Part shown: positions 1-64,000 of the stretch, piece by piece
Position numbering within the stretch: position 1 is the stretch's first letter
Layout: every line of letters starts with the position of its first letter
DNA from: an uncultured Planctomycetota bacterium
Lineage (GTDB): Bacteria > Planctomycetota > Planctomycetia > Isosphaerales > Isosphaeraceae
Assembly: GCA_963845755.1 (NCBI GenBank)
Contig: CAWJTV010000049.1
Coordinates: 88,741 to 152,740 of the forward strand
Length of the DNA stretch: 64,000 bases
Direction of reading: 5' to 3'
Notes under the pieces: model-generated
Told to the model about the DNA's origin: nothing
The model's database searches: none
The model's input: the letters and a program-made list of their open reading frames with translations, nothing else
Program-made: the position numbers and the translations under genes

Positions 1-147
1 CGCCTTGTGGCTCCCGTCGGTCGGGACGAGCAAAACCTCGTACGGATCACCAAGACCGAGACGGGGCTGAAGCGCGAGATCTTGGATCCGGTGCGGTTCG
101 TGCCGATGACTGGTAAGGCTCAGGACGATCGCGGAAAGGGCGATTGA
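1..147 (+). CDS. pcm: Protein-L-isoaspartate O-methyltransferase, 3' end (partial)
   Basis: Frame 1 reads RLVAPVGRDEQNLVRITK...LDPVRFVPMTGKAQ...stop, matching the typical Pcm C-terminus (GRLVxPVG...VRFVPM). Confidence 0.75.
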   Translation, partial: RLVAPVGRDEQNLVRITKTETGLKREILDPVRFVPMTGKAQDDRGKGD

Positions 148-803
148 CGGCCGAGGGCAAGCATCCGATCGATGCCGGCGCGGAATTGAGCGAAGGCGCG
201 GGCGCGATGGCTGAGCTGATGCTTGACCAGCGCGGAGAGCTCACCGAACGTCTGATGGTATTCGGGGATGAGGAAGAGGGGATCGTAACCGAATCCGCGG
301 AAACCTCGCGGCTCTCGGGTCAGCCGGCCGCGACAGGCACCCTCGGCCTCGAGTTGAATCGTCCCCGAGGGATCGGCCAGCGCCAGGCAACAACGGAACG
401 CGGCGCCGCGACGCACGTCGGGGACGTTGGCGAGGGCGGCCAGTAGTTTGCGGTTGTTGGCCTCGTCGTCGCTCGGTTCGCCGGCATAACGCGCGGAGAA
501 TACGCCCGGGGCTCCTCCGAGCGCATCGACGGTCAGGCCGGAATCATCGGCGACCACCCAGACTCCCAGCGCCGTTGCGGTCTCGGACGCTTTCTTCCGG
601 GCATTTCCCGAGAATGTGTCGGCGTCTTCGACGACCTCCGGAACATGCGGGAACTCCGCCAGCGAATGAATCTCTAGCCGATCGAGCCGCGGTTTCGCGT
701 CCCACGGCGGCGCGATCAGCTCGGCCATTTCGCGGCATTTCTTTCGATTGCGCGATCCGAGGACCAGAATGATGCACGATCTCGGTGATTCCGGATCCGT
801 CAT
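120..803 (-). CDS. rdgB: Non-canonical purine NTP pyrophosphatase (RdgB/HAM1 family)
   Basis: Motifs SRNRKK, EDADTFSGNARKKA, ADDSGLTVDALGGAPGVFSARYAG, GFGYDPLF, SHRARA. Start placed at MTDPES (803), inside the longer ORF. Confidence 0.93.
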   Translation of the reverse strand: MTDPESPRSCIILVLGSRNRKKCREMAELIAPPWDAKPRLDRLEIHSLAEFPHVPEVVEDADTFSGNARKKASETATALGVWVVADDSGLTVDALGGAPGVFSARYAGEPSDDEANNRKLLAALANVPDVRRGAAFRCCLALADPSGTIQLEAEGACRGRLTREPRGFRGFGYDPLFLIPEYHQTFGELSALVKHQLSHRARAFAQFRAGIDRMLALGRQSPFPRSS

Positions 804-944
804 GATGAATGGCTCACCGCACGAGGGACCGGCTTCGCGGATCCGTTCCGTCGAAGCGTGGTTTGTCATCGCGATCGCCGCGCACACCACGACGCGGGAC
901 AATCCATGATCCTTCCCGCCTCGGCTGCGCCGCAACGGGAATCC

Positions 945-998
945 GGATTCCGAATTCCCAATTCTTCCCGCAATGGGAGGATCGGGAATCGGGAATCC
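945..998. repeat. Intergenic imperfect inverted repeat built from heptamers (GGGAATC/GATTCCC-like)
   Basis: ggattccgaattcccaattcttccc ... gggaggatcgggaatcgggaatcc; the arms are near reverse complements. Confidence 0.6.
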
Positions 999-1048
999 TT
1001 GCAACCGCACGATGCGCGCATGGCGCGGGGGATCTCCGCCATGGGCCA

Positions 1049-2218
1049 CTACCTCTGGAGCCCGGCCTTCATCACCTCGACATCGGTCAAGCTCGGGGCT
1101 GGTACCATCATGATGTCGGTGGAGTCTCCTCTGCCGATGGGTAGCATGCGGTCCTTCTTATTAGCAACGGCCCAGGCGCATTTCAACAACTCGTTGCGTA
1201 CGGCGACAGCCGAGGGGTCATCCGGCGCGTTGAAGGCCCCGATGAAGACGCGACTGGAGGTGCGGTCATGATAGACGAAGACCGGCTGACCGATGCGCTG
1301 GACCTCGGGAGACCGGGAGAGCTTGTCGGCCATTCGCTCGGCATCGTCGTGAGCGGTCTTGAGCGGGCTCTCCTTGAGGTTGAGCACACCGGTTGCCGTC
1401 TGCCCCTGATTGCCGTTGAGGTCGTAGCTGGTCCGGCCGGAGAACTGCGCGACTTGCAGGCTGTAATGGCCCGGGCAGTGCGCGAGACTTCGGAGCCCGT
1501 GATTCATCTGGATGACCAGCTTGTCCGGGGCCTTCGGGTAGAGATGTTGCGCCGGGATGTAAGGATTGGTCGTCCGGAGCGCCCGGCTCAGACCATGTCG
1601 CCACTGCCAGAGATGGGGCATCTCTTTCAGACACTTGGGATCCAGCTTCTTGACCTTGTTGAGGAGGATCTCGGTCGCGGCCAGGGTCTTCTCATTCCCG
1701 ACCAGCACGGCGGCCTCGTCGTGAGTCCGCACGGCCTCGGGCTGCTTGATCACGGATCGCATCGTCACACTGGGCGCAGTGGGTGGCGTGCCACGGATGT
1801 AGCTGCGCATCGGGAAATCCTTGGTTCGCAAGATGTAGGCCGGCAGGCCGAAGTCATTGCGGAGCTCCAGGCACAAGGCCAGCGCCATTTTTTCGGCGTC
1901 CGGTCCGCGGAACACCTTGGCCATGATCATGAACGGACCATTCTCCTTGGTCAGGAGGTAGGGTTCGAGCGGGTCGTCGGGCAGGACCATCTTCGGTGGC
2001 GTCTTGAGCTGGTCCAGGGGCGCCGGACCGGGCACGTTCGCGCCGGAATAGACCTTGGGCTCGCCCGGCACAGGGGGAGGCGACCGGTCCCCGCCTGTTG
2101 GCGGCGGGGTCCTGGGTGTGGGCATCCCGGTGGTGGGACCGGGCTGCGGCGTCTGTGCCCAGGTCGGGATGGGCGAAAGGGCCAGGCACAACGTCAAGGC
2201 AGCGATCGGAGATCTCAT
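1049..2218 (-). CDS. Secreted hypothetical protein, Pro-rich linker, possible SPOR-like domains
   Basis: 389-aa ORF with signal peptide (MRSPIAALTLCLALSPIPTWAQ) and P-rich linker; YSLQVAQF...SRVFIGAF resembles the SPOR pattern. Confidence 0.65.
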   Translation of the reverse strand: MRSPIAALTLCLALSPIPTWAQTPQPGPTTGMPTPRTPPPTGGDRSPPPVPGEPKVYSGANVPGPAPLDQLKTPPKMVLPDDPLEPYLLTKENGPFMIMAKVFRGPDAEKMALALCLELRNDFGLPAYILRTKDFPMRSYIRGTPPTAPSVTMRSVIKQPEAVRTHDEAAVLVGNEKTLAATEILLNKVKKLDPKCLKEMPHLWQWRHGLSRALRTTNPYIPAQHLYPKAPDKLVIQMNHGLRSLAHCPGHYSLQVAQFSGRTSYDLNGNQGQTATGVLNLKESPLKTAHDDAERMADKLSRSPEVQRIGQPVFVYHDRTSSRVFIGAFNAPDDPSAVAVRNELLKCAWAVANKKDRMLPIGRGDSTDIMMVPAPSLTDVEVMKAGLQR

Positions 2219-2479
2219 GGGCGATCCCTCTTTTCACACGTCGGCGCAGTCGCGACCGCGGTCGCGGTCGGAACACGCCGAGCTTGGAGCGCGGAGCCCC
2301 AACGTCTTGTCGAGGCTCCTCACTTTCCTCTTATCACACTCGCGAGAACGCCGGAGTCGACGGGAAAGGAGCGCGAGCGGCTCGTTCCGGCGGAGAACCC
2401 CCGACTACCTAGCAAATATCGGCCGATCGGCCCAGGGGACTTTCGCGGATTTGAACGAATATACCGATTATCTGGAGGG

Positions 2480-3197
2480 TCAGTCCCCGATGGGCCAGTC
2501 CGGACCAAGGCATTCGCACTGGAGCCGAGTCAACTGGTCGATGCCCGCCTCGGCGAGATCCAGAAGCGCATCGAGCTGTCCGCGCGAGAACGTGCCCCCT
2601 TCGCCGGTCCCCTGGACCTCGACGAGTCCGCTACGCCCCAGGCGAACGATGTTGATGTCCACCTCAGCGTTGGAGTCCTCCGAGTAGTCGAGATCGAGGA
2701 CGAACTCGCCGGCGACGATCCCCGCGCTGACGGCCGCGATGCTGTCGCGGAGGATCGCGCGACAGGAATCGGCCCGATGGCGACTTAGCGCGTCGGCGAC
2801 GGCGACGAATGCGGCCGTGATGGCCGCCGTGCGTGTCCCGCCGTCGGCATTGAGTACGTCGGTGTCCACATGGATCGTGGCGGGCCCGAGCGCCTTGCGG
2901 TTGACGACGGCTCGCAGGCTCCGGCCGATGAGCCGCTGGATCTCGGTGGCGCGGCCCATCGCCGCCGCGCCGCGACCGCGTCGGAGTGCTCCCGGGGAGC
3001 ATTGCATACTCGGCCGTCAGCCAGCCGATCCCCTTGCCTTCGAGGAACGGCGGTACCGTTTCCGAGATCTGTGCGGTCGCCAGCACGACCGTCGCGCCCG
3101 AGCGATAGAGCACGCTGCCAGGGCTGTTGGGTAAATAGCGGCGCTCGATCGTGACGGGCCTGAGCTGATCGGCTTGACGTCCATCTTTACGCGTCAT
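2480..3197 (-). CDS. rph: Ribonuclease PH (one frameshift near 2960-3000, probably a sequence error)
   Basis: N-half MTRKDGRQADQLRPV...GWLTAEYAMLPGST; C-half GRATEIQRLIGRSLR...ADGGTRTAAIT...LDLDYSEDSNAEVD...EVQGTGEG in another frame. Confidence 0.92.
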
Positions 3198-3219
3198 GGT
3201 GGTTGGGGTCCCGTAGCCT

Positions 3220-4145
3220 TCAGTCGGACTCTTCGGCCAGGAGCCAGATCAGCAAGGCCATTTGGAAATGGAGCCGGTTTGCTGCCTGGAGGATGACCCG
3301 GCTGTGAGGGCCGTCGAGCACGCTCGAGGTCACTTCCTCGCCACGGTGGGCGGGGAGGCAGTGGAGGAAGACCACATCGGATTTGGCCCGAGAGATCAAG
3401 GCTTCGTTGACCTGGTAGGGCTCGAAGACCTGCCGACGCTCCTCGGCCTCGTGTTCCTGGCCCATGCTCGCCCAAACGTCAGTGTAGACCACGTCGGCGC
3501 CGACGACCGCCGAGCGCGGATCGGGGTCGACCCATAGGGGTCTCCCGGGGAACCTCGCTTCGTACGGCGCTCGGAAAGCCTCTGGAAAAGCGTATCCGGC
3601 CGGGCGCACAGCAGAAACTCGGCGTCCAGCAGGGACGAGGCACAGGCCAACGACCTCGCCACGTTGTTTCCCTCGCCGACGAAGACGATCTTCTGGCCGC
3701 GGGCCGTCCCCCTCAGTTCCACGATCGTCATCATGTCGGCCATCGCCTGGCACGGATGTGAGGCATCCGATAGCGCGTTGATCACGGGGATCCCGGCCGA
3801 GCAGGCGAGTTCCTCGACCGTGGCCTGGGAAAAAGTCCGGATCGCCAGCGCATCGACATATTGACCCAGGACGCGTGCACAATCAGCAACGCTTTCACGG
3901 ATACCCAGGCCGACGTCCTCTCCCCGGAGGAAGATCGCGTTCCCGCCCAGCCGGGCGATGGCCGCCTCGAAGCTCACGCGGGTCCGGAGCGAGGGTTTCT
4001 CGAAGATCAGGCCGAGGGTCCGCCCCGACAAGAGTGCGGGGCGTCGTCCGCTCCGTTCCTCTCGTTTGAGTTCAAGTGCGCGCTGGATGAGCGAACGAGC
4101 GTCAACTTCTGAGAGGTTCAGGAGGTCCACGAAGTGGCGGAGCAT
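3220..4145 (-). CDS. argF: Ornithine carbamoyltransferase (frameshift near 3605)
   Basis: [31 protein letters not shown], then [11 protein letters not shown] and [13 protein letters not shown] in the second frame. Confidence 0.95.
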
Positions 4146-4163
4146 GGCCGGATCCCATCGATT

Positions 4164-5372
4164 TCAGGCCGCGGCTTGACGCAAGACATCGGCCAGGATA
4201 GCACACCCCGCGTCGATCTGTTCGTCGGTAATCGTCAAGGCAGGCAGCAGGCGGATGACCGTCCCATGGGTCGCGTTGATGAGGAGCCGCCGGTCCGTGG
4301 CCGCTGCGACGACGTCGGTCGCCTCGACGGTCAGCTCCAGGCCAATCATGGTGCCGCGGATGCGAATCTCGCGGATCAGATCGGGAAGCTCGGCGTGAAG
4401 GGCATCGAACCGGTTGCGGAATCGCTCGCCGATCGCGATACCTCGCTCGAGAAGCCCCTCCTCCTCGATGGTCTCCACGGCGGCCAGCGCCGCGCGGCAG
4501 GCGATGGGATTGCCACCGAAAGTCGAGGCGTGCATCCCGGGTTTGAATGCCGCGGCGACAGCGGGTCGCGCCATCATCACACCGGCCGCGAGCCCGCCGG
4601 CCAGTGCCTTGGCGCAGGTCAGGATGTCCGGGACCACGCCCTGGTGCTGATAGCCGAACCATCGGCCCGTTCGCCCCATGCCTGTCTGAACCTCGTCGAG
4701 GATCAGGAGCACACCCCGGTGGTCGCACAGTTGGCGGAGACCAGACAGGTAATCGGGATCGGGGACGTTGATCCCCCCTTCGCCCTGGATCGGCTCGACC
4801 AGGACGGCTGCTGTCTGATCGTCGAGCACCTCGGCGACGGCGCCGAGGTCGTTGTACGGCACATAGAGGAAGCCGGGAACCATCGGCTCGAACCCGACAT
4901 GGTACTTGGGTTGGGCCGTCGCCGTCAGGGCGGCGTAGGTACGGCCGTGGAATCCGCCCTCCATCGTCACGATCTTGAACCGGCCTCGCTCGTGACCGAA
5001 AACCCGCGCCAGCTTGATCGCCGCCTCGTTGGCTTCCGCGCCGCTGTTGCAGAAGAAGCACTGGCCGCCGAAGGACCGCTTCGAAAGCACCTCGGCCAGT
5101 TCCCCTTGAGGCTCCATGTACCAGGTGTTGGGCACGTGGATCAACCGGCCGACCTGCTCGCGGACTGCCTCGACGACCCTGGGCGGACAGTGACCCAGCA
5201 GGTTGCAGCCCCAGCCCGGGAAGAAGTCGAGGTAACGGTTTCCCTCGGCGTCCCAGACCCACGACCCCTCACCGCGTACGAGGCAGACGGGGAACCGCCG
5301 GTAGTTGGGGATCACATACCGCTCGAACTGAGCGATGGTTTCCTGGGAACTCGCGTTTGCGGGCGGCTTCAA
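4164..5372 (-). CDS. argD: Acetylornithine aminotransferase
   Basis: Class-III aminotransferase motifs NSGAEANEAAIK, FHGRT, EPIQGEGG, DEVQTGMGRTG, AKALAGG, STFGGNP; lies between argB and argF. TTG start follows a GAGGAG RBS. Confidence 0.93.
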   Translation of the reverse strand: MKPPANASSQETIAQFERYVIPNYRRFPVCLVRGEGSWVWDAEGNRYLDFFPGWGCNLLGHCPPRVVEAVREQVGRLIHVPNTWYMEPQGELAEVLSKRSFGGQCFFCNSGAEANEAAIKLARVFGHERGRFKIVTMEGGFHGRTYAALTATAQPKYHVGFEPMVPGFLYVPYNDLGAVAEVLDDQTAAVLVEPIQGEGGINVPDPDYLSGLRQLCDHRGVLLILDEVQTGMGRTGRWFGYQHQGVVPDILTCAKALAGGLAAGVMMARPAVAAAFKPGMHASTFGGNPIACRAALAAVETIEEEGLLERGIAIGERFRNRFDALHAELPDLIREIRIRGTMIGLELTVEATDVVAAATDRRLLINATHGTVIRLLPALTITDEQIDAGCAILADVLRQAAA

Positions 5373-5448
5373 GGAAGCTCTCCTCGATAGACACTGTTTC
5401 GTACTTGAACGATTTATTAACTGAACACGGAAGACCGGCACGAAGCGA

Positions 5449-6393
5449 CTACGACCGCGCCAGGACCGGGCGGCGGCCCGAGAGCGAGGAATTCGGGGAG
5501 TTCTCTTTGTGGACGATCTCCGTGCCGATCCCCATGTGTGTGAAGATCTCGAGTAGCAAGGCGTGAGGCAGGCGACCGTTGACGATGTGCGTCTTCTGCA
5601 CGCCGGCTTCCAGGCTGGTGAGGCAGGCCTCGACTTTCGGGATCATCCCGCGGTCGATCACGCCTCGGTCGATCAGGACGCGACACTCGTCGGGGGTCAG
5701 ACCCGGGATCAAGCTGCCGGGTTCGGCTTTATCAAGAAGGATGCCGGGCGTATCGGTCAGGAATACCAGCTTCTCGGCCTTGAGGAACCGGGCGACAGCC
5801 GCGGCGGCGGTGTCGGCGTTGACGTTGAGCAACTGGCCTTCTTGCGATTCGTCCTCGGCCAGCGAGGGCAGCACGGGTACAACGCCAGCCAGGCAGAGAT
5901 TCTCGATCGGCTTCGTGTTGACCTCGGTCACCTCGCCGACAAGCCCCAGGTCCACCGAATCCCCGTTCGTGCCGGAGAGCGCGAGTTTCCGGCCATAGAG
6001 GCACTGAAGCGTCGCCTTGTGGTGCAGCCCGGATGCCCGGCCACCGAACTTGTTGATATGCCGCACGATGTCGGCATTGATCTCCTCCGCCAGCACCCGT
6101 GCCACGATCTCGAGGGTGGCTTCGTCGGTATATCGCCGGCCCTGGACGAAACGAGCGGTGAGGCCCGCTTTCTCCATCGCCACAGTGATCGCTTTCCCTC
6201 CGCCGTGGACGACCACCGGACGCATTCCGACCGTCTGCATGAACACCACGTTGACCAGCAGGGCGCGAAGCGACTCGGGGTCTTCCATCACCGAGCCCCC
6301 CAGCTTGATCACGGTATACCGCCCGTGGAACTGCCGGATGTAGCCCAGCGCCTCGATCAAGACATCCGCCTTGCGGATCGCTTCCTCATGCAC
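5449..6393 (-). CDS. argB: Acetylglutamate kinase
   Basis: EALGYIRQF, VIKLGGS, VVHGGG, NVNADTAA, LTDTPG, GMIPKV. Confidence 0.96.
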   Translation of the reverse strand: MHEEAIRKADVLIEALGYIRQFHGRYTVIKLGGSVMEDPESLRALLVNVVFMQTVGMRPVVVHGGGKAITVAMEKAGLTARFVQGRRYTDEATLEIVARVLAEEINADIVRHINKFGGRASGLHHKATLQCLYGRKLALSGTNGDSVDLGLVGEVTEVNTKPIENLCLAGVVPVLPSLAEDESQEGQLLNVNADTAAAAVARFLKAEKLVFLTDTPGILLDKAEPGSLIPGLTPDECRVLIDRGVIDRGMIPKVEACLTSLEAGVQKTHIVNGRLPHALLLEIFTHMGIGTEIVHKENSPNSSLSGRRPVLARS

Positions 6394-6566
6394 GGCGATG
6401 TTCCCTCCTATCCTCGTCGGGCCAGCTCACGAGCAAACTGTATATCATTCCTTGTCCCGGACGACTTGTAAAGATCCGTCCGGCCAAGGTATTCGAGGCG
6501 AGTTGAGGCTCGATCCCCGACCGATCACACAGGTCGAAACGACAGTTCTTGATCACTGCGCAGGAT

Positions 6567-7031
6567 TCATAAAGGATCGGCCATCCAGTGGATGATCGAG
6601 GCCTGAGGATTGGTCCTCATGGCATCGTAGAACGCGCGATCGGCCGTAACCAGACGGCATCCCAAAATACGAGCGAGGGCCAGGTAAGAGCTATCGTACA
6701 CAGTGGCCCGTTTCGGGCCGACTGCCAGGTCATACGCGTCCCTCAAGAGCGGCGCCATCGGATGCACGATCAGCGGGACGTTCAGCAGCAGATTCAGGAT
6801 CCTGCGACCTTCCTCGACGGTGATTTCGGGCACTTTCAGTATGCGGGCCTTCTTCCAGAGGATGTTGCCGAACTCGGCGAAGAACAACTCGGGGACATGC
6901 AGCGAGTACGATGGATCGAGGACGCACTTGGCCTCAACTTCCAGAACCTCGGGGACATACCACTTGATGGCGACCCCGGCGTCGATCACGAGGTCGGTAG
7001 TCACCAGTCCCGGCGGCATAGGCCCACTCAT
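6567..7031 (-). CDS. PIN-domain (VapC-like) toxin
   Basis: VIDAGVAIKW, AEFGNILWKK, YDSSYLALA, LVTADR: the acidic residues typical of PIN domains. Confidence 0.88.
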   Translation of the reverse strand: MSGPMPPGLVTTDLVIDAGVAIKWYVPEVLEVEAKCVLDPSYSLHVPELFFAEFGNILWKKARILKVPEITVEEGRRILNLLLNVPLIVHPMAPLLRDAYDLAVGPKRATVYDSSYLALARILGCRLVTADRAFYDAMRTNPQASIIHWMADPL

Positions 7032-7262
7032 CGGGACCGATCCTCGCGCACCAACTCCGCGCTGTCGGTGTGCGCTCGTCCCTCCAGGCTACGCGTCATT
7101 TCCTCGGCGAGCGCACTGCGCTGTGGTCATCGCCATCTGTTTGGCCGCCTGCTCCACAATCATCCTTAACTCCACGCCCAGAGTGCGACCGTTCAATCGC
7201 GCCCGCTCCTTCAGCCGTGCCACGGCGGTCTCGTCAACGTCGCGGACGAGTAGATCCGGCAT
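7028..7262 (-). CDS. FitA-like ribbon-helix-helix antitoxin (frameshift near 7110)
   Basis: MPDLLVRDVDETAVARLKERARLNGRTLGVELRMI after a GGAGGT RBS; the tail ...HTDSAELVREDRSR* is in another frame and overlaps the toxin start (ATGA). Confidence 0.82.
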
Positions 7263-7331
7263 GTCAACCTCCCACGAAACACGGGGATTCTCAGCCTGAT
7301 ATCGCAATGATATCAGGCGGATTCGAAGCGG

Positions 7332-7790
7332 TCAATGTCTCGGGCTGGCGAGAATGGCGAAAGACAGCAAAGCCAGGAGGACCAGGACAATCCAGGCCTT
7401 GAATTGAGTTCGCAATCGGGGTACACGGAGCCATCCGGCGTCGGGATGATGCAGCCGCGCAACGACAGCGGGACACGCGTGCCGTGCGGCGCGGACGGCC
7501 CATCCGGTTGCCCCGCAATCGAGGCAGTGGTATTGACCGAGTGGCAAGGGAACGACGAACAAGATCAGCCCGAAGAGGAACAACCCCAGGTGGTGCAGGC
7601 TGAGCGCCTGACGAATGGCAAGATAGGCGGCCAGGCAGATCAGGAGCGCAGAGCCGGGTTGGCGACCAGCCGCTGACATTCCGAGAGCGACCAGTGCGGT
7701 TCGACTGGCGGCCGTTGCCGGCTGTCGATGTCGGGATCGAAGACTCCCTGCCCCTGTATTCGCGTCACCACCGGAGACCCTCCCCGTCAA
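7332..7790 (-). CDS. Small hypothetical membrane protein with a CxxC motif
   Basis: Three hydrophobic stretches and YHCLDCGATGW; start uncertain. Confidence 0.45.
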   Translation of the reverse strand: MTGRVSGGDANTGAGSLRSRHRQPATAASRTALVALGMSAAGRQPGSALLICLAAYLAIRQALSLHHLGLFLFGLILFVVPLPLGQYHCLDCGATGWAVRAARHACPAVVARLHHPDAGWLRVPRLRTQFKAWIVLVLLALLSFAILASPRH

Positions 7791-7886
7791 CCACGACGGA
7801 ATCGAGAGCGTAATACGACGGACATCGCCCTCATCTTATTCTACGATCCTATCGGGTGCAGGGGTCGCCGCGGGACGCAAGCGCGA

Positions 7887-7916
7887 TTGACAGTCTCGCG
7901 CGAAACGCACGATAAT
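7887..7916 (+). promoter_or_regulatory. Putative sigma70 promoter of metH
   Basis: TTGACA (7887-7892), 18-nt spacer, GATAAT (7911-7916), about 120 nt upstream of the metH ATG. Confidence 0.55.
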
Positions 7917-8038
7917 CAAGCCGATAATGGCTTTACGACATTCTCTCCGGGGCGACAAGCCCCGCATTTTCGGACAGACCTGCTTTCAAATTCCTGGTTC
8001 GAGGAGCGAACCCCTCCTCCTTGGGTGACACATTGGCG

Positions 8039-11000
8039 ATGCCGAAAACCGGAACCGACGACAATCGCGGGCGGCTCGAGGAGATCCTATCGAGACGGAT
8101 CATGCTACTCGACGGCTCGATGGGTGCACTCCTCTACTCCTACGAACTGAACGAGGAGGATTACCGAGGCAAACGGTTCGCGCGGCATCCGGTGAATCTG
8201 AAGAACTGCACCGAAGCGCTGGTGCTCTCCCAACCCAAGATCATCGAGGACATCCATCGCGCCTATCTGGATGCCGGCGCCGACATCATCGAGACCGACA
8301 CCTTTAACGGGACGGCGGTCTCGCTCGGGGAGTTCAGCCTCCAGGAGTACGTCGGCGAGATCAACACGACGGCAGTGGAACTGGCGCCGCCGATTGGCCG
8401 ACGAATACACCCGGAAGGACCCGGACAAGCCTCGGTTCGTCGCGGGCAGCATCGGGCCGACCACCAAGCAGCTCTCGATGGGGATTCACGTCGAGGATCC
8501 GGGCGCCGCGATGTGACCTTCGACCAGATGGTCGCCACTTATGAGGAGCAGATTCGCGCCCTGATCGAAGGCGGTGCCGACATCCTGCTGCCGGAGACCT
8601 CCTTCGACACGCTCGTCTTGAAGGCGTGCCTGTTCGCCATCGAGAAGGTCTTCGACGAGACCCGGACGAGGCTGCCGGTCATGATCTCGGGGACGATCTT
8701 CGACAATGGCAGAACGCTCTCCGGCCAACCGATCGAGGCATTCTATTATTCGGTCTCGCATATCGACGCGATGAGCGTGGGGATCAATCTGCGCCGTGGG
8801 TGTCGAGCTGATGCGGAGCTCGATCGAGGCGCTGTCGTCGATCTGCCGGACGCGAGTCAGTTGTTATCCGAACGCCGGCATGCCCGACGGCTTCGGGGGT
8901 TTCCGGGGCGACCGCGACAGGACCGCGGCCACGCTCGGCGAATTCGCCAGGAACGGATGGCTCAATATCATCGGCGGCTGCTGCGGTACGCGACCCGACT
9001 GGATCTCGGCCATCGCTCGAGAAGTGGAAGGGGTGCCGCCACGCCAGGTTCCCGATGTCCCGCACTGGTCCACCTACAGTGGCATGGATTCGCAGGTGAT
9101 CCGTCCCGAGACTAACTTCGTGATGGTCGGCGAGCGCACCAACATCACCGGCTCGAAGCGGTTCGCCCGGCTGATCAAGGCTGGCGACTACGAGGCCGCC
9201 CTGGCCGTGGCCCTCGACCAGGTCGAAGGAGGTGCGAACATCATCGACGTCAACATGGACGAGGGCCTCATCGACGGCGAGCAGGCCATGACCCGGTTCC
9301 TCAACCTGATCTCGGCCGATCCCAATATCGCCAAGGTCCCGATCATGGTCAACAGCTCCGACTGGAAGGTCATCGAGTCGGGACTAAAATGCGTCCAGGG
9401 GAAGTCGATCGTCAACTCGATCAGCCTCAAGGGGGGCGAAGAGGAGTTCCTCCGGCAGGCTCGCCTGGTCCGTCGCTACGGTGCCGCCGTCGTCGTCATG
9501 GCCTTCGACGAGCAAGGCCAGGCCGTGACCAGGGAGCACAAGGTCGCAATCTGCCTGCGAGCCTACAAGCTGTTGACCGAGCGGGTCGGCTTCCCGCCCG
9601 AGGACATCATCTTTGATGTCAACATCCTCACCGTCGGCACCGGCATCGAGGAGCACAACCACTACGCGGTCGAGTTCATCGAGGCCGTGCGCGAGCTGAA
9701 GCGGCTGCTCCCCGATTGCAAGACCTCCGGCGGCGTGAGCAATGTGTCCTTCTCCTATCGCGGCAACGACTTCGTCCGCGAGGCCATGAACGCCGCGTTC
9801 CTGTATCACGCCATCCGCGCCGGTCTGGACATGGGGATCGTCAACGCCGGCCAGCTCGAAGTCTACGAGGAAATCCCCAAGGACCTGCTCGAACGCGTCG
9901 AGGACGTGCTCCTCGATCGCCGGCCGGACGCCGCCGACCGGCTGACCGAGTTCGCCGAATCGGTAAAGACGGGGAACAAGAAGGACAGGGGCAAGGATCT
10001 GGCCTGGCGCGAAGGATCCGTCGCCGAGCGGCTCAAGCACGCGTTGATCACGGGCACGGTCGACTTCATCGACGTGGACACCGAGGAGGCCCGTCAGACC
10101 TACGAACGGCCGCTGCACATCATCGAAGGGCCGCTCATGGACGGCATGAACGTCGTCGGTGACCTCTTCGGCGCGGGCAAGATGTTCCTTCCCCAGGTCG
10201 TCAAGAGCGCCCGGGTCATGAAGAAAGCCGTGGCGTATCTGACCCCGTTCATGGAGGCCGAAAAGGCCGCAGCAGCGGCTGCCGCATCCGCCGGCTCGAA
10301 CGGCAATGGGGCGGACTACGAGCGCAAGGCGCGCGGGCGAATCTTGATGGCGACCGTCAAGGGGGACGTCCATGATATCGGCAAGAACATCGTGGGCGTC
10401 GTCCTGGCCTGCAACGATTATGAGATCATCGACCTGGGCGTGATGGTCCCCTGCGAAAAGATCCTCAAGGAAGCTCAGGAACGCCGGGTTGACCTGATCG
10501 GACTCTCGGGCCTGATCACGCCGTCGCTCGACGAGATGGTGCACGTCGCCCGCGAGATGCAGCGCCAACGGCTTCGAGCTGCCGCTCCTGATCGGCGGTG
10601 CGACGACCAGCTCCAAGCACACGGCGGTCAAGATCGCGCCGCAGTATCACGGGCCGGTCATCCACGTGAAGGACGCGTCCAAGAGCGTGGGCGTGGTCGA
10701 CCGCCTGGGACGTGCCGACGCCCGCGCCGAGCTCGACCGGAATAACCGTGTCCAGCAAGAACAGGAACGCGCCGCCTTCGGCCGGCGCGCCGAGCGAAAG
10801 CTCGTCCCCTACGCCGAGGCCCTGCGGCGCCGGCTGGCGCTGGACTGGTCGGACCCGGCGCCGGCCGTTCCCGCGTTCCTTGGGCCCCGGACGCTTCGCG
10901 GCATCCCGCTGGAGCAGATCGTCCCCTTCATCGATTGGTCTCCGTTCTTTATGTCCTGGGAGCTCAAGGGGAAGTATCCGCGTATCTTCAACGACCCCGA

Positions 11001-11782
11001 GGTGGGACCTCGCGCCAAGGAGCTCTTCGACGATGCCCGGGAGCTGCTCGGCCGGATCGTCGCCGGGAAGCGGCTGACCGCGAACGCGGTCTATGGGTTC
11101 TTCCCGGCCAATAGCGACGGGGATGACATCATCGTCTACGAAGACGAGTCCCGGCAGGCCGAGCGGATGCGGCTCCCGACGTTGCGGCAGCAGTGGGAAC
11201 GCGACGGCCAGACCTCGTTCCGCTCGCTGGCCGACTACATCGCGCCGCGCGATTCGGGAGTCGCCGATTATCTGGGTGCCTTCGCGGTAACGACCGGGAT
11301 CGGCGTGGAATCGCTGGTCGAGCAGTACGAGCGGGACCACGATGACTACAACGCCATCATGGCCAAGGCTCTGGCCGACCGCCTGGCCGAGGCTCTCGCG
11401 GAAATGCTCCACAAGCGCGTCCGTGAAGAGTGGGGGTACGGCCGCGCCGAAGGCTTCAGCTATGACGAACTGATCGAAGAGAAGTACCGAGGCATCCGGC
11501 CGGCATCCGGATACCCGACCTCGCCCGATCACACCGAGAAGCGCGCCTTGTGGCAGCTCCTGAACGCCGAGGAGGCCGCGGGGATCGTGCTCACGGAGTC
11601 CTTCGCCATGTATCCGGGCAGCGTCGGTCAGCGGGCTCTATTTCGCCCATCCCCAGGCCCGTTATTTCGCGGTCGACTTCCTCACTCGAGACCAGGTTGA
11701 AGCCTACGCGGCCCGCAAGGGCCTGCCCATCGCCGACGTCGAGCGATGGCTAGCTCCGAACCTGGCGTACGATCCCGAGTGA
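8039..11782 (+). CDS. metH: Cobalamin-dependent methionine synthase (about 5 frameshifts, probably sequence errors)
   Basis: [82 protein letters not shown], ending [11 protein letters not shown]. Frame changes near 8390, 8505, 8790, 10570 and 11620. Confidence 0.96.
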
Positions 11783-11880
11783 CGTGAATCGAGGTCGCGG
11801 AGTTCCCCCCGGCTTGGGCGCTGGTAGAATAGAGACGTACACGCCGTTTGTCCTCGGTCCTCATGCGAAGGGTTCTCTCC

Positions 11881-12679
11881 ATGAGCCACTTGACCCTACA
11901 TTCCCCGAAACCCAAGATCGTTTACCCCGACAGCGATGGGCAGCCGATGGCCGAGAATCCGCTCCAGTTCCAGTGGATCGTGACGACCAAGGAGGGTCTG
12001 GACCGCGTCTTTCGCGACGATCCGCAGGTCTACGTCGCGGGCGATATGTTCTGGTACCCGGTCGAGGGGCACCCCGAGATCTGCCAGGCACCCGACACGC
12101 TGGTCGCATTCGGCCGCCCGAAGGGCTATCGTGGCTCGTACATGCAGTGGGTCGAGGGTGGGATCGCGCCTCAGGTCGTCTTCGAGATCCTTTCGCCGAG
12201 CAACCGGCCGGGGCCAATGATCGAGAAGTTCAAGTTTTACGAGAAATACGGGGTCGAGGAATACTACGTCTACGACCCCTACGAGGTGATCCTGACCGGC
12301 TACCTGCGGACTGAAGGTGAGTTGCGGAAGATAGCGGAAACGAATGGCTGGACCAGCCGCAAACTCGGCATCCGGTTCGACCTCTCAGGGAGCGAGATGG
12401 TCATCTACGGACCCGATGGCCAGCGATTCCTGACCTACCAGGAGATCGCGGACGAGCGGGATCGATTCGCTCGCGATCGCGACCAGATCGCCCAGGACCG
12501 CGACCAGATCGCCCAGGACCGCGACCAGATCGCCCAGGACCGCGACCAGGCTCGTCCAGGAGCGCGATCAGCTCGCCCAGAACCAGGAACGACTTACCCA
12601 GGAACTCCAGGCCGAGCGCCAACGGAACGAGCGAATGGCGGCCCAGTTGCGCGCGATGGGCCTGGAGCCGCCGCCGTGA
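11881..12679 (+). CDS. Uma2 (DUF820) family putative endonuclease with coiled-coil tail (frameshift near 12550)
   Basis: YPDSDGQPMAEN, APDTLVAFGRPKGYRGSY, PQVVFEILSPSN, YGVEEYYVYDP; tail ERMAAQLRAMGLEP in a shifted frame. Confidence 0.9.
12478..12549 (+). repeat. 21-bp tandem repeat, 3 perfect units plus a partial unit
   Basis: (cgcgaccagatcgcccaggac)x3 followed by cgcgaccag, encoding heptads RDQIAQD. Confidence 0.95.
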
Positions 12680-12807
12680 TCCGAATCGAGCCGGTGCCCG
12701 ACGAGCTCGTCGAATAATCCCGACGCGGCGGCGAATGACAATCGTCATACCTCGCGCCCATCTGGCGGGAGGGCTCGATCAGATCGGACGCTAGCCGGGA
12801 GTGAGCC

Positions 12808-15585
12808 ATGCGCCTTGGCGTGGGACCGGTCTTCATCTACGAGTGCCTGGCGAACTCGCGGCGCTGGCAGAGCTACGCGATCCGGTCGTGTGGGGTGGCG
12901 GCGCTGCTGCTCGCCATGAGCACGATCGCCTGGTCGAATTCGACCCCCGTGGAACCGAACGCATGGCGGGAGTACGCGCGGCTTGGTACGTACTACTTCT
13001 ACGCGATGATCGGCGTGGAGCTGGCCCTGGTGATGCTCGCGGCGCCGGCGGCGACCGCGGGGGCGATCTGCATGGACCGTTCCCGAGGGACGCTGGCGCA
13101 CATGCTCGCCACCGACCTCTCGGATCCGGAGATCGTCCTGGGCAAGCTGGCCGCGCGGCTCTTGCCGGTGCTAGGACTGGTCGCATGTTCCTGGCCAGTC
13201 CTGGCGATCAGCTCGCTCCTGGGTGGGATCGATCCGACCGCGTTGACGATGGCTTTCGCTGTCGTCCTGGCCGTGGCCCTCCTCGGCTGCACGATGGCCC
13301 TGGCGCTGTCGGTGTGGGCCCGGAAGCCGCACGAGGTCGTGCTGGTGACGTACACCTTCTGGATGCTCGTCCTGCTCCTCTGGCCGATCTGGTTCGGCCT
13401 GTCGAGAGGCGGGCTGATCAACGCCCCACCGTTGTGGACGCTCGTGGCCAATCCGTTCTACCTGGCGTTCGCGCCGTACTCGGATCCGGGCAAGCTGGGG
13501 TTCGCAGACTACCTGGGCTTCTTCGTGGCGACGCTCGGGGCTTCCTGCCTCCTGACCGCACTGGCTGTCTGGCGGATGCGGCCGGTCGCCGCGCGCGGGA
13601 CTGGCGACCATCGCAAGGAACCGGGACTCGGCCGCCTGGGCCGGCTCGTGCGGTGGCTCCCCGGCCCTCGGCTCGACGGCAACCCGGTGCTCTGGCGCGA
13701 ATGGCATCGCTCGCGGCCTTCCCCCTGGATGATGGGCCTCCTGCTGCTGGTGGGCGGGTCAACGACTATCGCTTGCGTCATCGGGGCAGTGACCTTCTGG
13801 GCCGAGGGAGTGGACCCCGGCAGCATGAATCCCGGGGCATCCGCCGGGGTCTTCGGATACATCCTCCAGTTGCTCTTCGGCCTCCTGATGCTCTCGGTCG
13901 TGGCGCCGACGGCGATGTCGGAGGAACGCCAGCGGGGCAGCCTCGATCTGCTGGCAACGACCACGCTTCCGACCCGGACGATCGTACTCGGCAAATGGCT
14001 GGGGACGTTCCGGCTGGCCGCGCTCCTGGTTATGGGGCCGGGGCTGGTGGGGTTGGCGATGGCCACGGCGTCCAAGGACTCGTGGAAAGCCGCCGCGACG
14101 GCGCGGGGATTCTACCAGGAGACCTCCCTCTCCAGCGGCGAAGTCTACTTTGGTGCCGCGCTCCTGGTCGCGACGATCCTGGTGCATGGCGCGCTCCTGA
14201 CGAGCCTCGGCCTGGCGCTGGCCACCTGGATCCGACGGCAGAGCCGGGCCATCGCCATCAGCGTGTGCTTCTTCGTGGCCGTGGCCGTCGCATGGCCGAT
14301 CCTGGTCGCGGTCATCCGGTCCCGGAGTGATAACCAGGGCATCATGGAGTTGAGTCCCATCTTCCTGGCGGGGAGTTGCTCCGACCTGCTGACGTTCCGT
14401 GGGCCCCGGTTTCGGAGTCTGCTCTGGTGGGGCACGTTCTGGGATGTGGAGGTGGGCGCCCTCGCCATGGGGTTGCTCTGGCTGGCCGTCCGGACGTTCG
14501 ACCGCTGCTTCGGACGCATCGCAGAACAACCACGGCGGACGCCATTGCTGTCGGACTTCGTCGTCGTCCTGGCGGGGTTACTGAATGCGGGGAGCCTCTT
14601 CGGCGCGATCGCGATGGGATTCCTGGGAATCCTGCCGGCGACTTCCACCTTCCCGATGACCGCCGGGGCCTGGTGCTCCACGCTCCTGGTGGTCGCGGGC
14701 CTTCTCCTGCTGTACCCACTCGGGACGATGTCAACCACCGGGCGATGGGCGCCGCGCGCCCTCCAGGAAGAGTCCGCCTCGATACCCTCCGCACGAAGGA
14801 TCGTCGCGCGGAAATGGTGGGAGGGCTTCCGCCTGGCCTTGCTGCTGGCGATCGGCCCCGGACTGATCGCCCTGGCCCTGGCCGCGGCGCCCCGGATCGA
14901 GCTGCCACGTCCGAGGATTGTGATCCAGCCTAATGGCGTGAAGGTCGTGGTCACCACCCAACCGTGGGACGGGCAAGAGGTGCATCGACCGCTGCCCCCC
15001 GAGCCGCCGAAGCCGCCCGGGCCAGCGGCCTCGGGCACCCAGCCGGCGGCGCCGGATCCGGCCGAAGCGTTCGTGGAGCGGCTCGCGATGGAACAGGTGC
15101 AGTCTCATTGGGAGCCGGCCCTGAGCGAGCGGATCGCGATCACGGCGCTCGTAATCCTCACGATCCTGGCCCACGGCGCGGCGATGACCGGCCTCGGCGT
15201 GTATCTGGGTGTCGGGCTCCGCCAGCGGAAACTCGTCATCGCAGGCGGCCTGTGCGCCTTGCTCGTGGCCGCCGTCGTCTGGCCCATCGTCGGCTTCCTC
15301 GTCTCCGATCCGGCTCACGCGAGGGGCCTGGCCTTGCTGAGCCCCATCTACGCCATGTCCTTCCTCCTGGACCATCACGACCTGCGCCCGGACGAGCTGG
15401 AGACGATGCTGATGTGGGGCAGGATCTGGATCATCGCGTTGATTCTCGCGACCATCGGATTGTTGTGGCTGACCATCCGGAGAGTCGAGCTCGGCTTCCG
15501 GCGGGCGCACCGGAACGACGATGACACCCTGTCGGATTTCGTGCCGGAGCCGCCCGCCCGAGATGCGGTGCTGGTAGGCGATTGA
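12808..15585 (+). CDS. Large multi-module ABC-2-type permease-like membrane protein (solo paralog of the 38-64 kb array)
   Basis: Intact 925 aa; PAATAGAICMDRSRGTLAHMLATDLS..EIVLGKL and SEERQRGSLDLLATT..IVLGKW match the ABC-2 pattern (ERxxGTLxxLLxTP...IxxGK); many hydrophobic segments. Confidence 0.85.
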   Translation: MRLGVGPVFIYECLANSRRWQSYAIRSCGVAALLLAMSTIAWSNSTPVEPNAWREYARLGTYYFYAMIGVELALVMLAAPAATAGAICMDRSRGTLAHMLATDLSDPEIVLGKLAARLLPVLGLVACSWPVLAISSLLGGIDPTALTMAFAVVLAVALLGCTMALALSVWARKPHEVVLVTYTFWMLVLLLWPIWFGLSRGGLINAPPLWTLVANPFYLAFAPYSDPGKLGFADYLGFFVATLGASCLLTALAVWRMRPVAARGTGDHRKEPGLGRLGRLVRWLPGPRLDGNPVLWREWHRSRPSPWMMGLLLLVGGSTTIACVIGAVTFWAEGVDPGSMNPGASAGVFGYILQLLFGLLMLSVVAPTAMSEERQRGSLDLLATTTLPTRTIVLGKWLGTFRLAALLVMGPGLVGLAMATASKDSWKAAATARGFYQETSLSSGEVYFGAALLVATILVHGALLTSLGLALATWIRRQSRAIAISVCFFVAVAVAWPILVAVIRSRSDNQGIMELSPIFLAGSCSDLLTFRGPRFRSLLWWGTFWDVEVGALAMGLLWLAVRTFDRCFGRIAEQPRRTPLLSDFVVVLAGLLNAGSLFGAIAMGFLGILPATSTFPMTAGAWCSTLLVVAGLLLLYPLGTMSTTGRWAPRALQEESASIPSARRIVARKWWEGFRLALLLAIGPGLIALALAAAPRIELPRPRIVIQPNGVKVVVTTQPWDGQEVHRPLPPEPPKPPGPAASGTQPAAPDPAEAFVERLAMEQVQSHWEPALSERIAITALVILTILAHGAAMTGLGVYLGVGLRQRKLVIAGGLCALLVAAVVWPIVGFLVSDPAHARGLALLSPIYAMSFLLDHHDLRPDELETMLMWGRIWIIALILATIGLLWLTIRRVELGFRRAHRNDDDTLSDFVPEPPARDAVLVGD

Positions 15586-15595
15586 GGGGTGTCAC

Positions 15596-16342
15596 ATGAA
15601 GATGGTCTCGTACGTGTTCCGGGCTTGTGGCTCGATCCCAGGGGCTCTGATCTGGCATACTGGAGAGGTGGTTGGCCAGTTTGAACAGGTCGCGGTCCGG
15701 AGCCTGCCGATTGTACTGGGCGCCGGGTTGAGCGTGGGATTGGTCGCATGGCTCCAGACGCATCGCCTGCTGGTCGAGCATGGGGCGGAATCGACCCTGC
15801 CGAGCTTCCTGGCGGTGGCCGTGCTGGTCGAGATCGGCCCGGTCCTTGCAGGGCCTGTTGGTCGCCAGCCGGATGGGAGCCGGCCTGGCCGCCGAGCTGG
15901 GCTCGATGCTCTTCCACGAAGAGATCGACGCCCGACTCGCACTGGGTGTCGATCCCATTCCGAGCCTGGTCGCGCCGCGAGCGATCGCGTGCGCGCTGGC
16001 CGTCCCGTTATTAACGGTGATTCTCGACGCCTCGGCGCTATTGGGGGACTGGGCGCCGAGCTGGCCGCCGGCAAGCTGACGGCGGCACTGTTCTGGAGCA
16101 AGTCGCTGGTGTTCCTCCGGCTCTGCGACATCATCCCGGCGACGCTCAAGACGGGCATCTTTGGGCTGCTGGTGGGCCTGGTCGCCTGCTGGACCGGCTT
16201 GAATTCCGGCCGATCGGCCGAGGCCGTTGGCCGGGCGGCGATCCGCGGCGTGGTCCGGAGCATCCTGGCCGTGTTCGCCGCCAACGTGGTGATGGTCCCC
16301 CTGATCCAGGCAGGAAACCGGATGATGGGATGGGACGGCTGA
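15596..16342 (+). CDS. MlaE-family ABC permease (two compensating frameshifts near 15850 and 16050)
   Basis: EIGPVL, then GLLVASRMGAGLAAELGSM..EEIDARLALGVDPIPSLVAPR in an alternate frame, and SAEAVGRA at the end. Confidence 0.85.
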   Translation: MKMVSYVFRACGSIPGALIWHTGEVVGQFEQVAVRSLPIVLGAGLSVGLVAWLQTHRLLVEHGAESTLPSFLAVAVLVEIGPVLAGPVGRQPDGSRPGRRAGLDALPRRDRRPTRTGCRSHSEPGRAASDRVRAGRPVINGDSRRLGAIGGLGAELAAGKLTAALFWSKSLVFLRLCDIIPATLKTGIFGLLVGLVACWTGLNSGRSAEAVGRAAIRGVVRSILAVFAANVVMVPLIQAGNRMMGWDG

Positions 16343-16425
16343 CGATGAATGAATGGTGAAAGGAAGCCGCGTTCAGAGTCCCAGGAAAGGAGGCCGGGAA
16401 ACCACGAACCGAAAGGTGACCGACG

Positions 16426-17544
16426 ATGAGGCGCGAGATCGGGCGGTGGCGGCTGGCGGCCAACGCGGGATTCGTCCTGGCGGTCCTGGCCGTCGCGGGA
16501 TTCGGGTTGTATCAGGTCGCCGGTCGGCACTGGAAGGTTCAGCCGACGTTCCAGGTTCGGGCGGAATTCACCACGATTGCCGGAGTCGAGGCCGGCCATC
16601 GGGTCCGGCTCCAGGGGATTGACGCCGGAGTCGTCGATCGGGTGGTCCCGCCGCGCGAGCCGGGCGCCCCGGTCGAGCTGGTCCTGCGGATCGACGAACG
16701 GCTGCATTCGCTGGTCCGCTCCGACACGGTGGCCCGGATCGTCTCCGAGGGCCTGGTCGGCGCCAAGCTTGTGGAGCTGACCCCCGGTCGTCCCGATACA
16801 CCCGTCGTCGCCAACCTGGCCCGGATCGCCTCCGAACGCCCCATCGAGGTCGCCGACCTGCTGAAGAAGGCCGCCGGCTCGCTGGCGCGGCTCGATACGC
16901 TCGCCCAATCCGCCGAAAAGGGCCTCGGTGAGGTCAACGCCATCGCCGGATCGATCCGTCGGGGAGAGGGCAGCCTGGGCAAGTTCGTCCGGGATGACAC
17001 GGTCTATCGCGACCTGGTCGCGCTGTCACGGCGGGGCGAGCGCACCCTCACGGCCCTGGAGGAGAACCTCGATGCCCTCAAGCAGACCTGGCCGTTGTCG
17101 CGGTATTTCGATCGCCGCGCCTACCTCGACCGGGAGCGCGTGCTGTTCCAGCCAGGGGCCACTCGGAATAGCCGGGCCTTCCGAGCCGAAGATCTCTTCG
17201 AGCCCGGACGCTCGGTCCTGACCCCTTTCGGTCGTGCCCGGCTCGACGAGGTCGCCCGATGGTGCAAGCAGGCCAGCCGGCCCAGGTCGGAAGTCGTGAT
17301 CGCCGCGTTTACCGACGACGCCCGCGACGAGGATCTCGCCGAGATCCTCACCCAGGAGCAGGCCGACGCCGTCCGCAACTACCTCGTCGAGAAGCACTCA
17401 ATCCAGTCCGCCGGCTGGTTCAAGCATCGCAAGGTCGCCTCGGTCGGCTTCGGTACCCATACACCCAGGACCCTCGACGCCGATCCCGTCGGACAACACC
17501 CGTCGCGCCGCGTCGAGATCATCCTGTTTACACCCCAGACCTGA
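16426..17544 (+). CDS. MlaD/MCE-domain protein with a C-terminal OmpA-like domain
   Basis: N-terminal TM helix; F...AGVEAGHRVRLQGIDAGVV and ARIVSEGLVGAKLVELTPG (MCE); C-terminal LFEPGRSVL...AFTDD...QADAVRNYL...GFG...RRVEI (OmpA-like). Confidence 0.85.
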   Translation: MRREIGRWRLAANAGFVLAVLAVAGFGLYQVAGRHWKVQPTFQVRAEFTTIAGVEAGHRVRLQGIDAGVVDRVVPPREPGAPVELVLRIDERLHSLVRSDTVARIVSEGLVGAKLVELTPGRPDTPVVANLARIASERPIEVADLLKKAAGSLARLDTLAQSAEKGLGEVNAIAGSIRRGEGSLGKFVRDDTVYRDLVALSRRGERTLTALEENLDALKQTWPLSRYFDRRAYLDRERVLFQPGATRNSRAFRAEDLFEPGRSVLTPFGRARLDEVARWCKQASRPRSEVVIAAFTDDARDEDLAEILTQEQADAVRNYLVEKHSIQSAGWFKHRKVASVGFGTHTPRTLDADPVGQHPSRRVEIILFTPQT

Positions 17545-17647
17545 GTGGAGAGTCGTCACCTCACCGGGCCGGCGTCGCGTCGCCGGCATGCCGCAATGAA
17601 GCGAATGCAGGACGTCAACGTGCCTGGAGGGTCCGGATGCAACCCGA

Positions 17648-18019
17648 CTATCCCTTCCCCTTCTTCAGTCGGACTCGTTCTCGGTTCTCTTTCACGCGGG
17701 CCCTTACGATCTTGCTGATCAAGGCGTAGGGAATCGGTTTATCGAGCGGAAACCTCAAGTTGCCCTTCTCTCCCGCGTAGATTGTTATCTCCTTCATGAG
17801 CTTCGCGTCTCCTCTCACCGGAGGATAGAAACCGATGTGATTCTTGAAGGCCGCGAAGTGAACCAGGTTGCCGTGGAGGGTGAAAGTCGGAATCCGATAG
17901 CTGATCTTCTCCTCAGCCTCCGGTGCGGCCTCGTTAACCGTCCCCCTGATTCTTTGGAGGATTTCCTGTATCTCGGGCGAGAACGCTGCGATGTACTCGT
18001 CAATAGTCTTGGCCGCCAT
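17648..18019 (-). CDS. DUF1801 / YdhG-like small protein
   Basis: TIDEYIAAF...APEAEEKISYRIPTF...FAAFKNHIGFYP...KGNLRFPLDKPIPYALI. Confidence 0.88.
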   Translation of the reverse strand: MAAKTIDEYIAAFSPEIQEILQRIRGTVNEAAPEAEEKISYRIPTFTLHGNLVHFAAFKNHIGFYPPVRGDAKLMKEITIYAGEKGNLRFPLDKPIPYALISKIVRARVKENRERVRLKKGKG

Positions 18020-18170
18020 GTGGTGAGCCCTCACACTGCAACGAGGATCTCTACGGATAATCCAGACGAAACCCGACCGGAAAAGCCGCCTGCGGTTGGC
18101 TGACGGACCGATCGCCCACCAAAGTTGCTCGGCCGGGTCCGATCCGCGAGAGGGAGATAGCCGGCCTGGT

Positions 18171-19230
18171 TCAGCTTGATCGATACTGATCGCGCCGCGA
18201 CCGTTCGAGCGGTCGTCGCAGGTGATTGCGAACCTCCTCGACGGAACCCGCGCTGAGGGCGAAATGCGGCGGTCGGATGGCCGTTTGCGCGATTACGGCG
18301 TGTCTGCGCCGGCGTTCGCGGATGTGCGACCAGGCCCGCAGGGCGTCGAGCTTACCCGAGCCGAACGCGAGCAAACGCCCGCGTGCCAACCTCCAGGCCG
18401 CTTGAACGGCGATGAAGGCGAGGTGGGGGACGATCGCCACGGCCAGCTTTCGGGCGGGCAGGTTCGACCAGAAGACCAGCTCGGCGTTCCGAGCCATCCG
18501 GCGCTGGAGCGAAGGACTTCCATGGTCGTAGGTTGCCGAAACCTCGTGGAGGATTCGGCAACTCGGCGCGAAGAGGCAGCGATAGCCGGCCCATCTCAGC
18601 CGGAAAGCCAGATCGATGTCTTCATAATAAGAGCCGAAGAGGGGATCGAATCCCCCGGCGCGGCGGAGCGCCTCGGCGCGATAGAACGCGCTGCTACCGC
18701 TGGCCCCGAAAACCTCCTCGATCGACTGTTCTCCCCATCGCGACGCGGGTTGCCCGTGGCCGCGCTTGGACGGCCAGCCCATCCAGGCGTAGGAATCGCC
18801 GGCCGAGTTGAACCCGCTCCGGATCCGATCGGACGAGCACCAGCGGCGCCACCGACCCGACCGTCTCGTCGGCGAATGGGGCCAGGCCCGCCTCGACCCA
18901 ACCTCGGGTCACTTCCGTATCGTTGTTGAGGAGCTGGATGTACGGCCCCCGGGCCGCCGCGATCCCCGCATTCGCCGCGGCGCAGAAGCCGCCGTTACGC
19001 GTCAGCTTCACCAACCGGACACTGGGATGAGCGTCAGCCAGCCATTCCGCCGTGCCGTCGGTGGATCCATCGTCGGCGACCACCACCTCGATGCGACAGT
19101 CCCGATCGGCCGGCCGGTGCCGCTCGACACTGGCGAGGCAAACTCGCAACAACTCGCGGCCGTTGTAGGTCGGGATCACGATCGAGCAGACCGGCGCCGG
19201 AGCATCGGGACCACCGGGCCGCCGGCTCAA
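18171..19230 (-). CDS. Family 2 glycosyltransferase (frameshift near 18810)
   Basis: SIVIPTYNG, VVVADDGSTDGT, NGGFCAAANAG, LLNND, then FDPLFGSYYEDIDLAFR in the second frame; TTG start overlaps the upstream stop. Confidence 0.87.
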
Positions 19231-20446
19231 CTCTCGGTGGGACCCACTCGCTTCGATTCGTTCCACGACGTCTTTCCCCAGAACACATGCTGGATGGTCA
19301 TCAAGAGGATGCGGAGATCCAACCCGATCGACCAGCGCCCGATATAGTCCAGGTCGTACTGGATTCGCTTGCGTAGCGAAGTCCGCCCGCGCCATCCATG
19401 GACTTGCGCCCAGCCTGTCATTCCGCCGGGAACCGCGTGCCGCAAGTCGTAATCCGGAATCGACTGGCGAAACTCCTCGACGAAGACCGGACGTTCCGGC
19501 CGGGGCCCCACCAGGCTCATCTCGCCGCGTAAGACGTTGAACAACTGCGGCAGCTCGTCCACGTTGGTATGCCGGAGCATGTCTCCGATCCGCGTGCACC
19601 GGGTGTCGTGGTCCGAGGCCCAGATGGGGCCGGTCTCGCGCTCGGCGTCGCAGCGCATGCTGCGGAACTTGATGATCGAGAACAGGCGCCCCCCTTGTCC
19701 GACGCGTTGCTGTTTGTAGAAGATCGGTCGGCCTGTGCTGATCAGGATCGCCAGGGCGACGATGGCGAACAGGGGAGCGAGCAGGAGGAGCAACATCGCG
19801 GCCACCGAGACATCCACGAGCCGTTTGCCGATCCGACCCCACGAGAGTGGTCTCCGGGCCGACGGGCGAAATCGGGTGCTGGGACGTGCGGTTTCGTCGT
19901 GCGACCATGGTGGCGCAGTCGCACGGCTCCCCAGGGAATCCAGGTCCAGAGGTCCGGAATCAACCGAGACCCACTGCACGGGGACATCCGTGTGGGTCAG
20001 CGGGCTCATCCGCGATGGGAGGCTGGCTTCGCCCTCGCCCGAGACCGCCACCATGAGATGAGTGGCGCGGCGCGATCCACGAATTCGTCCAGCCGATCGA
20101 CCGGGCCGAGGATAGGGACGGGATCGGTCTCGGGATGGAGGGCCAGATGACGGCTCCGCGGTCGCAGGCTCGAGGACCGCGAATGTCCCGAGTTGACGAA
20201 ACCGACGATTGGCAGGCCGCCCCAGGGCCGCTTGCCCAGCCGCCGGAGCAATCGCCGAGCGTCGCGACGAGCGCCGACCAGGAGAACGCGCCTCGGGGAA
20301 CTTTCCCGATCCGCGTGAGTCCCGAGGTGTCCAGCGATATCCAGTGCGTCGTCCATGATATCGTCACCCATCCTGGGTCTCGGGCTCCGGGTCTGCGTCA
20401 CCCCCCGGGGCCGTTCCGGGTTCGACCTTGACGTTCCGTTCGTCAT
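19227..20446 (-). CDS. Polyprenyl-phosphate sugar phosphotransferase (WcaJ-like; frameshift near 20060)
   Basis: KRLVDV, KFRSM, DELPQLFNVLRGEMSLVGPRPERP, GMTGWAQVHG, DLDYI; upstream RRVLLVGA...PILGPVDRL domain. Start uncertain. Confidence 0.85.
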
Positions 20447-20581
20447 ATCGTACGTCCGCGTCGGGACGACCCCGTTTCGGCTTTCGCTCAAGCCCTACGA
20501 TCGACCGAACCGACGTTGAATTTGAGTTATTCCGAAGACACCACGGATTTGTGTTCTCCCGTTTGTGGGGAGGGTGATCGA

Positions 20582-21631
20582 GTGAACCCGTCGCAGGCTC
20601 GCCAGACCGAGGAGTCCCACGGCCCGGAGCCCCGGCTGACGGTGATCGTCGTCAACTACGAGAGCTGGCCGGACGTGGTCCGCCTGGTTGAATCCGTGAC
20701 AACCGAGGCGGAATGGCGTTCCGGCCATTGCCAGGTTGTGGTCGTGGACAATGCGTCTCGCGGCCCGATACCCGAGGCGATCTCGGTCCCGCCGCCCGGC
20801 CTGCGTCTGATCGCCCGCCCCGTCAATGGAGGCTTCGCTGCGGGCGTCAACACCGGCTGGCATGCCGCCAGAAGCCGCTGGCTGTTGGTGCTCAATCCCG
20901 ATGTGGAAGTACCAGGCGGGTTCCTGGGCAAGATCTTCGCACGTCTCGACCACTACGAGTCCGACCCCAGCGGGCCGCCGGGGATCGTCGGGTTCGGATT
21001 GCGGAACCCCGACGGATCACCTCAAGGCTCGGTGGGTGCCTTTCCCACCCTGGCCCGCTCGATCTGGGAGCAGTTCTTACCGCGCTCGCGCCGGAAATAC
21101 CAGCCCGGTTGGCGAATCCGCCCGGGACCCGTTGATTGGGTCACGGGCGCGTGCATGCTTGTTTTCAGCCCCATGATCGCCGCGCTCGGAGGAATGGACG
21201 AGGATTTCTTCCTCTACCACGAGGAGGTCGCATTCAGCAGGGTCGCGCAGGACCGGGGTTGGCGGGTGGAATACGACCCCCGCGTGAGCGTGGTGCACCG
21301 ACATCCCTTGCAAAATCGGGCGATTTCGCCCAAGATGCGCGTCATTACCCGGCACAGCAAGCTGCTCTATTTCCGCAAACACTTACCGCACTGGCAGTTC
21401 TGGACATTATCCGCAATCGTCGCCGTGGAGGCGGCGATTCAAGGGCGATGGTCGGAGGTTCTTGGGCGGCGAGACGAGGCCAGGGCGTGGCAGACGATCG
21501 CCGAAGTGGCCCGCCGACTGCGTCGTGGGATTCCTCTGCGTGGCCGAGACGTGTTGGCGATAGCCGAATCGGTCGAACCGCCTTCGACGCCGGGCCTTGA
21601 GTCCTTAATTGACTGTCCGAGGACCCCGTAA
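20582..21631 (+). CDS. Family 2 glycosyltransferase
   Basis: TVIVVNY, VVVDNAS, NGGFAAGVN, LVLNPD, WVTGACM, MDEDFFLYHEE. Confidence 0.9.
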   Translation: MNPSQARQTEESHGPEPRLTVIVVNYESWPDVVRLVESVTTEAEWRSGHCQVVVVDNASRGPIPEAISVPPPGLRLIARPVNGGFAAGVNTGWHAARSRWLLVLNPDVEVPGGFLGKIFARLDHYESDPSGPPGIVGFGLRNPDGSPQGSVGAFPTLARSIWEQFLPRSRRKYQPGWRIRPGPVDWVTGACMLVFSPMIAALGGMDEDFFLYHEEVAFSRVAQDRGWRVEYDPRVSVVHRHPLQNRAISPKMRVITRHSKLLYFRKHLPHWQFWTLSAIVAVEAAIQGRWSEVLGRRDEARAWQTIAEVARRLRRGIPLRGRDVLAIAESVEPPSTPGLESLIDCPRTP

Positions 21632-21688
21632 GGTGGGTGAAACCCACCGATGAAATGGCCAGATCCAGGTGGGTTTGACCCACCCTGC
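21628..21688. repeat. GTAG-type REP doublet (inverted pair)
   Basis: gtaaggtgggtgaaacccacc ... ggtgggtttgacccaccctgc; each arm is itself palindromic. A related copy lies at 59056-59117. Confidence 0.75.
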
Positions 21689-21769
21689 AACGGCTGGATG
21701 CCGTTCTCGGAGAATTTCTTGGGCGATAAATGACCCAGGGACTCGAGGACTCTGAAAGGATGGACCCGC

Positions 21770-23353
21770 GTGACAACGATGCAGCACACCGCCCGCATCG
21801 CCGTGCTCATGGCCGGTGCCGCGGCCTTGCTCGGATGGGAGCTTCGCCACATGGAGGCCACATTCGCCGACGGCCTCCGCTATCTCCACCGGGCCGAACG
21901 CATCGAGCGCGGCGACGGGTCAGACAGCGTCATCCAGGGAATCGACCATCCGCTCCATCCGCTCGGCATCGTTGCGGCGCACCGGGTGCTCGGGGGATCC
22001 AGTCCGGCGTCGTGGCAGCGTGCCGCACTGGCGCTGTGCTTCCTCTGCGCGGTGCTCCTGGTCATCCCCACTTATTTGCTCGCCCTGGAACTCTTCGGCG
22101 AAGAAGCGGCCTGGCTGGCCTGCGTCCTCGTGCTGCTGAACCCGATCATCGGCTATATCGTGGTCAACATCCTGAGCGAGAGCACGTTCTTGCTCGTGTG
22201 GACATTCGGCTTGTGGGCGGCCGTCCGATTCCTTCGTGAGGGGCGGTTTCTCTGGCTGCCTCTGGCGATCGGGTTCGGTGCACTGGCTTACCTGACCCGC
22301 CCGGAAGGGATGCTCTTGCCGGCAGCCATCGTGCTGACGCTCTTGCTGCTGCCGATGCTCCGCGCGACCCGGATCAACTGGCCGCGATGGTGGCGGGCCC
22401 TGGCGTTCCTGGCGGCCGGTCCGGTCCTGTTGGCGGGCCCTTACATCGCGATCAAAGGGGGCCTCGGGACCAAGCCGGGAATCGCACGGGTCCTGGGACT
22501 GGCGCCGCGCTCGGATCCCATGGGGCTGGAACGCGAGCATCCGCTGACCCCCGACCAGTCGGCGCTGGAAATCTATCGTGCCGCCACGATCCGCATGCTC
22601 CGGGTCTTCCGCGCGGCGGTGACTCCGCCCTTGTTCGCGGTTGGGTTGCTCGGCCTGGTTGTAGCCGCCTTCCAGGGTTCACGGATCCGCGCCTGGCTCT
22701 TCCTGGCGATCATCTTGACCGCGTCGGCCGTCGGGTTGGTGCGCCTTCATGCCACGGGCGGATACTGCACGGTCCGGCATGGACTGGTACCCGGCATGAT
22801 CCTCACGCTGGCGGCGGCCCACGGACTCGCCTGGATAATGAGCAAGGTGGCGATCCCCGGCCGCTGGCTCGGTCTGGCCTCCGAACGACTGCGACCCGGA
22901 CCCGTCATCTGGGCGACCTTGCTGGCACTTCTGGTCATGTTGCCGAACGTCCGTGCCCTGGGACCCGCGACCGCCGGTCCGTATTCCGTCTACCGGTTGA
23001 CCGGCGATTGGCTCGCGCAGAATACCGACGCGTCCGGCGGGGTCCTGGACCTGACGGACTGGTCGCTCTTCTTCAGCCAGCGCGCGGGCTATCCCTTCGC
23101 GACAGTCTACGACGCTCCGTCTCACCCCGACCTCCGCTGGATCGTCGCCCGCAAGCCTCACGTCGTGGGCCACTGGCACTACAGCCAGGTGATCCGCGAG
23201 CTGATCGGGGACCGCGAGCCCGTCGCCTTGATCCCTCCTCACCCGGCACACGATCAAGTCCAGATCCGCATTTATGACCGGCACGCCCTCTCGCCCCCGA
23301 GCGCCGCCGCGGCGAATTCATCGCCTCACGAGGCCGATCGCACACGCCGTTGA
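21770..23353 (+). CDS. GT-C fold (ArnT/PMT-like) membrane glycosyltransferase
   Basis: ADGLRY, HPLHP, LSESTF, LAYLTRPEG and about 10 TM segments; sits in a glycosyltransferase cluster. Confidence 0.75.
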   Translation: MTTMQHTARIAVLMAGAAALLGWELRHMEATFADGLRYLHRAERIERGDGSDSVIQGIDHPLHPLGIVAAHRVLGGSSPASWQRAALALCFLCAVLLVIPTYLLALELFGEEAAWLACVLVLLNPIIGYIVVNILSESTFLLVWTFGLWAAVRFLREGRFLWLPLAIGFGALAYLTRPEGMLLPAAIVLTLLLLPMLRATRINWPRWWRALAFLAAGPVLLAGPYIAIKGGLGTKPGIARVLGLAPRSDPMGLEREHPLTPDQSALEIYRAATIRMLRVFRAAVTPPLFAVGLLGLVVAAFQGSRIRAWLFLAIILTASAVGLVRLHATGGYCTVRHGLVPGMILTLAAAHGLAWIMSKVAIPGRWLGLASERLRPGPVIWATLLALLVMLPNVRALGPATAGPYSVYRLTGDWLAQNTDASGGVLDLTDWSLFFSQRAGYPFATVYDAPSHPDLRWIVARKPHVVGHWHYSQVIRELIGDREPVALIPPHPAHDQVQIRIYDRHALSPPSAAAANSSPHEADRTRR

Positions 23354-23406
23354 GACTTCGTCCGACCGATCTCCAATCCCCCCATAATTCCCTTCGGACT
23401 GTCCCG

Positions 23407-24662
23407 ATGTCAATCTCCCCCTCGGCTCCCTCGACCCGTACCTTGGCTGGTCGGCCGTCGTCGCGCGCGGACGGATCCCATACCGTCCAATCGGCGGCCC
23501 TACCGACTGGTCGGCGCCGGCGAGGCGGCGTACCGTGGGGATTCGCCGGCATGCTCGTGCTGGTCCTGACGATCGAGGGCGCCGTCGCACGCCGATGGCT
23601 GGATTTCTCGGACCCCGTCAGCTTGAGCTGGAGGTTCAGTGCGGAGGCGGCCCGCTTGCAGGCTCCGGGCCGCGACCTGCTCTGCCTGGGCGATAGCCTG
23701 GCCAAGCACGGGGTGATCCCGGCGGTCGTCGAGCGTCAGTCGAACCTTCGCACGGTCAACCTGGCGGCCGCGCGATGTCCGACCCTGATGACCTACTATC
23801 TCTTCCGACGCGCACTCGATGCCGGTGCGCACCCCTCGGCGATCGTCATCAACACCAAGCAGGCCGTGCTGATCGGCGGTCCCGATTACAATGCCGCCTA
23901 CTGGCCGGCCGTCCTCTCGCCCTGGGAATGCCTGGAGCTGGGACGCATCAGTCGACGACCCGAGACTGCGGCGGCCGCACTCGTCGGCTGCCTGCTCCCG
24001 TCGCTCCGTTCGCGCCTGGAAATCCGATCGAACTTGATGGCGGAATTGCGCGGTGAGATCGACCCCCTCCACGACATCAACCGTGTCCTCTGGCGAAACT
24101 GGACCGTCAACGACGGTGCCAATGTCGCCAGTTTCCACTCTGGTTATCACGGTGAGTTATCACCGGAGATCCAGGAAAACTTGCATCCAGATGCCTTCCA
24201 TGTGAACCGGAGCAATGAAGCGGGATTGGAGAGCCTGCTCCGCCTGGCCGCCGAGCGGAGCATCCGGGTTTACTGGCTCCTGACTCCACTCTCGCCCGGC
24301 CTCCAGGCCTGGCGCGACCGGAGCGGTGCCGAGGCCCGGTTCGAGGAATGGGTTCGCCGTTTCCAGGCTCGATATCCCCAGGTCGTCACGATCCTCGACG
24401 CCCGCCGCGTGGTCTCGGCCCCATCGATGTTCATCGACGCCACGCATCTGGCCGGACGGGGTGGAATTGCATCAGCCACTCCTTGGGAATGACTCTCAAG
24501 AACGAGGCCGGCCAACCTCTCTCTTCCTCCCATCCGCGTTGGATTGTCCTCGATCCGATGGATTCCGACCCGAATACGGAAGCCGAACGGACACTCGAAG
24601 ATGTTGATGAGTCCAAGAACATCCTCCGCGTGGAATCCCAGGGCGAAAAGTTGATCCGGTGA
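23407..24662 (+). CDS. Membrane-anchored SGNH-like protein (frameshift near 24470)
   Basis: N-terminal TM helix, LCLGDS, VNLAAA, FIDATHL (GDS ... DxxH pattern). Confidence 0.65.
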
Positions 24663-24892
24663 TCCCACCCGCGGTGAGTCGTCTCGAGCCAACCGGACCG
24701 TGCCAGTAACTCCATGTCTTCCTCAGCCCAACACGCACGCATTCATCCTCCTTTGAGGCGACCGCTGGATCGTCCCGGATTGCGAGTGATATCCTCGCAA
24801 TGTGCAAGGCCATCCCCGTGAAAAGGGGCGCGAGGGCGCTGTCATCGATAAACTGCGGGTTGGGGAATCGCGAGCGACACCGGCGTTTTTTT

Positions 24893-26521
24893 CTAGGCTG
24901 GCAAAGTTAGCTGGAGGCAGCGGTGCTCCAAGTCCTTGAGGTAGGCATCGGGATTGTGGCGGAACCGGCGTTGCTTCCGCCGCGATTCCCGCCGCGCCTC
25001 CAGTTCCGTGCGCAGTCCCTTCCAATCCTCAACATAGCCCGGGCTCAGCACCAAGCCTTCGTCCGGCCGCAGCCGCGTCGCCAGCCCCGAGATCACCCGC
25101 GCCGAGCCCATCACCACCAGGCCCGGCGACCCCCGACGCCGACCGCTGGCCCGGCGCTCGTGGTAGCGATGACTGCCGAAGGTGTGCTCCAGGTCGTTAT
25201 TCGTCCGCGGCAGATCCGACGACTCGTAGCAGGCAAACAAGCCCGGCCAGTAGCTCCGGGTCACCTTCACGAACTGCTTCAAACCCGCCCGCACCGTGGG
25301 CTCGTCTGTCGTCGCCACCGCCCGGCGCATTCGCGCCAGCAGTTGCACCAGCCGCCGCCGCACCTTCTTCGCCGGCAGCCCCTCCTCGTTCTTGAGGATC
25401 CGGGCGGCGCGCTTGACCCATTGGTACGACTCGCGCACCGCCGGGAACAGCGCGGCCGTCTCCTCCAGCCCGCGCCGCAGCAATTGCCTCAGCCGTTTCA
25501 AACCCCCGGGCAGGTCGCCCGCCTTGGCGACGACATCGTCCAAGTTGGCGGCAATCCGGCTCAATCGATCCTGCCGCTTCAGCCCGGAGGCCGAAAGCGG
25601 TGGCAGTCCGTCGTCGGTCAAGGCCCCGCGCACCGCGGCGCAGTAGTCCCGCACCACCTCCGCCTCCGCGTCCTCCGCGTCGTCCTCCAGCTCCTTCTCC
25701 GCCGCACGCTCGATCTTCCGGATGCCCCGCACCCGCTTCTTCAACTCCTTCTTGGCGTGGCGATCCGCCTCGTAGATCGGCTTGGCCGCCTCGCGGAGGT
25801 AGTGGAAATGGCAGAGCTGATGGGGGACACCTTTGAGGGCGATAGCCACGGCGTTGCGGATGCTCTCCTGACCGTCGGAGACCACGCCGGTGATCGGCAC
25901 CGGCAGGACCTTCCGCACCTGGTCGATCAGGCCGGCCAGGTCCTGGGCCGTGGACGACAGCAGGCTCTTGGCCAGGAGGATCTCGCCGGAGAGGCAGTCG
26001 CGCAGCACCCAGAGGACCTCGTGGCCGACATCCGGCTGCAGGCCGTCGATGGCCAGGATGACGCGGCCCTGCGGGCGCAACAGCGGACCGAGTCGCTGGG
26101 GATCGGCCGTGGCCAGGGACCGCAGCTCGTCGTAGCGGTCCAACAGGTTGGTGACGGTGCGTTCGGCCAGGATGAGCCCGCGGTGCGTGAGCTCGCGGTG
26201 GATCTCGGGGATGCTGCGGTGCTCGGCATAGCGGAGCCGGCCCACCAGGGCCATGACGTCGAGGCCGAACTCGTGATAGGGCAAGGCGAAGTGGGGCTCA
26301 GCCTCAGGGCGGTAGGGTCTCAGGAAGCGGGAGCAGGCGGGATTGGGGCAGCGTCGGATCGTCAGGGTCAGCCGGAAGACGCCGTCGAGGGTGCTGATGG
26401 TGCGAAAGTTGTTGTAGTCGGCACCGGTCCGGTGCTGGCACTCGGGGCAGTTCAAGAGGACCGGAGTGAGGGTTAAGGCGCGATCGGGTTGCGGTCGAGG
26501 TCGTCGTTTGTGGTTGCGCAT
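24893..26521 (-). CDS. DDE transposase (Mutator/IS256/ISL3-like catalytic motifs)
   Basis: Intact 542 aa; Zn-finger CPEC...CPNPAC, ILAIDG, VVSDG, QLCHFH, RTNNDLE. Confidence 0.9.
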   Translation of the reverse strand: MRNHKRRPRPQPDRALTLTPVLLNCPECQHRTGADYNNFRTISTLDGVFRLTLTIRRCPNPACSRFLRPYRPEAEPHFALPYHEFGLDVMALVGRLRYAEHRSIPEIHRELTHRGLILAERTVTNLLDRYDELRSLATADPQRLGPLLRPQGRVILAIDGLQPDVGHEVLWVLRDCLSGEILLAKSLLSSTAQDLAGLIDQVRKVLPVPITGVVSDGQESIRNAVAIALKGVPHQLCHFHYLREAAKPIYEADRHAKKELKKRVRGIRKIERAAEKELEDDAEDAEAEVVRDYCAAVRGALTDDGLPPLSASGLKRQDRLSRIAANLDDVVAKAGDLPGGLKRLRQLLRRGLEETAALFPAVRESYQWVKRAARILKNEEGLPAKKVRRRLVQLLARMRRAVATTDEPTVRAGLKQFVKVTRSYWPGLFACYESSDLPRTNNDLEHTFGSHRYHERRASGRRRGSPGLVVMGSARVISGLATRLRPDEGLVLSPGYVEDWKGLRTELEARRESRRKQRRFRHNPDAYLKDLEHRCLQLTLPA

Positions 26522-26602
26522 GGAAAGCCTCCTCTGCTCTGTTCTGTTCTTACGTCCATTATACCAAGCCGAGGGGCTTCCCAGCTACTTTTGCTATCCT
26601 AG
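24893..26602 (-). mobile_element. Insertion sequence, 1710 bp, with 22-bp imperfect terminal inverted repeats and poly-T flanks
   Basis: Left end ctaggctggcaaagttagctgg; right end ccagctacttttgctatcctag (18/22 complementary). Flanked by T7 (24886-24892) and T8 (26603-26610). Confidence 0.85.
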
Positions 26603-26686
26603 TTTTTTTTCTTCGGTCATCATGAAACGAAACCGGACGGCTTCTTCTCTTGGGTATAGAGGGCCAGCTATCGGGGAGGAACATCA

Positions 26687-29600
26687 ATGCTCGATCCAAC
26701 CAACTGCCCGGCGTGCGGGTCGATGCTGCCGCCCGACGCACCGGGCGGTCTGTGTCCGGCATGCCTCCTGCAGCAAGGGCTCGCGGGCGACCAATCGAAC
26801 GCCTCCGGCGAGGACATCGGCAGTGCCTTCGAGCAGGGTCGGTTGAGCGGTCTGGCCGACTTGTCTTCCCGGTTTGGTGCGATGCCCCGCTTGCTCCTCC
26901 GAGAGGCCAGTCCGGGCGAAGTTCCCTGTCCGGTCGTCTGCCCCTCATCTCCCGAAATGCCCGCTCCGATCCACCGCGGCGACCGCTATCAGCTCCTAGG
27001 CGAGATCGCCCGAGGCGGCATGGGTGCGGTCCTCAAGGGCCGGGATCCCGACCTGGGCCGCGACCTGGCGATCAAGGTCTTGCTCGAGAAGCACCGCGAC
27101 CACCCCGAGCTGGTCCACCGGTTTGTCGAGGAGGCGCAGATCGGCGGCCAGCTCCAGCACCCGGGAATCGTTCCGGTTTACGAGGTCGGCCAGTTCGGGG
27201 ACGACCGGCCTTACTTTGCAATGAGACTGGTTGAGGGCCAAACGCTCGCGGCATTGCTGGCAGCTCGCGCGAACACCCCGGAGGACTTGCCCCGATTCCT
27301 CGACATCTTCGCGCACGTCTGCCAGACGATGGCTTATGCACACTCTCGCGGCGTGATCCATCGCGATCTGAAACCTTCCAACATCATGGTGGGCAGTTTC
27401 GGCGAGATCCAGGTGATGGACTGGGGTCTGGCTAAGGTCTTGTCTCGGGGCGGCGTGGCCGACGAGCCGCTGGCTCCTCCCGCCCGGGAATCCGCGCGGA
27501 TTGCGACGGCCCGCAATGGCTCGGATATCGGGATATCGCGGGCCGGGTCGGTGCTGGGAACGCCGGCCTACATGGCGCCCGAGCAGGCGCGAGGGGATCT
27601 CGATCAGGTGGATGAGCGGGCCGATGTCTTCGGACTGGGCGCCATCCTCTGCGAGATCCTGACCGGCCGTCCTCCTTATCTCGCCGCCGACGCCGGCGAA
27701 CTCAAGGGCCGGGCAGCCCGGGCCGAGCTGGACGACGCGTATGACTGCCTGGGGGCCTGCGGCGCCGAACTCGAGCTCATCGCCCTGTCTCGACGATGTC
27801 TAGCGGCGCGGCCCGAAGATCGGCCTCGTGATGCCGGGATCGTGGCTGCCGAGCTGACGGGCTACCTGCGCGGAATACAGGAACGGCTCAGGCAGGCCGA
27901 GCTCCAGAGCGTGGAGGCCCAGGCCCGGGCGACCGAGGAGAAGAAACGGAGGCGGCTGGCGGTGGGGCTGGCCGCGGCGGTGGTCGGACTCATCGTGACG
28001 GCGGGCGGTGGAGGCGTCTGGGCGCTCCACCAGCATCATGTTCGAGCCGCTCGGGTCGATCTCCTGATCCACAACGCCGAGTTCTTGAAGGCGCAGGCCG
28101 AAGAGACAGGAGACGACCTGGCCCGGTGGGCGGTGGCTCGCGAGGCCGTGCGCCGCGCGTTGGCGGTCGTCGACGATGTCCGCGACGCTGCGACCCGTAG
28201 CCGGCTCGTGACCCTGGAGAGGCAGATCGGGAAGCTGGCCGACGCGGCCGAAGCCTACGCCCGGTTGCTCGACCGGCTCGCCGAGGTCCGCGAGGCGATG
28301 GACGAGATCCCCGCGGGTCAGACCGAAGCGGCCTACGCGGCGGAGTTCCAGGGCGCGGGATGGGATCCGGATACTCAGACTCCGGAGGAGATGGGGCGAG
28401 CCATCGCGCGGCGCCCGATTCGAACGGCCGTCGGACTTGCCGTCGCCCTGGACCACTGGGCGGCCCTGCGGCTCGATCAGGGGAACCGGTCGGGCGCCGG
28501 CCGCATCACAGCCGTTGCTCGAGTGGCCGACCCCGACGATTACCGCGGTCGGCTCCGCACGGCATTGATGGAGCCCCGTGTCTCGGAGCGCCGGGTGGCC
28601 CTCCGAGAGCTGGCCCGATCGGCAACAGCCGCGGAGCTGCCGCCAGTCACCTCGGCGCTGCTAGGCGTGGGTCTGCTCCGCGCGGGCGACCCGATCACCG
28701 CCGAGTCCGTGCTGCGGCCTGCGCAGCGGCGTCATCCCGCCGACCCCTGGCTGGCCCAGGTCCTGGCCAGGACGCTGGAGACGCGGTCACGGCCCGAGGA
28801 GGCCATTCGCTACTACTTCATCGCCCGCGCCGCACGACCCGAATCCGCCCACGCCCTGGCTCATGCCCTCGAGCGCCAGGGTGAATGGACGGAGGCGATC
28901 GACGTACTCCGAGAGGCCGTCCGCCTCAACCCGGCGAACGTGCGGCACCACTCCTGCCTCGCCAAGGCCCTGAAGGCGCAAGGTCAAGTTCGGGAAGCCG
29001 AAAAGGAGCTTGACGCAGCCCTTGCAGCGGCCCGCGAGGCGCTGCAACACACTCCCGACGTCTCGTTGCACCATACGCTACGCAATATCGCCATTAAGCA
29101 ACCAGCCCGGATGAAGGAGGTCATTGCGGCTTATCGGGCCGCGATCCGGTTGAGGCCGGATGATGCTTCGGCCCATTATCACCTCGGGACCATTCTGGAT
29201 CGCAGCGGCCGGGCCGACCAGGCGATTGCCGAGTACCGCGCGGCGATCCGGCTCGAGCCCGATCTCGCCGAAGCCTACCTCGGCCTGGGCATCGTCCTCG
29301 CGAAGCTCGAGCACGATCATGCAGGGGCCATCTCCGTCTTTCAGGACCTGATCCGGATCCGGCCTGACGACGCCTTGGTCCACTTCAACTTCGGGATCGT
29401 CCTCGCAGGACAGGGCCGGCGCAACGAGGCGATTGCCGAGTACCGCGCGGCGATCCGGCTCAAGCCCGATTTCGCCGAAGCCTACTGCAACCTGGGTGCG
29501 ATTCTGACGAACATGGAATCCAGCCGGGGCGAGGCTCACACCGTCTTGCGAGAAGCGGTCCGGCTCAAACCCGATGATGCCTTTTCGCATTTCAATCTCG

Positions 29601-30469
29601 CCAACCTGCTGAGGATGACCGGCCGGGCCGACGAGGCGATCGCCGAGTACCGGGAGACCATCCGGCTCGAGCCTCGCCTGGCAGGAGCCCACTACGCTCT
29701 CGGCACCATCCTGGAACACGGGGACCAGATCAGCGAGGCGATGGCCGAGCTCCGTGCGGCGATCCGGTTCAAGCCCGATTTCGCCAAAGCCCACTGCGAT
29801 CTCGGCTTTATGCTCAGAAAGGAAGGACGGTACGCCGAGTCGCTCGCCTCGTACGAACGTGGTCACGAGCTGGGTTCGAGGCATCCCGACTGGTCTCATC
29901 CTTCGGAGCAATGGGTGGCACAGGCTCGGCGATTGGCCCGGCTCGCGCCGCGACTCCCCGCTCTGGTCCGCGGCGAGACCCAGCCGGCCGATGCCATCGA
30001 GTCGCTCGACGTCGCCGGAGTCGCCTACGATAAGGGTTTGTACGCGGCGGCCGCGCGGCTGTTCGCCAAGGGGTTCGCAGCCGAACCGAGGGCCGCCGAA
30101 AACCTGGCGAGTCCAGACCGCTACAACGCCGCTGGTTCCGCAGCGATGGCCGGCTGCGGCAAGGGCAAGGACCAGCCTCCGCCCGATGGGGCCGCCAGGC
30201 TCACACTGCGCCGACAAGCGCTGAGCTGGCTCGAAGCCGACCTGGCGGCGCGGTCGAAGATCATGGTAAGTGGCACTCGGGAGGCCAGCTCCGCAGCCCG
30301 GCGTAGCCTCATCCAGAATCTCGAACACTGGAAGCATGACTCGGATCTCGCCGGGGTCCGCGACAGTGACGCCCTGAAGGAACTTGACCCGGCCGAGCAG
30401 GCCGCCTGGCGAGCGTTCTGGGCCAAGGTTGACCGAGTCCTGGCCCGGTCAGCAACCGCTCCTGATTGA
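26687..30469 (+). CDS. Hanks-type Ser/Thr protein kinase with a TM segment and TPR repeats
   Basis: GEIARGGMGAV, AIKVL, HRDLKPSN, DWGLAK, GTPAYMAPEQ; TM segment after RRR; repeated AIAEYRAAIRL.PD.AEA; N-terminal CPAC...CPAC. Confidence 0.95.
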   Translation: MLDPTNCPACGSMLPPDAPGGLCPACLLQQGLAGDQSNASGEDIGSAFEQGRLSGLADLSSRFGAMPRLLLREASPGEVPCPVVCPSSPEMPAPIHRGDRYQLLGEIARGGMGAVLKGRDPDLGRDLAIKVLLEKHRDHPELVHRFVEEAQIGGQLQHPGIVPVYEVGQFGDDRPYFAMRLVEGQTLAALLAARANTPEDLPRFLDIFAHVCQTMAYAHSRGVIHRDLKPSNIMVGSFGEIQVMDWGLAKVLSRGGVADEPLAPPARESARIATARNGSDIGISRAGSVLGTPAYMAPEQARGDLDQVDERADVFGLGAILCEILTGRPPYLAADAGELKGRAARAELDDAYDCLGACGAELELIALSRRCLAARPEDRPRDAGIVAAELTGYLRGIQERLRQAELQSVEAQARATEEKKRRRLAVGLAAAVVGLIVTAGGGGVWALHQHHVRAARVDLLIHNAEFLKAQAEETGDDLARWAVAREAVRRALAVVDDVRDAATRSRLVTLERQIGKLADAAEAYARLLDRLAEVREAMDEIPAGQTEAAYAAEFQGAGWDPDTQTPEEMGRAIARRPIRTAVGLAVALDHWAALRLDQGNRSGAGRITAVARVADPDDYRGRLRTALMEPRVSERRVALRELARSATAAELPPVTSALLGVGLLRAGDPITAESVLRPAQRRHPADPWLAQVLARTLETRSRPEEAIRYYFIARAARPESAHALAHALERQGEWTEAIDVLREAVRLNPANVRHHSCLAKALKAQGQVREAEKELDAALAAAREALQHTPDVSLHHTLRNIAIKQPARMKEVIAAYRAAIRLRPDDASAHYHLGTILDRSGRADQAIAEYRAAIRLEPDLAEAYLGLGIVLAKLEHDHAGAISVFQDLIRIRPDDALVHFNFGIVLAGQGRRNEAIAEYRAAIRLKPDFAEAYCNLGAILTNMESSRGEAHTVLREAVRLKPDDAFSHFNLANLLRMTGRADEAIAEYRETIRLEPRLAGAHYALGTILEHGDQISEAMAELRAAIRFKPDFAKAHCDLGFMLRKEGRYAESLASYERGHELGSRHPDWSHPSEQWVAQARRLARLAPRLPALVRGETQPADAIESLDVAGVAYDKGLYAAAARLFAKGFAAEPRAAENLASPDRYNAAGSAAMAGCGKGKDQPPPDGAARLTLRRQALSWLEADLAARSKIMVSGTREASSAARRSLIQNLEHWKHDSDLAGVRDSDALKELDPAEQAAWRAFWAKVDRVLARSATAPD

Positions 30470-30625
30470 TCGACCATTGAGGGGATGAGCGAGGGCAGAT
30501 TGATGTGTCTGCCCGCCCTGACGCAGCTCTGGCAGCGCCCCGCTCCCCGTGCGCACCGATCGTGATCGTGAGTTCGTCTCGTTTCGCAACTTCGACCCTG
30601 CTTCACCATTCAGGAGGATCCACCA

Positions 30626-33006
30626 ATGCGCTCGAACCGGTTTCTGTCCCGCTTGAGCGAGATTTCTCAGATCAGTACGCCGCCGCGCCGACGTCAGCGG
30701 CAACGCTTGCCTCGGCTCGAGTCCCTGGAAGACCGACTGGTCCTCAGCACCCTGACCGTCACGAGTGCCGGCGATGAAGGACCGGGGACCCTCCGTGCCG
30801 AGATCGGCGATGCACAGGCCGGCGACACGATCAAGTTCGCCGCGAGCCTGGACGGCCAGACCATCAGCCTGACCAGCGGCGAGCTGGCGATTGGCCAGAA
30901 CCTGACCATCAAAGGACCGGGCGCGGGGCTCCTGGACGTGGACGCGGGCGGAACGAGCCGGGTCTTCGACGTCACCTCGGCCTCGGCAGCCATCTCGATC
31001 TCGGGCCTGACCATCAGCGGCGGCAACTCCGAAGACGGGGGCGGCATCCTGGACCAGGGAGGGACGCTCACCTTGACCAGCGATACGCTGACCAATGACC
31101 AGGCGATCGGCGTCAACCCCGGCGACACGGTGCAAGGCGGAGCCGTGTACATCACCGACAGCGGGACGCTCACGGTGAAGTCGAGCCGGTTTGTGAATGA
31201 TCTGGCGCAGGGCGCCGCGGCGCCAACGGAGGGACTGCGGAGATCAACGGCACCGGCGGCGACGGCGACGGAGGCGCGATCTACGCCGACCTCGGTACAA
31301 GCCTGACCGTCAGCGGCTGTACGTTCAGCGGCAACCAGGCGATCGGCGGCGCCGGCGGTTCCGGCGGTGCGGGCGTCGTGAACGGCACCGGCGGCAACGG
31401 CATTGGCTCGGCCATCGACACACTCGGCGTCGCCTTCTCGGCAACCAATAGCACGTTCACGGGCGACCTGGGTCTCGGCGGCGCCGGTGGCCCAGGCCTC
31501 CAAGTCGATCCATACACCTTCAACGGCGCCGCAGGCAGCGCCAATGGCACGATCTACATCGGGTCACCCGCAGCCTCCGCACCCTTCACATTCACCGGTG
31601 ACACCTTCTCCCACGAACAGGCCATCGGGGGTGCAGGGGCCAACAGCGAGGGGCCGGGTTATTCGGTGTACGGCGGCCTGGGCGGTGGGGCCGGCGCCCT
31701 CATCAACAACAATAACGGTATACCCGACATGACCATCCAGAACTGCACCTTCACCCACAACGTGGCCCAGGCAGGCGCCGGGGGCGACAGCGAGTTCGGC
31801 GGCGAGGGCGGTAACGGCGCAGCGGCGATGGTCTTTACCTCCGGCAACCTCACGATCAGCGGCTCGACGTTCACGGACAATCAGGGGATCGGCGGTGTCG
31901 GCGGCACCGGCGCCGACGGCGGATCGGGAGGCGCCGGCGGGTTCTCCGGTGCCATGGTCTGGAGCACTAACATGACGGTCAGCAATTCGATCTTCACCGG
32001 CAACCTGGCGATCGCAGGCGCCGGCGGCGCGGCCGGTGCCGGCGGCGATGGAGGACCCGGTGGAGTCAGCACCGGCGGTGCGATCTTCGTGTACACGCAG
32101 TTGTCGGCGTCCGGGAGCACTTTCCTTGACAATCAGGCGATCGCCGGCAGTGGCGGGGCTGGTGGCGCGGGGGGCTCCGGTGGCCCGGGCGGTCTGGCCG
32201 AAGGCGGTGCGATCGACGACCAGGCTGCTCCGTTCACCATCATCCCGCCGCCATTGCCGGTCAGCACCATCGCGTCGAGCGTGTTCGTGGGCAACGAGTC
32301 GGTCGGCGGCGCGGGGGGAAACGGCAGCCAGGGCGGCGATGGCGGCGACGGCGGGCTAAGCCAGGGAGGCGACATCGTCTGTTTCGGTTACCTCTCCATC
32401 ACCTCGAGCTCGTTCCTCTTCGCCAAGGCACTCGGAGGTGCGGGCGGCTCGGGGGCCACGGGAGGCGCCGGCGGCTCGGCGCAAGGCGGCAGCCTGCAAC
32501 TGTTCGATGGCTTGTACGACCCGAGCAATCCACTCGCCGTCACGGATTCGGTGACCGATTCGTCGGTCGTCGGCGCCGTGGCCGAGGGAGGTTCCGGCGG
32601 CTCGGGCGGCCTATCGGGCAACGGTGGCTCGGGCGGCCTCGCCCAGGGAGGTGGGATCGCCGTCAGCTTCGCGGAAAATATCTCCGGCACGTTCCAGGTC
32701 ACGATCTCCGGGACTATCCTCGCCGGTAACGCCGCCCTCGGCGGGGCTGGCGGCTCCGGAGCCGTCGGCGGGGACGGCGGTGACGCTGAGGGGGGTGGGA
32801 TCTTCGTCGATCCCTACTCGACGGTTGTGCTCGACAGCGACGCGATCTTCGGGAACCTGGCCGACGGCGGCTTGGGTGCCACCGACGGCACCGGATTCGG
32901 CGGTGGCGTTTATCTCTCCGGCACAGGCTCGACGCGGAAAAGCACGACGGTCGCGGGCAACTCGGCGTCGACCAGTAACAACGATGTTTATGGCACGTTC
33001 AGTTGA
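30626..33006 (+). CDS. Secreted Gly-rich repeat protein with a planctomycete LESLEDR N-terminal motif (frameshift near 31230)
   Basis: RRQRQRLPRLESLEDRLVLS, GTLRAEI, and repeats of S.F..N.A.GG.GG...GGAI. Confidence 0.8.
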
Positions 33007-33177
33007 GTTGACAGGCCAGTCAATGCGGGGCGCGGCGAAGAGTCCCGCCGCGTCTCGATGTCTGGTCGAGCCGTTGTCAAACCGCACGCCCTTGGCGATT
33101 CGACGGCTCGACCGTAGAGTGGATCGCATCGTCGCTCGCAACGGTCGTGCTCTCCAATCCTGTCGGCGAAGGCAACG

Positions 33178-33916
33178 ATGAATCCTCAAGCGGCGCAGTC
33201 CTCGAACGCCCAGTTTCCGACCACCCACTGGAGCCAAGTGATGGCCGCGGGCGACCCGGCGGAACCCGAGGCGCGCGCCGCGCTGGCCGCCTTGTGCGGC
33301 CGGTACTGGTATCCGCTTTATGCGTTCATTCGCCGCCGAGGGCTACGATCCCGCGACGGCCGAAGACCTCGTCCAGGGCTTCTTTGCCTCACTGCTGGAG
33401 AAGGACGGCCTTTCCTCGGTTGACCGGGCGAAGGGCCGGTTCCGATCGTTCCTCATGGCCGCCTGCTCCCACTTCCTCTCCAACCGCCGCGATCACGACC
33501 GGGCGCTCAAGCGCGGTCGTGGTCGGGTGTTCGTGCCGATCGACGCCCTGGAGGCCGAAGACCGCTATCGGCGAGAGCCGGCACACGAGCTGACCGCCGA
33601 ACGGCTCTTCGAACGTCGATGGGCCACGACCCTGCTCGACCTTGTCCTTGAGCAGTTGGGGACGGAGATGTCGGCCGCCGGCAAGGGCCGCCAGTTCGAG
33701 GCGCTGAGACCTGCCTTGATCGGCTCGGTCGACAAGCTCCCCTACGCACTCATCGCCGCCGAGCTCGACTGCTCGGAGTCCGCGACCCGGCTGGCTGCGC
33801 ATCGCCTCCGAGCCCGCTATCGAGCCTTGCTCCGCCAGGAGGTCATTCGTACCCTCGCTGATCCCGAAGCCCTCGACGATGAGATCCGTGACCTCTTCGC
33901 CGCCTTCACCCGTTGA
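33178..33916 (+). CDS. ECF-type RNA polymerase sigma factor (frameshift near 33340)
   Basis: FPTTHWS...LCGRYWYPLYAFIRR, then AEDLVQGFF...KGRFRSFL...AAHRLRARYR...DDEIRDLF. Confidence 0.88.
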
Positions 33917-34039
33917 TTCGTCATCCTCTTCGCAGACGGTCTCCCACCGGTTGCCTCATCGCTCTTGTGTTCGCAGCCTCCGTGCTCCTATCATTTCAGG
34001 ATCGATGCAAATCCGGCTCGATGAACGGAGAGGCATATC

Positions 34040-35116
34040 ATGCGGACTCCCCTGATCCCTGCCGCGATCATCGCGTCCCTGGCCGGCCTGCCGATCCCCG
34101 GATTCGCGGCCGATGAGCCGGCACTCCATCGCCTGGATGGATTCATGACCAAGGGCGTATTCACCGCGCTGGACCCCGAACTCACGAAGCATCGATTCTC
34201 TCAGCAAGAGATCGAAAAAGCGGGCCTCGACGGCAAACCGAAGCCTATCGCTGATGTTGTCAGTGATCTGTCCTCGTACGAGAAGCTGGCGCCACGGATC
34301 GATGAGCCTCTCGTGGTGCGAGGGGACATGCGAGTCACTCTGACGCCAAACACGACCGGCGACGAAGCTTACGCGAGCTGCTTCTTCGCGATCACTTACA
34401 ATGGGCTAGCACTCGCGGGCAGGGGTACCGAGCTCATCCTGGTCCGACCCGAGACTCAGCAGAACCTGGCTCCCCCCAAGAGATCATGGAATCGCGAGCA
34501 GATCCTTTCGACACGGCTGTTCCGCCTGGGTTACCTGAATTCCGACCACATCCTGCGGCAGTACCGCGACAAGATCGGGACCGGGGATGGGCACGCGATC
34601 ATTGAATTGAAATCGAATGTCGTGATCGTCGTCAACACGGACACGGCCCTCGAGAAGCTTGGCAGGTACATCGATTCGGAGATCCTGGAAGCGATGGGAA
34701 CGCCCGCGCCCACGGGTCTCGCCCCAATCCCGGCCCAGGAAACGCGGCTGCCGAGTCCGGGGGCCCTCGCTTCGCGCGAGGGCATCCATTTTTATCTGCT
34801 GGCGTATACCCGATTTCACAGCATCCCGACGTTCGGAAGCCAGCAGGCTGGTGCCCCGAAGCGATACCCTGAGGCCGACCTGTGGCTGAGCGTGCAGGGC
34901 TTTCAAACCCTGGAGCAGGAATACCGGCGGATCGGGGAGGCGGCGCAGCTTGCCAAGGAGGCCATTGCGCAAGGGTGGGTTGATCCTCACCCCGAACGCA
35001 CCTTGACGCCGGTGGCCCAGAGACGGCTCGAGATTCGGTACGGACTGGTCAGCCCCCTGCCGGGAAGGGCGACAGTCAAGGCGGCGAAGAAGGCCACGCG
35101 GCGGAAACGCCCTTGA
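34040..35116 (+). CDS. Secreted hypothetical protein, possible secretin-N-like domain
   Basis: GGAGAGG RBS and signal peptide; TRLFRLGYLN...KSNVVIVVNT..ALEKLGRYID resembles Secretin_N repeats. Confidence 0.6.
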   Translation: MRTPLIPAAIIASLAGLPIPGFAADEPALHRLDGFMTKGVFTALDPELTKHRFSQQEIEKAGLDGKPKPIADVVSDLSSYEKLAPRIDEPLVVRGDMRVTLTPNTTGDEAYASCFFAITYNGLALAGRGTELILVRPETQQNLAPPKRSWNREQILSTRLFRLGYLNSDHILRQYRDKIGTGDGHAIIELKSNVVIVVNTDTALEKLGRYIDSEILEAMGTPAPTGLAPIPAQETRLPSPGALASREGIHFYLLAYTRFHSIPTFGSQQAGAPKRYPEADLWLSVQGFQTLEQEYRRIGEAAQLAKEAIAQGWVDPHPERTLTPVAQRRLEIRYGLVSPLPGRATVKAAKKATRRKRP

Positions 35117-35268
35117 CGCCTTTCCTCGCGTCCAGCGGACGCACTCGTGGGCGAATCCCGGCACCTCCCATTCTCGGCCTCCCTCCCAGGGATCAAGGTT
35201 CTTGCGGCGACCCATCCGCGGGGATACAGTTGGGTTTGTGGGGAATCCCTATCGTTTAGGTGAAGATC

Positions 35269-35979
35269 ATGCAAATCGTCCCGGCGATCGACATCCGAGG
35301 GGGGTTCTGCGTCCGGCTTCGCCAGGGCGACTTCGATCAGGAGACGATCTTCGGCGATGACCCGGCGGCGATGGCCGTGCGCTGGGAGGGGGAAGGGGCG
35401 GAGCGCCTTCATCTGGTCGACCTGGACGGAGCCAAGGAGGGCCGGCCGGTAAACGTCGATGCGGTCAGACGGATCCGGGATCGGGTCAAGGTCCCGTGCC
35501 AGCTTGGCGGGGGGATCCGCGACGAGGCCACGATCGCCGCCTGGCTGGAAGCGGGACTGGAACGCGTGGTCGTGGGCACGCAGGCCCTCCGCGATCCGGA
35601 CTGGTTCGCTCGCATGGCGCGGGCTTATCCGGGTCGGTTGCTCCTGGGTCTCGATGCCCGAGATGGCCGGGTCGCGACCCATGGCTGGCTGGAGGTCTCG
35701 AGCATCGCCGCTCTGGCCCTGGCCCAGGAGTTCGATTCGTTGCCCATCGCCGGCATCATTTACACCGATATTGCACGCGACGGCACTCTCGAAGGTCCTA
35801 ACACAACCGCCATCGCCACCTTGACCGAGGCCGTGCGGACCCCGGTGATCGCTTCGGGTGGGATCGGAAGTCTCGATGACATCCAACGGCTGGCGCCGCT
35901 CCCGATCGCCGGGTGCATCGTCGGTCGTGCGCTATACGAAGGACGTTTTTCGCTTTGCGAGGCTCTTGGTCTGCTGTAA
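35269..35979 (+). CDS. hisA: ProFAR isomerase
   Basis: IVPAIDIRGG..VRLRQGD, LHLVDLDGA, QLGGGIR, YTDIARDGTLEGPN, IASGG, IVGRALYEG. Confidence 0.97.
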   Translation: MQIVPAIDIRGGFCVRLRQGDFDQETIFGDDPAAMAVRWEGEGAERLHLVDLDGAKEGRPVNVDAVRRIRDRVKVPCQLGGGIRDEATIAAWLEAGLERVVVGTQALRDPDWFARMARAYPGRLLLGLDARDGRVATHGWLEVSSIAALALAQEFDSLPIAGIIYTDIARDGTLEGPNTTAIATLTEAVRTPVIASGGIGSLDDIQRLAPLPIAGCIVGRALYEGRFSLCEALGLL

Positions 35980-35981
35980 TC

Positions 35982-36075
35982 GTAGGGTGGTGTCGAACGA
36001 TGCACCGCATCGTGAGGCCCACCGATCACTCTCGGTGGGCCGTCTCGCGATGAATCGCGACTCGACCCACCCTAC
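35982..36075. repeat. GTAG-type REP-like composite palindrome
   Basis: gtagggtggtgtcga ... tcgacccaccctac outer arms, with an inner hairpin ggcccaccga-N6-tcggtgggcc. Confidence 0.7.
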
Positions 36076-36094
36076 TAATCGGGAGATGACACTC

Positions 36095-38172
36095 ATGACC
36101 ACAACCTACCATATCGCCGATATCCGCAACGTCGCCCTCGCTGGACATGGGGCGTCGGGCAAGACCAGTCTGGCCGACGCCCTACTCTTTGCCGCGGGTG
36201 CGACCAATCGCAAGGGATCCGTGGACGACGGGACCAGCGCCCTCGACGTTGACGAGGAGGAGAAACGCCGGCACTTCACGATCGACTGCCATCTCGGGCA
36301 CCTGGCGTGGATCGGGAAGCAGGTCCACCTCATCGACACGCCCGGCTATCCCGATTTCATCGGCAATGCCCTGAGCGCGCTGGCGGCCGTCGAGAATGTG
36401 GTCGTCGCTGTGTCGGGACCGTCGGGGATCGAGGTCAACACGCGCCGGCTGTTCCAGGAGGCCGGACGGCTCGGGCTCGGGCGATTCGTCGTGGTCACCA
36501 AGATGGATGCCGAGAACGTCAACTACCGTTCGGACCTCGAGTCGATCCGCGAGTCGTTCGGGCCGCAATGCGTGCCATTCAACGTGCCGGTCGGCCAGGG
36601 CCCGAGTTTTTCGGGCATCGTTGACGTGATCCAGTCGCACGACGAAGACCCCGCCGATTGCCCGTTGCCGCCGTCGGAAGCCTATCGCATGGTCGTCGAG
36701 CAGATCGTCGAGCTCGACGAGGATCTCATGATGCGCTACCTCGAGGGGGAGACGGTCGAGCCCGACGAGCTGCGCAAGGCGGCCCACGACGCGATCGCCC
36801 AGGGAAAGCTCGTCCCGGTGCTTTGCGTTTGCACCCGCAAGGACCTGGGCCTGCGCGAGCTGCTCGACCTGATCGCCAACTGCGGACTCAGCCCCGACGA
36901 CGTCCATCATTTCGGCTCCCGGTTGACCGAGTCGGCGGCGCCGGAGGAGGAGATCCTGCCGGTAGAAGAAGGCACCCTGGTGGCCCAGGTCTTCAAGACG
37001 GTGAACGATCAATTCATGGGCAAGCTCAGCTACCTGCGGATCTTGAGCGGTCGGATCGCTCCCGACACGACGCTCGTCAACCTCCGCAGCGGGAAGACCG
37101 GGAAGGCCGGTCACGTGTACGTGCTCCAGGGGAAGCAGCAAGAGGAGGTCCCCACGGCCATCGCCGGCGATATCGTCGCGATCGCCAAGTTCGACGACCT
37201 GCACGTTTCCGACACCGTGAGCAATGTCGGCGGCAACACCACCGTTCCTCAGCTCCACGTTCGGCCGATCAAGTTCCCCATACCGATGGTCCCCCGCGCC
37301 GTGGTCCCCAAGGCCCGCGACGACGAGGCCAAGATTTCGGTCGGGCTGGCGAAGATCGCCGATGAGGACCCGACGTTCTCGATCCGCCGCGACAGCCAGA
37401 CGCACGAGCTGGTGATCTCGGGGATGAGCGACCTCCACCTGGATATCGTCCAGCAACGGCTGAAGAACCGTTACAAGCTCGAGATGAACACGCACGTGCC
37501 GCAGGTCCCTTACCTCGAGACGATCCTCGGCGACTCCGAGGCGATGCACCGGCACAAGAAGCAGACCGGCGGTCGCGGCCAGTTCGGCGAAGTCCACTTG
37601 CGGGTCCGGCCCCGCCAGCGCGGTGAGGGCTTCAACTTCGTCGACGCGGTCAAGGGCGGCACGATCCCTAACCAGTTCATCCCGGCCGTCGAGAAGGGCG
37701 TGCGCGAGCAGATGGACAAAGGCGTCATCTCGGGGAACCAGGTCGTGGACGTGGAGGTGGAAGTCTTCTTCGGCAAGGACCACCCGGTCGACAGCTCGGA
37801 GCAGGCGTTCAAGACGGCGGCGGCCACAGCGTTCCGCAAGGCGTTCGATCAGGCGCGCCCGGCGCTCCTGGAACCGATCGTCACGATCGAGATTACGGTC
37901 CCTGGCGAGAAGTTCGGCGACATCTCGGGCGACCTCTCCACGCGCCGCGGCCACATCACGGGGATGGACTCGCTTGCCGGTAACGTCCAGGTCATCCGCG
38001 CCGAGATCCCGCTGGCGGAGGTCCTCACGTATGCCTCGCAGCTCAAGAGTATGACCGGCGGACAGGGGTCCTTCACGATGGACTTCAAGTCGCACGAGCC
38101 CGTACCGCCGAATATCCAGCAGCAGATCGTCGAGCGGTACAAGAAGTCGGCGCGGGCATCGAGGAAGAATAA
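36095..38172 (+). CDS. Elongation factor G paralog (EF-G-like / EF-G2); 1-nt frameshift near 38150
   Basis: IRNVALAGHGASGKTSL, IDTPGYPDF, EDPTF, GMSDLHL, HKKQTGGRGQFGEV, VDSSEQAFK, LLEPI, SMTGGQG. The true stop is probably ...GIEEE* at 38172. Confidence 0.92.
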
Positions 38173-38193
38173 GCCCCTCGCGCATTGCGCATC

Positions 38194-38232
38194 GGGCGTC
38201 GGGGAAGGCCCACCGGGCCATTCCCCACGCCC
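38194..38232. terminator. GC-rich hairpin downstream of the EF-G gene (possible terminator)
   Basis: gggcgtcggggaaggccc-acc-gggccattccccacgccc, between convergent genes; no strong U-tract. Confidence 0.45.
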
Positions 38233-38471
38233 CACTCTTGTTCAAAAAACGCTTCAGCTCGTGTGGCGCGTGGACGATCCGATCGGCAGGCGCGATCAGG
38301 CCGTCTTCCCTCAGAACAGGTGGAATAACAGGTGGTTTGGAACTTCTGTACACTAAATTCATCGGCAGAGACAAGATAAGCGCTAATATTGAATTGGCAC
38401 TATCTTGGATTTATCAATTTGGACTGTTCCTGAACCGTTCGAGCGTGTTTCGCACTCCACGCTCTTGGTGC

Positions 38472-41190
38472 TCAATCGCCAACGAGCACTGTCTCGTTAA
38501 CCGGCTCTTCGTTCCTTGCGACTCGCTCGGGCGAAGCGTACGCTCGGGCTCTGCGGTCCAGGGTCCAGATTGCTAGCGTACAGGCGATGACGGTCAGCAG
38601 GATCAAGAGCAGGTCCCAGAACGTGGCCCACCAAACGATCTGCGCGATCACGTCCTCGCGAGGAGGATGGTCGATCAGGAGCACGACGATCGCGGGAATA
38701 GAGCTCGCCAGCGCCAAGCCTGGCGGGTAGTTCGGACGAGCCGGCGCGTGAGTTGAATCGTACAAGTAAATGAGGAAAAGGAGCGGCCAGCCCATGGTCA
38801 CGATGAGGAAGATGGCAACGGTCGCGGCGATCGCGCGGCGGCGACGACGGAACCCGATCCCCAGCGCCAGCCCGAGACTGACGACTGCGGCCCCGTGGGC
38901 CAGGACCGTCAGGACCGCGAGGAAGCCGGTGGTCAGGAGACTGGTGCGCGATCGAACCGGCAGGACCGGCCGGGCCGCGATCTCCGCATCCGTGGCCTTT
39001 CGCATCTTCAATTGGCCGCCGGTAGCGTCCGTCGTGATCACATAAGTGATATTCGAAGGATGCAAGGTCTCGATCCTCTCCTCGCTGCCATCAGGCAGTT
39101 TCGTGACCTTCTGAAGGACCCTGACGGGCCGGTGGACCGTAACCAGGGCCAGGCCGATCAGCGCCGGGCCGATCGCCAGCAAGAGGACCAGGCGAAAGGA
39201 CTCCCACCAACGGCTGGCGAATAACCCTCGGTCGGGGACCGCCGCCACAGGTTCCCAGGTCATCGCCTGTGGCATCCCTGTTCGCGTAATCGATAACGGC
39301 GCCATCACCGCGAGGAGAAGGAATCCGACGGCGATCAGGAGCGCGGAGGCCACAGCCCCGAAGTCCATCGCTCGACCGCTGCCAGGGATCCAGATCACGA
39401 TCGTCTCGAAGAGGCATCCGACGCCGATCAAGCCGGCCAGGAGCACCACCACATCGGAGAGCACCGACGTCCGTCGCGGTCGTTCGGGTATGCGACAGAG
39501 GCAACGGTCGAAGGTCCGAATGGTCAGCCAAACCAGGCCGAGGGCCAGCACGAGGCACTCGATGTCCCAGAACATGGTCCACCCGACGAGATACCGTTGT
39601 CCAGGAAAGCGATCCGACAGGAGCTCGGCGGAGCCTCCGGCGACCATGAGGGGACTCAGGCACATCATCCCTGCTCCCCCCAGACGACCGACTCCCGCCA
39701 AGGTCGGCCAGCCGACGCTCATCATCACGGCGAAAACCACGCTCGCGGCGATCGCCCGGCTCTGCTGCTTGATCCAAACCGCCAGGGCCACACCGACGCT
39801 GGCGATCAATGCCCCATGGATGAGGATCGTCGCGACCAGGAGGGTCACGCCGAAGAGCAATTCCACCGTGGACAAGGACGGCTCGGGGGGGAATCGCCCG
39901 GGCTGAGGGACCGGTGGAGTGACATCGGCCGTGGCCATCGCGAGAGCGACCAGGCCCGGCCCGAGTGCCAGAAACGGCACCAGCCGGAGCGTTCCCAGCC
40001 ACTTGCCCACCACGATTGCTCGGGTGGACAGCGTGGTGGTGGCCAGGAGATCGAGGCTGCCCCGCTGCCGCTCTTCCGACATCGATGTCGGCGCCACGGC
40101 CGATAAGATCAGCAGACCGAAGGTCAACTGGATCATGGATCCGAACATTCCCGTAATGAACCCAGGCCGGGATCGAAAGTCGTCCAGGCCGTACGCCCAG
40201 ATCATGACGGCACCGGCGACGCAGGCGATCCCGGTTGAACGCGCCCACGATCGCGATCAAGATCATCAGCCAGCGCGACGGCCGCGACCGATGCCACTCG
40301 CGCCAGAACACGGGATTGCCGTCGAGCGACGGGCCGGGAAGCCATCGCGTGATCCGGCCAATCAGGCCCATGGAAGGCGCCTTACGGCGGTCGCCGGTCC
40401 CACGGCAAGACACCGGCCGCATCCGCCGCACCGCCAGGATCGTCAACACCGCCGACAGCCCCAGCGCCATGGCGAGGAAGCCGAAATACTCCCAGAAACC
40501 CGTCCGGTTGGGCGCCACGTACCGGGCGAACGCCAGGTAGTAGGGGTCAGCCATGAGGCTCCAATCCGAAGGTGGGGCGACCAACCCGAGTCGCGACAGG
40601 CCGAACCAGATCGGCCAGAGGAGCAGGACGAGCATCCAGAAGGTATAGGTCACGATCACGACCTCATGCGGCCTCCTGGCCCAGACCGACAGCGCCATCG
40701 CCATGGTGCAGCCCACCAGGGCGACCGCCAGCATGATCGCGAACGCCAGGGTCAAGGCGGTGGGATCGATGCCGCCCAGCAGCGAACAGATCGACAGGAC
40801 CGGCCAGGTACAGGCCACCAATCCCAGGATCGGCAACAGCCGTGCGCCGAGCCTGCCCAGGACGATCTCCGGGTCCGAGAGGTCGGTGGCCAGGATATGG
40901 GTTAGAGTCCCACGCGCGCGGTCCCCGCAGATCGCTCCGGCTGTCGCCGCCGGCGCGGCCAGCATCACGAGCGTCAGCTCCACCCCGATGATCGCGTAGA
41001 AGTACGACTTGCCCAGTTCCGCATATTGCCGCCACGTGTTCACCGGATCCATTGCCGATCGCGAATTCGCGATCGTCGCGATCGACGACAGCAGAATCAC
41101 CACGCAGAGCGACCGGATGGCGTAAGTCTGCCAGCGTCGCGAGTTGGCCAGGCACTCGTAGACGAAGACCGGTCCCAGGCCCCAGCGCAT
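38472..41190 (-). CDS. ABC-2-type multi-module permease paralog A (frameshift near 40240)
   Basis: MRWGLGPVFVYECLANSRRWQ start and ...ETVLVGD end; two ORFs join into one gene of about 900 aa. Confidence 0.85.
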
Positions 41191-41211
41191 GGCTCTTTCC
41201 CCTTAAAGGTG

Positions 41212-41267
41212 GTTTCAAAAGGGGGACAGGTACCTCGAAGACTCGGAGCCAGTCCCCGTTCTGAAAC
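41212..41267. repeat. Palindromic intergenic element, copy 1
   Basis: gtttcaaaagggggacagg...ccagtccccgttctgaaac; near-identical copy at 46907-46962. Confidence 0.8.
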
Positions 41268-41324
41268 AGCTTGTTACGCAACGAGGCTGCAATCGAACCG
41301 GGATTCCGGGTTCCCCCTCTGTGC

Positions 41325-44050
41325 TCAATCGATCACGAGGACCGTCTCGATCACCGGTTGTCCGCCCTCAACATCTCGTGGGCGTGAAGTATACGCTCGG
41401 GACCTGCGGTCCAGAGTCCAGATCGCCAGCGCGGTGACCACCAGGGCCAGCAGGATGAAGATCACGTCCCAGAACGTACTCCACCAGACAATCTCGGCGA
41501 TCATGTTCTCCGGGTGCGTATCGAAAAGAAGCAGTACGATCGCCGGAACGGGGCTGGCCAGGAACAAGCCTTGAATGTGGGTCGGAGGACTCCAAGAACC
41601 CACGAAATAAGGAAAGAGGAGCGGCCAGCCGACGGTCACGAAGAGGAAGACGCCAACGCTCGCGGCGATCGCGCGGCCGCGCTGCGGAACCCGATCCCCA
41701 ACGCCAGTCCGAGACTGACAACCGCTGCCCCGTGGGTCAGGACCGTGAGGACCGCGAGAAAGGCCGTGGTCAGAAGACTGGCGCGCGAGGGATTCGGCTC
41801 GAACGGCCCGGCCGCGAACTCCGCGTCAGTGGCCTTTCTGACCTGGTCGACGCCGGAAGGGCCGATCGTCCTCACGTAGGTGGTTCCCGAATCGTTGGTC
41901 CAGATCCTCCGCGTGCTCCCATCAGCAAGCGTTGTGACCGTCCATGCGACCCGGACGGGCCTGTGCACCGTAGCCAGGGCCAGGCCGATCAGGGTCGGGC
42001 CGATCGCCAGCAGCAGGGCCAGGCGAAACGACTCCCACCACCGGCCCGCGAACAACCGGCGATCGGGGATCGCTGCGGAAGGTTCCAGGGCCAGGGCCTG
42101 CGGCGTCCTTCTTCGCGAGATCGACAACGGTGCGTTCACCGACAGGAGCAGAAGTCCGACGGCGACCAGAAGCGCGCAGGCCATGATTCCGACGTCCCAT
42201 TTCTCATGCGTGCTCGACCAACCATTGACCCAGATCGCGATCGCCCCGAAGAGACTGCCGACGCCGATCAATGCGGCCAGGAGCACCACGACGTAGGAGA
42301 CCACGGACGCGCGTCGCGGTCGTTCGGGAATCCGGCCGAAGCAGCCATCGAAGGTACGCACCGTCAGCCACAACAGCCCGAGGGACAGCACGAGGCTCTC
42401 GATGTCCCAGAACGACGTCAACCAGAGGATATCTCGGAGCCAGACCCCGCGCCTCGAAAGAAAACGCATGAGGTTCACGCTGGCCACGACCGGACTCAAG
42501 TCCATCATCCCCTCGGCCCCCGGGCCCATACGGCTAACCTCGACCACGAACGGCCAGCCCACGTACAGCGTCACGGCGAGTCCCACGCTGAGGGCGATCG
42601 CCCGGCTCTGCCGCTTGATCCACACGGCCAGCCCAGGCCGATCGTGCTCAATAACATCCCGTGGATCACGACTGTCGCGACCATGAGCGCGGCACCGAAG
42701 AGCCGCTCACTCGTGGACAATTCCATAGTATCGTAGACCGGGATTCCCGGCGATGTCGGCGCGGCCTCGGGCGTCTTGTGTGCCGTGGCCAGAGCCAAGC
42801 CGATCAATCCCGACCCGATCGCCAGCAGCACGACCAGCCGGATCGCCCCCAGCCATTTGCCGGCCACGATCGTGGGGGTGGAAAGGGTCGTCGTGGCCAG
42901 CACGTCGAGGCTGCCCCGCTGCCGCTCTTCCGACATCGACATCGGCGCCACGGCCGATAACATCAGGGACCCGAAGACCAACTGGAGCAGCCATCCGTAG
43001 ATCCCCACGATCGTCCACGCCACCGGAGCCTTGTTGAAGTGATCCAGCCCGTTCGCCCAGATCGAGACGGCCCCGCCGACGCAGGCGATCCCGGTCGCGC
43101 CGCCGCCGATCCCAATCAAGATCATCATCCAGCGCGACGGCCTGGACCGATGCCACTCGCGCCAGAGCACGGGATTGCCGTCGAGCGACGGGCCCGGCAG
43201 CCAGCGCGTGATCCGGCCAATCAGCCCCATCCGCGGCGTCTCGCTCTTCTCGGCCAGCCCGCGACAGGAAACCGGCCGAGTTTTCCAGACCGCCAGCACA
43301 GTCAACAAGGCCGAAGCACCCAGCGCCACGCCGAAGAAGGCGAGGTAAGCCCAGAAGTCGAGCTTACCGGGGACCGCGTAGGGGGCGAACGCCACGTAGT
43401 ACGGATTGGCCAGAAGGGTCCACTGGGGCGGCCGACCGATCTTGCCGGACAACGAGACGCCCGACCAGATCGGCCAGAAGAGCAGGCCCAGGATGAACAC
43501 CAGATAGGTTGTCAGGATCACCTCAAGCGGCTTCCGGGCCCAGACCAATAGCGCCAGGGACATGGAGCAGCCGACCACGGCGACGGCCAGGATCGTTGCG
43601 AACGCCAGGGTCAGCGCCGTGGGGTCGATGCCCCCGAGTAGCGCGCAGATCGCCAGGACCGGCCAGCTACAGGCGATGAGTCCCAGGATGGGCAACAATC
43701 GCGCCCCCAGCTTGCCCAGCACGATCTCGGCGTCGGACAAATCCGTGGCCAGCATGTGGGTCAAGGTGCCGCGCAGCGCGGTCGACACAGATGGCGCCGG
43801 CGGTCGCTGCCGGCGCGGCCAGCAGTATAAGGGTCAGCTCGACCCCGATGATCGCGTAGAAGTACGACTCGCCCAGCGCGGCATAATTTCGCCATATATT
43901 CACAGGATCGACCGCCGTCCGCGACATCGCGATCGTTGCGATCGCCGCCAGTAGGACGGACACCCCGACCGACCGGATGGCGTAAGTCTGCCATCGCCGT
44001 GAGTTGGCCAGGCACTCGTAGAGAAAGACTGGTCCCACTCCCCATCGCAT
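41325..44050 (-). CDS. ABC-2-type multi-module permease paralog B (frameshifts near 43780, 42630, 41680)
   Basis: MRWGVGPVFLYEC start, shared motifs across four ORF pieces, ...ETVLVID end. Confidence 0.82.
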
Positions 44051-44157
44051 GGCAGGTTCCTCGAGTTCGCGTCTACACGTGGTGTGAGTGTCGGTCGAAT
44101 TCGCGAGCGCCGGAAATCGGACATTCGGGAACGGAAGCCTTCGTGCAGTCGGTCCGC

Positions 44158-46885
44158 TCAGTCGCCGACGAGGACGGTCTTGACCGCGGCTGGTTCCTCC
44201 GCAGCGTCAAGCTTGAGCACGGCAGACGCTCGTAGCCTGCGCTCCCGGGTCCAGATCGCCAGCGCGGAGACCACGACGGCCAGCAGGATCAAGAACACGT
44301 CCCAGAACGTGGCCCACTCGAGAATGACCGGGGTCATGTTGTTCCCGTTGTCTAAGCGAACATCGAGAATGAGCAGGACGATCGCGGGAAGGACGCTGGC
44401 TAATGGCAATCCTCGGCAGTAGGGCAGATGGCTCAGGTAAGGGTAAAGGTTGAGGTAAAGCATCGGCCAGCCCAAGGTCAAGTAGAGGAACAGGCCAACG
44501 CTGGCGGCGATGGCGCGGCGGCGGGTACGGAACACGATCCGCAGCGCCAGGCCGAGACTGACGACCGACGCCCCCTGGGCCAGGATCGTCATGACCGCGA
44601 GGAAGGCACTCGTCAAGAGCCTGGCGCGCGAGCGATGCGGCAGGACCGGCCGCGCCGCGATTTCCGCGTCGGTGGCGGGCCGCGTCCTCGCGGGTCCGGA
44701 CACGGGCCTCGTGATCACGAGGGTGGTGCCGTCAAAGACATCCGTGGTGATCTCCTCCTGGCTACCGTCTGGAAGCGTCGTGACCTTCGGCACGACCCTG
44801 ACGGGCCGGTAAGCCGTAGCTACGGCCAAGCCGATCAGCGCCGGGCCGATCGCCAGCAGCGGGACCAGTCGAAAGCACTCCCACCATTGTCCCGCGAACG
44901 ACCTCCGGTCGCCGGTCGCCGTCGAAGGTTCCAGGGCCGCCGCCCTCAGCATCCCCGGCGTCGAGATGGACGCCGGCGCTTCACCGCCAGGAGGAGGAGT
45001 GCGATGGCGATCAGCAGCGCGACAGCCCAGTGCACCGAACTCCAACCCACGATTCAATCCCACCAGGCCATTGATCCAGAGTTCGATTGATCCGAAGAGT
45101 CCGCCGACTCCGATCAATCCCGCCAGGAGCACCACGATGTCGGAGAGCACCGAGGGGCGTCGCCGCCGTTCGGGAATCCGGCCGAAACAGCCGTCGAAAG
45201 TACGTACACTCAGCCACAAGAGTCCGACGGCCAGCGTGAGGCACTCGATGTCCCAGAACCCGATCCACCAGAAGAGACGCCGTTCCGGACCGAACTGCGA
45301 CGACAATTCCTGGGCCAGCACTCCACCGGCAACGACGGGACTCAGGAACATCATCCCCTCGCTCGCCGGCCCCAGACGACTGGCCCCGACGAAGATCGGC
45401 CAGCCGGCGCTCACCATCACGGCGAAGGCGACGCTCGCGGCGATCGCCCGGCTCTGCCGCCTGATCCAGATGGCCAGGGCCAGGCCGACGCTGGCGATCA
45501 ACGCACCGTGGACCAGGATCGTCGCGACCAGGAGGGTCACGCCGAAGAGAAGCTCGCCCCGATGCATCTCCTGGAACGTGCCGGCGGACAGTCCCAGCCG
45601 AGACTGCGCCGCGGGTGACCGGTAGGCCGTGGCCAGTGCGAGAGCCACCAGGCCCGGCCCGAGTGCCAGCAACGGCACCAGCCGGAGCGTTCCCAGCCAT
45701 TTGCCGACCACGATCGCACGGGTCGAAAGCGTGGTCGTGGCGAGCAGGTCGAGGCTGCCCCGCTGACGCTCTTCCGACATCGACGTCGGCGCCACGGCCG
45801 ATAACATCATCAGCCCGAAGATCAACTGGACGAAGCAGCCGAAGATCCCGATACCGAACCCCGCCGCATTCCGAAACTCATCCAGCCCGTCCGCCCAGAG
45901 CAGGACGGCGCCAACGACGCAAGCGATACCGCTCGACCCGCCGACGACCCCGATCAGAATCAGCAGCCAGCGCGACGGCCGGGATCGATGCCACTCGCGC
46001 CAGAGCACGGGATTGCCGTCGAGCGACGGGCCAGGCAGCCAGCGCAGGACCCGGCCGATCACGCCGAACGAAGGCGCCCTGCGATGGCCGTCGGCCCCGC
46101 GATTGGCCACGGGCCGCATCCGCCAGACCGCCAGGACCGTCAATCCACCGGCAGCCGCCAGCGCCACGGCAAAGAAACCGAAATAATCCCAGAAACGCAT
46201 CTGGTTGGGCACCACGTACGGGGCGAACGCCAGGTAGTAAGGGTTGGCGACAAGACTCCACTGGGACGGTGAAGCGACCAGCCTCGCCCACGACAGGACA
46301 TACCAGATCGGCCAGACGAGCAGGACGAGCATCCAGAAGGTATAGGTCACCAGCACGACCTCGTGCGGCTTCCTGGCCCAGACCGACAGCGCCAGGGCCA
46401 TGGTGCAGCCGAGTAAGGCCACGGCCAGGATGATCGCGAACGCCAGGGTCAAGGCCGTGGGATCGATGCCCCCCAGCAGCGAACAGATCGACAGGACCGG
46501 CCAAGTGCACGCGATCAGTCCCAGGATCGGCAGCAGCCGTGCGCCCAACTTGCCCAGTACGATCTCGGCGTCCGAGAGGTCGGTGGCCAGAATATGGGTC
46601 AGGGTCCCCCGCGCGGTCCACGCAGATGGCCCCGGCCGTCGCCGCCGGGGCGGCGAGCAACACCAGGGTCAGCTCCACGCCGATGATCGCATAGAAGTAC
46701 GACTCGCCCAGTGCCGCATAGCTCCGCCATGCGTTCGCCGGATCGATCGACGTCCGTGAATTCGCGATCGTCGCGATCGCCGCGAGCAGGATGGCCACGC
46801 CGACCGACCGGAGGGTGTAGGTCTGCCAGCGTCGCGAGTTGGCCAGGCACTCGTAGACGAAGACCGGTCCCAGGCCAAAGCGCAT
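44158..46885 (-). CDS. ABC-2-type multi-module permease paralog C (frameshift near 46610; compensating pair near 45000)
   Basis: MRFGLGPVFVYEC start, ...KTVLVGD end. Confidence 0.84.
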
Positions 46886-46906
46886 GACTTTTTCCCCTTA
46901 AAGGTG

Positions 46907-46962
46907 GTTTCAGAAGGGGGACAGGCACCTCGAAGACTCGGAGCCAGTCCCCGTTTTGAAAC
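46907..46962. repeat. Palindromic intergenic element, copy 2
   Basis: gtttcagaagggggacagg...ccagtccccgttttgaaac. Confidence 0.8.
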
Positions 46963-47019
46963 AGCGTGTTACGCAGCGAACCTGCAATCGAACTGGGATT
47001 CCGGGTTCCCCCTCTGTAC

Positions 47020-49724
47020 TCAATCGATCACGAGGACCGTCTCGATCACCGGTTGTCCGCCCTCCGCATGTCGTGGGCGTGAAGAATACGCTCGGGACCT
47101 GCGGTTCAGAGTCCAGATCGCCAGTGTCGAGGCCGCGACAGCCAGCGTGATAAAGACCATGTCCCAGGACGCGGTCCACCAGACACTCTCCGCGATCACG
47201 TCCACGGGGTAACTTTCGCCGGGAAGAAGCTCGACGAGCGCAGGAACGGGGCTGGCCAGAAACAGATGGAAGGCCCTTGGAAAACCCGCGGAGACGAGGA
47301 GCGGCCAGCCCACGGTCACGAAGAGGAAGAAGCCGACGCTCGCGGCGATCGCGCGGCTGCGGCGACGGAATCCGATCCCCAGCGCCAGCCCCAGACTGAC
47401 GACCGCGGCTCCGTGGGCCAGGACGGTCAGAACCGCGAGGAAGGCGGTGGTCAGAAGGCTGGTGCGCGATCGAACCGGCTCGAGGGGCCGCGCCGCGATC
47501 TCCGCGTCGGTGGCCTCCCGCACGCTCGCGGACCCGGACGGGGGCCTCGTGATCACGAGGGTGATGCCGTCCATGGGATCCGTGGCGATCTCCTGCTGGC
47601 TACCGTCAGCCAGGGTCGTGACCTTCGGCACGACCGTGACGGATCGGTAGGCCGTAGTCACGGCCAGGCCGAGCAATGTCGGGCCAATGGCGAGCAGCAG
47701 GACCAGCCGAAACGACTCCCACCACCGGCGGGCAAACAACCTCGCGTCGAGGATCGCGGTCGAAGGTTCCCGGCCCAGGGACTGCGGCGATCCTGCCGTC
47801 GAGATCGACAACGGCGCCCTCGCCGCGAGGAGGAGAAGTCCGACAGCGACCAGGAGCGAGCACCCCAGGACCCCGTAGGTCAGCCCGGGATTGACGCGCA
47901 CCAGGCTGGTGAACCCGATGGCGATCCAGCCGTAGAGGCCGCCCACGCCGACCAATGCGGCCAGGAGCACCACGACGTCGGCGAGTACCGACGCGCGTCG
48001 CGGTCGTTCGGGAATCCGGCCGAAACAGCCGTCGAAAGTACGCACAGTGAGCCACAACAATCCGACCGCCAAGACGAGGCACTCGATGTCCCAGAATGCC
48101 ATCCACCAGAAGCGACGCCATTCTGGACCGAACCGCGACCACGGCGTATTGATGAGGGCTCCCGCGGTCACGACGGGACTCAGCAACATCATCCCCTCGC
48201 TCGCCGGCCCCAGACGACTGGCCCGGACGAAGATTGGCCAGCCGACGCTCACCATCACGGCGAATGCGACGCTCGCGGCGATCGCCCGGCTCTGTCGCTT
48301 CATCCAGACGGCCAGGGCCACGCCGACGCTGGCGATCAACGCACCGTGGACGAGGATCGTCGCGACCTGGAGGGTCGCGCCGAAGAGCAGCTCGCCTCGA
48401 AAAACGACCTGCCTCATGCCGACGGGCCGTTGCATCGGGGCCTGCGCCCTGGGTCTCGGGGAGGCCGTGGCCAACGTGAGAGCCACCAGGCCCGGCCCGA
48501 GGGTCATCAACGGCACCAGGCGGAGCGTTCCCAGCCATTTGCCGACCACGATCGCACGGGTCGAAAGCGTGGTCGTGGCGAGCAGGTCGAGGCTGCCCCG
48601 CTGACGCTCTTCCGACATCGACGTCGGCGCCACCGCCGATAACATCAGCAGTCCGAAGATCAACTGGATGATGCTTCCGAAAATCCCCATACCGAACCCC
48701 ACCACCGTCCAATACTGGTCCAGCTCGTCCGTCCAGAGCAAGACGGCGCCGACGACGCAGGCAATCCCGCTCGACCCGCCGACGATCCCAATCAAGGCGA
48801 TCAGCCAGCGCGAGGGCCGCGACCGATGCCACTCGCGCCACAGCACGGGATTGCGGTCGAGCGACGGGCCGGGAAGCCGGCGCGTGATCCGGCCGATCAC
48901 GCCGAAAGAAGGCGCCCTGCGATGGATGTCGGTCCCGCGATTGGCCACGGGCCGCATCCGCCACATCGCCAGAACCGTCAATCCACCGGCAGCCGCCAGC
49001 GCCACGGCAAAGAAACCGAAATAGTCCCAGAAACGCATCTGGTTCGGCGCCACGTACGGGGCGAACGCCAGGTAGTACGGGTTGGCGACAAGACTCCACG
49101 GGGACGGTGGAGCGACCAGCCTCGCCCACGACAGGACATACCAGATCGGCCAGACGAGCAGGACGAGCATCCAGAAGGTATAGGTCACCAGCACAACCTC
49201 GTGTGGCTTCCTGGCCCAGACCGACAGCGCCAGGGCCATCGAGCAGCCCAGCAAGGCGACCGCCAGGATGATCGCGAACGCCAGGGCCAAGGCGGTGGGG
49301 TCGATACCCCCCAGCAGGGAGCCGATCAAAAGCACCGGCCCGGTGCAGGCGATCAGCCCCACGATCGGCAACAGCCGCGCGGCCAACTTGGCCAGGACGA
49401 TCTCGGCGTCGGAGAGGTCGGTGGCCAGCATGTGGGTCAGGGTCCCCCGCCCCGGTCCACGCAGATGGCCCCGGCCGTCGCCGCCGGGGCGGCTAGCAAC
49501 ACCAGGGTCAGCTCCACGCCGATGATCGCGTAAAAGTACGACTCGCCCAGTGCGGCATACGCCCGCCAGTCGTTCACCGCATTGATCGCCCGGCGCGAGT
49601 TCGCGGTCGTCGCGATGGCTGTCAGCAGGATGAGCACGCCAAGCGACCGGATGGCATAAGTCTGCCATCGTCGCGAGCTGGCCACACATTCGTAGAGGAA
49701 AACCGGACCCAGACCCCATCGCAT
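47020..49724 (-). CDS. ABC-2-type multi-module permease paralog D (frameshift near 49450)
   Basis: MRWGLGPVFLYEC start, ...ETVLVID end. Confidence 0.85.
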
Positions 49725-49757
49725 GGCTGATTCCTCGAGTTCAGGTCTCCGCTCAGG

Positions 49758-52596
49758 TTACCTCGGGGCTGCACCGGCTGAGGCCGGCTCCGACCCCAGC
49801 CACCCATCTTCTTGCCCTGCCTTGCTGACGGCGTGGCGAGAGTCGGTGGACCCGAGGGCCGACTGTTCCAGCAGAGCCACCGCCGGTCGTTCGGATTCAA
49901 CGTCCCGCCCGGATGAACGATACGCTCGCGACCTGCGGCCTAGGACCCCGATCGCCAGCGCAGCGAACGCGGCCGCCATCAGGAGGAAGAACGTGTCCCA
50001 GAACGCCGCCCACCCAATCAGCTCCGCGATCATCGAGTCGGAACGCATGTTGACCAGGAGCAGCACGATCGTGGGGACGGGGCTGGCCATCGCCAGGGCT
50101 CGAGGGTAAGTGAACTGAACCTGGGGATCCGGAGGGTACAAGCGAAAGACGTGAAAAAGCGGCCAGACGACGGTCACGACAAGGAACAGGCCGACGCTCG
50201 CAGCGACCGCCCAGCCTCGGCGACGGAAGCCGATCCCCATCGCCAGGCCGAAGCTGACGACCATCGCTCCGTGGGCCAGGACCGTGAGGACCGCGAGCAA
50301 GACGGCCGATGAGCGTTTGGCGAGCGAGGGACCGTGGTCAACCGGACGGGCGGCGATCGCCTCCTGGGTGGCGACCCGCATGCTCGTGGAGCCGGTCTTG
50401 GGATGTATGATCACCAACGTAATGCCCCAAGGACTTGTGCTAATATGCTCCTCGGATCCGTCAGGAAGTGTCGTGACCTTCGGCACGACCCTGAAGGGCT
50501 GGGGAACGATCACGAGGGCCAGGCCCAGGACGCGCCGGGCCGATGGCCAGCAGCAGGACCAGGCGAAACGACTCCCACCAACGACCCAGGAACAACCTCC
50601 GATCGGGGATCGCGGGCGAGGGATCCAGACTCATTGCGTGCGTCGTCCTTACCGGCGCGATCGACCGGGGCACCCGGATCGCCAGGAGAAGGAGTCCGAC
50701 GGCGATCGCCAGCGCGGCGGCCAGAACCCCGAGGTCCAACCCTTCGTTCCTGCGCAACAAGCGGGAGATCCCAATGTCGAACGCCCCGAAGAGGCCGCCG
50801 ACTCCGATCAAGCCGGCCAGGAGCACGATGACGTCGGCGAGCACCGATGCGCGGCGGGGTCGATCGGGGACTCGGCCGAAGCAGCCGTCGAACGTCCGAA
50901 CCGTCAGCCACAATAACCCCAGCGACAGCGCGAGGCACTCGATGTCCCAGAATGAGGTCGCCCAGAGGAGATCCCGGAGCATGGGACGTCGGATCAAGAG
51001 GCAATCCATGAAGAGCTCGCCGGCCATGACCGGACTCAGGCTCACGAGCGGACCTCCGCCCCGACCCACGTGGCCGAACTCGATCAACATCGGCCAACCC
51101 CCGTGCAGCAGCCCGGCGAGTCCCACGCTTACGGCGATCGCGCGGCTCGGCCGCTTGATCCAGACCCCCAGCGCCAGGCCGATCGTGCTGAGCAGCATCC
51201 CGTGCACCACGATCGTCGTGAACAGAAGAAAACCCCCGTAGAGCAGCTCACCCCGGCTTGGCTGAGCGAATTCGTACCACGTTTCCCACGGCAGACGAGT
51301 TACGACCCGGGGCGTCCGGTAGGCCGTGGCCATCGCGAGTCCCAGTAGCCCGGGCCCGATCGCCAGCAAGAGGACCAGCCGGAGCAACCCCAGCCACTTG
51401 CCGATCACGATCGTGCGAGTGGACAGCGTCGTGGTCGCCAGCAGATCGAGGCTGCCGCGCTGCCGCTCCTCGGCCATCGACATCGGTGCCGCGGCCGATA
51501 TCATCAGGAATCCCAGGATCAACTGGAGGAAGAAGGCAAAGATCCCCGCGATCGTCCACGGTGTCGGAGCCCTCCGGAAGGAGTCCAGGCCATTCCTCCA
51601 CATCGAGACGGCGCCGCCGGCGCAGGCGATCCCGGTCGTCCCGCCGACGATCGCGATCAAGATCAACACCCATCGCGACGGCCGGACCCGATGCCACTCG
51701 CGCCAGAGCACGGGATTGCCGTCCAGCGACGGGCCGGGGAGCCAGCGCGTGACCCGCCCGACCAGGCCAAGCCCGGGCTCCCATCGACGATCGACACTCC
51801 CCCGATTGGCGACGCGTCGCATCCGCCAGATCGCCAGGGCCGTCAACAGGGCGGAGAGGGTCAGCGACGCGGCGAAGAAACCGACATAATCCCAGTAACC
51901 CACCCCGACCCCGTTCGGCTCGGCGTACGGGGCGATCACCAGGTAATACGGGTCGGCCACCAGGCTCCAGTCGGGCGGCGACGCGACCAGCCCTCGACGC
52001 GCCATCGCGCCCCAGATCAGCCAGAAGAACGGGCCCAGCATCCAGAAGGTATACGTCACCAGCACGACCTCGTGCGGCTTTCGCGCCCAGACGGAAAGCG
52101 CCATCGCCATCGTGCAGCCCAGGAGGGCCACGGCCAGGATGACCGCGAACGCGAGCGTCAGGGCCTTCGGATCGATGCCGCCTAAGAGCGAGCTGATCGC
52201 CAGCACCGGCCAGGTGCAGGCGACCATCCCCAGGATCGGCAGCAGCCGCGCGGCCAGCTTGCCCAGCACGATCTCCGGGTCAGATAAGTCGGTGGCCAGC
52301 ATGTGGGTGAGCGTACCGCGAGCGCGGTCGACGCAGATGGCGCCGGCGGTCGCCGCCGGGGCGGCCAGCAGGACGACGGTCAGCTCGACGCTGACGATCG
52401 CGTAATAATAGGACTCGCCGAGCTCGGCGTAGCCTTGCCAGGAACTCGCCGCGAACGGCGACGCATGTGACGTCGCGATGGTTGTCATCGCCGCCAGTAC
52501 GATGGCCACGCCGAGCGATCGGATCGCGTAGATCTGCCATCGCCGCGAGTTGGCCAGGCACTCGTAGACGAAGACCGGTCCCAATCCCCATCGCAT
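49758..52596 (-). CDS. ABC-2-type multi-module permease paralog E (frameshift near 50530)
   Basis: MRWGLGPVFVYEC start; C-terminal part lies in ORF 49758-50513; divergent, extended tail. Confidence 0.84.
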
Positions 52597-52675
52597 CACG
52601 CTTCCCCCTCACGAGGCGAATTCGCGGCCCAATCGGCACTCCGGATCCTCGAATCCGGAATCCGCCCCGGTCCGC

Positions 52676-55339
52676 TCAATCGCCGATCAGAGCCGTTTCA
52701 ACGATCGGGTGGCCCTCCGCGGCGTCGATCTCGGAAGTCCGTTGGCTCCTGGGTAGGCTCAGAAGTCGTCGTTGCCACGCTCGGGCGGTCCACGACAGGA
52801 GCCCGAACGTGGACAGGGCCACCACGACGTCCCAGAGCAGGACGCAACGGAAGATATCCTCGGCGCTGAACGACCGGCGGCTGATCAGGAGATCGAGCAG
52901 CGAGTTCGAGGCGACAACGAAGATCCATGTTGATGTTATCAATTCAAAATCATAATGGTTATTAGTCATAAACAGATAAAGTGGCAGGATGAGGAGGACC
53001 AGGAGGGGGAGGCCGATCGCGGCCAGGAAGGCACGTCTCGACCACGCTTTCACGGTGCTGAGCGCCAGGCCGACGCCGATTGCGGCAGCTCCATGAACCA
53101 GGATGGTGACGATCCACAAGCCGCCGCCGATCAGCCGCTGGCCCAGGTTCACCTCGCCGACGAGCGGGACGTGCTCCTTGATCAGCTCATAGGTGACAAC
53201 CGGATTTTTCGATGCATCATTCGATGTCTTGGTCTGGTATGTGGGTTTCCAGTGGGCCGTGCTCGAGGCCATCGCGAGGACCGCCGGCCCGATCGCCAGG
53301 AGCAAGACCAGGCGGAACGAGGCCCACCATCGGCCCCGGATGAACCTCCGAGCCGAGAGACCCGCGGCCTCGTCAACGGGAATGGTCGTTCCCAGCCGGC
53401 GCCCGGACACCGCCGACTCCACGGCGAGCAGCACCAGCCCGACCGCCAAGAAGAAGGAGTACGCCAGGATTCCGATCGATGTTGGCACATCGTGCTCTGG
53501 CACCTCGACACCTTCGATCAAGGTAAAGACGCCCCCGAGCAGCGAGCCGGCGCCGATCATGCCGGCCAGGATCACGACCGTGATGGTCCGGACCGAGACG
53601 CTCCAGGGACGATCCGAGATCCGGTCGAAGCAGCCGTCGAAGGTCCGGACCGTCAGCCACAGCAGTCCCATGGCGACGGCGAAGACCTCGACGACCCAGA
53701 ACGAGCCCCACCAGAGCGTCTCGCCGGCGTAGGCTTGCCTCCGACTTCCAAAGACATTGAGCATGCCGATGCATGTGACAAAGGGGCTGAGTGCGGCGAG
53801 ACCCTCGCCGGATCGTCCCCTTCCCCTCAAGCCCGTGAACACAAGAAACGGCCAGGCCGCAATGACCAGGACGAACAGGGCGACGCTGAAGGCGATCGCC
53901 CGGCTCTGCCGCTGGATCCAGACCGCCAGGGCCAACCCGATGCTGGCGATCAGCGCACCGTGGGCGAGGATCGTCCCGACGATCACGCCGACACCATAGA
54001 TCCGGGCTGCGAGCGAGATTTCCTGGTAGTACTCCGGCGGAAAACCCGGCGCCGTCATATTCGCTGACGCCAACCTCCCGGTGGCCATGGCCAGGGCGAG
54101 ACATCCCGGGCCGACCGCCATCAAGGCCGCGAAGCGGAAGGTCCCCAACCATTTGCCGACCACGATCGCCCGCGTGGAGAGCGCCGTGGCGGCCAGGACA
54201 TCCAGGCTGCCGCGCTGCCGCTCCTCGGCCATCGACGTCGGCGCGACGGCGGCGAGCATCAGCAAGCCGAAGATCACGTGGAGCAGGTAGGAGAAGACGC
54301 CGGTCGTTTCCCACGTGCCTCCCGGCCCATTGGTCACCCCGTTCTGCCAGAACGCGATGGCCCCGATGATACAAAGCACTCCGGTCGTGCCCATCAGCAT
54401 CGCGAGGAGGATCAACATCCATGGGGAAGGCCGCGACCGATGCCACTCGCGCCATAGCACGGGATTGCCATCAAGCGACGGACCGGGAAGCCAGCGCGTG
54501 ATCCGACCGATCAGGCCGATCCGCGGCCCTCGACTCTTCTCGACCGAGCCACGACAGGCGACCGGCCGCGTCTTCCAGACCGCGAGACCGGTCAATCCGG
54601 CGGACGCCGTCAGCGCCGCACCGAAGAAGAGGGCGTAGTCCCAGAAGTCGAGCTTACCGGGGTCGGCATAGGGGGCGTAGGCCACGTAGTACGGGTTGGC
54701 GAGGAGGGTCCACGTCGGCGGCGGACCGAGCAGGCCATTGTGGGCCAGGCCCGTCCAGATCGGCCAGATGAGCAAGCCCAGCATGAAGACGGTATAGGTC
54801 GCCAGGACGACCTCGTGCGACTTCCTGGCCCAGACCGAGAGCGCCAGCGCCATCGTGCAGCCGAGCACGGCGATGGCCAGGATCTCCGCGAAGGCCAGGG
54901 TCAGCGCGACGGGGTCGATCCCGCCCAGCAGCGAGCAGATCGCCATCACGGGCCAGGAACAGGCGACCAGGCCGAAGACCGGCAAGAGCCGCGCCGCCAA
55001 CTTGCCCAGGACGATCTCCGGGTCCGAGAGGTCCGTCATCAGCATGTGCGCCAGGGTGCCGCGGGCGCGATCCAGGCAGATCGACCCCGCCGTGGCCGCC
55101 GGCGCCGAGAGCATCACCAGGGTCAGCTCCACGCCGATCAGGGCGAAGAAATAGGATTCGCCCAGCTTGGCATAGTCGCGCTGAAAGTTCCCCGTGAGCG
55201 GGGCACTGGGAGACGTCGCGATCGTCCACATGGCGATCAACAGCGCGGCGACGCCCACCGCGCGGAGGACATACGTCTGCCATCGTCGCGAGTGGGTCAG
55301 GCATTCGTAGATAAAGACCGGCCCGAGTCCCCAACGCAT
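52676..55339 (-). CDS. ABC-2-type multi-module permease paralog F (intact)
   Basis: Single ORF of about 888 aa, MRWGLGPVFIYEC ... ETALIGD. Confidence 0.88.
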   Translation of the reverse strand: MRWGLGPVFIYECLTHSRRWQTYVLRAVGVAALLIAMWTIATSPSAPLTGNFQRDYAKLGESYFFALIGVELTLVMLSAPAATAGSICLDRARGTLAHMLMTDLSDPEIVLGKLAARLLPVFGLVACSWPVMAICSLLGGIDPVALTLAFAEILAIAVLGCTMALALSVWARKSHEVVLATYTVFMLGLLIWPIWTGLAHNGLLGPPPTWTLLANPYYVAYAPYADPGKLDFWDYALFFGAALTASAGLTGLAVWKTRPVACRGSVEKSRGPRIGLIGRITRWLPGPSLDGNPVLWREWHRSRPSPWMLILLAMLMGTTGVLCIIGAIAFWQNGVTNGPGGTWETTGVFSYLLHVIFGLLMLAAVAPTSMAEERQRGSLDVLAATALSTRAIVVGKWLGTFRFAALMAVGPGCLALAMATGRLASANMTAPGFPPEYYQEISLAARIYGVGVIVGTILAHGALIASIGLALAVWIQRQSRAIAFSVALFVLVIAAWPFLVFTGLRGRGRSGEGLAALSPFVTCIGMLNVFGSRRQAYAGETLWWGSFWVVEVFAVAMGLLWLTVRTFDGCFDRISDRPWSVSVRTITVVILAGMIGAGSLLGGVFTLIEGVEVPEHDVPTSIGILAYSFFLAVGLVLLAVESAVSGRRLGTTIPVDEAAGLSARRFIRGRWWASFRLVLLLAIGPAVLAMASSTAHWKPTYQTKTSNDASKNPVVTYELIKEHVPLVGEVNLGQRLIGGGLWIVTILVHGAAAIGVGLALSTVKAWSRRAFLAAIGLPLLVLLILPLYLFMTNNHYDFELITSTWIFVVASNSLLDLLISRRSFSAEDIFRCVLLWDVVVALSTFGLLSWTARAWQRRLLSLPRSQRTSEIDAAEGHPIVETALIGD

Positions 55340-55390
55340 CACAATCTCTCCTCACGAGGTCAGGCGGTTCCCGCGTCACGCTCGCACGGC

Positions 55391-58151
55391 TCAATCGCCG
55401 ATCAGCGCCGCTTCGACGGCCGTTGGTGTTTCCTCGGAACCGCTCTCAGGAGTCGCCTGGCCCTTCGACAGGCCGACGAGTCGCCGCTGCCATGCACGGA
55501 TCGTGAACCACAACATCCCGATGCTCAGGACGATGACAAACCCGTTCCAGACCGCCCCCCAGTGGCTCAGGGTCAGGTTGTCGTCCGTGATGCGCGTGGC
55601 GAGCACGGCGAGTAGCGAATCCGCGACCATGACGAACCCCCAGATCATGAAGATCGGCGCGTTGGACGCATTGCTCATGAACAGGTACAGCGGTACCCCG
55701 AGCGTCAGGAACACCGCCAGGCCGAGCGTGAGAGAGCGCGAGCCGGGGTCGCTCGATCGCGGTCGCGACGGCCAGGCCGAGGCTGACCGTCGCGGCCCCG
55801 TGCGCCAGGATGGTCGCGATCAGCAAGGCCACGTCGATCAGCCGATCGCCCAGGTGCACCGCTCCGATACGCTTGCTGCTGTCATCGGCCTCGACATACG
55901 TTATGGTCGGGGCGCCGGCAGCGGCGGTCGTGGCCTGCTGGACCATTCGGGGCTTCTCACGAGCCGTGGCCCAGGCGATGGAAAGGAGAGCCGGGCCGAT
56001 CGCCAGGAGCAAGACCAGACGAAACGCGTCCCACCACCTCCGCAGGATCAGTCCGCGTGGGTTGATCGTTGTGTCGGCCTCGAGCCATCGATCCGGCCCG
56101 GCAGGCCAGTGACCGGCCTCGCCGTCGGCAAGACCCTCCCGCGCAGGACCATGCGATTCTCCTCGAAGCGTGGCGGCGCACCGATGCATTCGCCATGCCG
56201 AGAGCGATGTCGCGGACAGGGTGCCCACCAGGATCAGGCCAACCGCGAGCAGGATGGAATACCCCAGGATCTCGATGGCCGAGGCGGCACGAAGCTCCTC
56301 CGAGAACATGCCCTCGCCGATCCCGATGGCCCAGGCGGCGATGGCCCAGACGAGCGAGCCGGCGCCGATCGACGCGGCCACGATCATGACCACCATGGCC
56401 TGGACCGGGAATCGCCACGGGCGATCGGAAATGCGATCGAAACAACCATCGATCGTCCGGACGGTCAGCCACAGCAGTCCCATCGCGAGGACCCAGACCT
56501 CGACGACCCAGTAGGTGCCCCACCAGAGGACGTCCCCGGCGATTCCAGCCCGATGGACCGTGAAAACATTGATCAAGGTCGTACACAGCACGACGGGGCT
56601 GAGGGTGGCCAGACCCATACCACGAAGGCCGTTCGCCATGGACACCATCATTGCGAAGAACGGCCACGCCATGAGGATCATCACAAACAGGCCGACGCTG
56701 ATGGCGATCGCCCGGCTCTGCCGCTTGATCCACACGGCCAGCGCCAGGCCGATGCTGGTGATCAAGGCACCGTGGCCGATGATCGTCGCCACCAGCACGA
56801 AGACGCCATAGATCCGGCTTCCGAGGCCGATCTCCCGGTAGAATTCCGGCGGCATGCCCGGCGAGACAGGGGAGTCGGAATTCGAACGGGCCGTGACCAT
56901 GGCCAGCGCGATCAATCCCGGGGCCAACGCGATCAAGACTCCCAGGCGAAACGTGCCCAGCCACTTGCCGACCACGATCGCCCGCGTCGAAAGTGCCGTC
57001 GCGGCCAGGATATCCAGGCTGCCCCGCTGCCGCTCCTCCGCCATCGACGTCGGCGCGACGGCGGACAGCATGAGCAGGCCGAAGAGGACATGGAGCACAT
57101 AAGAGATCATCCCCGCCGCGACCCATTCGCTCGCCGGCCCGTCACTCACCCCATCCTTCCAGATCGCGATCGCCCCGGTGATGCACAGGACTCCGGTGGT
57201 ACCCATCAGGCCGGTGAGCAGGATCACGATCCATCGGGAGGGACGCGAGCGATGCCACTCGCGCCAAAGCACGGGACTGTGGTCGAGCGACGGGCCCGGC
57301 AGCCACCGCGCGATCCGGCCCATCAGGCCGATCCGCGGCCCCCTGCTCTTCTCCGCCGTCCCCCGACAGGCAACCGGCCGTGTCTTCCAGACCGCCAGCG
57401 CGGCCAGCAACGCCGAGGCTCCCAGGGTCACACCGAAGAAGCCGAAATAGTCCCAGAACCCCAGCCGGTCCGGGACGGAATAGGGGGCGAACGCGACGTA
57501 GAACGGGTTCGCGAGTTGCGCCCACTCGGGCGGCGCGCTGATTCTCCCGGTGCTCGAGAAGCCCAACCAGATCGGATAGAACAGCATGACCACGATGAAC
57601 AGCGTGTAGGTCGCGATGATCACCTCATGCGACTTCCTCGCCCACACCGAGAGCGCCAGGGCCATCGTGCAGCCGAGCAGGGCGACGGCCACCATGGTCG
57701 CGAACGCCAGGACCAGCGCGACCGGATCAATCCCGCCCAGTAGCGAGCTGATCGCCATCACCGGCCAGGAGCAGGCGACCAGGCCCAGGACCGGCGTCAA
57801 TCGGGCGCCCAGCTTACCCAGGACGATCTCCGAGTCTGACAGATCCGTCATGAGCATATGCGCCAGCGTGCCGCGGGCGCGGTCCACGCAGATCGACCCG
57901 GCCGTCGCCGCCGGCGCGACGAGCATGACCAGGGTCAACTCCACGCCGATCAACGCGTAGAAGTACGCCTGGCCGAGGTACGCATAGTCTCGCTGCAAGT
58001 TCCCCGTCGTCGTCGGTAAGTTCGACAGCGCGATCGACGTCATGGCGAACAAGAGCGCGGCGACGCCCATCGCGCGGAGGGCATAAGTTTGCCACCGTCG
58101 TGAGTTGGCCACGCACTCGTAGAGGAAGACCGGTCCCGGGCCCCAACGCAT
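55391..58151 (-). CDS. ABC-2-type multi-module permease paralog G (frameshift near 55735)
   Basis: MRWGPGPVFLYEC start, ...EAALIGD end. Confidence 0.85.
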
Positions 58152-58164
58152 CACTCTTGCCCCC

Positions 58165-61091
58165 TCAATCGCCGATGAGGACCGCTTCGACGGCCGGTTG
58201 ATTGTCCTCAGCATCCGCCGAAATACGCGATTTCGCCCGGGAAATCTCGCGAGATTGGCGCCGCCACGCGCGGCCGGTCCACCACACGAGCCCGAACGCG
58301 CCGAGCGCCACGACGACGTCCCAGAAGAAGACCGACCAGAGGATGTCCCGGATGATGAACGACTCGCGGCTGGCCAGCGGTTCGAGCAACAACTGCGCGG
58401 CGATGACGAAACCCCAGGCGGCGGACTCCACCATATGACCGCGATTGGCGTTCATCAAAGCAAACGGCAACACGAAAGCCACCAGCAGGATGAAGCCCAG
58501 TCCGACCCCGAGAGCCCGTCTTGACCAGCCCTTGGCGATCGCCAGCGCCAGGCCGATTCCGACCGCCCCGGCTCCATGCACCAGGATGGTGACGATCAAC
58601 AAGACGGCGCCGATCAATCGATGGCCGAAGTGCACCGTCCAGGCAGGCTCGATGAGTTCCTCGGACCGGACATGCGTGACGACCGGGATGCCCGAGGCAT
58701 TGGTCGTGGTCTTGGCGATCGTCCGCGGGCGCTCGGGAGCCGTGGCCAGCGCCATCCCGAGTACGGCGGGGCCGCTCGCCAGCAGCAGGACCAGGCGGAA
58801 TGACTCCCACCACCGGCCCACGAGGAATCGCCAACCGGGGACAGTGAGGGCCTCGTCGAGAGCGTTCAACGGTTGAGTAGCGCACGCCCCGGGGCGATGC
58901 GAATCTACCCCCCCTGACTCCCCCTTCGTAAGGGGGGGACAAGAAAGGGGCCGGTCCGCCTCAAATTGTCCCCCCCTTACGAAGGGGGGATCAGGGGGGG
59001 TTCTTCGGGAGAGGACTTTGAGCGTGTGCAACACAAGTGTTAGGCGCCCTGGTATGTAGGGTGGGTGAAACCCACTAACGTCGGGCGCTTCTTCTCGGTG
59101 GGTTTCACCCATCCTCCAGAACGGTCGGACCCTTTCCAGGGCTCGCCGCGCGGCCCGTCGAGATCGACCGCTCCGACACCACAACGATCAGCACCAATCC
59201 AACCGCGAGAAAGAGGCAATAGGGCCGGACTCCCGCGGTTACCGGCCAGGTAACCGGGCCTCCCTCGATCCAGACACCGATGGCCCCGACGAGCGAGGCG
59301 GCGCCGATCATCCCGGCCAGGATCATGACCACCCTGGCGAGGACCGGGATTCGCGACGGTCGATCCGGGAAGGCGACCGAAACTCCGATCGAACGTCCGG
59401 ACCGTCAGCCACAACAGCCCCATCGCGAGCGTCGCGACCTCGACGGCCCAGAACGTGTTGCACCAGAGAATCTCGCGGCCCCACCCGGTCATCCGATTCG
59501 CGAAGAGACTCAGGAATCCGGCGCACGCCACAACGGAGCTGAGGGAAGCGAGGTCTCGGCCGAGCTTCGCACCGTCGTCGATGGCGATCGAGACGTAGAT
59601 CGGCCAGGCGGCGACGACCAGGACGAACAGGGCGACGCTAATGGCGATCGCCCGGCCCTGCCGCTTGATCCACACCGCCAGCGCCAGGCCGATACTGGTG
59701 ATCAGCGCGCCGTGGGCCAGGACCGTCGCGATCAGGCAGAGGACACCGCAGAGCCGAACCCCGAGCGTGATCTCCAGGTCGGGATCCGGCGTAGTCCCGG
59801 GCAGGTATGTTGACGTCTCCTCCGACCGGGCCGTGGCCATGGCCAGGGCGATCAAGCCCGGTGCGGCGGACAGGGGGACCGCCAGGCGAAACGTCCCCAA
59901 CCACTTGCCGACCACGATCGCCCGGGTGGAAAGCGTGGTCGCGGCCAGGACATCCAGGCTGCCGCGCTGTCGCTCCTCGGCCATCGACGTCGGCGCGATC
60001 GTCGACAACAGCAACAAGCCGAAGACCACGTGGAGGAAATAGGAGGTGATGCCCGCCGTCTCCCAGTAGGCTCCCGGGTGATCATCCAACCCGTTTCGCC
60101 ACATTGCGACGGCCCCGACGATGCAGAGGGCCCCGGTTGTCCCCATGAGGAGGGCGAGGAGCGCCGTCATCCATCGGGAAGGCCGCGACCGATGCCACTC
60201 TCGCCAGAGCACGGGATTGCGATCGAGCGACGGACCGGGAAGCGACCGCACGATCCGCCCGACCAGTCCAACCCGCCCTCGCTGATTCTCGACCGACCCG
60301 CGACAGGCGACCGGCCGCGTCCGCCAGACCGCGAGACCGGCGAATCCGGCCGAAGCTCCCAGCACCACGCCGAAGAAGACGAGATAGTCCCAGAAATCGA
60401 GCTTGCCCGGGAAGATATAGGGGGCGAACGCCACGTAGAACGGGTTGGCCAGGAGTGTCCATGACGGAGGTGGGACAACCAGCCCGCCGACCGACAAGGG
60501 ATACCAGATCGGCCAGATGAGCATCACCAGGATGAAGACGGTGTAAGTCGCCAGGATCACTTCGTGTGTCTTGCTGGCCCAGACGGAGAGCGCCAGGGCC
60601 ATCGTGCAGCCGAGCACGGCCACCGCGAGGATGATCGCGAACGCCAGCGTCAGAGCGACCGGGTCGATCCCGCCCAGTAGCGAGCTGATCGCCATCACCG
60701 GCCAGGAGCAGGCGACCAGGCCGAAGACCGGCAAGAGTCGCGCCGCCAGCTTGCCCAGCACGATCTCCGGGTCGGAGAGATCGGTCATGAGCATGTGCGC
60801 CAGCGTGCCGCGGGCGCGGTCCACGCAGATCGACCCGGCCGTCGCCGCGGGTGCCGCGAGCGCCACCAGCGCGAGCTGCACGCCGATCATGGCAAAGAAG
60901 TAGTTTCGACCGAGGTTCGCGTACTCTCCGTAGGTCCGGTACGAGTTCTGCGTCGCGTATCGCGAGGAAGCGATCGTCCCCATGGCGAACAGGAGCGCGG
61001 CAACGCCCGCCGCGCGGAGGGCATACGTCTGCCAACGTCGCGAGTTGGTCAGGCACTCGTAGAGGAAGACCGGTCCCAGGCCCCAGCGCAT
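58165..61091 (-). CDS. ABC-2-type multi-module permease paralog H (frameshifts near 59370 and 59150; carries palindromic insertions)
   Basis: MRWGLGPVFLYEC start, ...EAVLIGD end; extra sequence at about 58870-59150. Confidence 0.78.
58907..59001. repeat. Long inverted repeat (36-bp arms, 2 mismatches), MITE/REP-like, inside paralog H
   Basis: accccccctgactcccccttcgtaagggggggacaa ... ttgtcccccccttacgaaggggggatcagggggggt. Confidence 0.9.
59056..59117. repeat. GTAG-type REP doublet inside paralog H
   Basis: gtagggtgggtgaaacccact ... ggtgggtttcacccatcctcc; same family as 21628-21688. Confidence 0.8.
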
Positions 61092-61366
61092 GTCGGATCT
61101 CCGAAGCGAGCTCGCCCTTCCGGTGCGGAGGACGTCTCAAGCCTACCATCCACGACAATTGTACGCGAGTGGGTGGTGGCGGGTTCGACCGAGGCCGCTG
61201 GCAAGGCGGCCCGGAACGATTCACGCCGGTTCCCTCGCGCCGTGGAATTCGAGACCAGTCAGCTTGACGTCCCTGGACGGCCTGTGAGTCAATAGGGGGA
61301 TCGGCGGGTCGTGCAGACCCGCGGAGATCGTTCACGCAAGGGATCCGGCAGTTGATCGGAGGGACC

Positions 61367-62071
61367 ATGTCCACCATCGCACCGACACAACCACCGAGGA
61401 CGCCCGATCTGCTGGCATCATCCCTGTCATTTCTTCCCATCCCGGCCGGCCACCGTACGGTATTTCGGGGAGTGAGCCGAGAGGTCTACGAATCCCTGTC
61501 CGAGGCGATCAGTGAGGGTGGACACGTCCGCCTAGCCTATGATGGGAAGGACCTGGAGATCATGGTCATCAGCAACCTTCAGGAGTATCTGAAGGAACTG
61601 CTCGGCAAGTTCGTGGCCGCGGTGATCACATGGCGGAATATCGCGTGCCTGAGTTGCGGTGAGACGACCTGGCAATCGCCGCAGCGGGGGCTCGAGGCCG
61701 ATCATTCGTATTATTTCGATCGCGAGAAGATCCGGATGGCCCAGGAGGCCCTGGCCCGGAATTCGAAGGATCCGGCCGACTATCCCAAGCCCGACCTGGC
61801 GATCGAGATCGACGTATCCGGGCCCCAGATCGATCGCCCTGCCATCTATGCCGACCTCCGGGTCGCCGAGGTCTGGCGATTGGGCCGCAAGGGCCTGGTC
61901 ATCGAGCATCTCCAGCCGGACGGGTCTTATGCCCCGGTCGAGGCGAGTCGGTTCCTGGGAATTCGGGCCGAGGTGATCCTGGAGTGGCTCACCGCCGATG
62001 ACCGGTTCGACGAACCGGCCTGGAACCGCCGGTTGAATGAGTGGGCGATGGGATTGGGTCCACACCCATGA
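61367..62071 (+). CDS. Uma2 (DUF820) family protein
   Basis: RLAYDGKDLEIM, GLEADHSYY, PDLAIEIDVS, YADLRVAEVWR. Confidence 0.88.
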   Translation: MSTIAPTQPPRTPDLLASSLSFLPIPAGHRTVFRGVSREVYESLSEAISEGGHVRLAYDGKDLEIMVISNLQEYLKELLGKFVAAVITWRNIACLSCGETTWQSPQRGLEADHSYYFDREKIRMAQEALARNSKDPADYPKPDLAIEIDVSGPQIDRPAIYADLRVAEVWRLGRKGLVIEHLQPDGSYAPVEASRFLGIRAEVILEWLTADDRFDEPAWNRRLNEWAMGLGPHP

Positions 62072-62191
62072 GCGAGGCTGCGACGGGCACTAAGAATCGG
62101 CGGACCGGCCCCGTGGGTCCTCGCCGTCGCGGTGACGATCGCCACGTTCATGCCGATGATCGATAGGAGCATCGCCGACGTCCCTCCCGTC

Positions 62192-63952
62192 TCATTTACC
62201 GACGAGGATCGTCTCCTGCACCGGCGGCTTTCTCGCGGGACGCCTCACGAGCGGGGCACCGTGTTCGGGCATGCGACCGAGGCAGCGTTCGAAGGTTCGG
62301 ACGGTCAGCCACAGAAACCCCAGGGCCACGACGAGGGTACACACATCCCAGATCGTCGCCCACCACAAGAAGTCACGGGTTGAGTCACCGGGCCTGGAGA
62401 GGCTCGCGACGATCCCGAAGACGGTTACAATTGGGCTCAGTGCGGCGATGGCCTCGCCGAATCGACCGGAACCGAGGACCATCATCGGACATCCGATCGA
62501 AACGAGCGCGAACAGCGTCACGCTGATGGCGATGGCTCGGGACTGCCGGCGAATCCAGGTCGCGAGGATCAGGCCGAGGCTGACGATCGCCGCGCCGTGA
62601 ACGAGGATCGTGGCGAAGAGCAGGGCACAGGCATAAAGCCGCTCACCACCACGGAGTCGGTAGATGAACGGATTTTCCTTGTTCAAAGTGGGGCTCAGCG
62701 CCAGGGCCAGGGCCATCACCCCCGGACCAATCGCTAGCCAGGGGACCAGGTGAAAGGCGCTTAACCATTTTCCCCGGAGGATGGTCCACGACGACAGCGG
62801 AGTCGTCATCAGCACATCCAGGCTGCCGCTCTGCCGCTCCTCGGACAATGTCATCGGGGCCACGGCCGATAATACCAGGAGACCGAACGGGACGTAGAGC
62901 AAGTAAGGGTACGCTTCGGCTTCGAGAGAACGATACCATCGGAATTCGCCCCCCTCGTTCCAAAGGATGTACGCCTTCAAGACGCACGCCATCGTCGTCG
63001 AACCGAGGAGCAGCGCGAGCAATAAGGACATCCGAGGCGACCGCGTCCGATGCCATTCGCGCCAGAGGACCGGGTTGCGGTCGAGCGACGGGCCGGGCAG
63101 CCGTCGAACCATGCGACCGACCAGGCTCAGTTGTGGGGTGGTCTCCTGGCGGCCCTGGCTGCGGACCGCGACGGGCCGCGTCCTCCAGACGGCCAGCCAG
63201 GTCAGAACCAGCGAACAGCCGAGCGTTGCGGCGAGGAAAAGGGCGTACTCCTCCTGCCAGGCGATCGCGCTGAGAGTCCCGTACGGTAAGAAGGCCACGT
63301 AGAAGGGGTTGGCCAACAGCAGGAACTGGGATGAAGGCGTCGGTAGCCACGACATGCCGACCCCTTCCCAGAAGGGATACGCGAGCAGCATGGCCGCCCA
63401 GAAGGCATACACCGCCAGGACCACCTCGTACGGCTTCCGCGCCGAGATCGACAGCGCCAGGGCCATCGTGCAGCCGAGCAGCGCGACGGCCAGGATGACC
63501 CCGAACGCCAGGATCAACGCGATCGGGTCGATGCCGCCCAGCGACGTGCTGATGGCCAGCACCGGCCAGGAACAGGCCACCAGGCCCAGTACCGGCATCA
63601 ACCGCGCGGCCAGCTTGCCCAGGACGATCTCGGAATCCGACAGGTCGGTCGCCAGGACATGCTCGAGCGTGCCGCGCGCCCGATCCACGCAGATCGCCCC
63701 CGCCGTCGCCGCCGGCGCGACCAGCATCACCAGGGCCAGCTCCATGCCGATCATCGGGTAGAAGTACGACTCGCCGAGGTCGGCATACTCCTTCACCGAC
63801 CTCCCTTCCCACAGTGCGTCCTGGGATGCCGCGATCGTGCCCATCGCGACCAGCAAGGCCGCCACGCCGAACGCTCGGATCGCGTAGGTCTGCCGGCGCC
63901 GGGAGTTGGTCAAGCACTCGTAGATGAAGACCGGTCCCAGGCCCCAGCGCAT
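62192..63952 (-). CDS. ABC-2-type permease paralog I (short two-module form, intact)
   Basis: 586 aa, MRWGLGPVFIYEC ... ETILVGK; lacks the third module present in the other copies. Confidence 0.88.
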   Translation of the reverse strand: MRWGLGPVFIYECLTNSRRRQTYAIRAFGVAALLVAMGTIAASQDALWEGRSVKEYADLGESYFYPMIGMELALVMLVAPAATAGAICVDRARGTLEHVLATDLSDSEIVLGKLAARLMPVLGLVACSWPVLAISTSLGGIDPIALILAFGVILAVALLGCTMALALSISARKPYEVVLAVYAFWAAMLLAYPFWEGVGMSWLPTPSSQFLLLANPFYVAFLPYGTLSAIAWQEEYALFLAATLGCSLVLTWLAVWRTRPVAVRSQGRQETTPQLSLVGRMVRRLPGPSLDRNPVLWREWHRTRSPRMSLLLALLLGSTTMACVLKAYILWNEGGEFRWYRSLEAEAYPYLLYVPFGLLVLSAVAPMTLSEERQSGSLDVLMTTPLSSWTILRGKWLSAFHLVPWLAIGPGVMALALALSPTLNKENPFIYRLRGGERLYACALLFATILVHGAAIVSLGLILATWIRRQSRAIAISVTLFALVSIGCPMMVLGSGRFGEAIAALSPIVTVFGIVASLSRPGDSTRDFLWWATIWDVCTLVVALGFLWLTVRTFERCLGRMPEHGAPLVRRPARKPPVQETILVGK

Positions 63953-64000
63953 GACGGATCTCCGACGGACCCTGCTCCTCTCGGCGGGAAAGCCAGTGTT

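Follow-up and report, generated by a model that had tools for sequence, protein, structure and literature searches.

A tandem array of fused ABC-2 permeases in a soil planctomycete and a likely ATPase partner encoded elsewhere in its genome

The permease array and its surroundings

The window, the whole stretch of 64,000 nucleotides analysed here, comes from a soil planctomycete and ends where its contig ends. It holds an array of nine co-oriented permease genes, A-I, at 38472-63952, all on the minus strand and each starting at the higher of its two coordinates. Lengths of the array proteins are read-through lengths.

8021-11779, plus: metH, in pieces in the assembly; in relatives it bounds the locus on the other side
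12808-15585, plus: copy J, unbroken three-module permease, 925 aa, downstream of metH
35260-38356, plus: hisF and EF-G2, a conserved flank that converges on the array locus
38472-41190, minus: copy A, an ABC-2 permease of about 905 aa in three modules; frameshifted once, near 40236
41325-44050, minus: copy B, a mosaic gene for about 908 aa in three modules, with three frameshifts; matches copy 1 of G001 over most of its length
44158-46885, minus: copy C, about 908 aa in three modules; frameshifted three times; nearest copy is D
46886-47019, minus: D-C spacer; shares 93% identity with the B-A spacer (41191-41324) over 120 bp
47020-49724, minus: copy D, about 901 aa in three modules; frameshifted once, at codon 92
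49758-52596, minus: copy E, about 945 aa in three modules, orthologous to G001 copy 5; frameshifted once
52676-55339, minus: copy F, unbroken ORF, 887 aa, 18 predicted membrane helices
55391-58151, minus: copy G, about 919 aa in three modules, orthologous to G001 copy 8; frameshifted once, near 55729
58165-61091, minus: copy H, about 974 aa in three modules, orthologous to G001 copy 9; frameshifted twice
61352-62071, plus: Uma2-family gene inside the array (Pfam)
62192-63952, minus: copy I, unbroken two-module permease, 586 aa, sister of copy K on contig C33

The array, as observed in the initial annotation, is confirmed: the genes lie head to tail, the interrupting gene is of the Uma2 family, and the tenth copy reported at 12808 is the intact copy J. 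The spacers are 13-134 bp long, the exception being the one of 1100 bp at the Uma2 gene. Among the motifs said to be common to all copies, PAATAG, LPGPxLD, WREW, and EERQxGSLD are indeed present in 9/9, whereas ANP(Y/F)Y occurs in seven of the nine only, with ADPYY in its place in A and E; likewise, the size given for I was right, but H exceeds the range of about 890-950 aa given for the rest. The suggested comparison with ABC2_membrane families produced matches for all nine array proteins, the input being the whole protein or its largest piece for eight of them, and copy B matching by a separate profile only. Protein identity between copies is 46-75%, and the best of the long DNA matches is 91% over 1.1 kb; the array is, therefore, not a duplication created by the assembly, an artefact that the annotation had considered.

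The recommended examination of synteny and paralog counts revealed a syntenic ten-gene array in a genome of the same genus (G001, as opposed to the host genome, G000), where no ortholog of copy I was found. The Uma2 gene, which has an equivalent position in G001 and is one of 68 matches in the host genome, is probably a passenger. The D-C spacer contains a short element repeated genome-wide, and its likeness to the B-A spacer marks a block duplication. Copy J was likely separated from the array by an inversion. The anticipated continuation of the array past the right edge is probable: contig C33, likely the next one, carries one further copy, K, which would bring the array to ten.

Frameshifts and the possibility of decay

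F, I, and J alone are unbroken ORFs; the remaining copies, A-E, G, and H, contain 12 frameshifts of one or two bases, with in-frame stops absent. It could be that the array is mostly redundant, an accumulation of decaying duplicates in very large genomes, with one or two working copies. Permease copy number does follow genome size (rho 0.77), copies A-E turn over and recombine between the two species, and the frameshift density, 12 in 24.7 kb of the array vs 16 in 71.6 kb of background, is elevated (Poisson p 0.011, or 0.054 without a compensating pair). However, in-frame stops are absent from 43/43 copies examined, no frameshift is common to orthologs, and 5 of the 12 shifts, the ones covered by this comparison, are missing from short-read contigs: in copy A the extra base (X1 and X4 contigs), in copy B two out of three, in copy C one (a single contig), and in copy G the only one (X1 contig). 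On a broader scale, there are no shifts in the 29 copies whose assemblies are short-read or from isolates vs 56 in 53 others, with the assembly type assigned from contig names. Furthermore, F, G, H, K, and J have one-to-one orthologs, with whole-gene dN/dS of 0.32-0.43. The frameshifts thus seem to be mostly assembly errors, and we consider a largely redundant array to be quite unlikely.

Orphan permeases across the family

The initial annotation further stated that neither an ABC ATPase nor a binding protein was encoded in the window. The first part stands for the whole 152.7-kb contig (C49), on which no ABC ATPase was found with a profile of 18 own ATPases, searched without a filter at E<=10; the second does not, as an MlaD-type periplasmic protein, unrelated to the array, is encoded at 16426-17544. 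Nor was an ABC ATPase found within 100 kb at the G001 array, and one occurs within 10 kb at only one of 69 related loci, where it accompanies its own permease; loci counts, here and below, come from separate searches that may overlap in genomes, and kin genomes are not independent. The array permeases thus have no cognate ATPase encoded with them on C49, and the orphan state of these permeases is old and family-wide.

Three-module architecture and selection

ABC transporters consist of two membrane domains and two ATPase domains. The eight array proteins A-H, as well as J, comprise three membrane modules, and I comprises two; the giant size of these proteins is accounted for by three ABC-2 modules per chain, which in copy F span residues ~1-270, 285-575, and 576-870. 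Modules 1 and 2 are predicted to fold as a complete type V two-domain channel, with short six-helix domains that fold without domain swapping, a connecting helix before TM1 and a coupling helix between TM2 and TM3 (modelled at 7-19 and 95-101 in module 1, and at 293-301 and 378-384 in module 2), and a helix-turn-helix re-entrant element preceding the last TM helix (predicted helix pairs 209-214/216-225 and 509-515/519-532); the corresponding pair in module 3 is predicted at 799-802/807-820. Module 3 duplicates module 2 but has lost its coupling motif: the motif is found in module 1 of 107/108 homologs and module 2 of 106/108, and is kept in module 3 of only 2/108, where a short helix, 655-658, persists in the model. 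A search of the literature recovered no description of a permease that stably has three domains, the third of them without a motor.

Among paralogs, identity in the coupling helices of modules 1 and 2 is 86%, with dN/dS of 0.08; for the counterpart of this region in module 3, the respective values are 29% and 0.74. The loops, as the annotation had noticed, are more variable than the helices, and the pooled dN/dS of the periplasmic loops, 0.58 (CI 0.51-0.67), points to relaxed constraint, not positive selection. These values bear on the suggestion, also made in the annotation, that the proteins act without an ATPase, as sensors, scaffolds, or surface proteins diversified against phages or predators. 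Such a role would be compatible with the missing ATPases at both arrays, the loss of the coupling motif from module 3, and two loops with dN/dS of 1.14-1.16 (vs pooled dS). Yet, constraint on the proteins is strongest at the coupling helices of the first two modules, so that ATPase-free function is not supported; the pooled loop dN/dS is below 1; the loops are short and, judging from the type V fold, would face the periplasm rather than the cell surface; and an unpartnered ATPase of the right class is present in the genome. An ATPase-free or surface role therefore appears highly improbable.

A candidate motor-accessory unit

At 423.9-427.3 kb of contig C34 lies a two-gene unit that encodes a membrane-anchored periplasmic protein (the accessory) and an ABC ATPase. 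The C34-type ATPase has one match in 84/86 family genomes, where permease matches range from 0 to 16 per genome; a two-module permease lies beside it at 0/20 loci, and in other planctomycete classes, it is found in one operon with such permeases. This pattern fits a single ATPase gene that serves numerous permeases from other loci and, on the strength of gene content, the C34 unit is likely the partner of the array permeases. The interpretation in the initial annotation is thus partly supported, specifically, as regards an expanded lineage-level ABC-2 repertoire whose ATPase is likely common to the copies and encoded elsewhere.

In a complex model, the accessory docks on the invariant module 1 motif (0.62; best control, 0.00), with the caveats that the modelled accessory chain is an 84% identical relative of the G000 protein and that close cousins can pass this test. 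The C34 ATPase gene is frameshifted at one CG-rich site in G000 (+1) and G001 (-1), and C34-type genes are frameshifted in 3 further of the 20 loci; we read the C34 shifts as probable errors because their signs are mixed and the gene is intact in the other 15 loci. A Foldseek search yielded no match at E<=0.001, which counts against the shared-motor explanation, as does the correlation of copy number with genome size, and the modest tree support for a link between the clades is a caveat on it as well. The accessory family is uncharacterised and widespread (750-850 aa), with only sub-threshold matches to DUF4350, DUF7408, and GATase1_like; DUF7408 occurs in 10% of the members of its Atlas neighbour cluster, and the fold matches STM1381/STM3548 (E 3e-7).

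The motor might instead be a paralogous unit on contig C20, which consists of an accessory, an ATPase, and its own two-module permease, or both units might serve the array. The C20 unit is as conserved as the C34 unit; its ATPase shows 75-99% identity in most genomes of the family and is intact in G000, whereas the C34 ATPase is frameshifted in both same-genus assemblies, and the C20 permease also carries the P-x6-LLGG motif. Nevertheless, this permease is adjacent and the unit's own, its coupling helix and tree position are unlike those of the array permeases, and the hairpin of the C20 accessory is unlike that of the C34 accessory. We regard involvement of the C20 unit as unlikely.

Comparison with known systems

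The sharing of one motor, which we suggest for the C34 unit, has parallels in MceG and MsmK, each described (PMC9947336 and PMC4519317, respectively) as one ATPase gene for several permease sets encoded elsewhere. These are importers with other folds and few known partners, whereas here there are at least 16 candidate type V clients, and the sharing is putative. The Rv1217c-Rv1218c system of Mycobacterium tuberculosis (PDB 8K1M-8K1P) is presented as a type V exporter in PMC11406275. The array proteins are 13% identical to it and differ in the third domain, the many paralogs, the lack of an adjacent ATPase, and the predicted membrane-anchored accessory.

GldA-GldF-GldG of Flavobacterium combines an ABC-2 permease, an ATPase, and a third membrane protein, as outlined in PMC9127263. 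With the candidate C34 unit, the array would have the same three types of components, and the array proteins match the GldF profile weakly, with scores of 31.5, 35.9, and 56, below the equivalog cut-off of 288.5 bits; GldF is a single module, in contrast to the two or three modules of the array proteins. GldG has a glutamine-amidotransferase-like periplasmic domain, and the candidate accessory appears to have one too. No link of the array to gliding was found.

NosDFY functions in copper-site maturation, a role for which there is no genomic support here, and NosY (PDB 7O12, 7QBA) has one module, unlike the multi-module array proteins. Database names attached to such permeases, 'multi-copper enzyme maturation permease' among them, are transferred labels. 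The ADOP family (TIGR03434) is similar in having many fused orphan permease paralogs and few ATPases, but its fold is of the MacB/FtsX type, unlike that of the array permeases, and at E<=0.001, an NCBIfam scan of F, I, and J gave no TIGR03434 match.

A proposed model of channels sharing a motor

We propose that the expanded, fused type V channels probably take turns on one C34 ATPase dimer and one periplasmic accessory. Each array protein would be a type V (ABC-2) channel fused in one chain, in which modules 1 and 2 form the predicted two-domain channel; the membrane hairpin of the accessory is predicted to pack on the invariant W-P-x6-LLGGID motif of module 1, and the C34 ATPase would bind the coupling helices and drive the channel. 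The copies would differ in cargo or outer partner via their loops, and module 3, which lacks a motor of its own, might be an addition that enlarges the surface for contacts in the membrane or periplasm. With somewhat less than even confidence, we envisage a modular envelope-export platform, with a universal ATPase, an uncharacterised adaptor, a fixed docking motif, and at least 20 exchangeable single-chain channels, in which the motor-less third domain evolved by Isosphaeraceae would have a novel task, for instance, loading cargo or recruiting partners. Only tentatively can the cargo be pictured as lipid-like or otherwise hydrophobic envelope material that is exported and handed to the periplasmic domains of the accessory.

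If the proposal is correct, motor sharing would extend from importers to type V exporters, and on a large scale: a single ATPase-accessory unit, itself conserved throughout Planctomycetia, would serve channels that lie dispersed and have multiplied as much as 16-fold, and an unnamed, widespread accessory family would gain a role and a predicted docking site. Two-module members are present in cultured Singulisphaera, Aquisphaera, and Tautonia, which makes the proposal testable.

A permease array and its candidate motor

The nine co-oriented ABC-2 (type V) permease genes recognized in the initial annotation (copies A-I, 38472-63952) all lie on the minus strand as described, separated by 13-134 bp except for one 1100-bp gap that contains the Uma2 gene. 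The absence of a nearby ATPase also held: contig C49, which ends where the window ends, encodes no ABC ATPase; none was found in 100 kb around the corresponding array of G001, a genome of the same genus; and among 69 related loci, one has an ABC ATPase within 10 kb, and that one has its own permease. Of about 87 ABC frames in the genome (G000; 14.3 Mb, 88% complete), the 31 ATPase loci nearest the type V class were inspected for neighbouring genes. The ATPase on contig C34 (426.3-427.3 kb) lacks a multi-helix neighbour and lies 3' of the gene for an uncharacterised accessory protein. This protein is about 800 aa long and combines beta and glutamine-amidotransferase-like domains with a membrane hairpin and a helix of signal or anchor type. 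The ortholog of the ATPase keeps its Walker A, signature, Walker B and H-switch motifs intact; compared with two other genera, it shows 88-93% identity, against medians of 56 and 66% for neighbouring genes there. A C34-type ATPase is present as a single match in 84 of 86 genomes, and all 20 loci examined encode the accessory, but none a two-module permease. Among the array's nearest relatives in other planctomycete classes, six of eight loci have the permease directly 3' of a C34-type ATPase, and the accessory lies upstream at five. This linkage suggests that the orphan state of the permeases reflects the old break-up of an accessory-ATPase-permease operon.

Near nucleotide 530-540, C34-type ATPases are frameshifted in G000 (+1), G001 (-1) and three further loci (+1, -2, -1), in all five cases at a CG run; with 15 of 20 loci intact, we take these shifts as probable errors. 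At L054:8230-9384 (G021), an RRXRR/HNH gene separates accessory and ATPase. A TPR/peptidase MA protein upstream of the unit at L056, L057, L059 and L064 (four genomes of different families) is a possible further component.

Permease architecture and a predicted docking site

In the model of copy F (887 aa, intact), three modules comprise 18 membrane helices, and modules 1 and 2, as a pair, align onto both membrane domains of Pdr5, ABCA1 and Rv1217c, the families that ranked top in Foldseek searches, in which no match reached E<=0.001. PMC11406275 defines the type V fold by its connecting, coupling and re-entrant helices and describes a permease of two fused domains whose ATPase dimer is a separate component. 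Module 3 is a duplicate of module 2. In an alignment of 108 of the 120 listed homologs (shorter ones excluded), the coupling motif is present in 107 for module 1, 106 for module 2 and 2 for module 3. Across seven ortholog pairs, dN/dS, estimated by simple counting over hand-set regions, is 0.08 for both coupling helices, 0.35 for membrane helices, 0.58 (0.51-0.67) for periplasmic loops and 0.74 for the module 3 loop. Helices 3 and 4 of module 3 are still constrained (0.24-0.26); module 3 is thus retained as a fold.

A complex model of F residues 1-575 with residues 385-760 of an accessory relative (84% identical to the G000 protein) scored 0.62, versus 0.00 for the best control, in a test that cousin accessories can also pass; 116 of 157 solved pairs score at or above its mark, as do 2 of 215 mismatched ones. 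Separate runs share at least 84% of contacts, with a partner pLDDT of 71, and the model supports putative binding of the accessory. The closest predicted contacts join F 129-143 to the accessory hairpin (417-465). Within this segment, W129, P130, L137, L138, G139, G140, I141 and D142 are invariant in the 108 homologs, and its P..GG form is kept in operon-linked permeases phylum-wide; modules 2 and 3 have a long variable loop at the equivalent position.

Most copies among A-D and F-J end in a conserved tail (such as ETALIGD or ETVLVGD; ETILVGK in two-module copy I), set off from the rest of the protein by residues that are not conserved. The tail, possibly a binding or turnover signal, fits a loose pattern that matches 33 of 108 homologs.

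Proposed mechanism and novelty

The analysis demonstrates the architecture, the pattern of constraint and the distribution of the genes. In the model, modules 1 and 2 would form the channel and the accessory would dock onto module 1; the C34 ATPase dimer would then probably power whichever channel it binds, with the copies differing, via their loops, in cargo or outer partner, and module 3 being presumably a motor-less add-on. A paralogous unit on contig C20 retains its own permease, whose coupling helix and tree position are unlike those of the array. That the motor is shared, whichever paralog supplies it, appears likely; that the array channels are driven specifically by the C34 ATPase is a somewhat less secure but still favoured explanation. 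Besides 16 array-family genes, G000 encodes seven more distant two-module permeases, and the six of these that were checked have no adjacent ATPase.

Known precedents include shared ATPases, namely MceG (PMC9947336) and MsmK, along with fused type V permeases and the three-part GldAFG (PMC9127263). We found no published account of this permease family, array or accessory in the mainly non-subscription literature. The array is real, and its novelty lies in a motor and accessory that probably act from a separate locus; the permease with a third, uncoupled domain is new, and so is the predicted docking motif.

Extent and history of the array

In G001, the array has ten copies, with the Uma2 gene in the same place, between EF-G2/hisF and a GDSL lipase-DUF7133-T2SSE block. 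In G000, this block lies at the beginning of contig C33, where it is preceded by K, a copy with two modules, and, at the contig start, by a multicopy insertion sequence. The G000 array probably also has ten members, extending past the right edge as anticipated, with the C49-C33 junction deduced from synteny with G001.

12808-15585, plus strand: copy J, the outlying tenth copy
C33:1-1270 (G000): Rhodopirellula-type (ISAZ013) insertion sequence, with at least six further near-identical copies

One-to-one orthologs exist for F, G, H, K and J, nearly so for B and E, and are lacking for A, C, D and I; several array copies are mosaics. Twelve of the 69 related loci sit at EF-G2/hisF, with one (eight loci), two, three, four or five copies, and ten of the twelve also adjoin metH; the placement of J beside metH and of the array beside EF-G2 fits an inversion in the G000/G001 genus. 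The permease family is present in 62 of 86 family genomes (0-16 matches each, 16 in both G000 and G001), and copy number correlates with genome size (rho 0.77 across these 86 genomes, in which kin are not independent). Separate tandem arrays at other loci, L166 (G223 C17:797.9-806 kb; five two-module copies) and L040 (G005 C7; four), show that the family forms arrays repeatedly. In another planctomycete family, L150:5444-11408 (G057) contains tandem large ABC-2 permeases, including a 904-aa frame for which 16 helices are predicted and which may be an independent three-module form. Just past the G001 array, L036:2354-15530 encodes T2SSE, three T2SSF paralogs and four tandem DUF1559 genes.

Frameshifts and neighbouring genes

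Twelve one- or two-base indels break seven of the nine array genes; no stop codons were found in 43 copies examined, and no indel recurs in the G001 ortholog. Five indels (40238, 42632, 43775, 45022, 55729) are missing from short-read contigs, the other seven having no listed short-read row. When related copies are grouped by what their assembly names suggest, the 29 from short-read or isolate assemblies have no shifts, and the 53 others have 56. At 0.49 per kb, indels in the array are about twice as frequent as in the measured background (16 in 71.6 kb, likely an underestimate; p 0.011-0.054), so that a few genuine breaks are possible. When 38400-58300 is divided into 30 bins, short-read contigs from the soil metagenomes of two studies cover 13-25 of them, many pieces being at least 99% identical. 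Named homologs are labelled mostly Isosphaeraceae or Planctomycetota.

Also in pieces are metH, the RNase PH and carbamoyltransferase genes, mlaE and a glycosyltransferase gene (window 8021-11779, 2480-4157, 15596-16342, 18216-19908), in line with assembly-wide indel errors. A short element in two spacers (46886-47019 and 41191-41324) has about 80 blast matches genome-wide and is probably a REP-like repeat. Directly 3' of copy J, and in the same order in G001 (L038), lie genes for an MlaE permease and an MlaD-OmpA fusion (15596-17544, plus strand); C49 encodes no MlaF ATPase, and a second MlaE paralog is on contig C37. The window also encodes an IS66-type transposase (24893-26521, minus strand) and, at 26687-33916 (plus strand), two unknown proteins, a Ser/Thr kinase that contains many TPR repeats, and a weak match to an ECF sigma factor.
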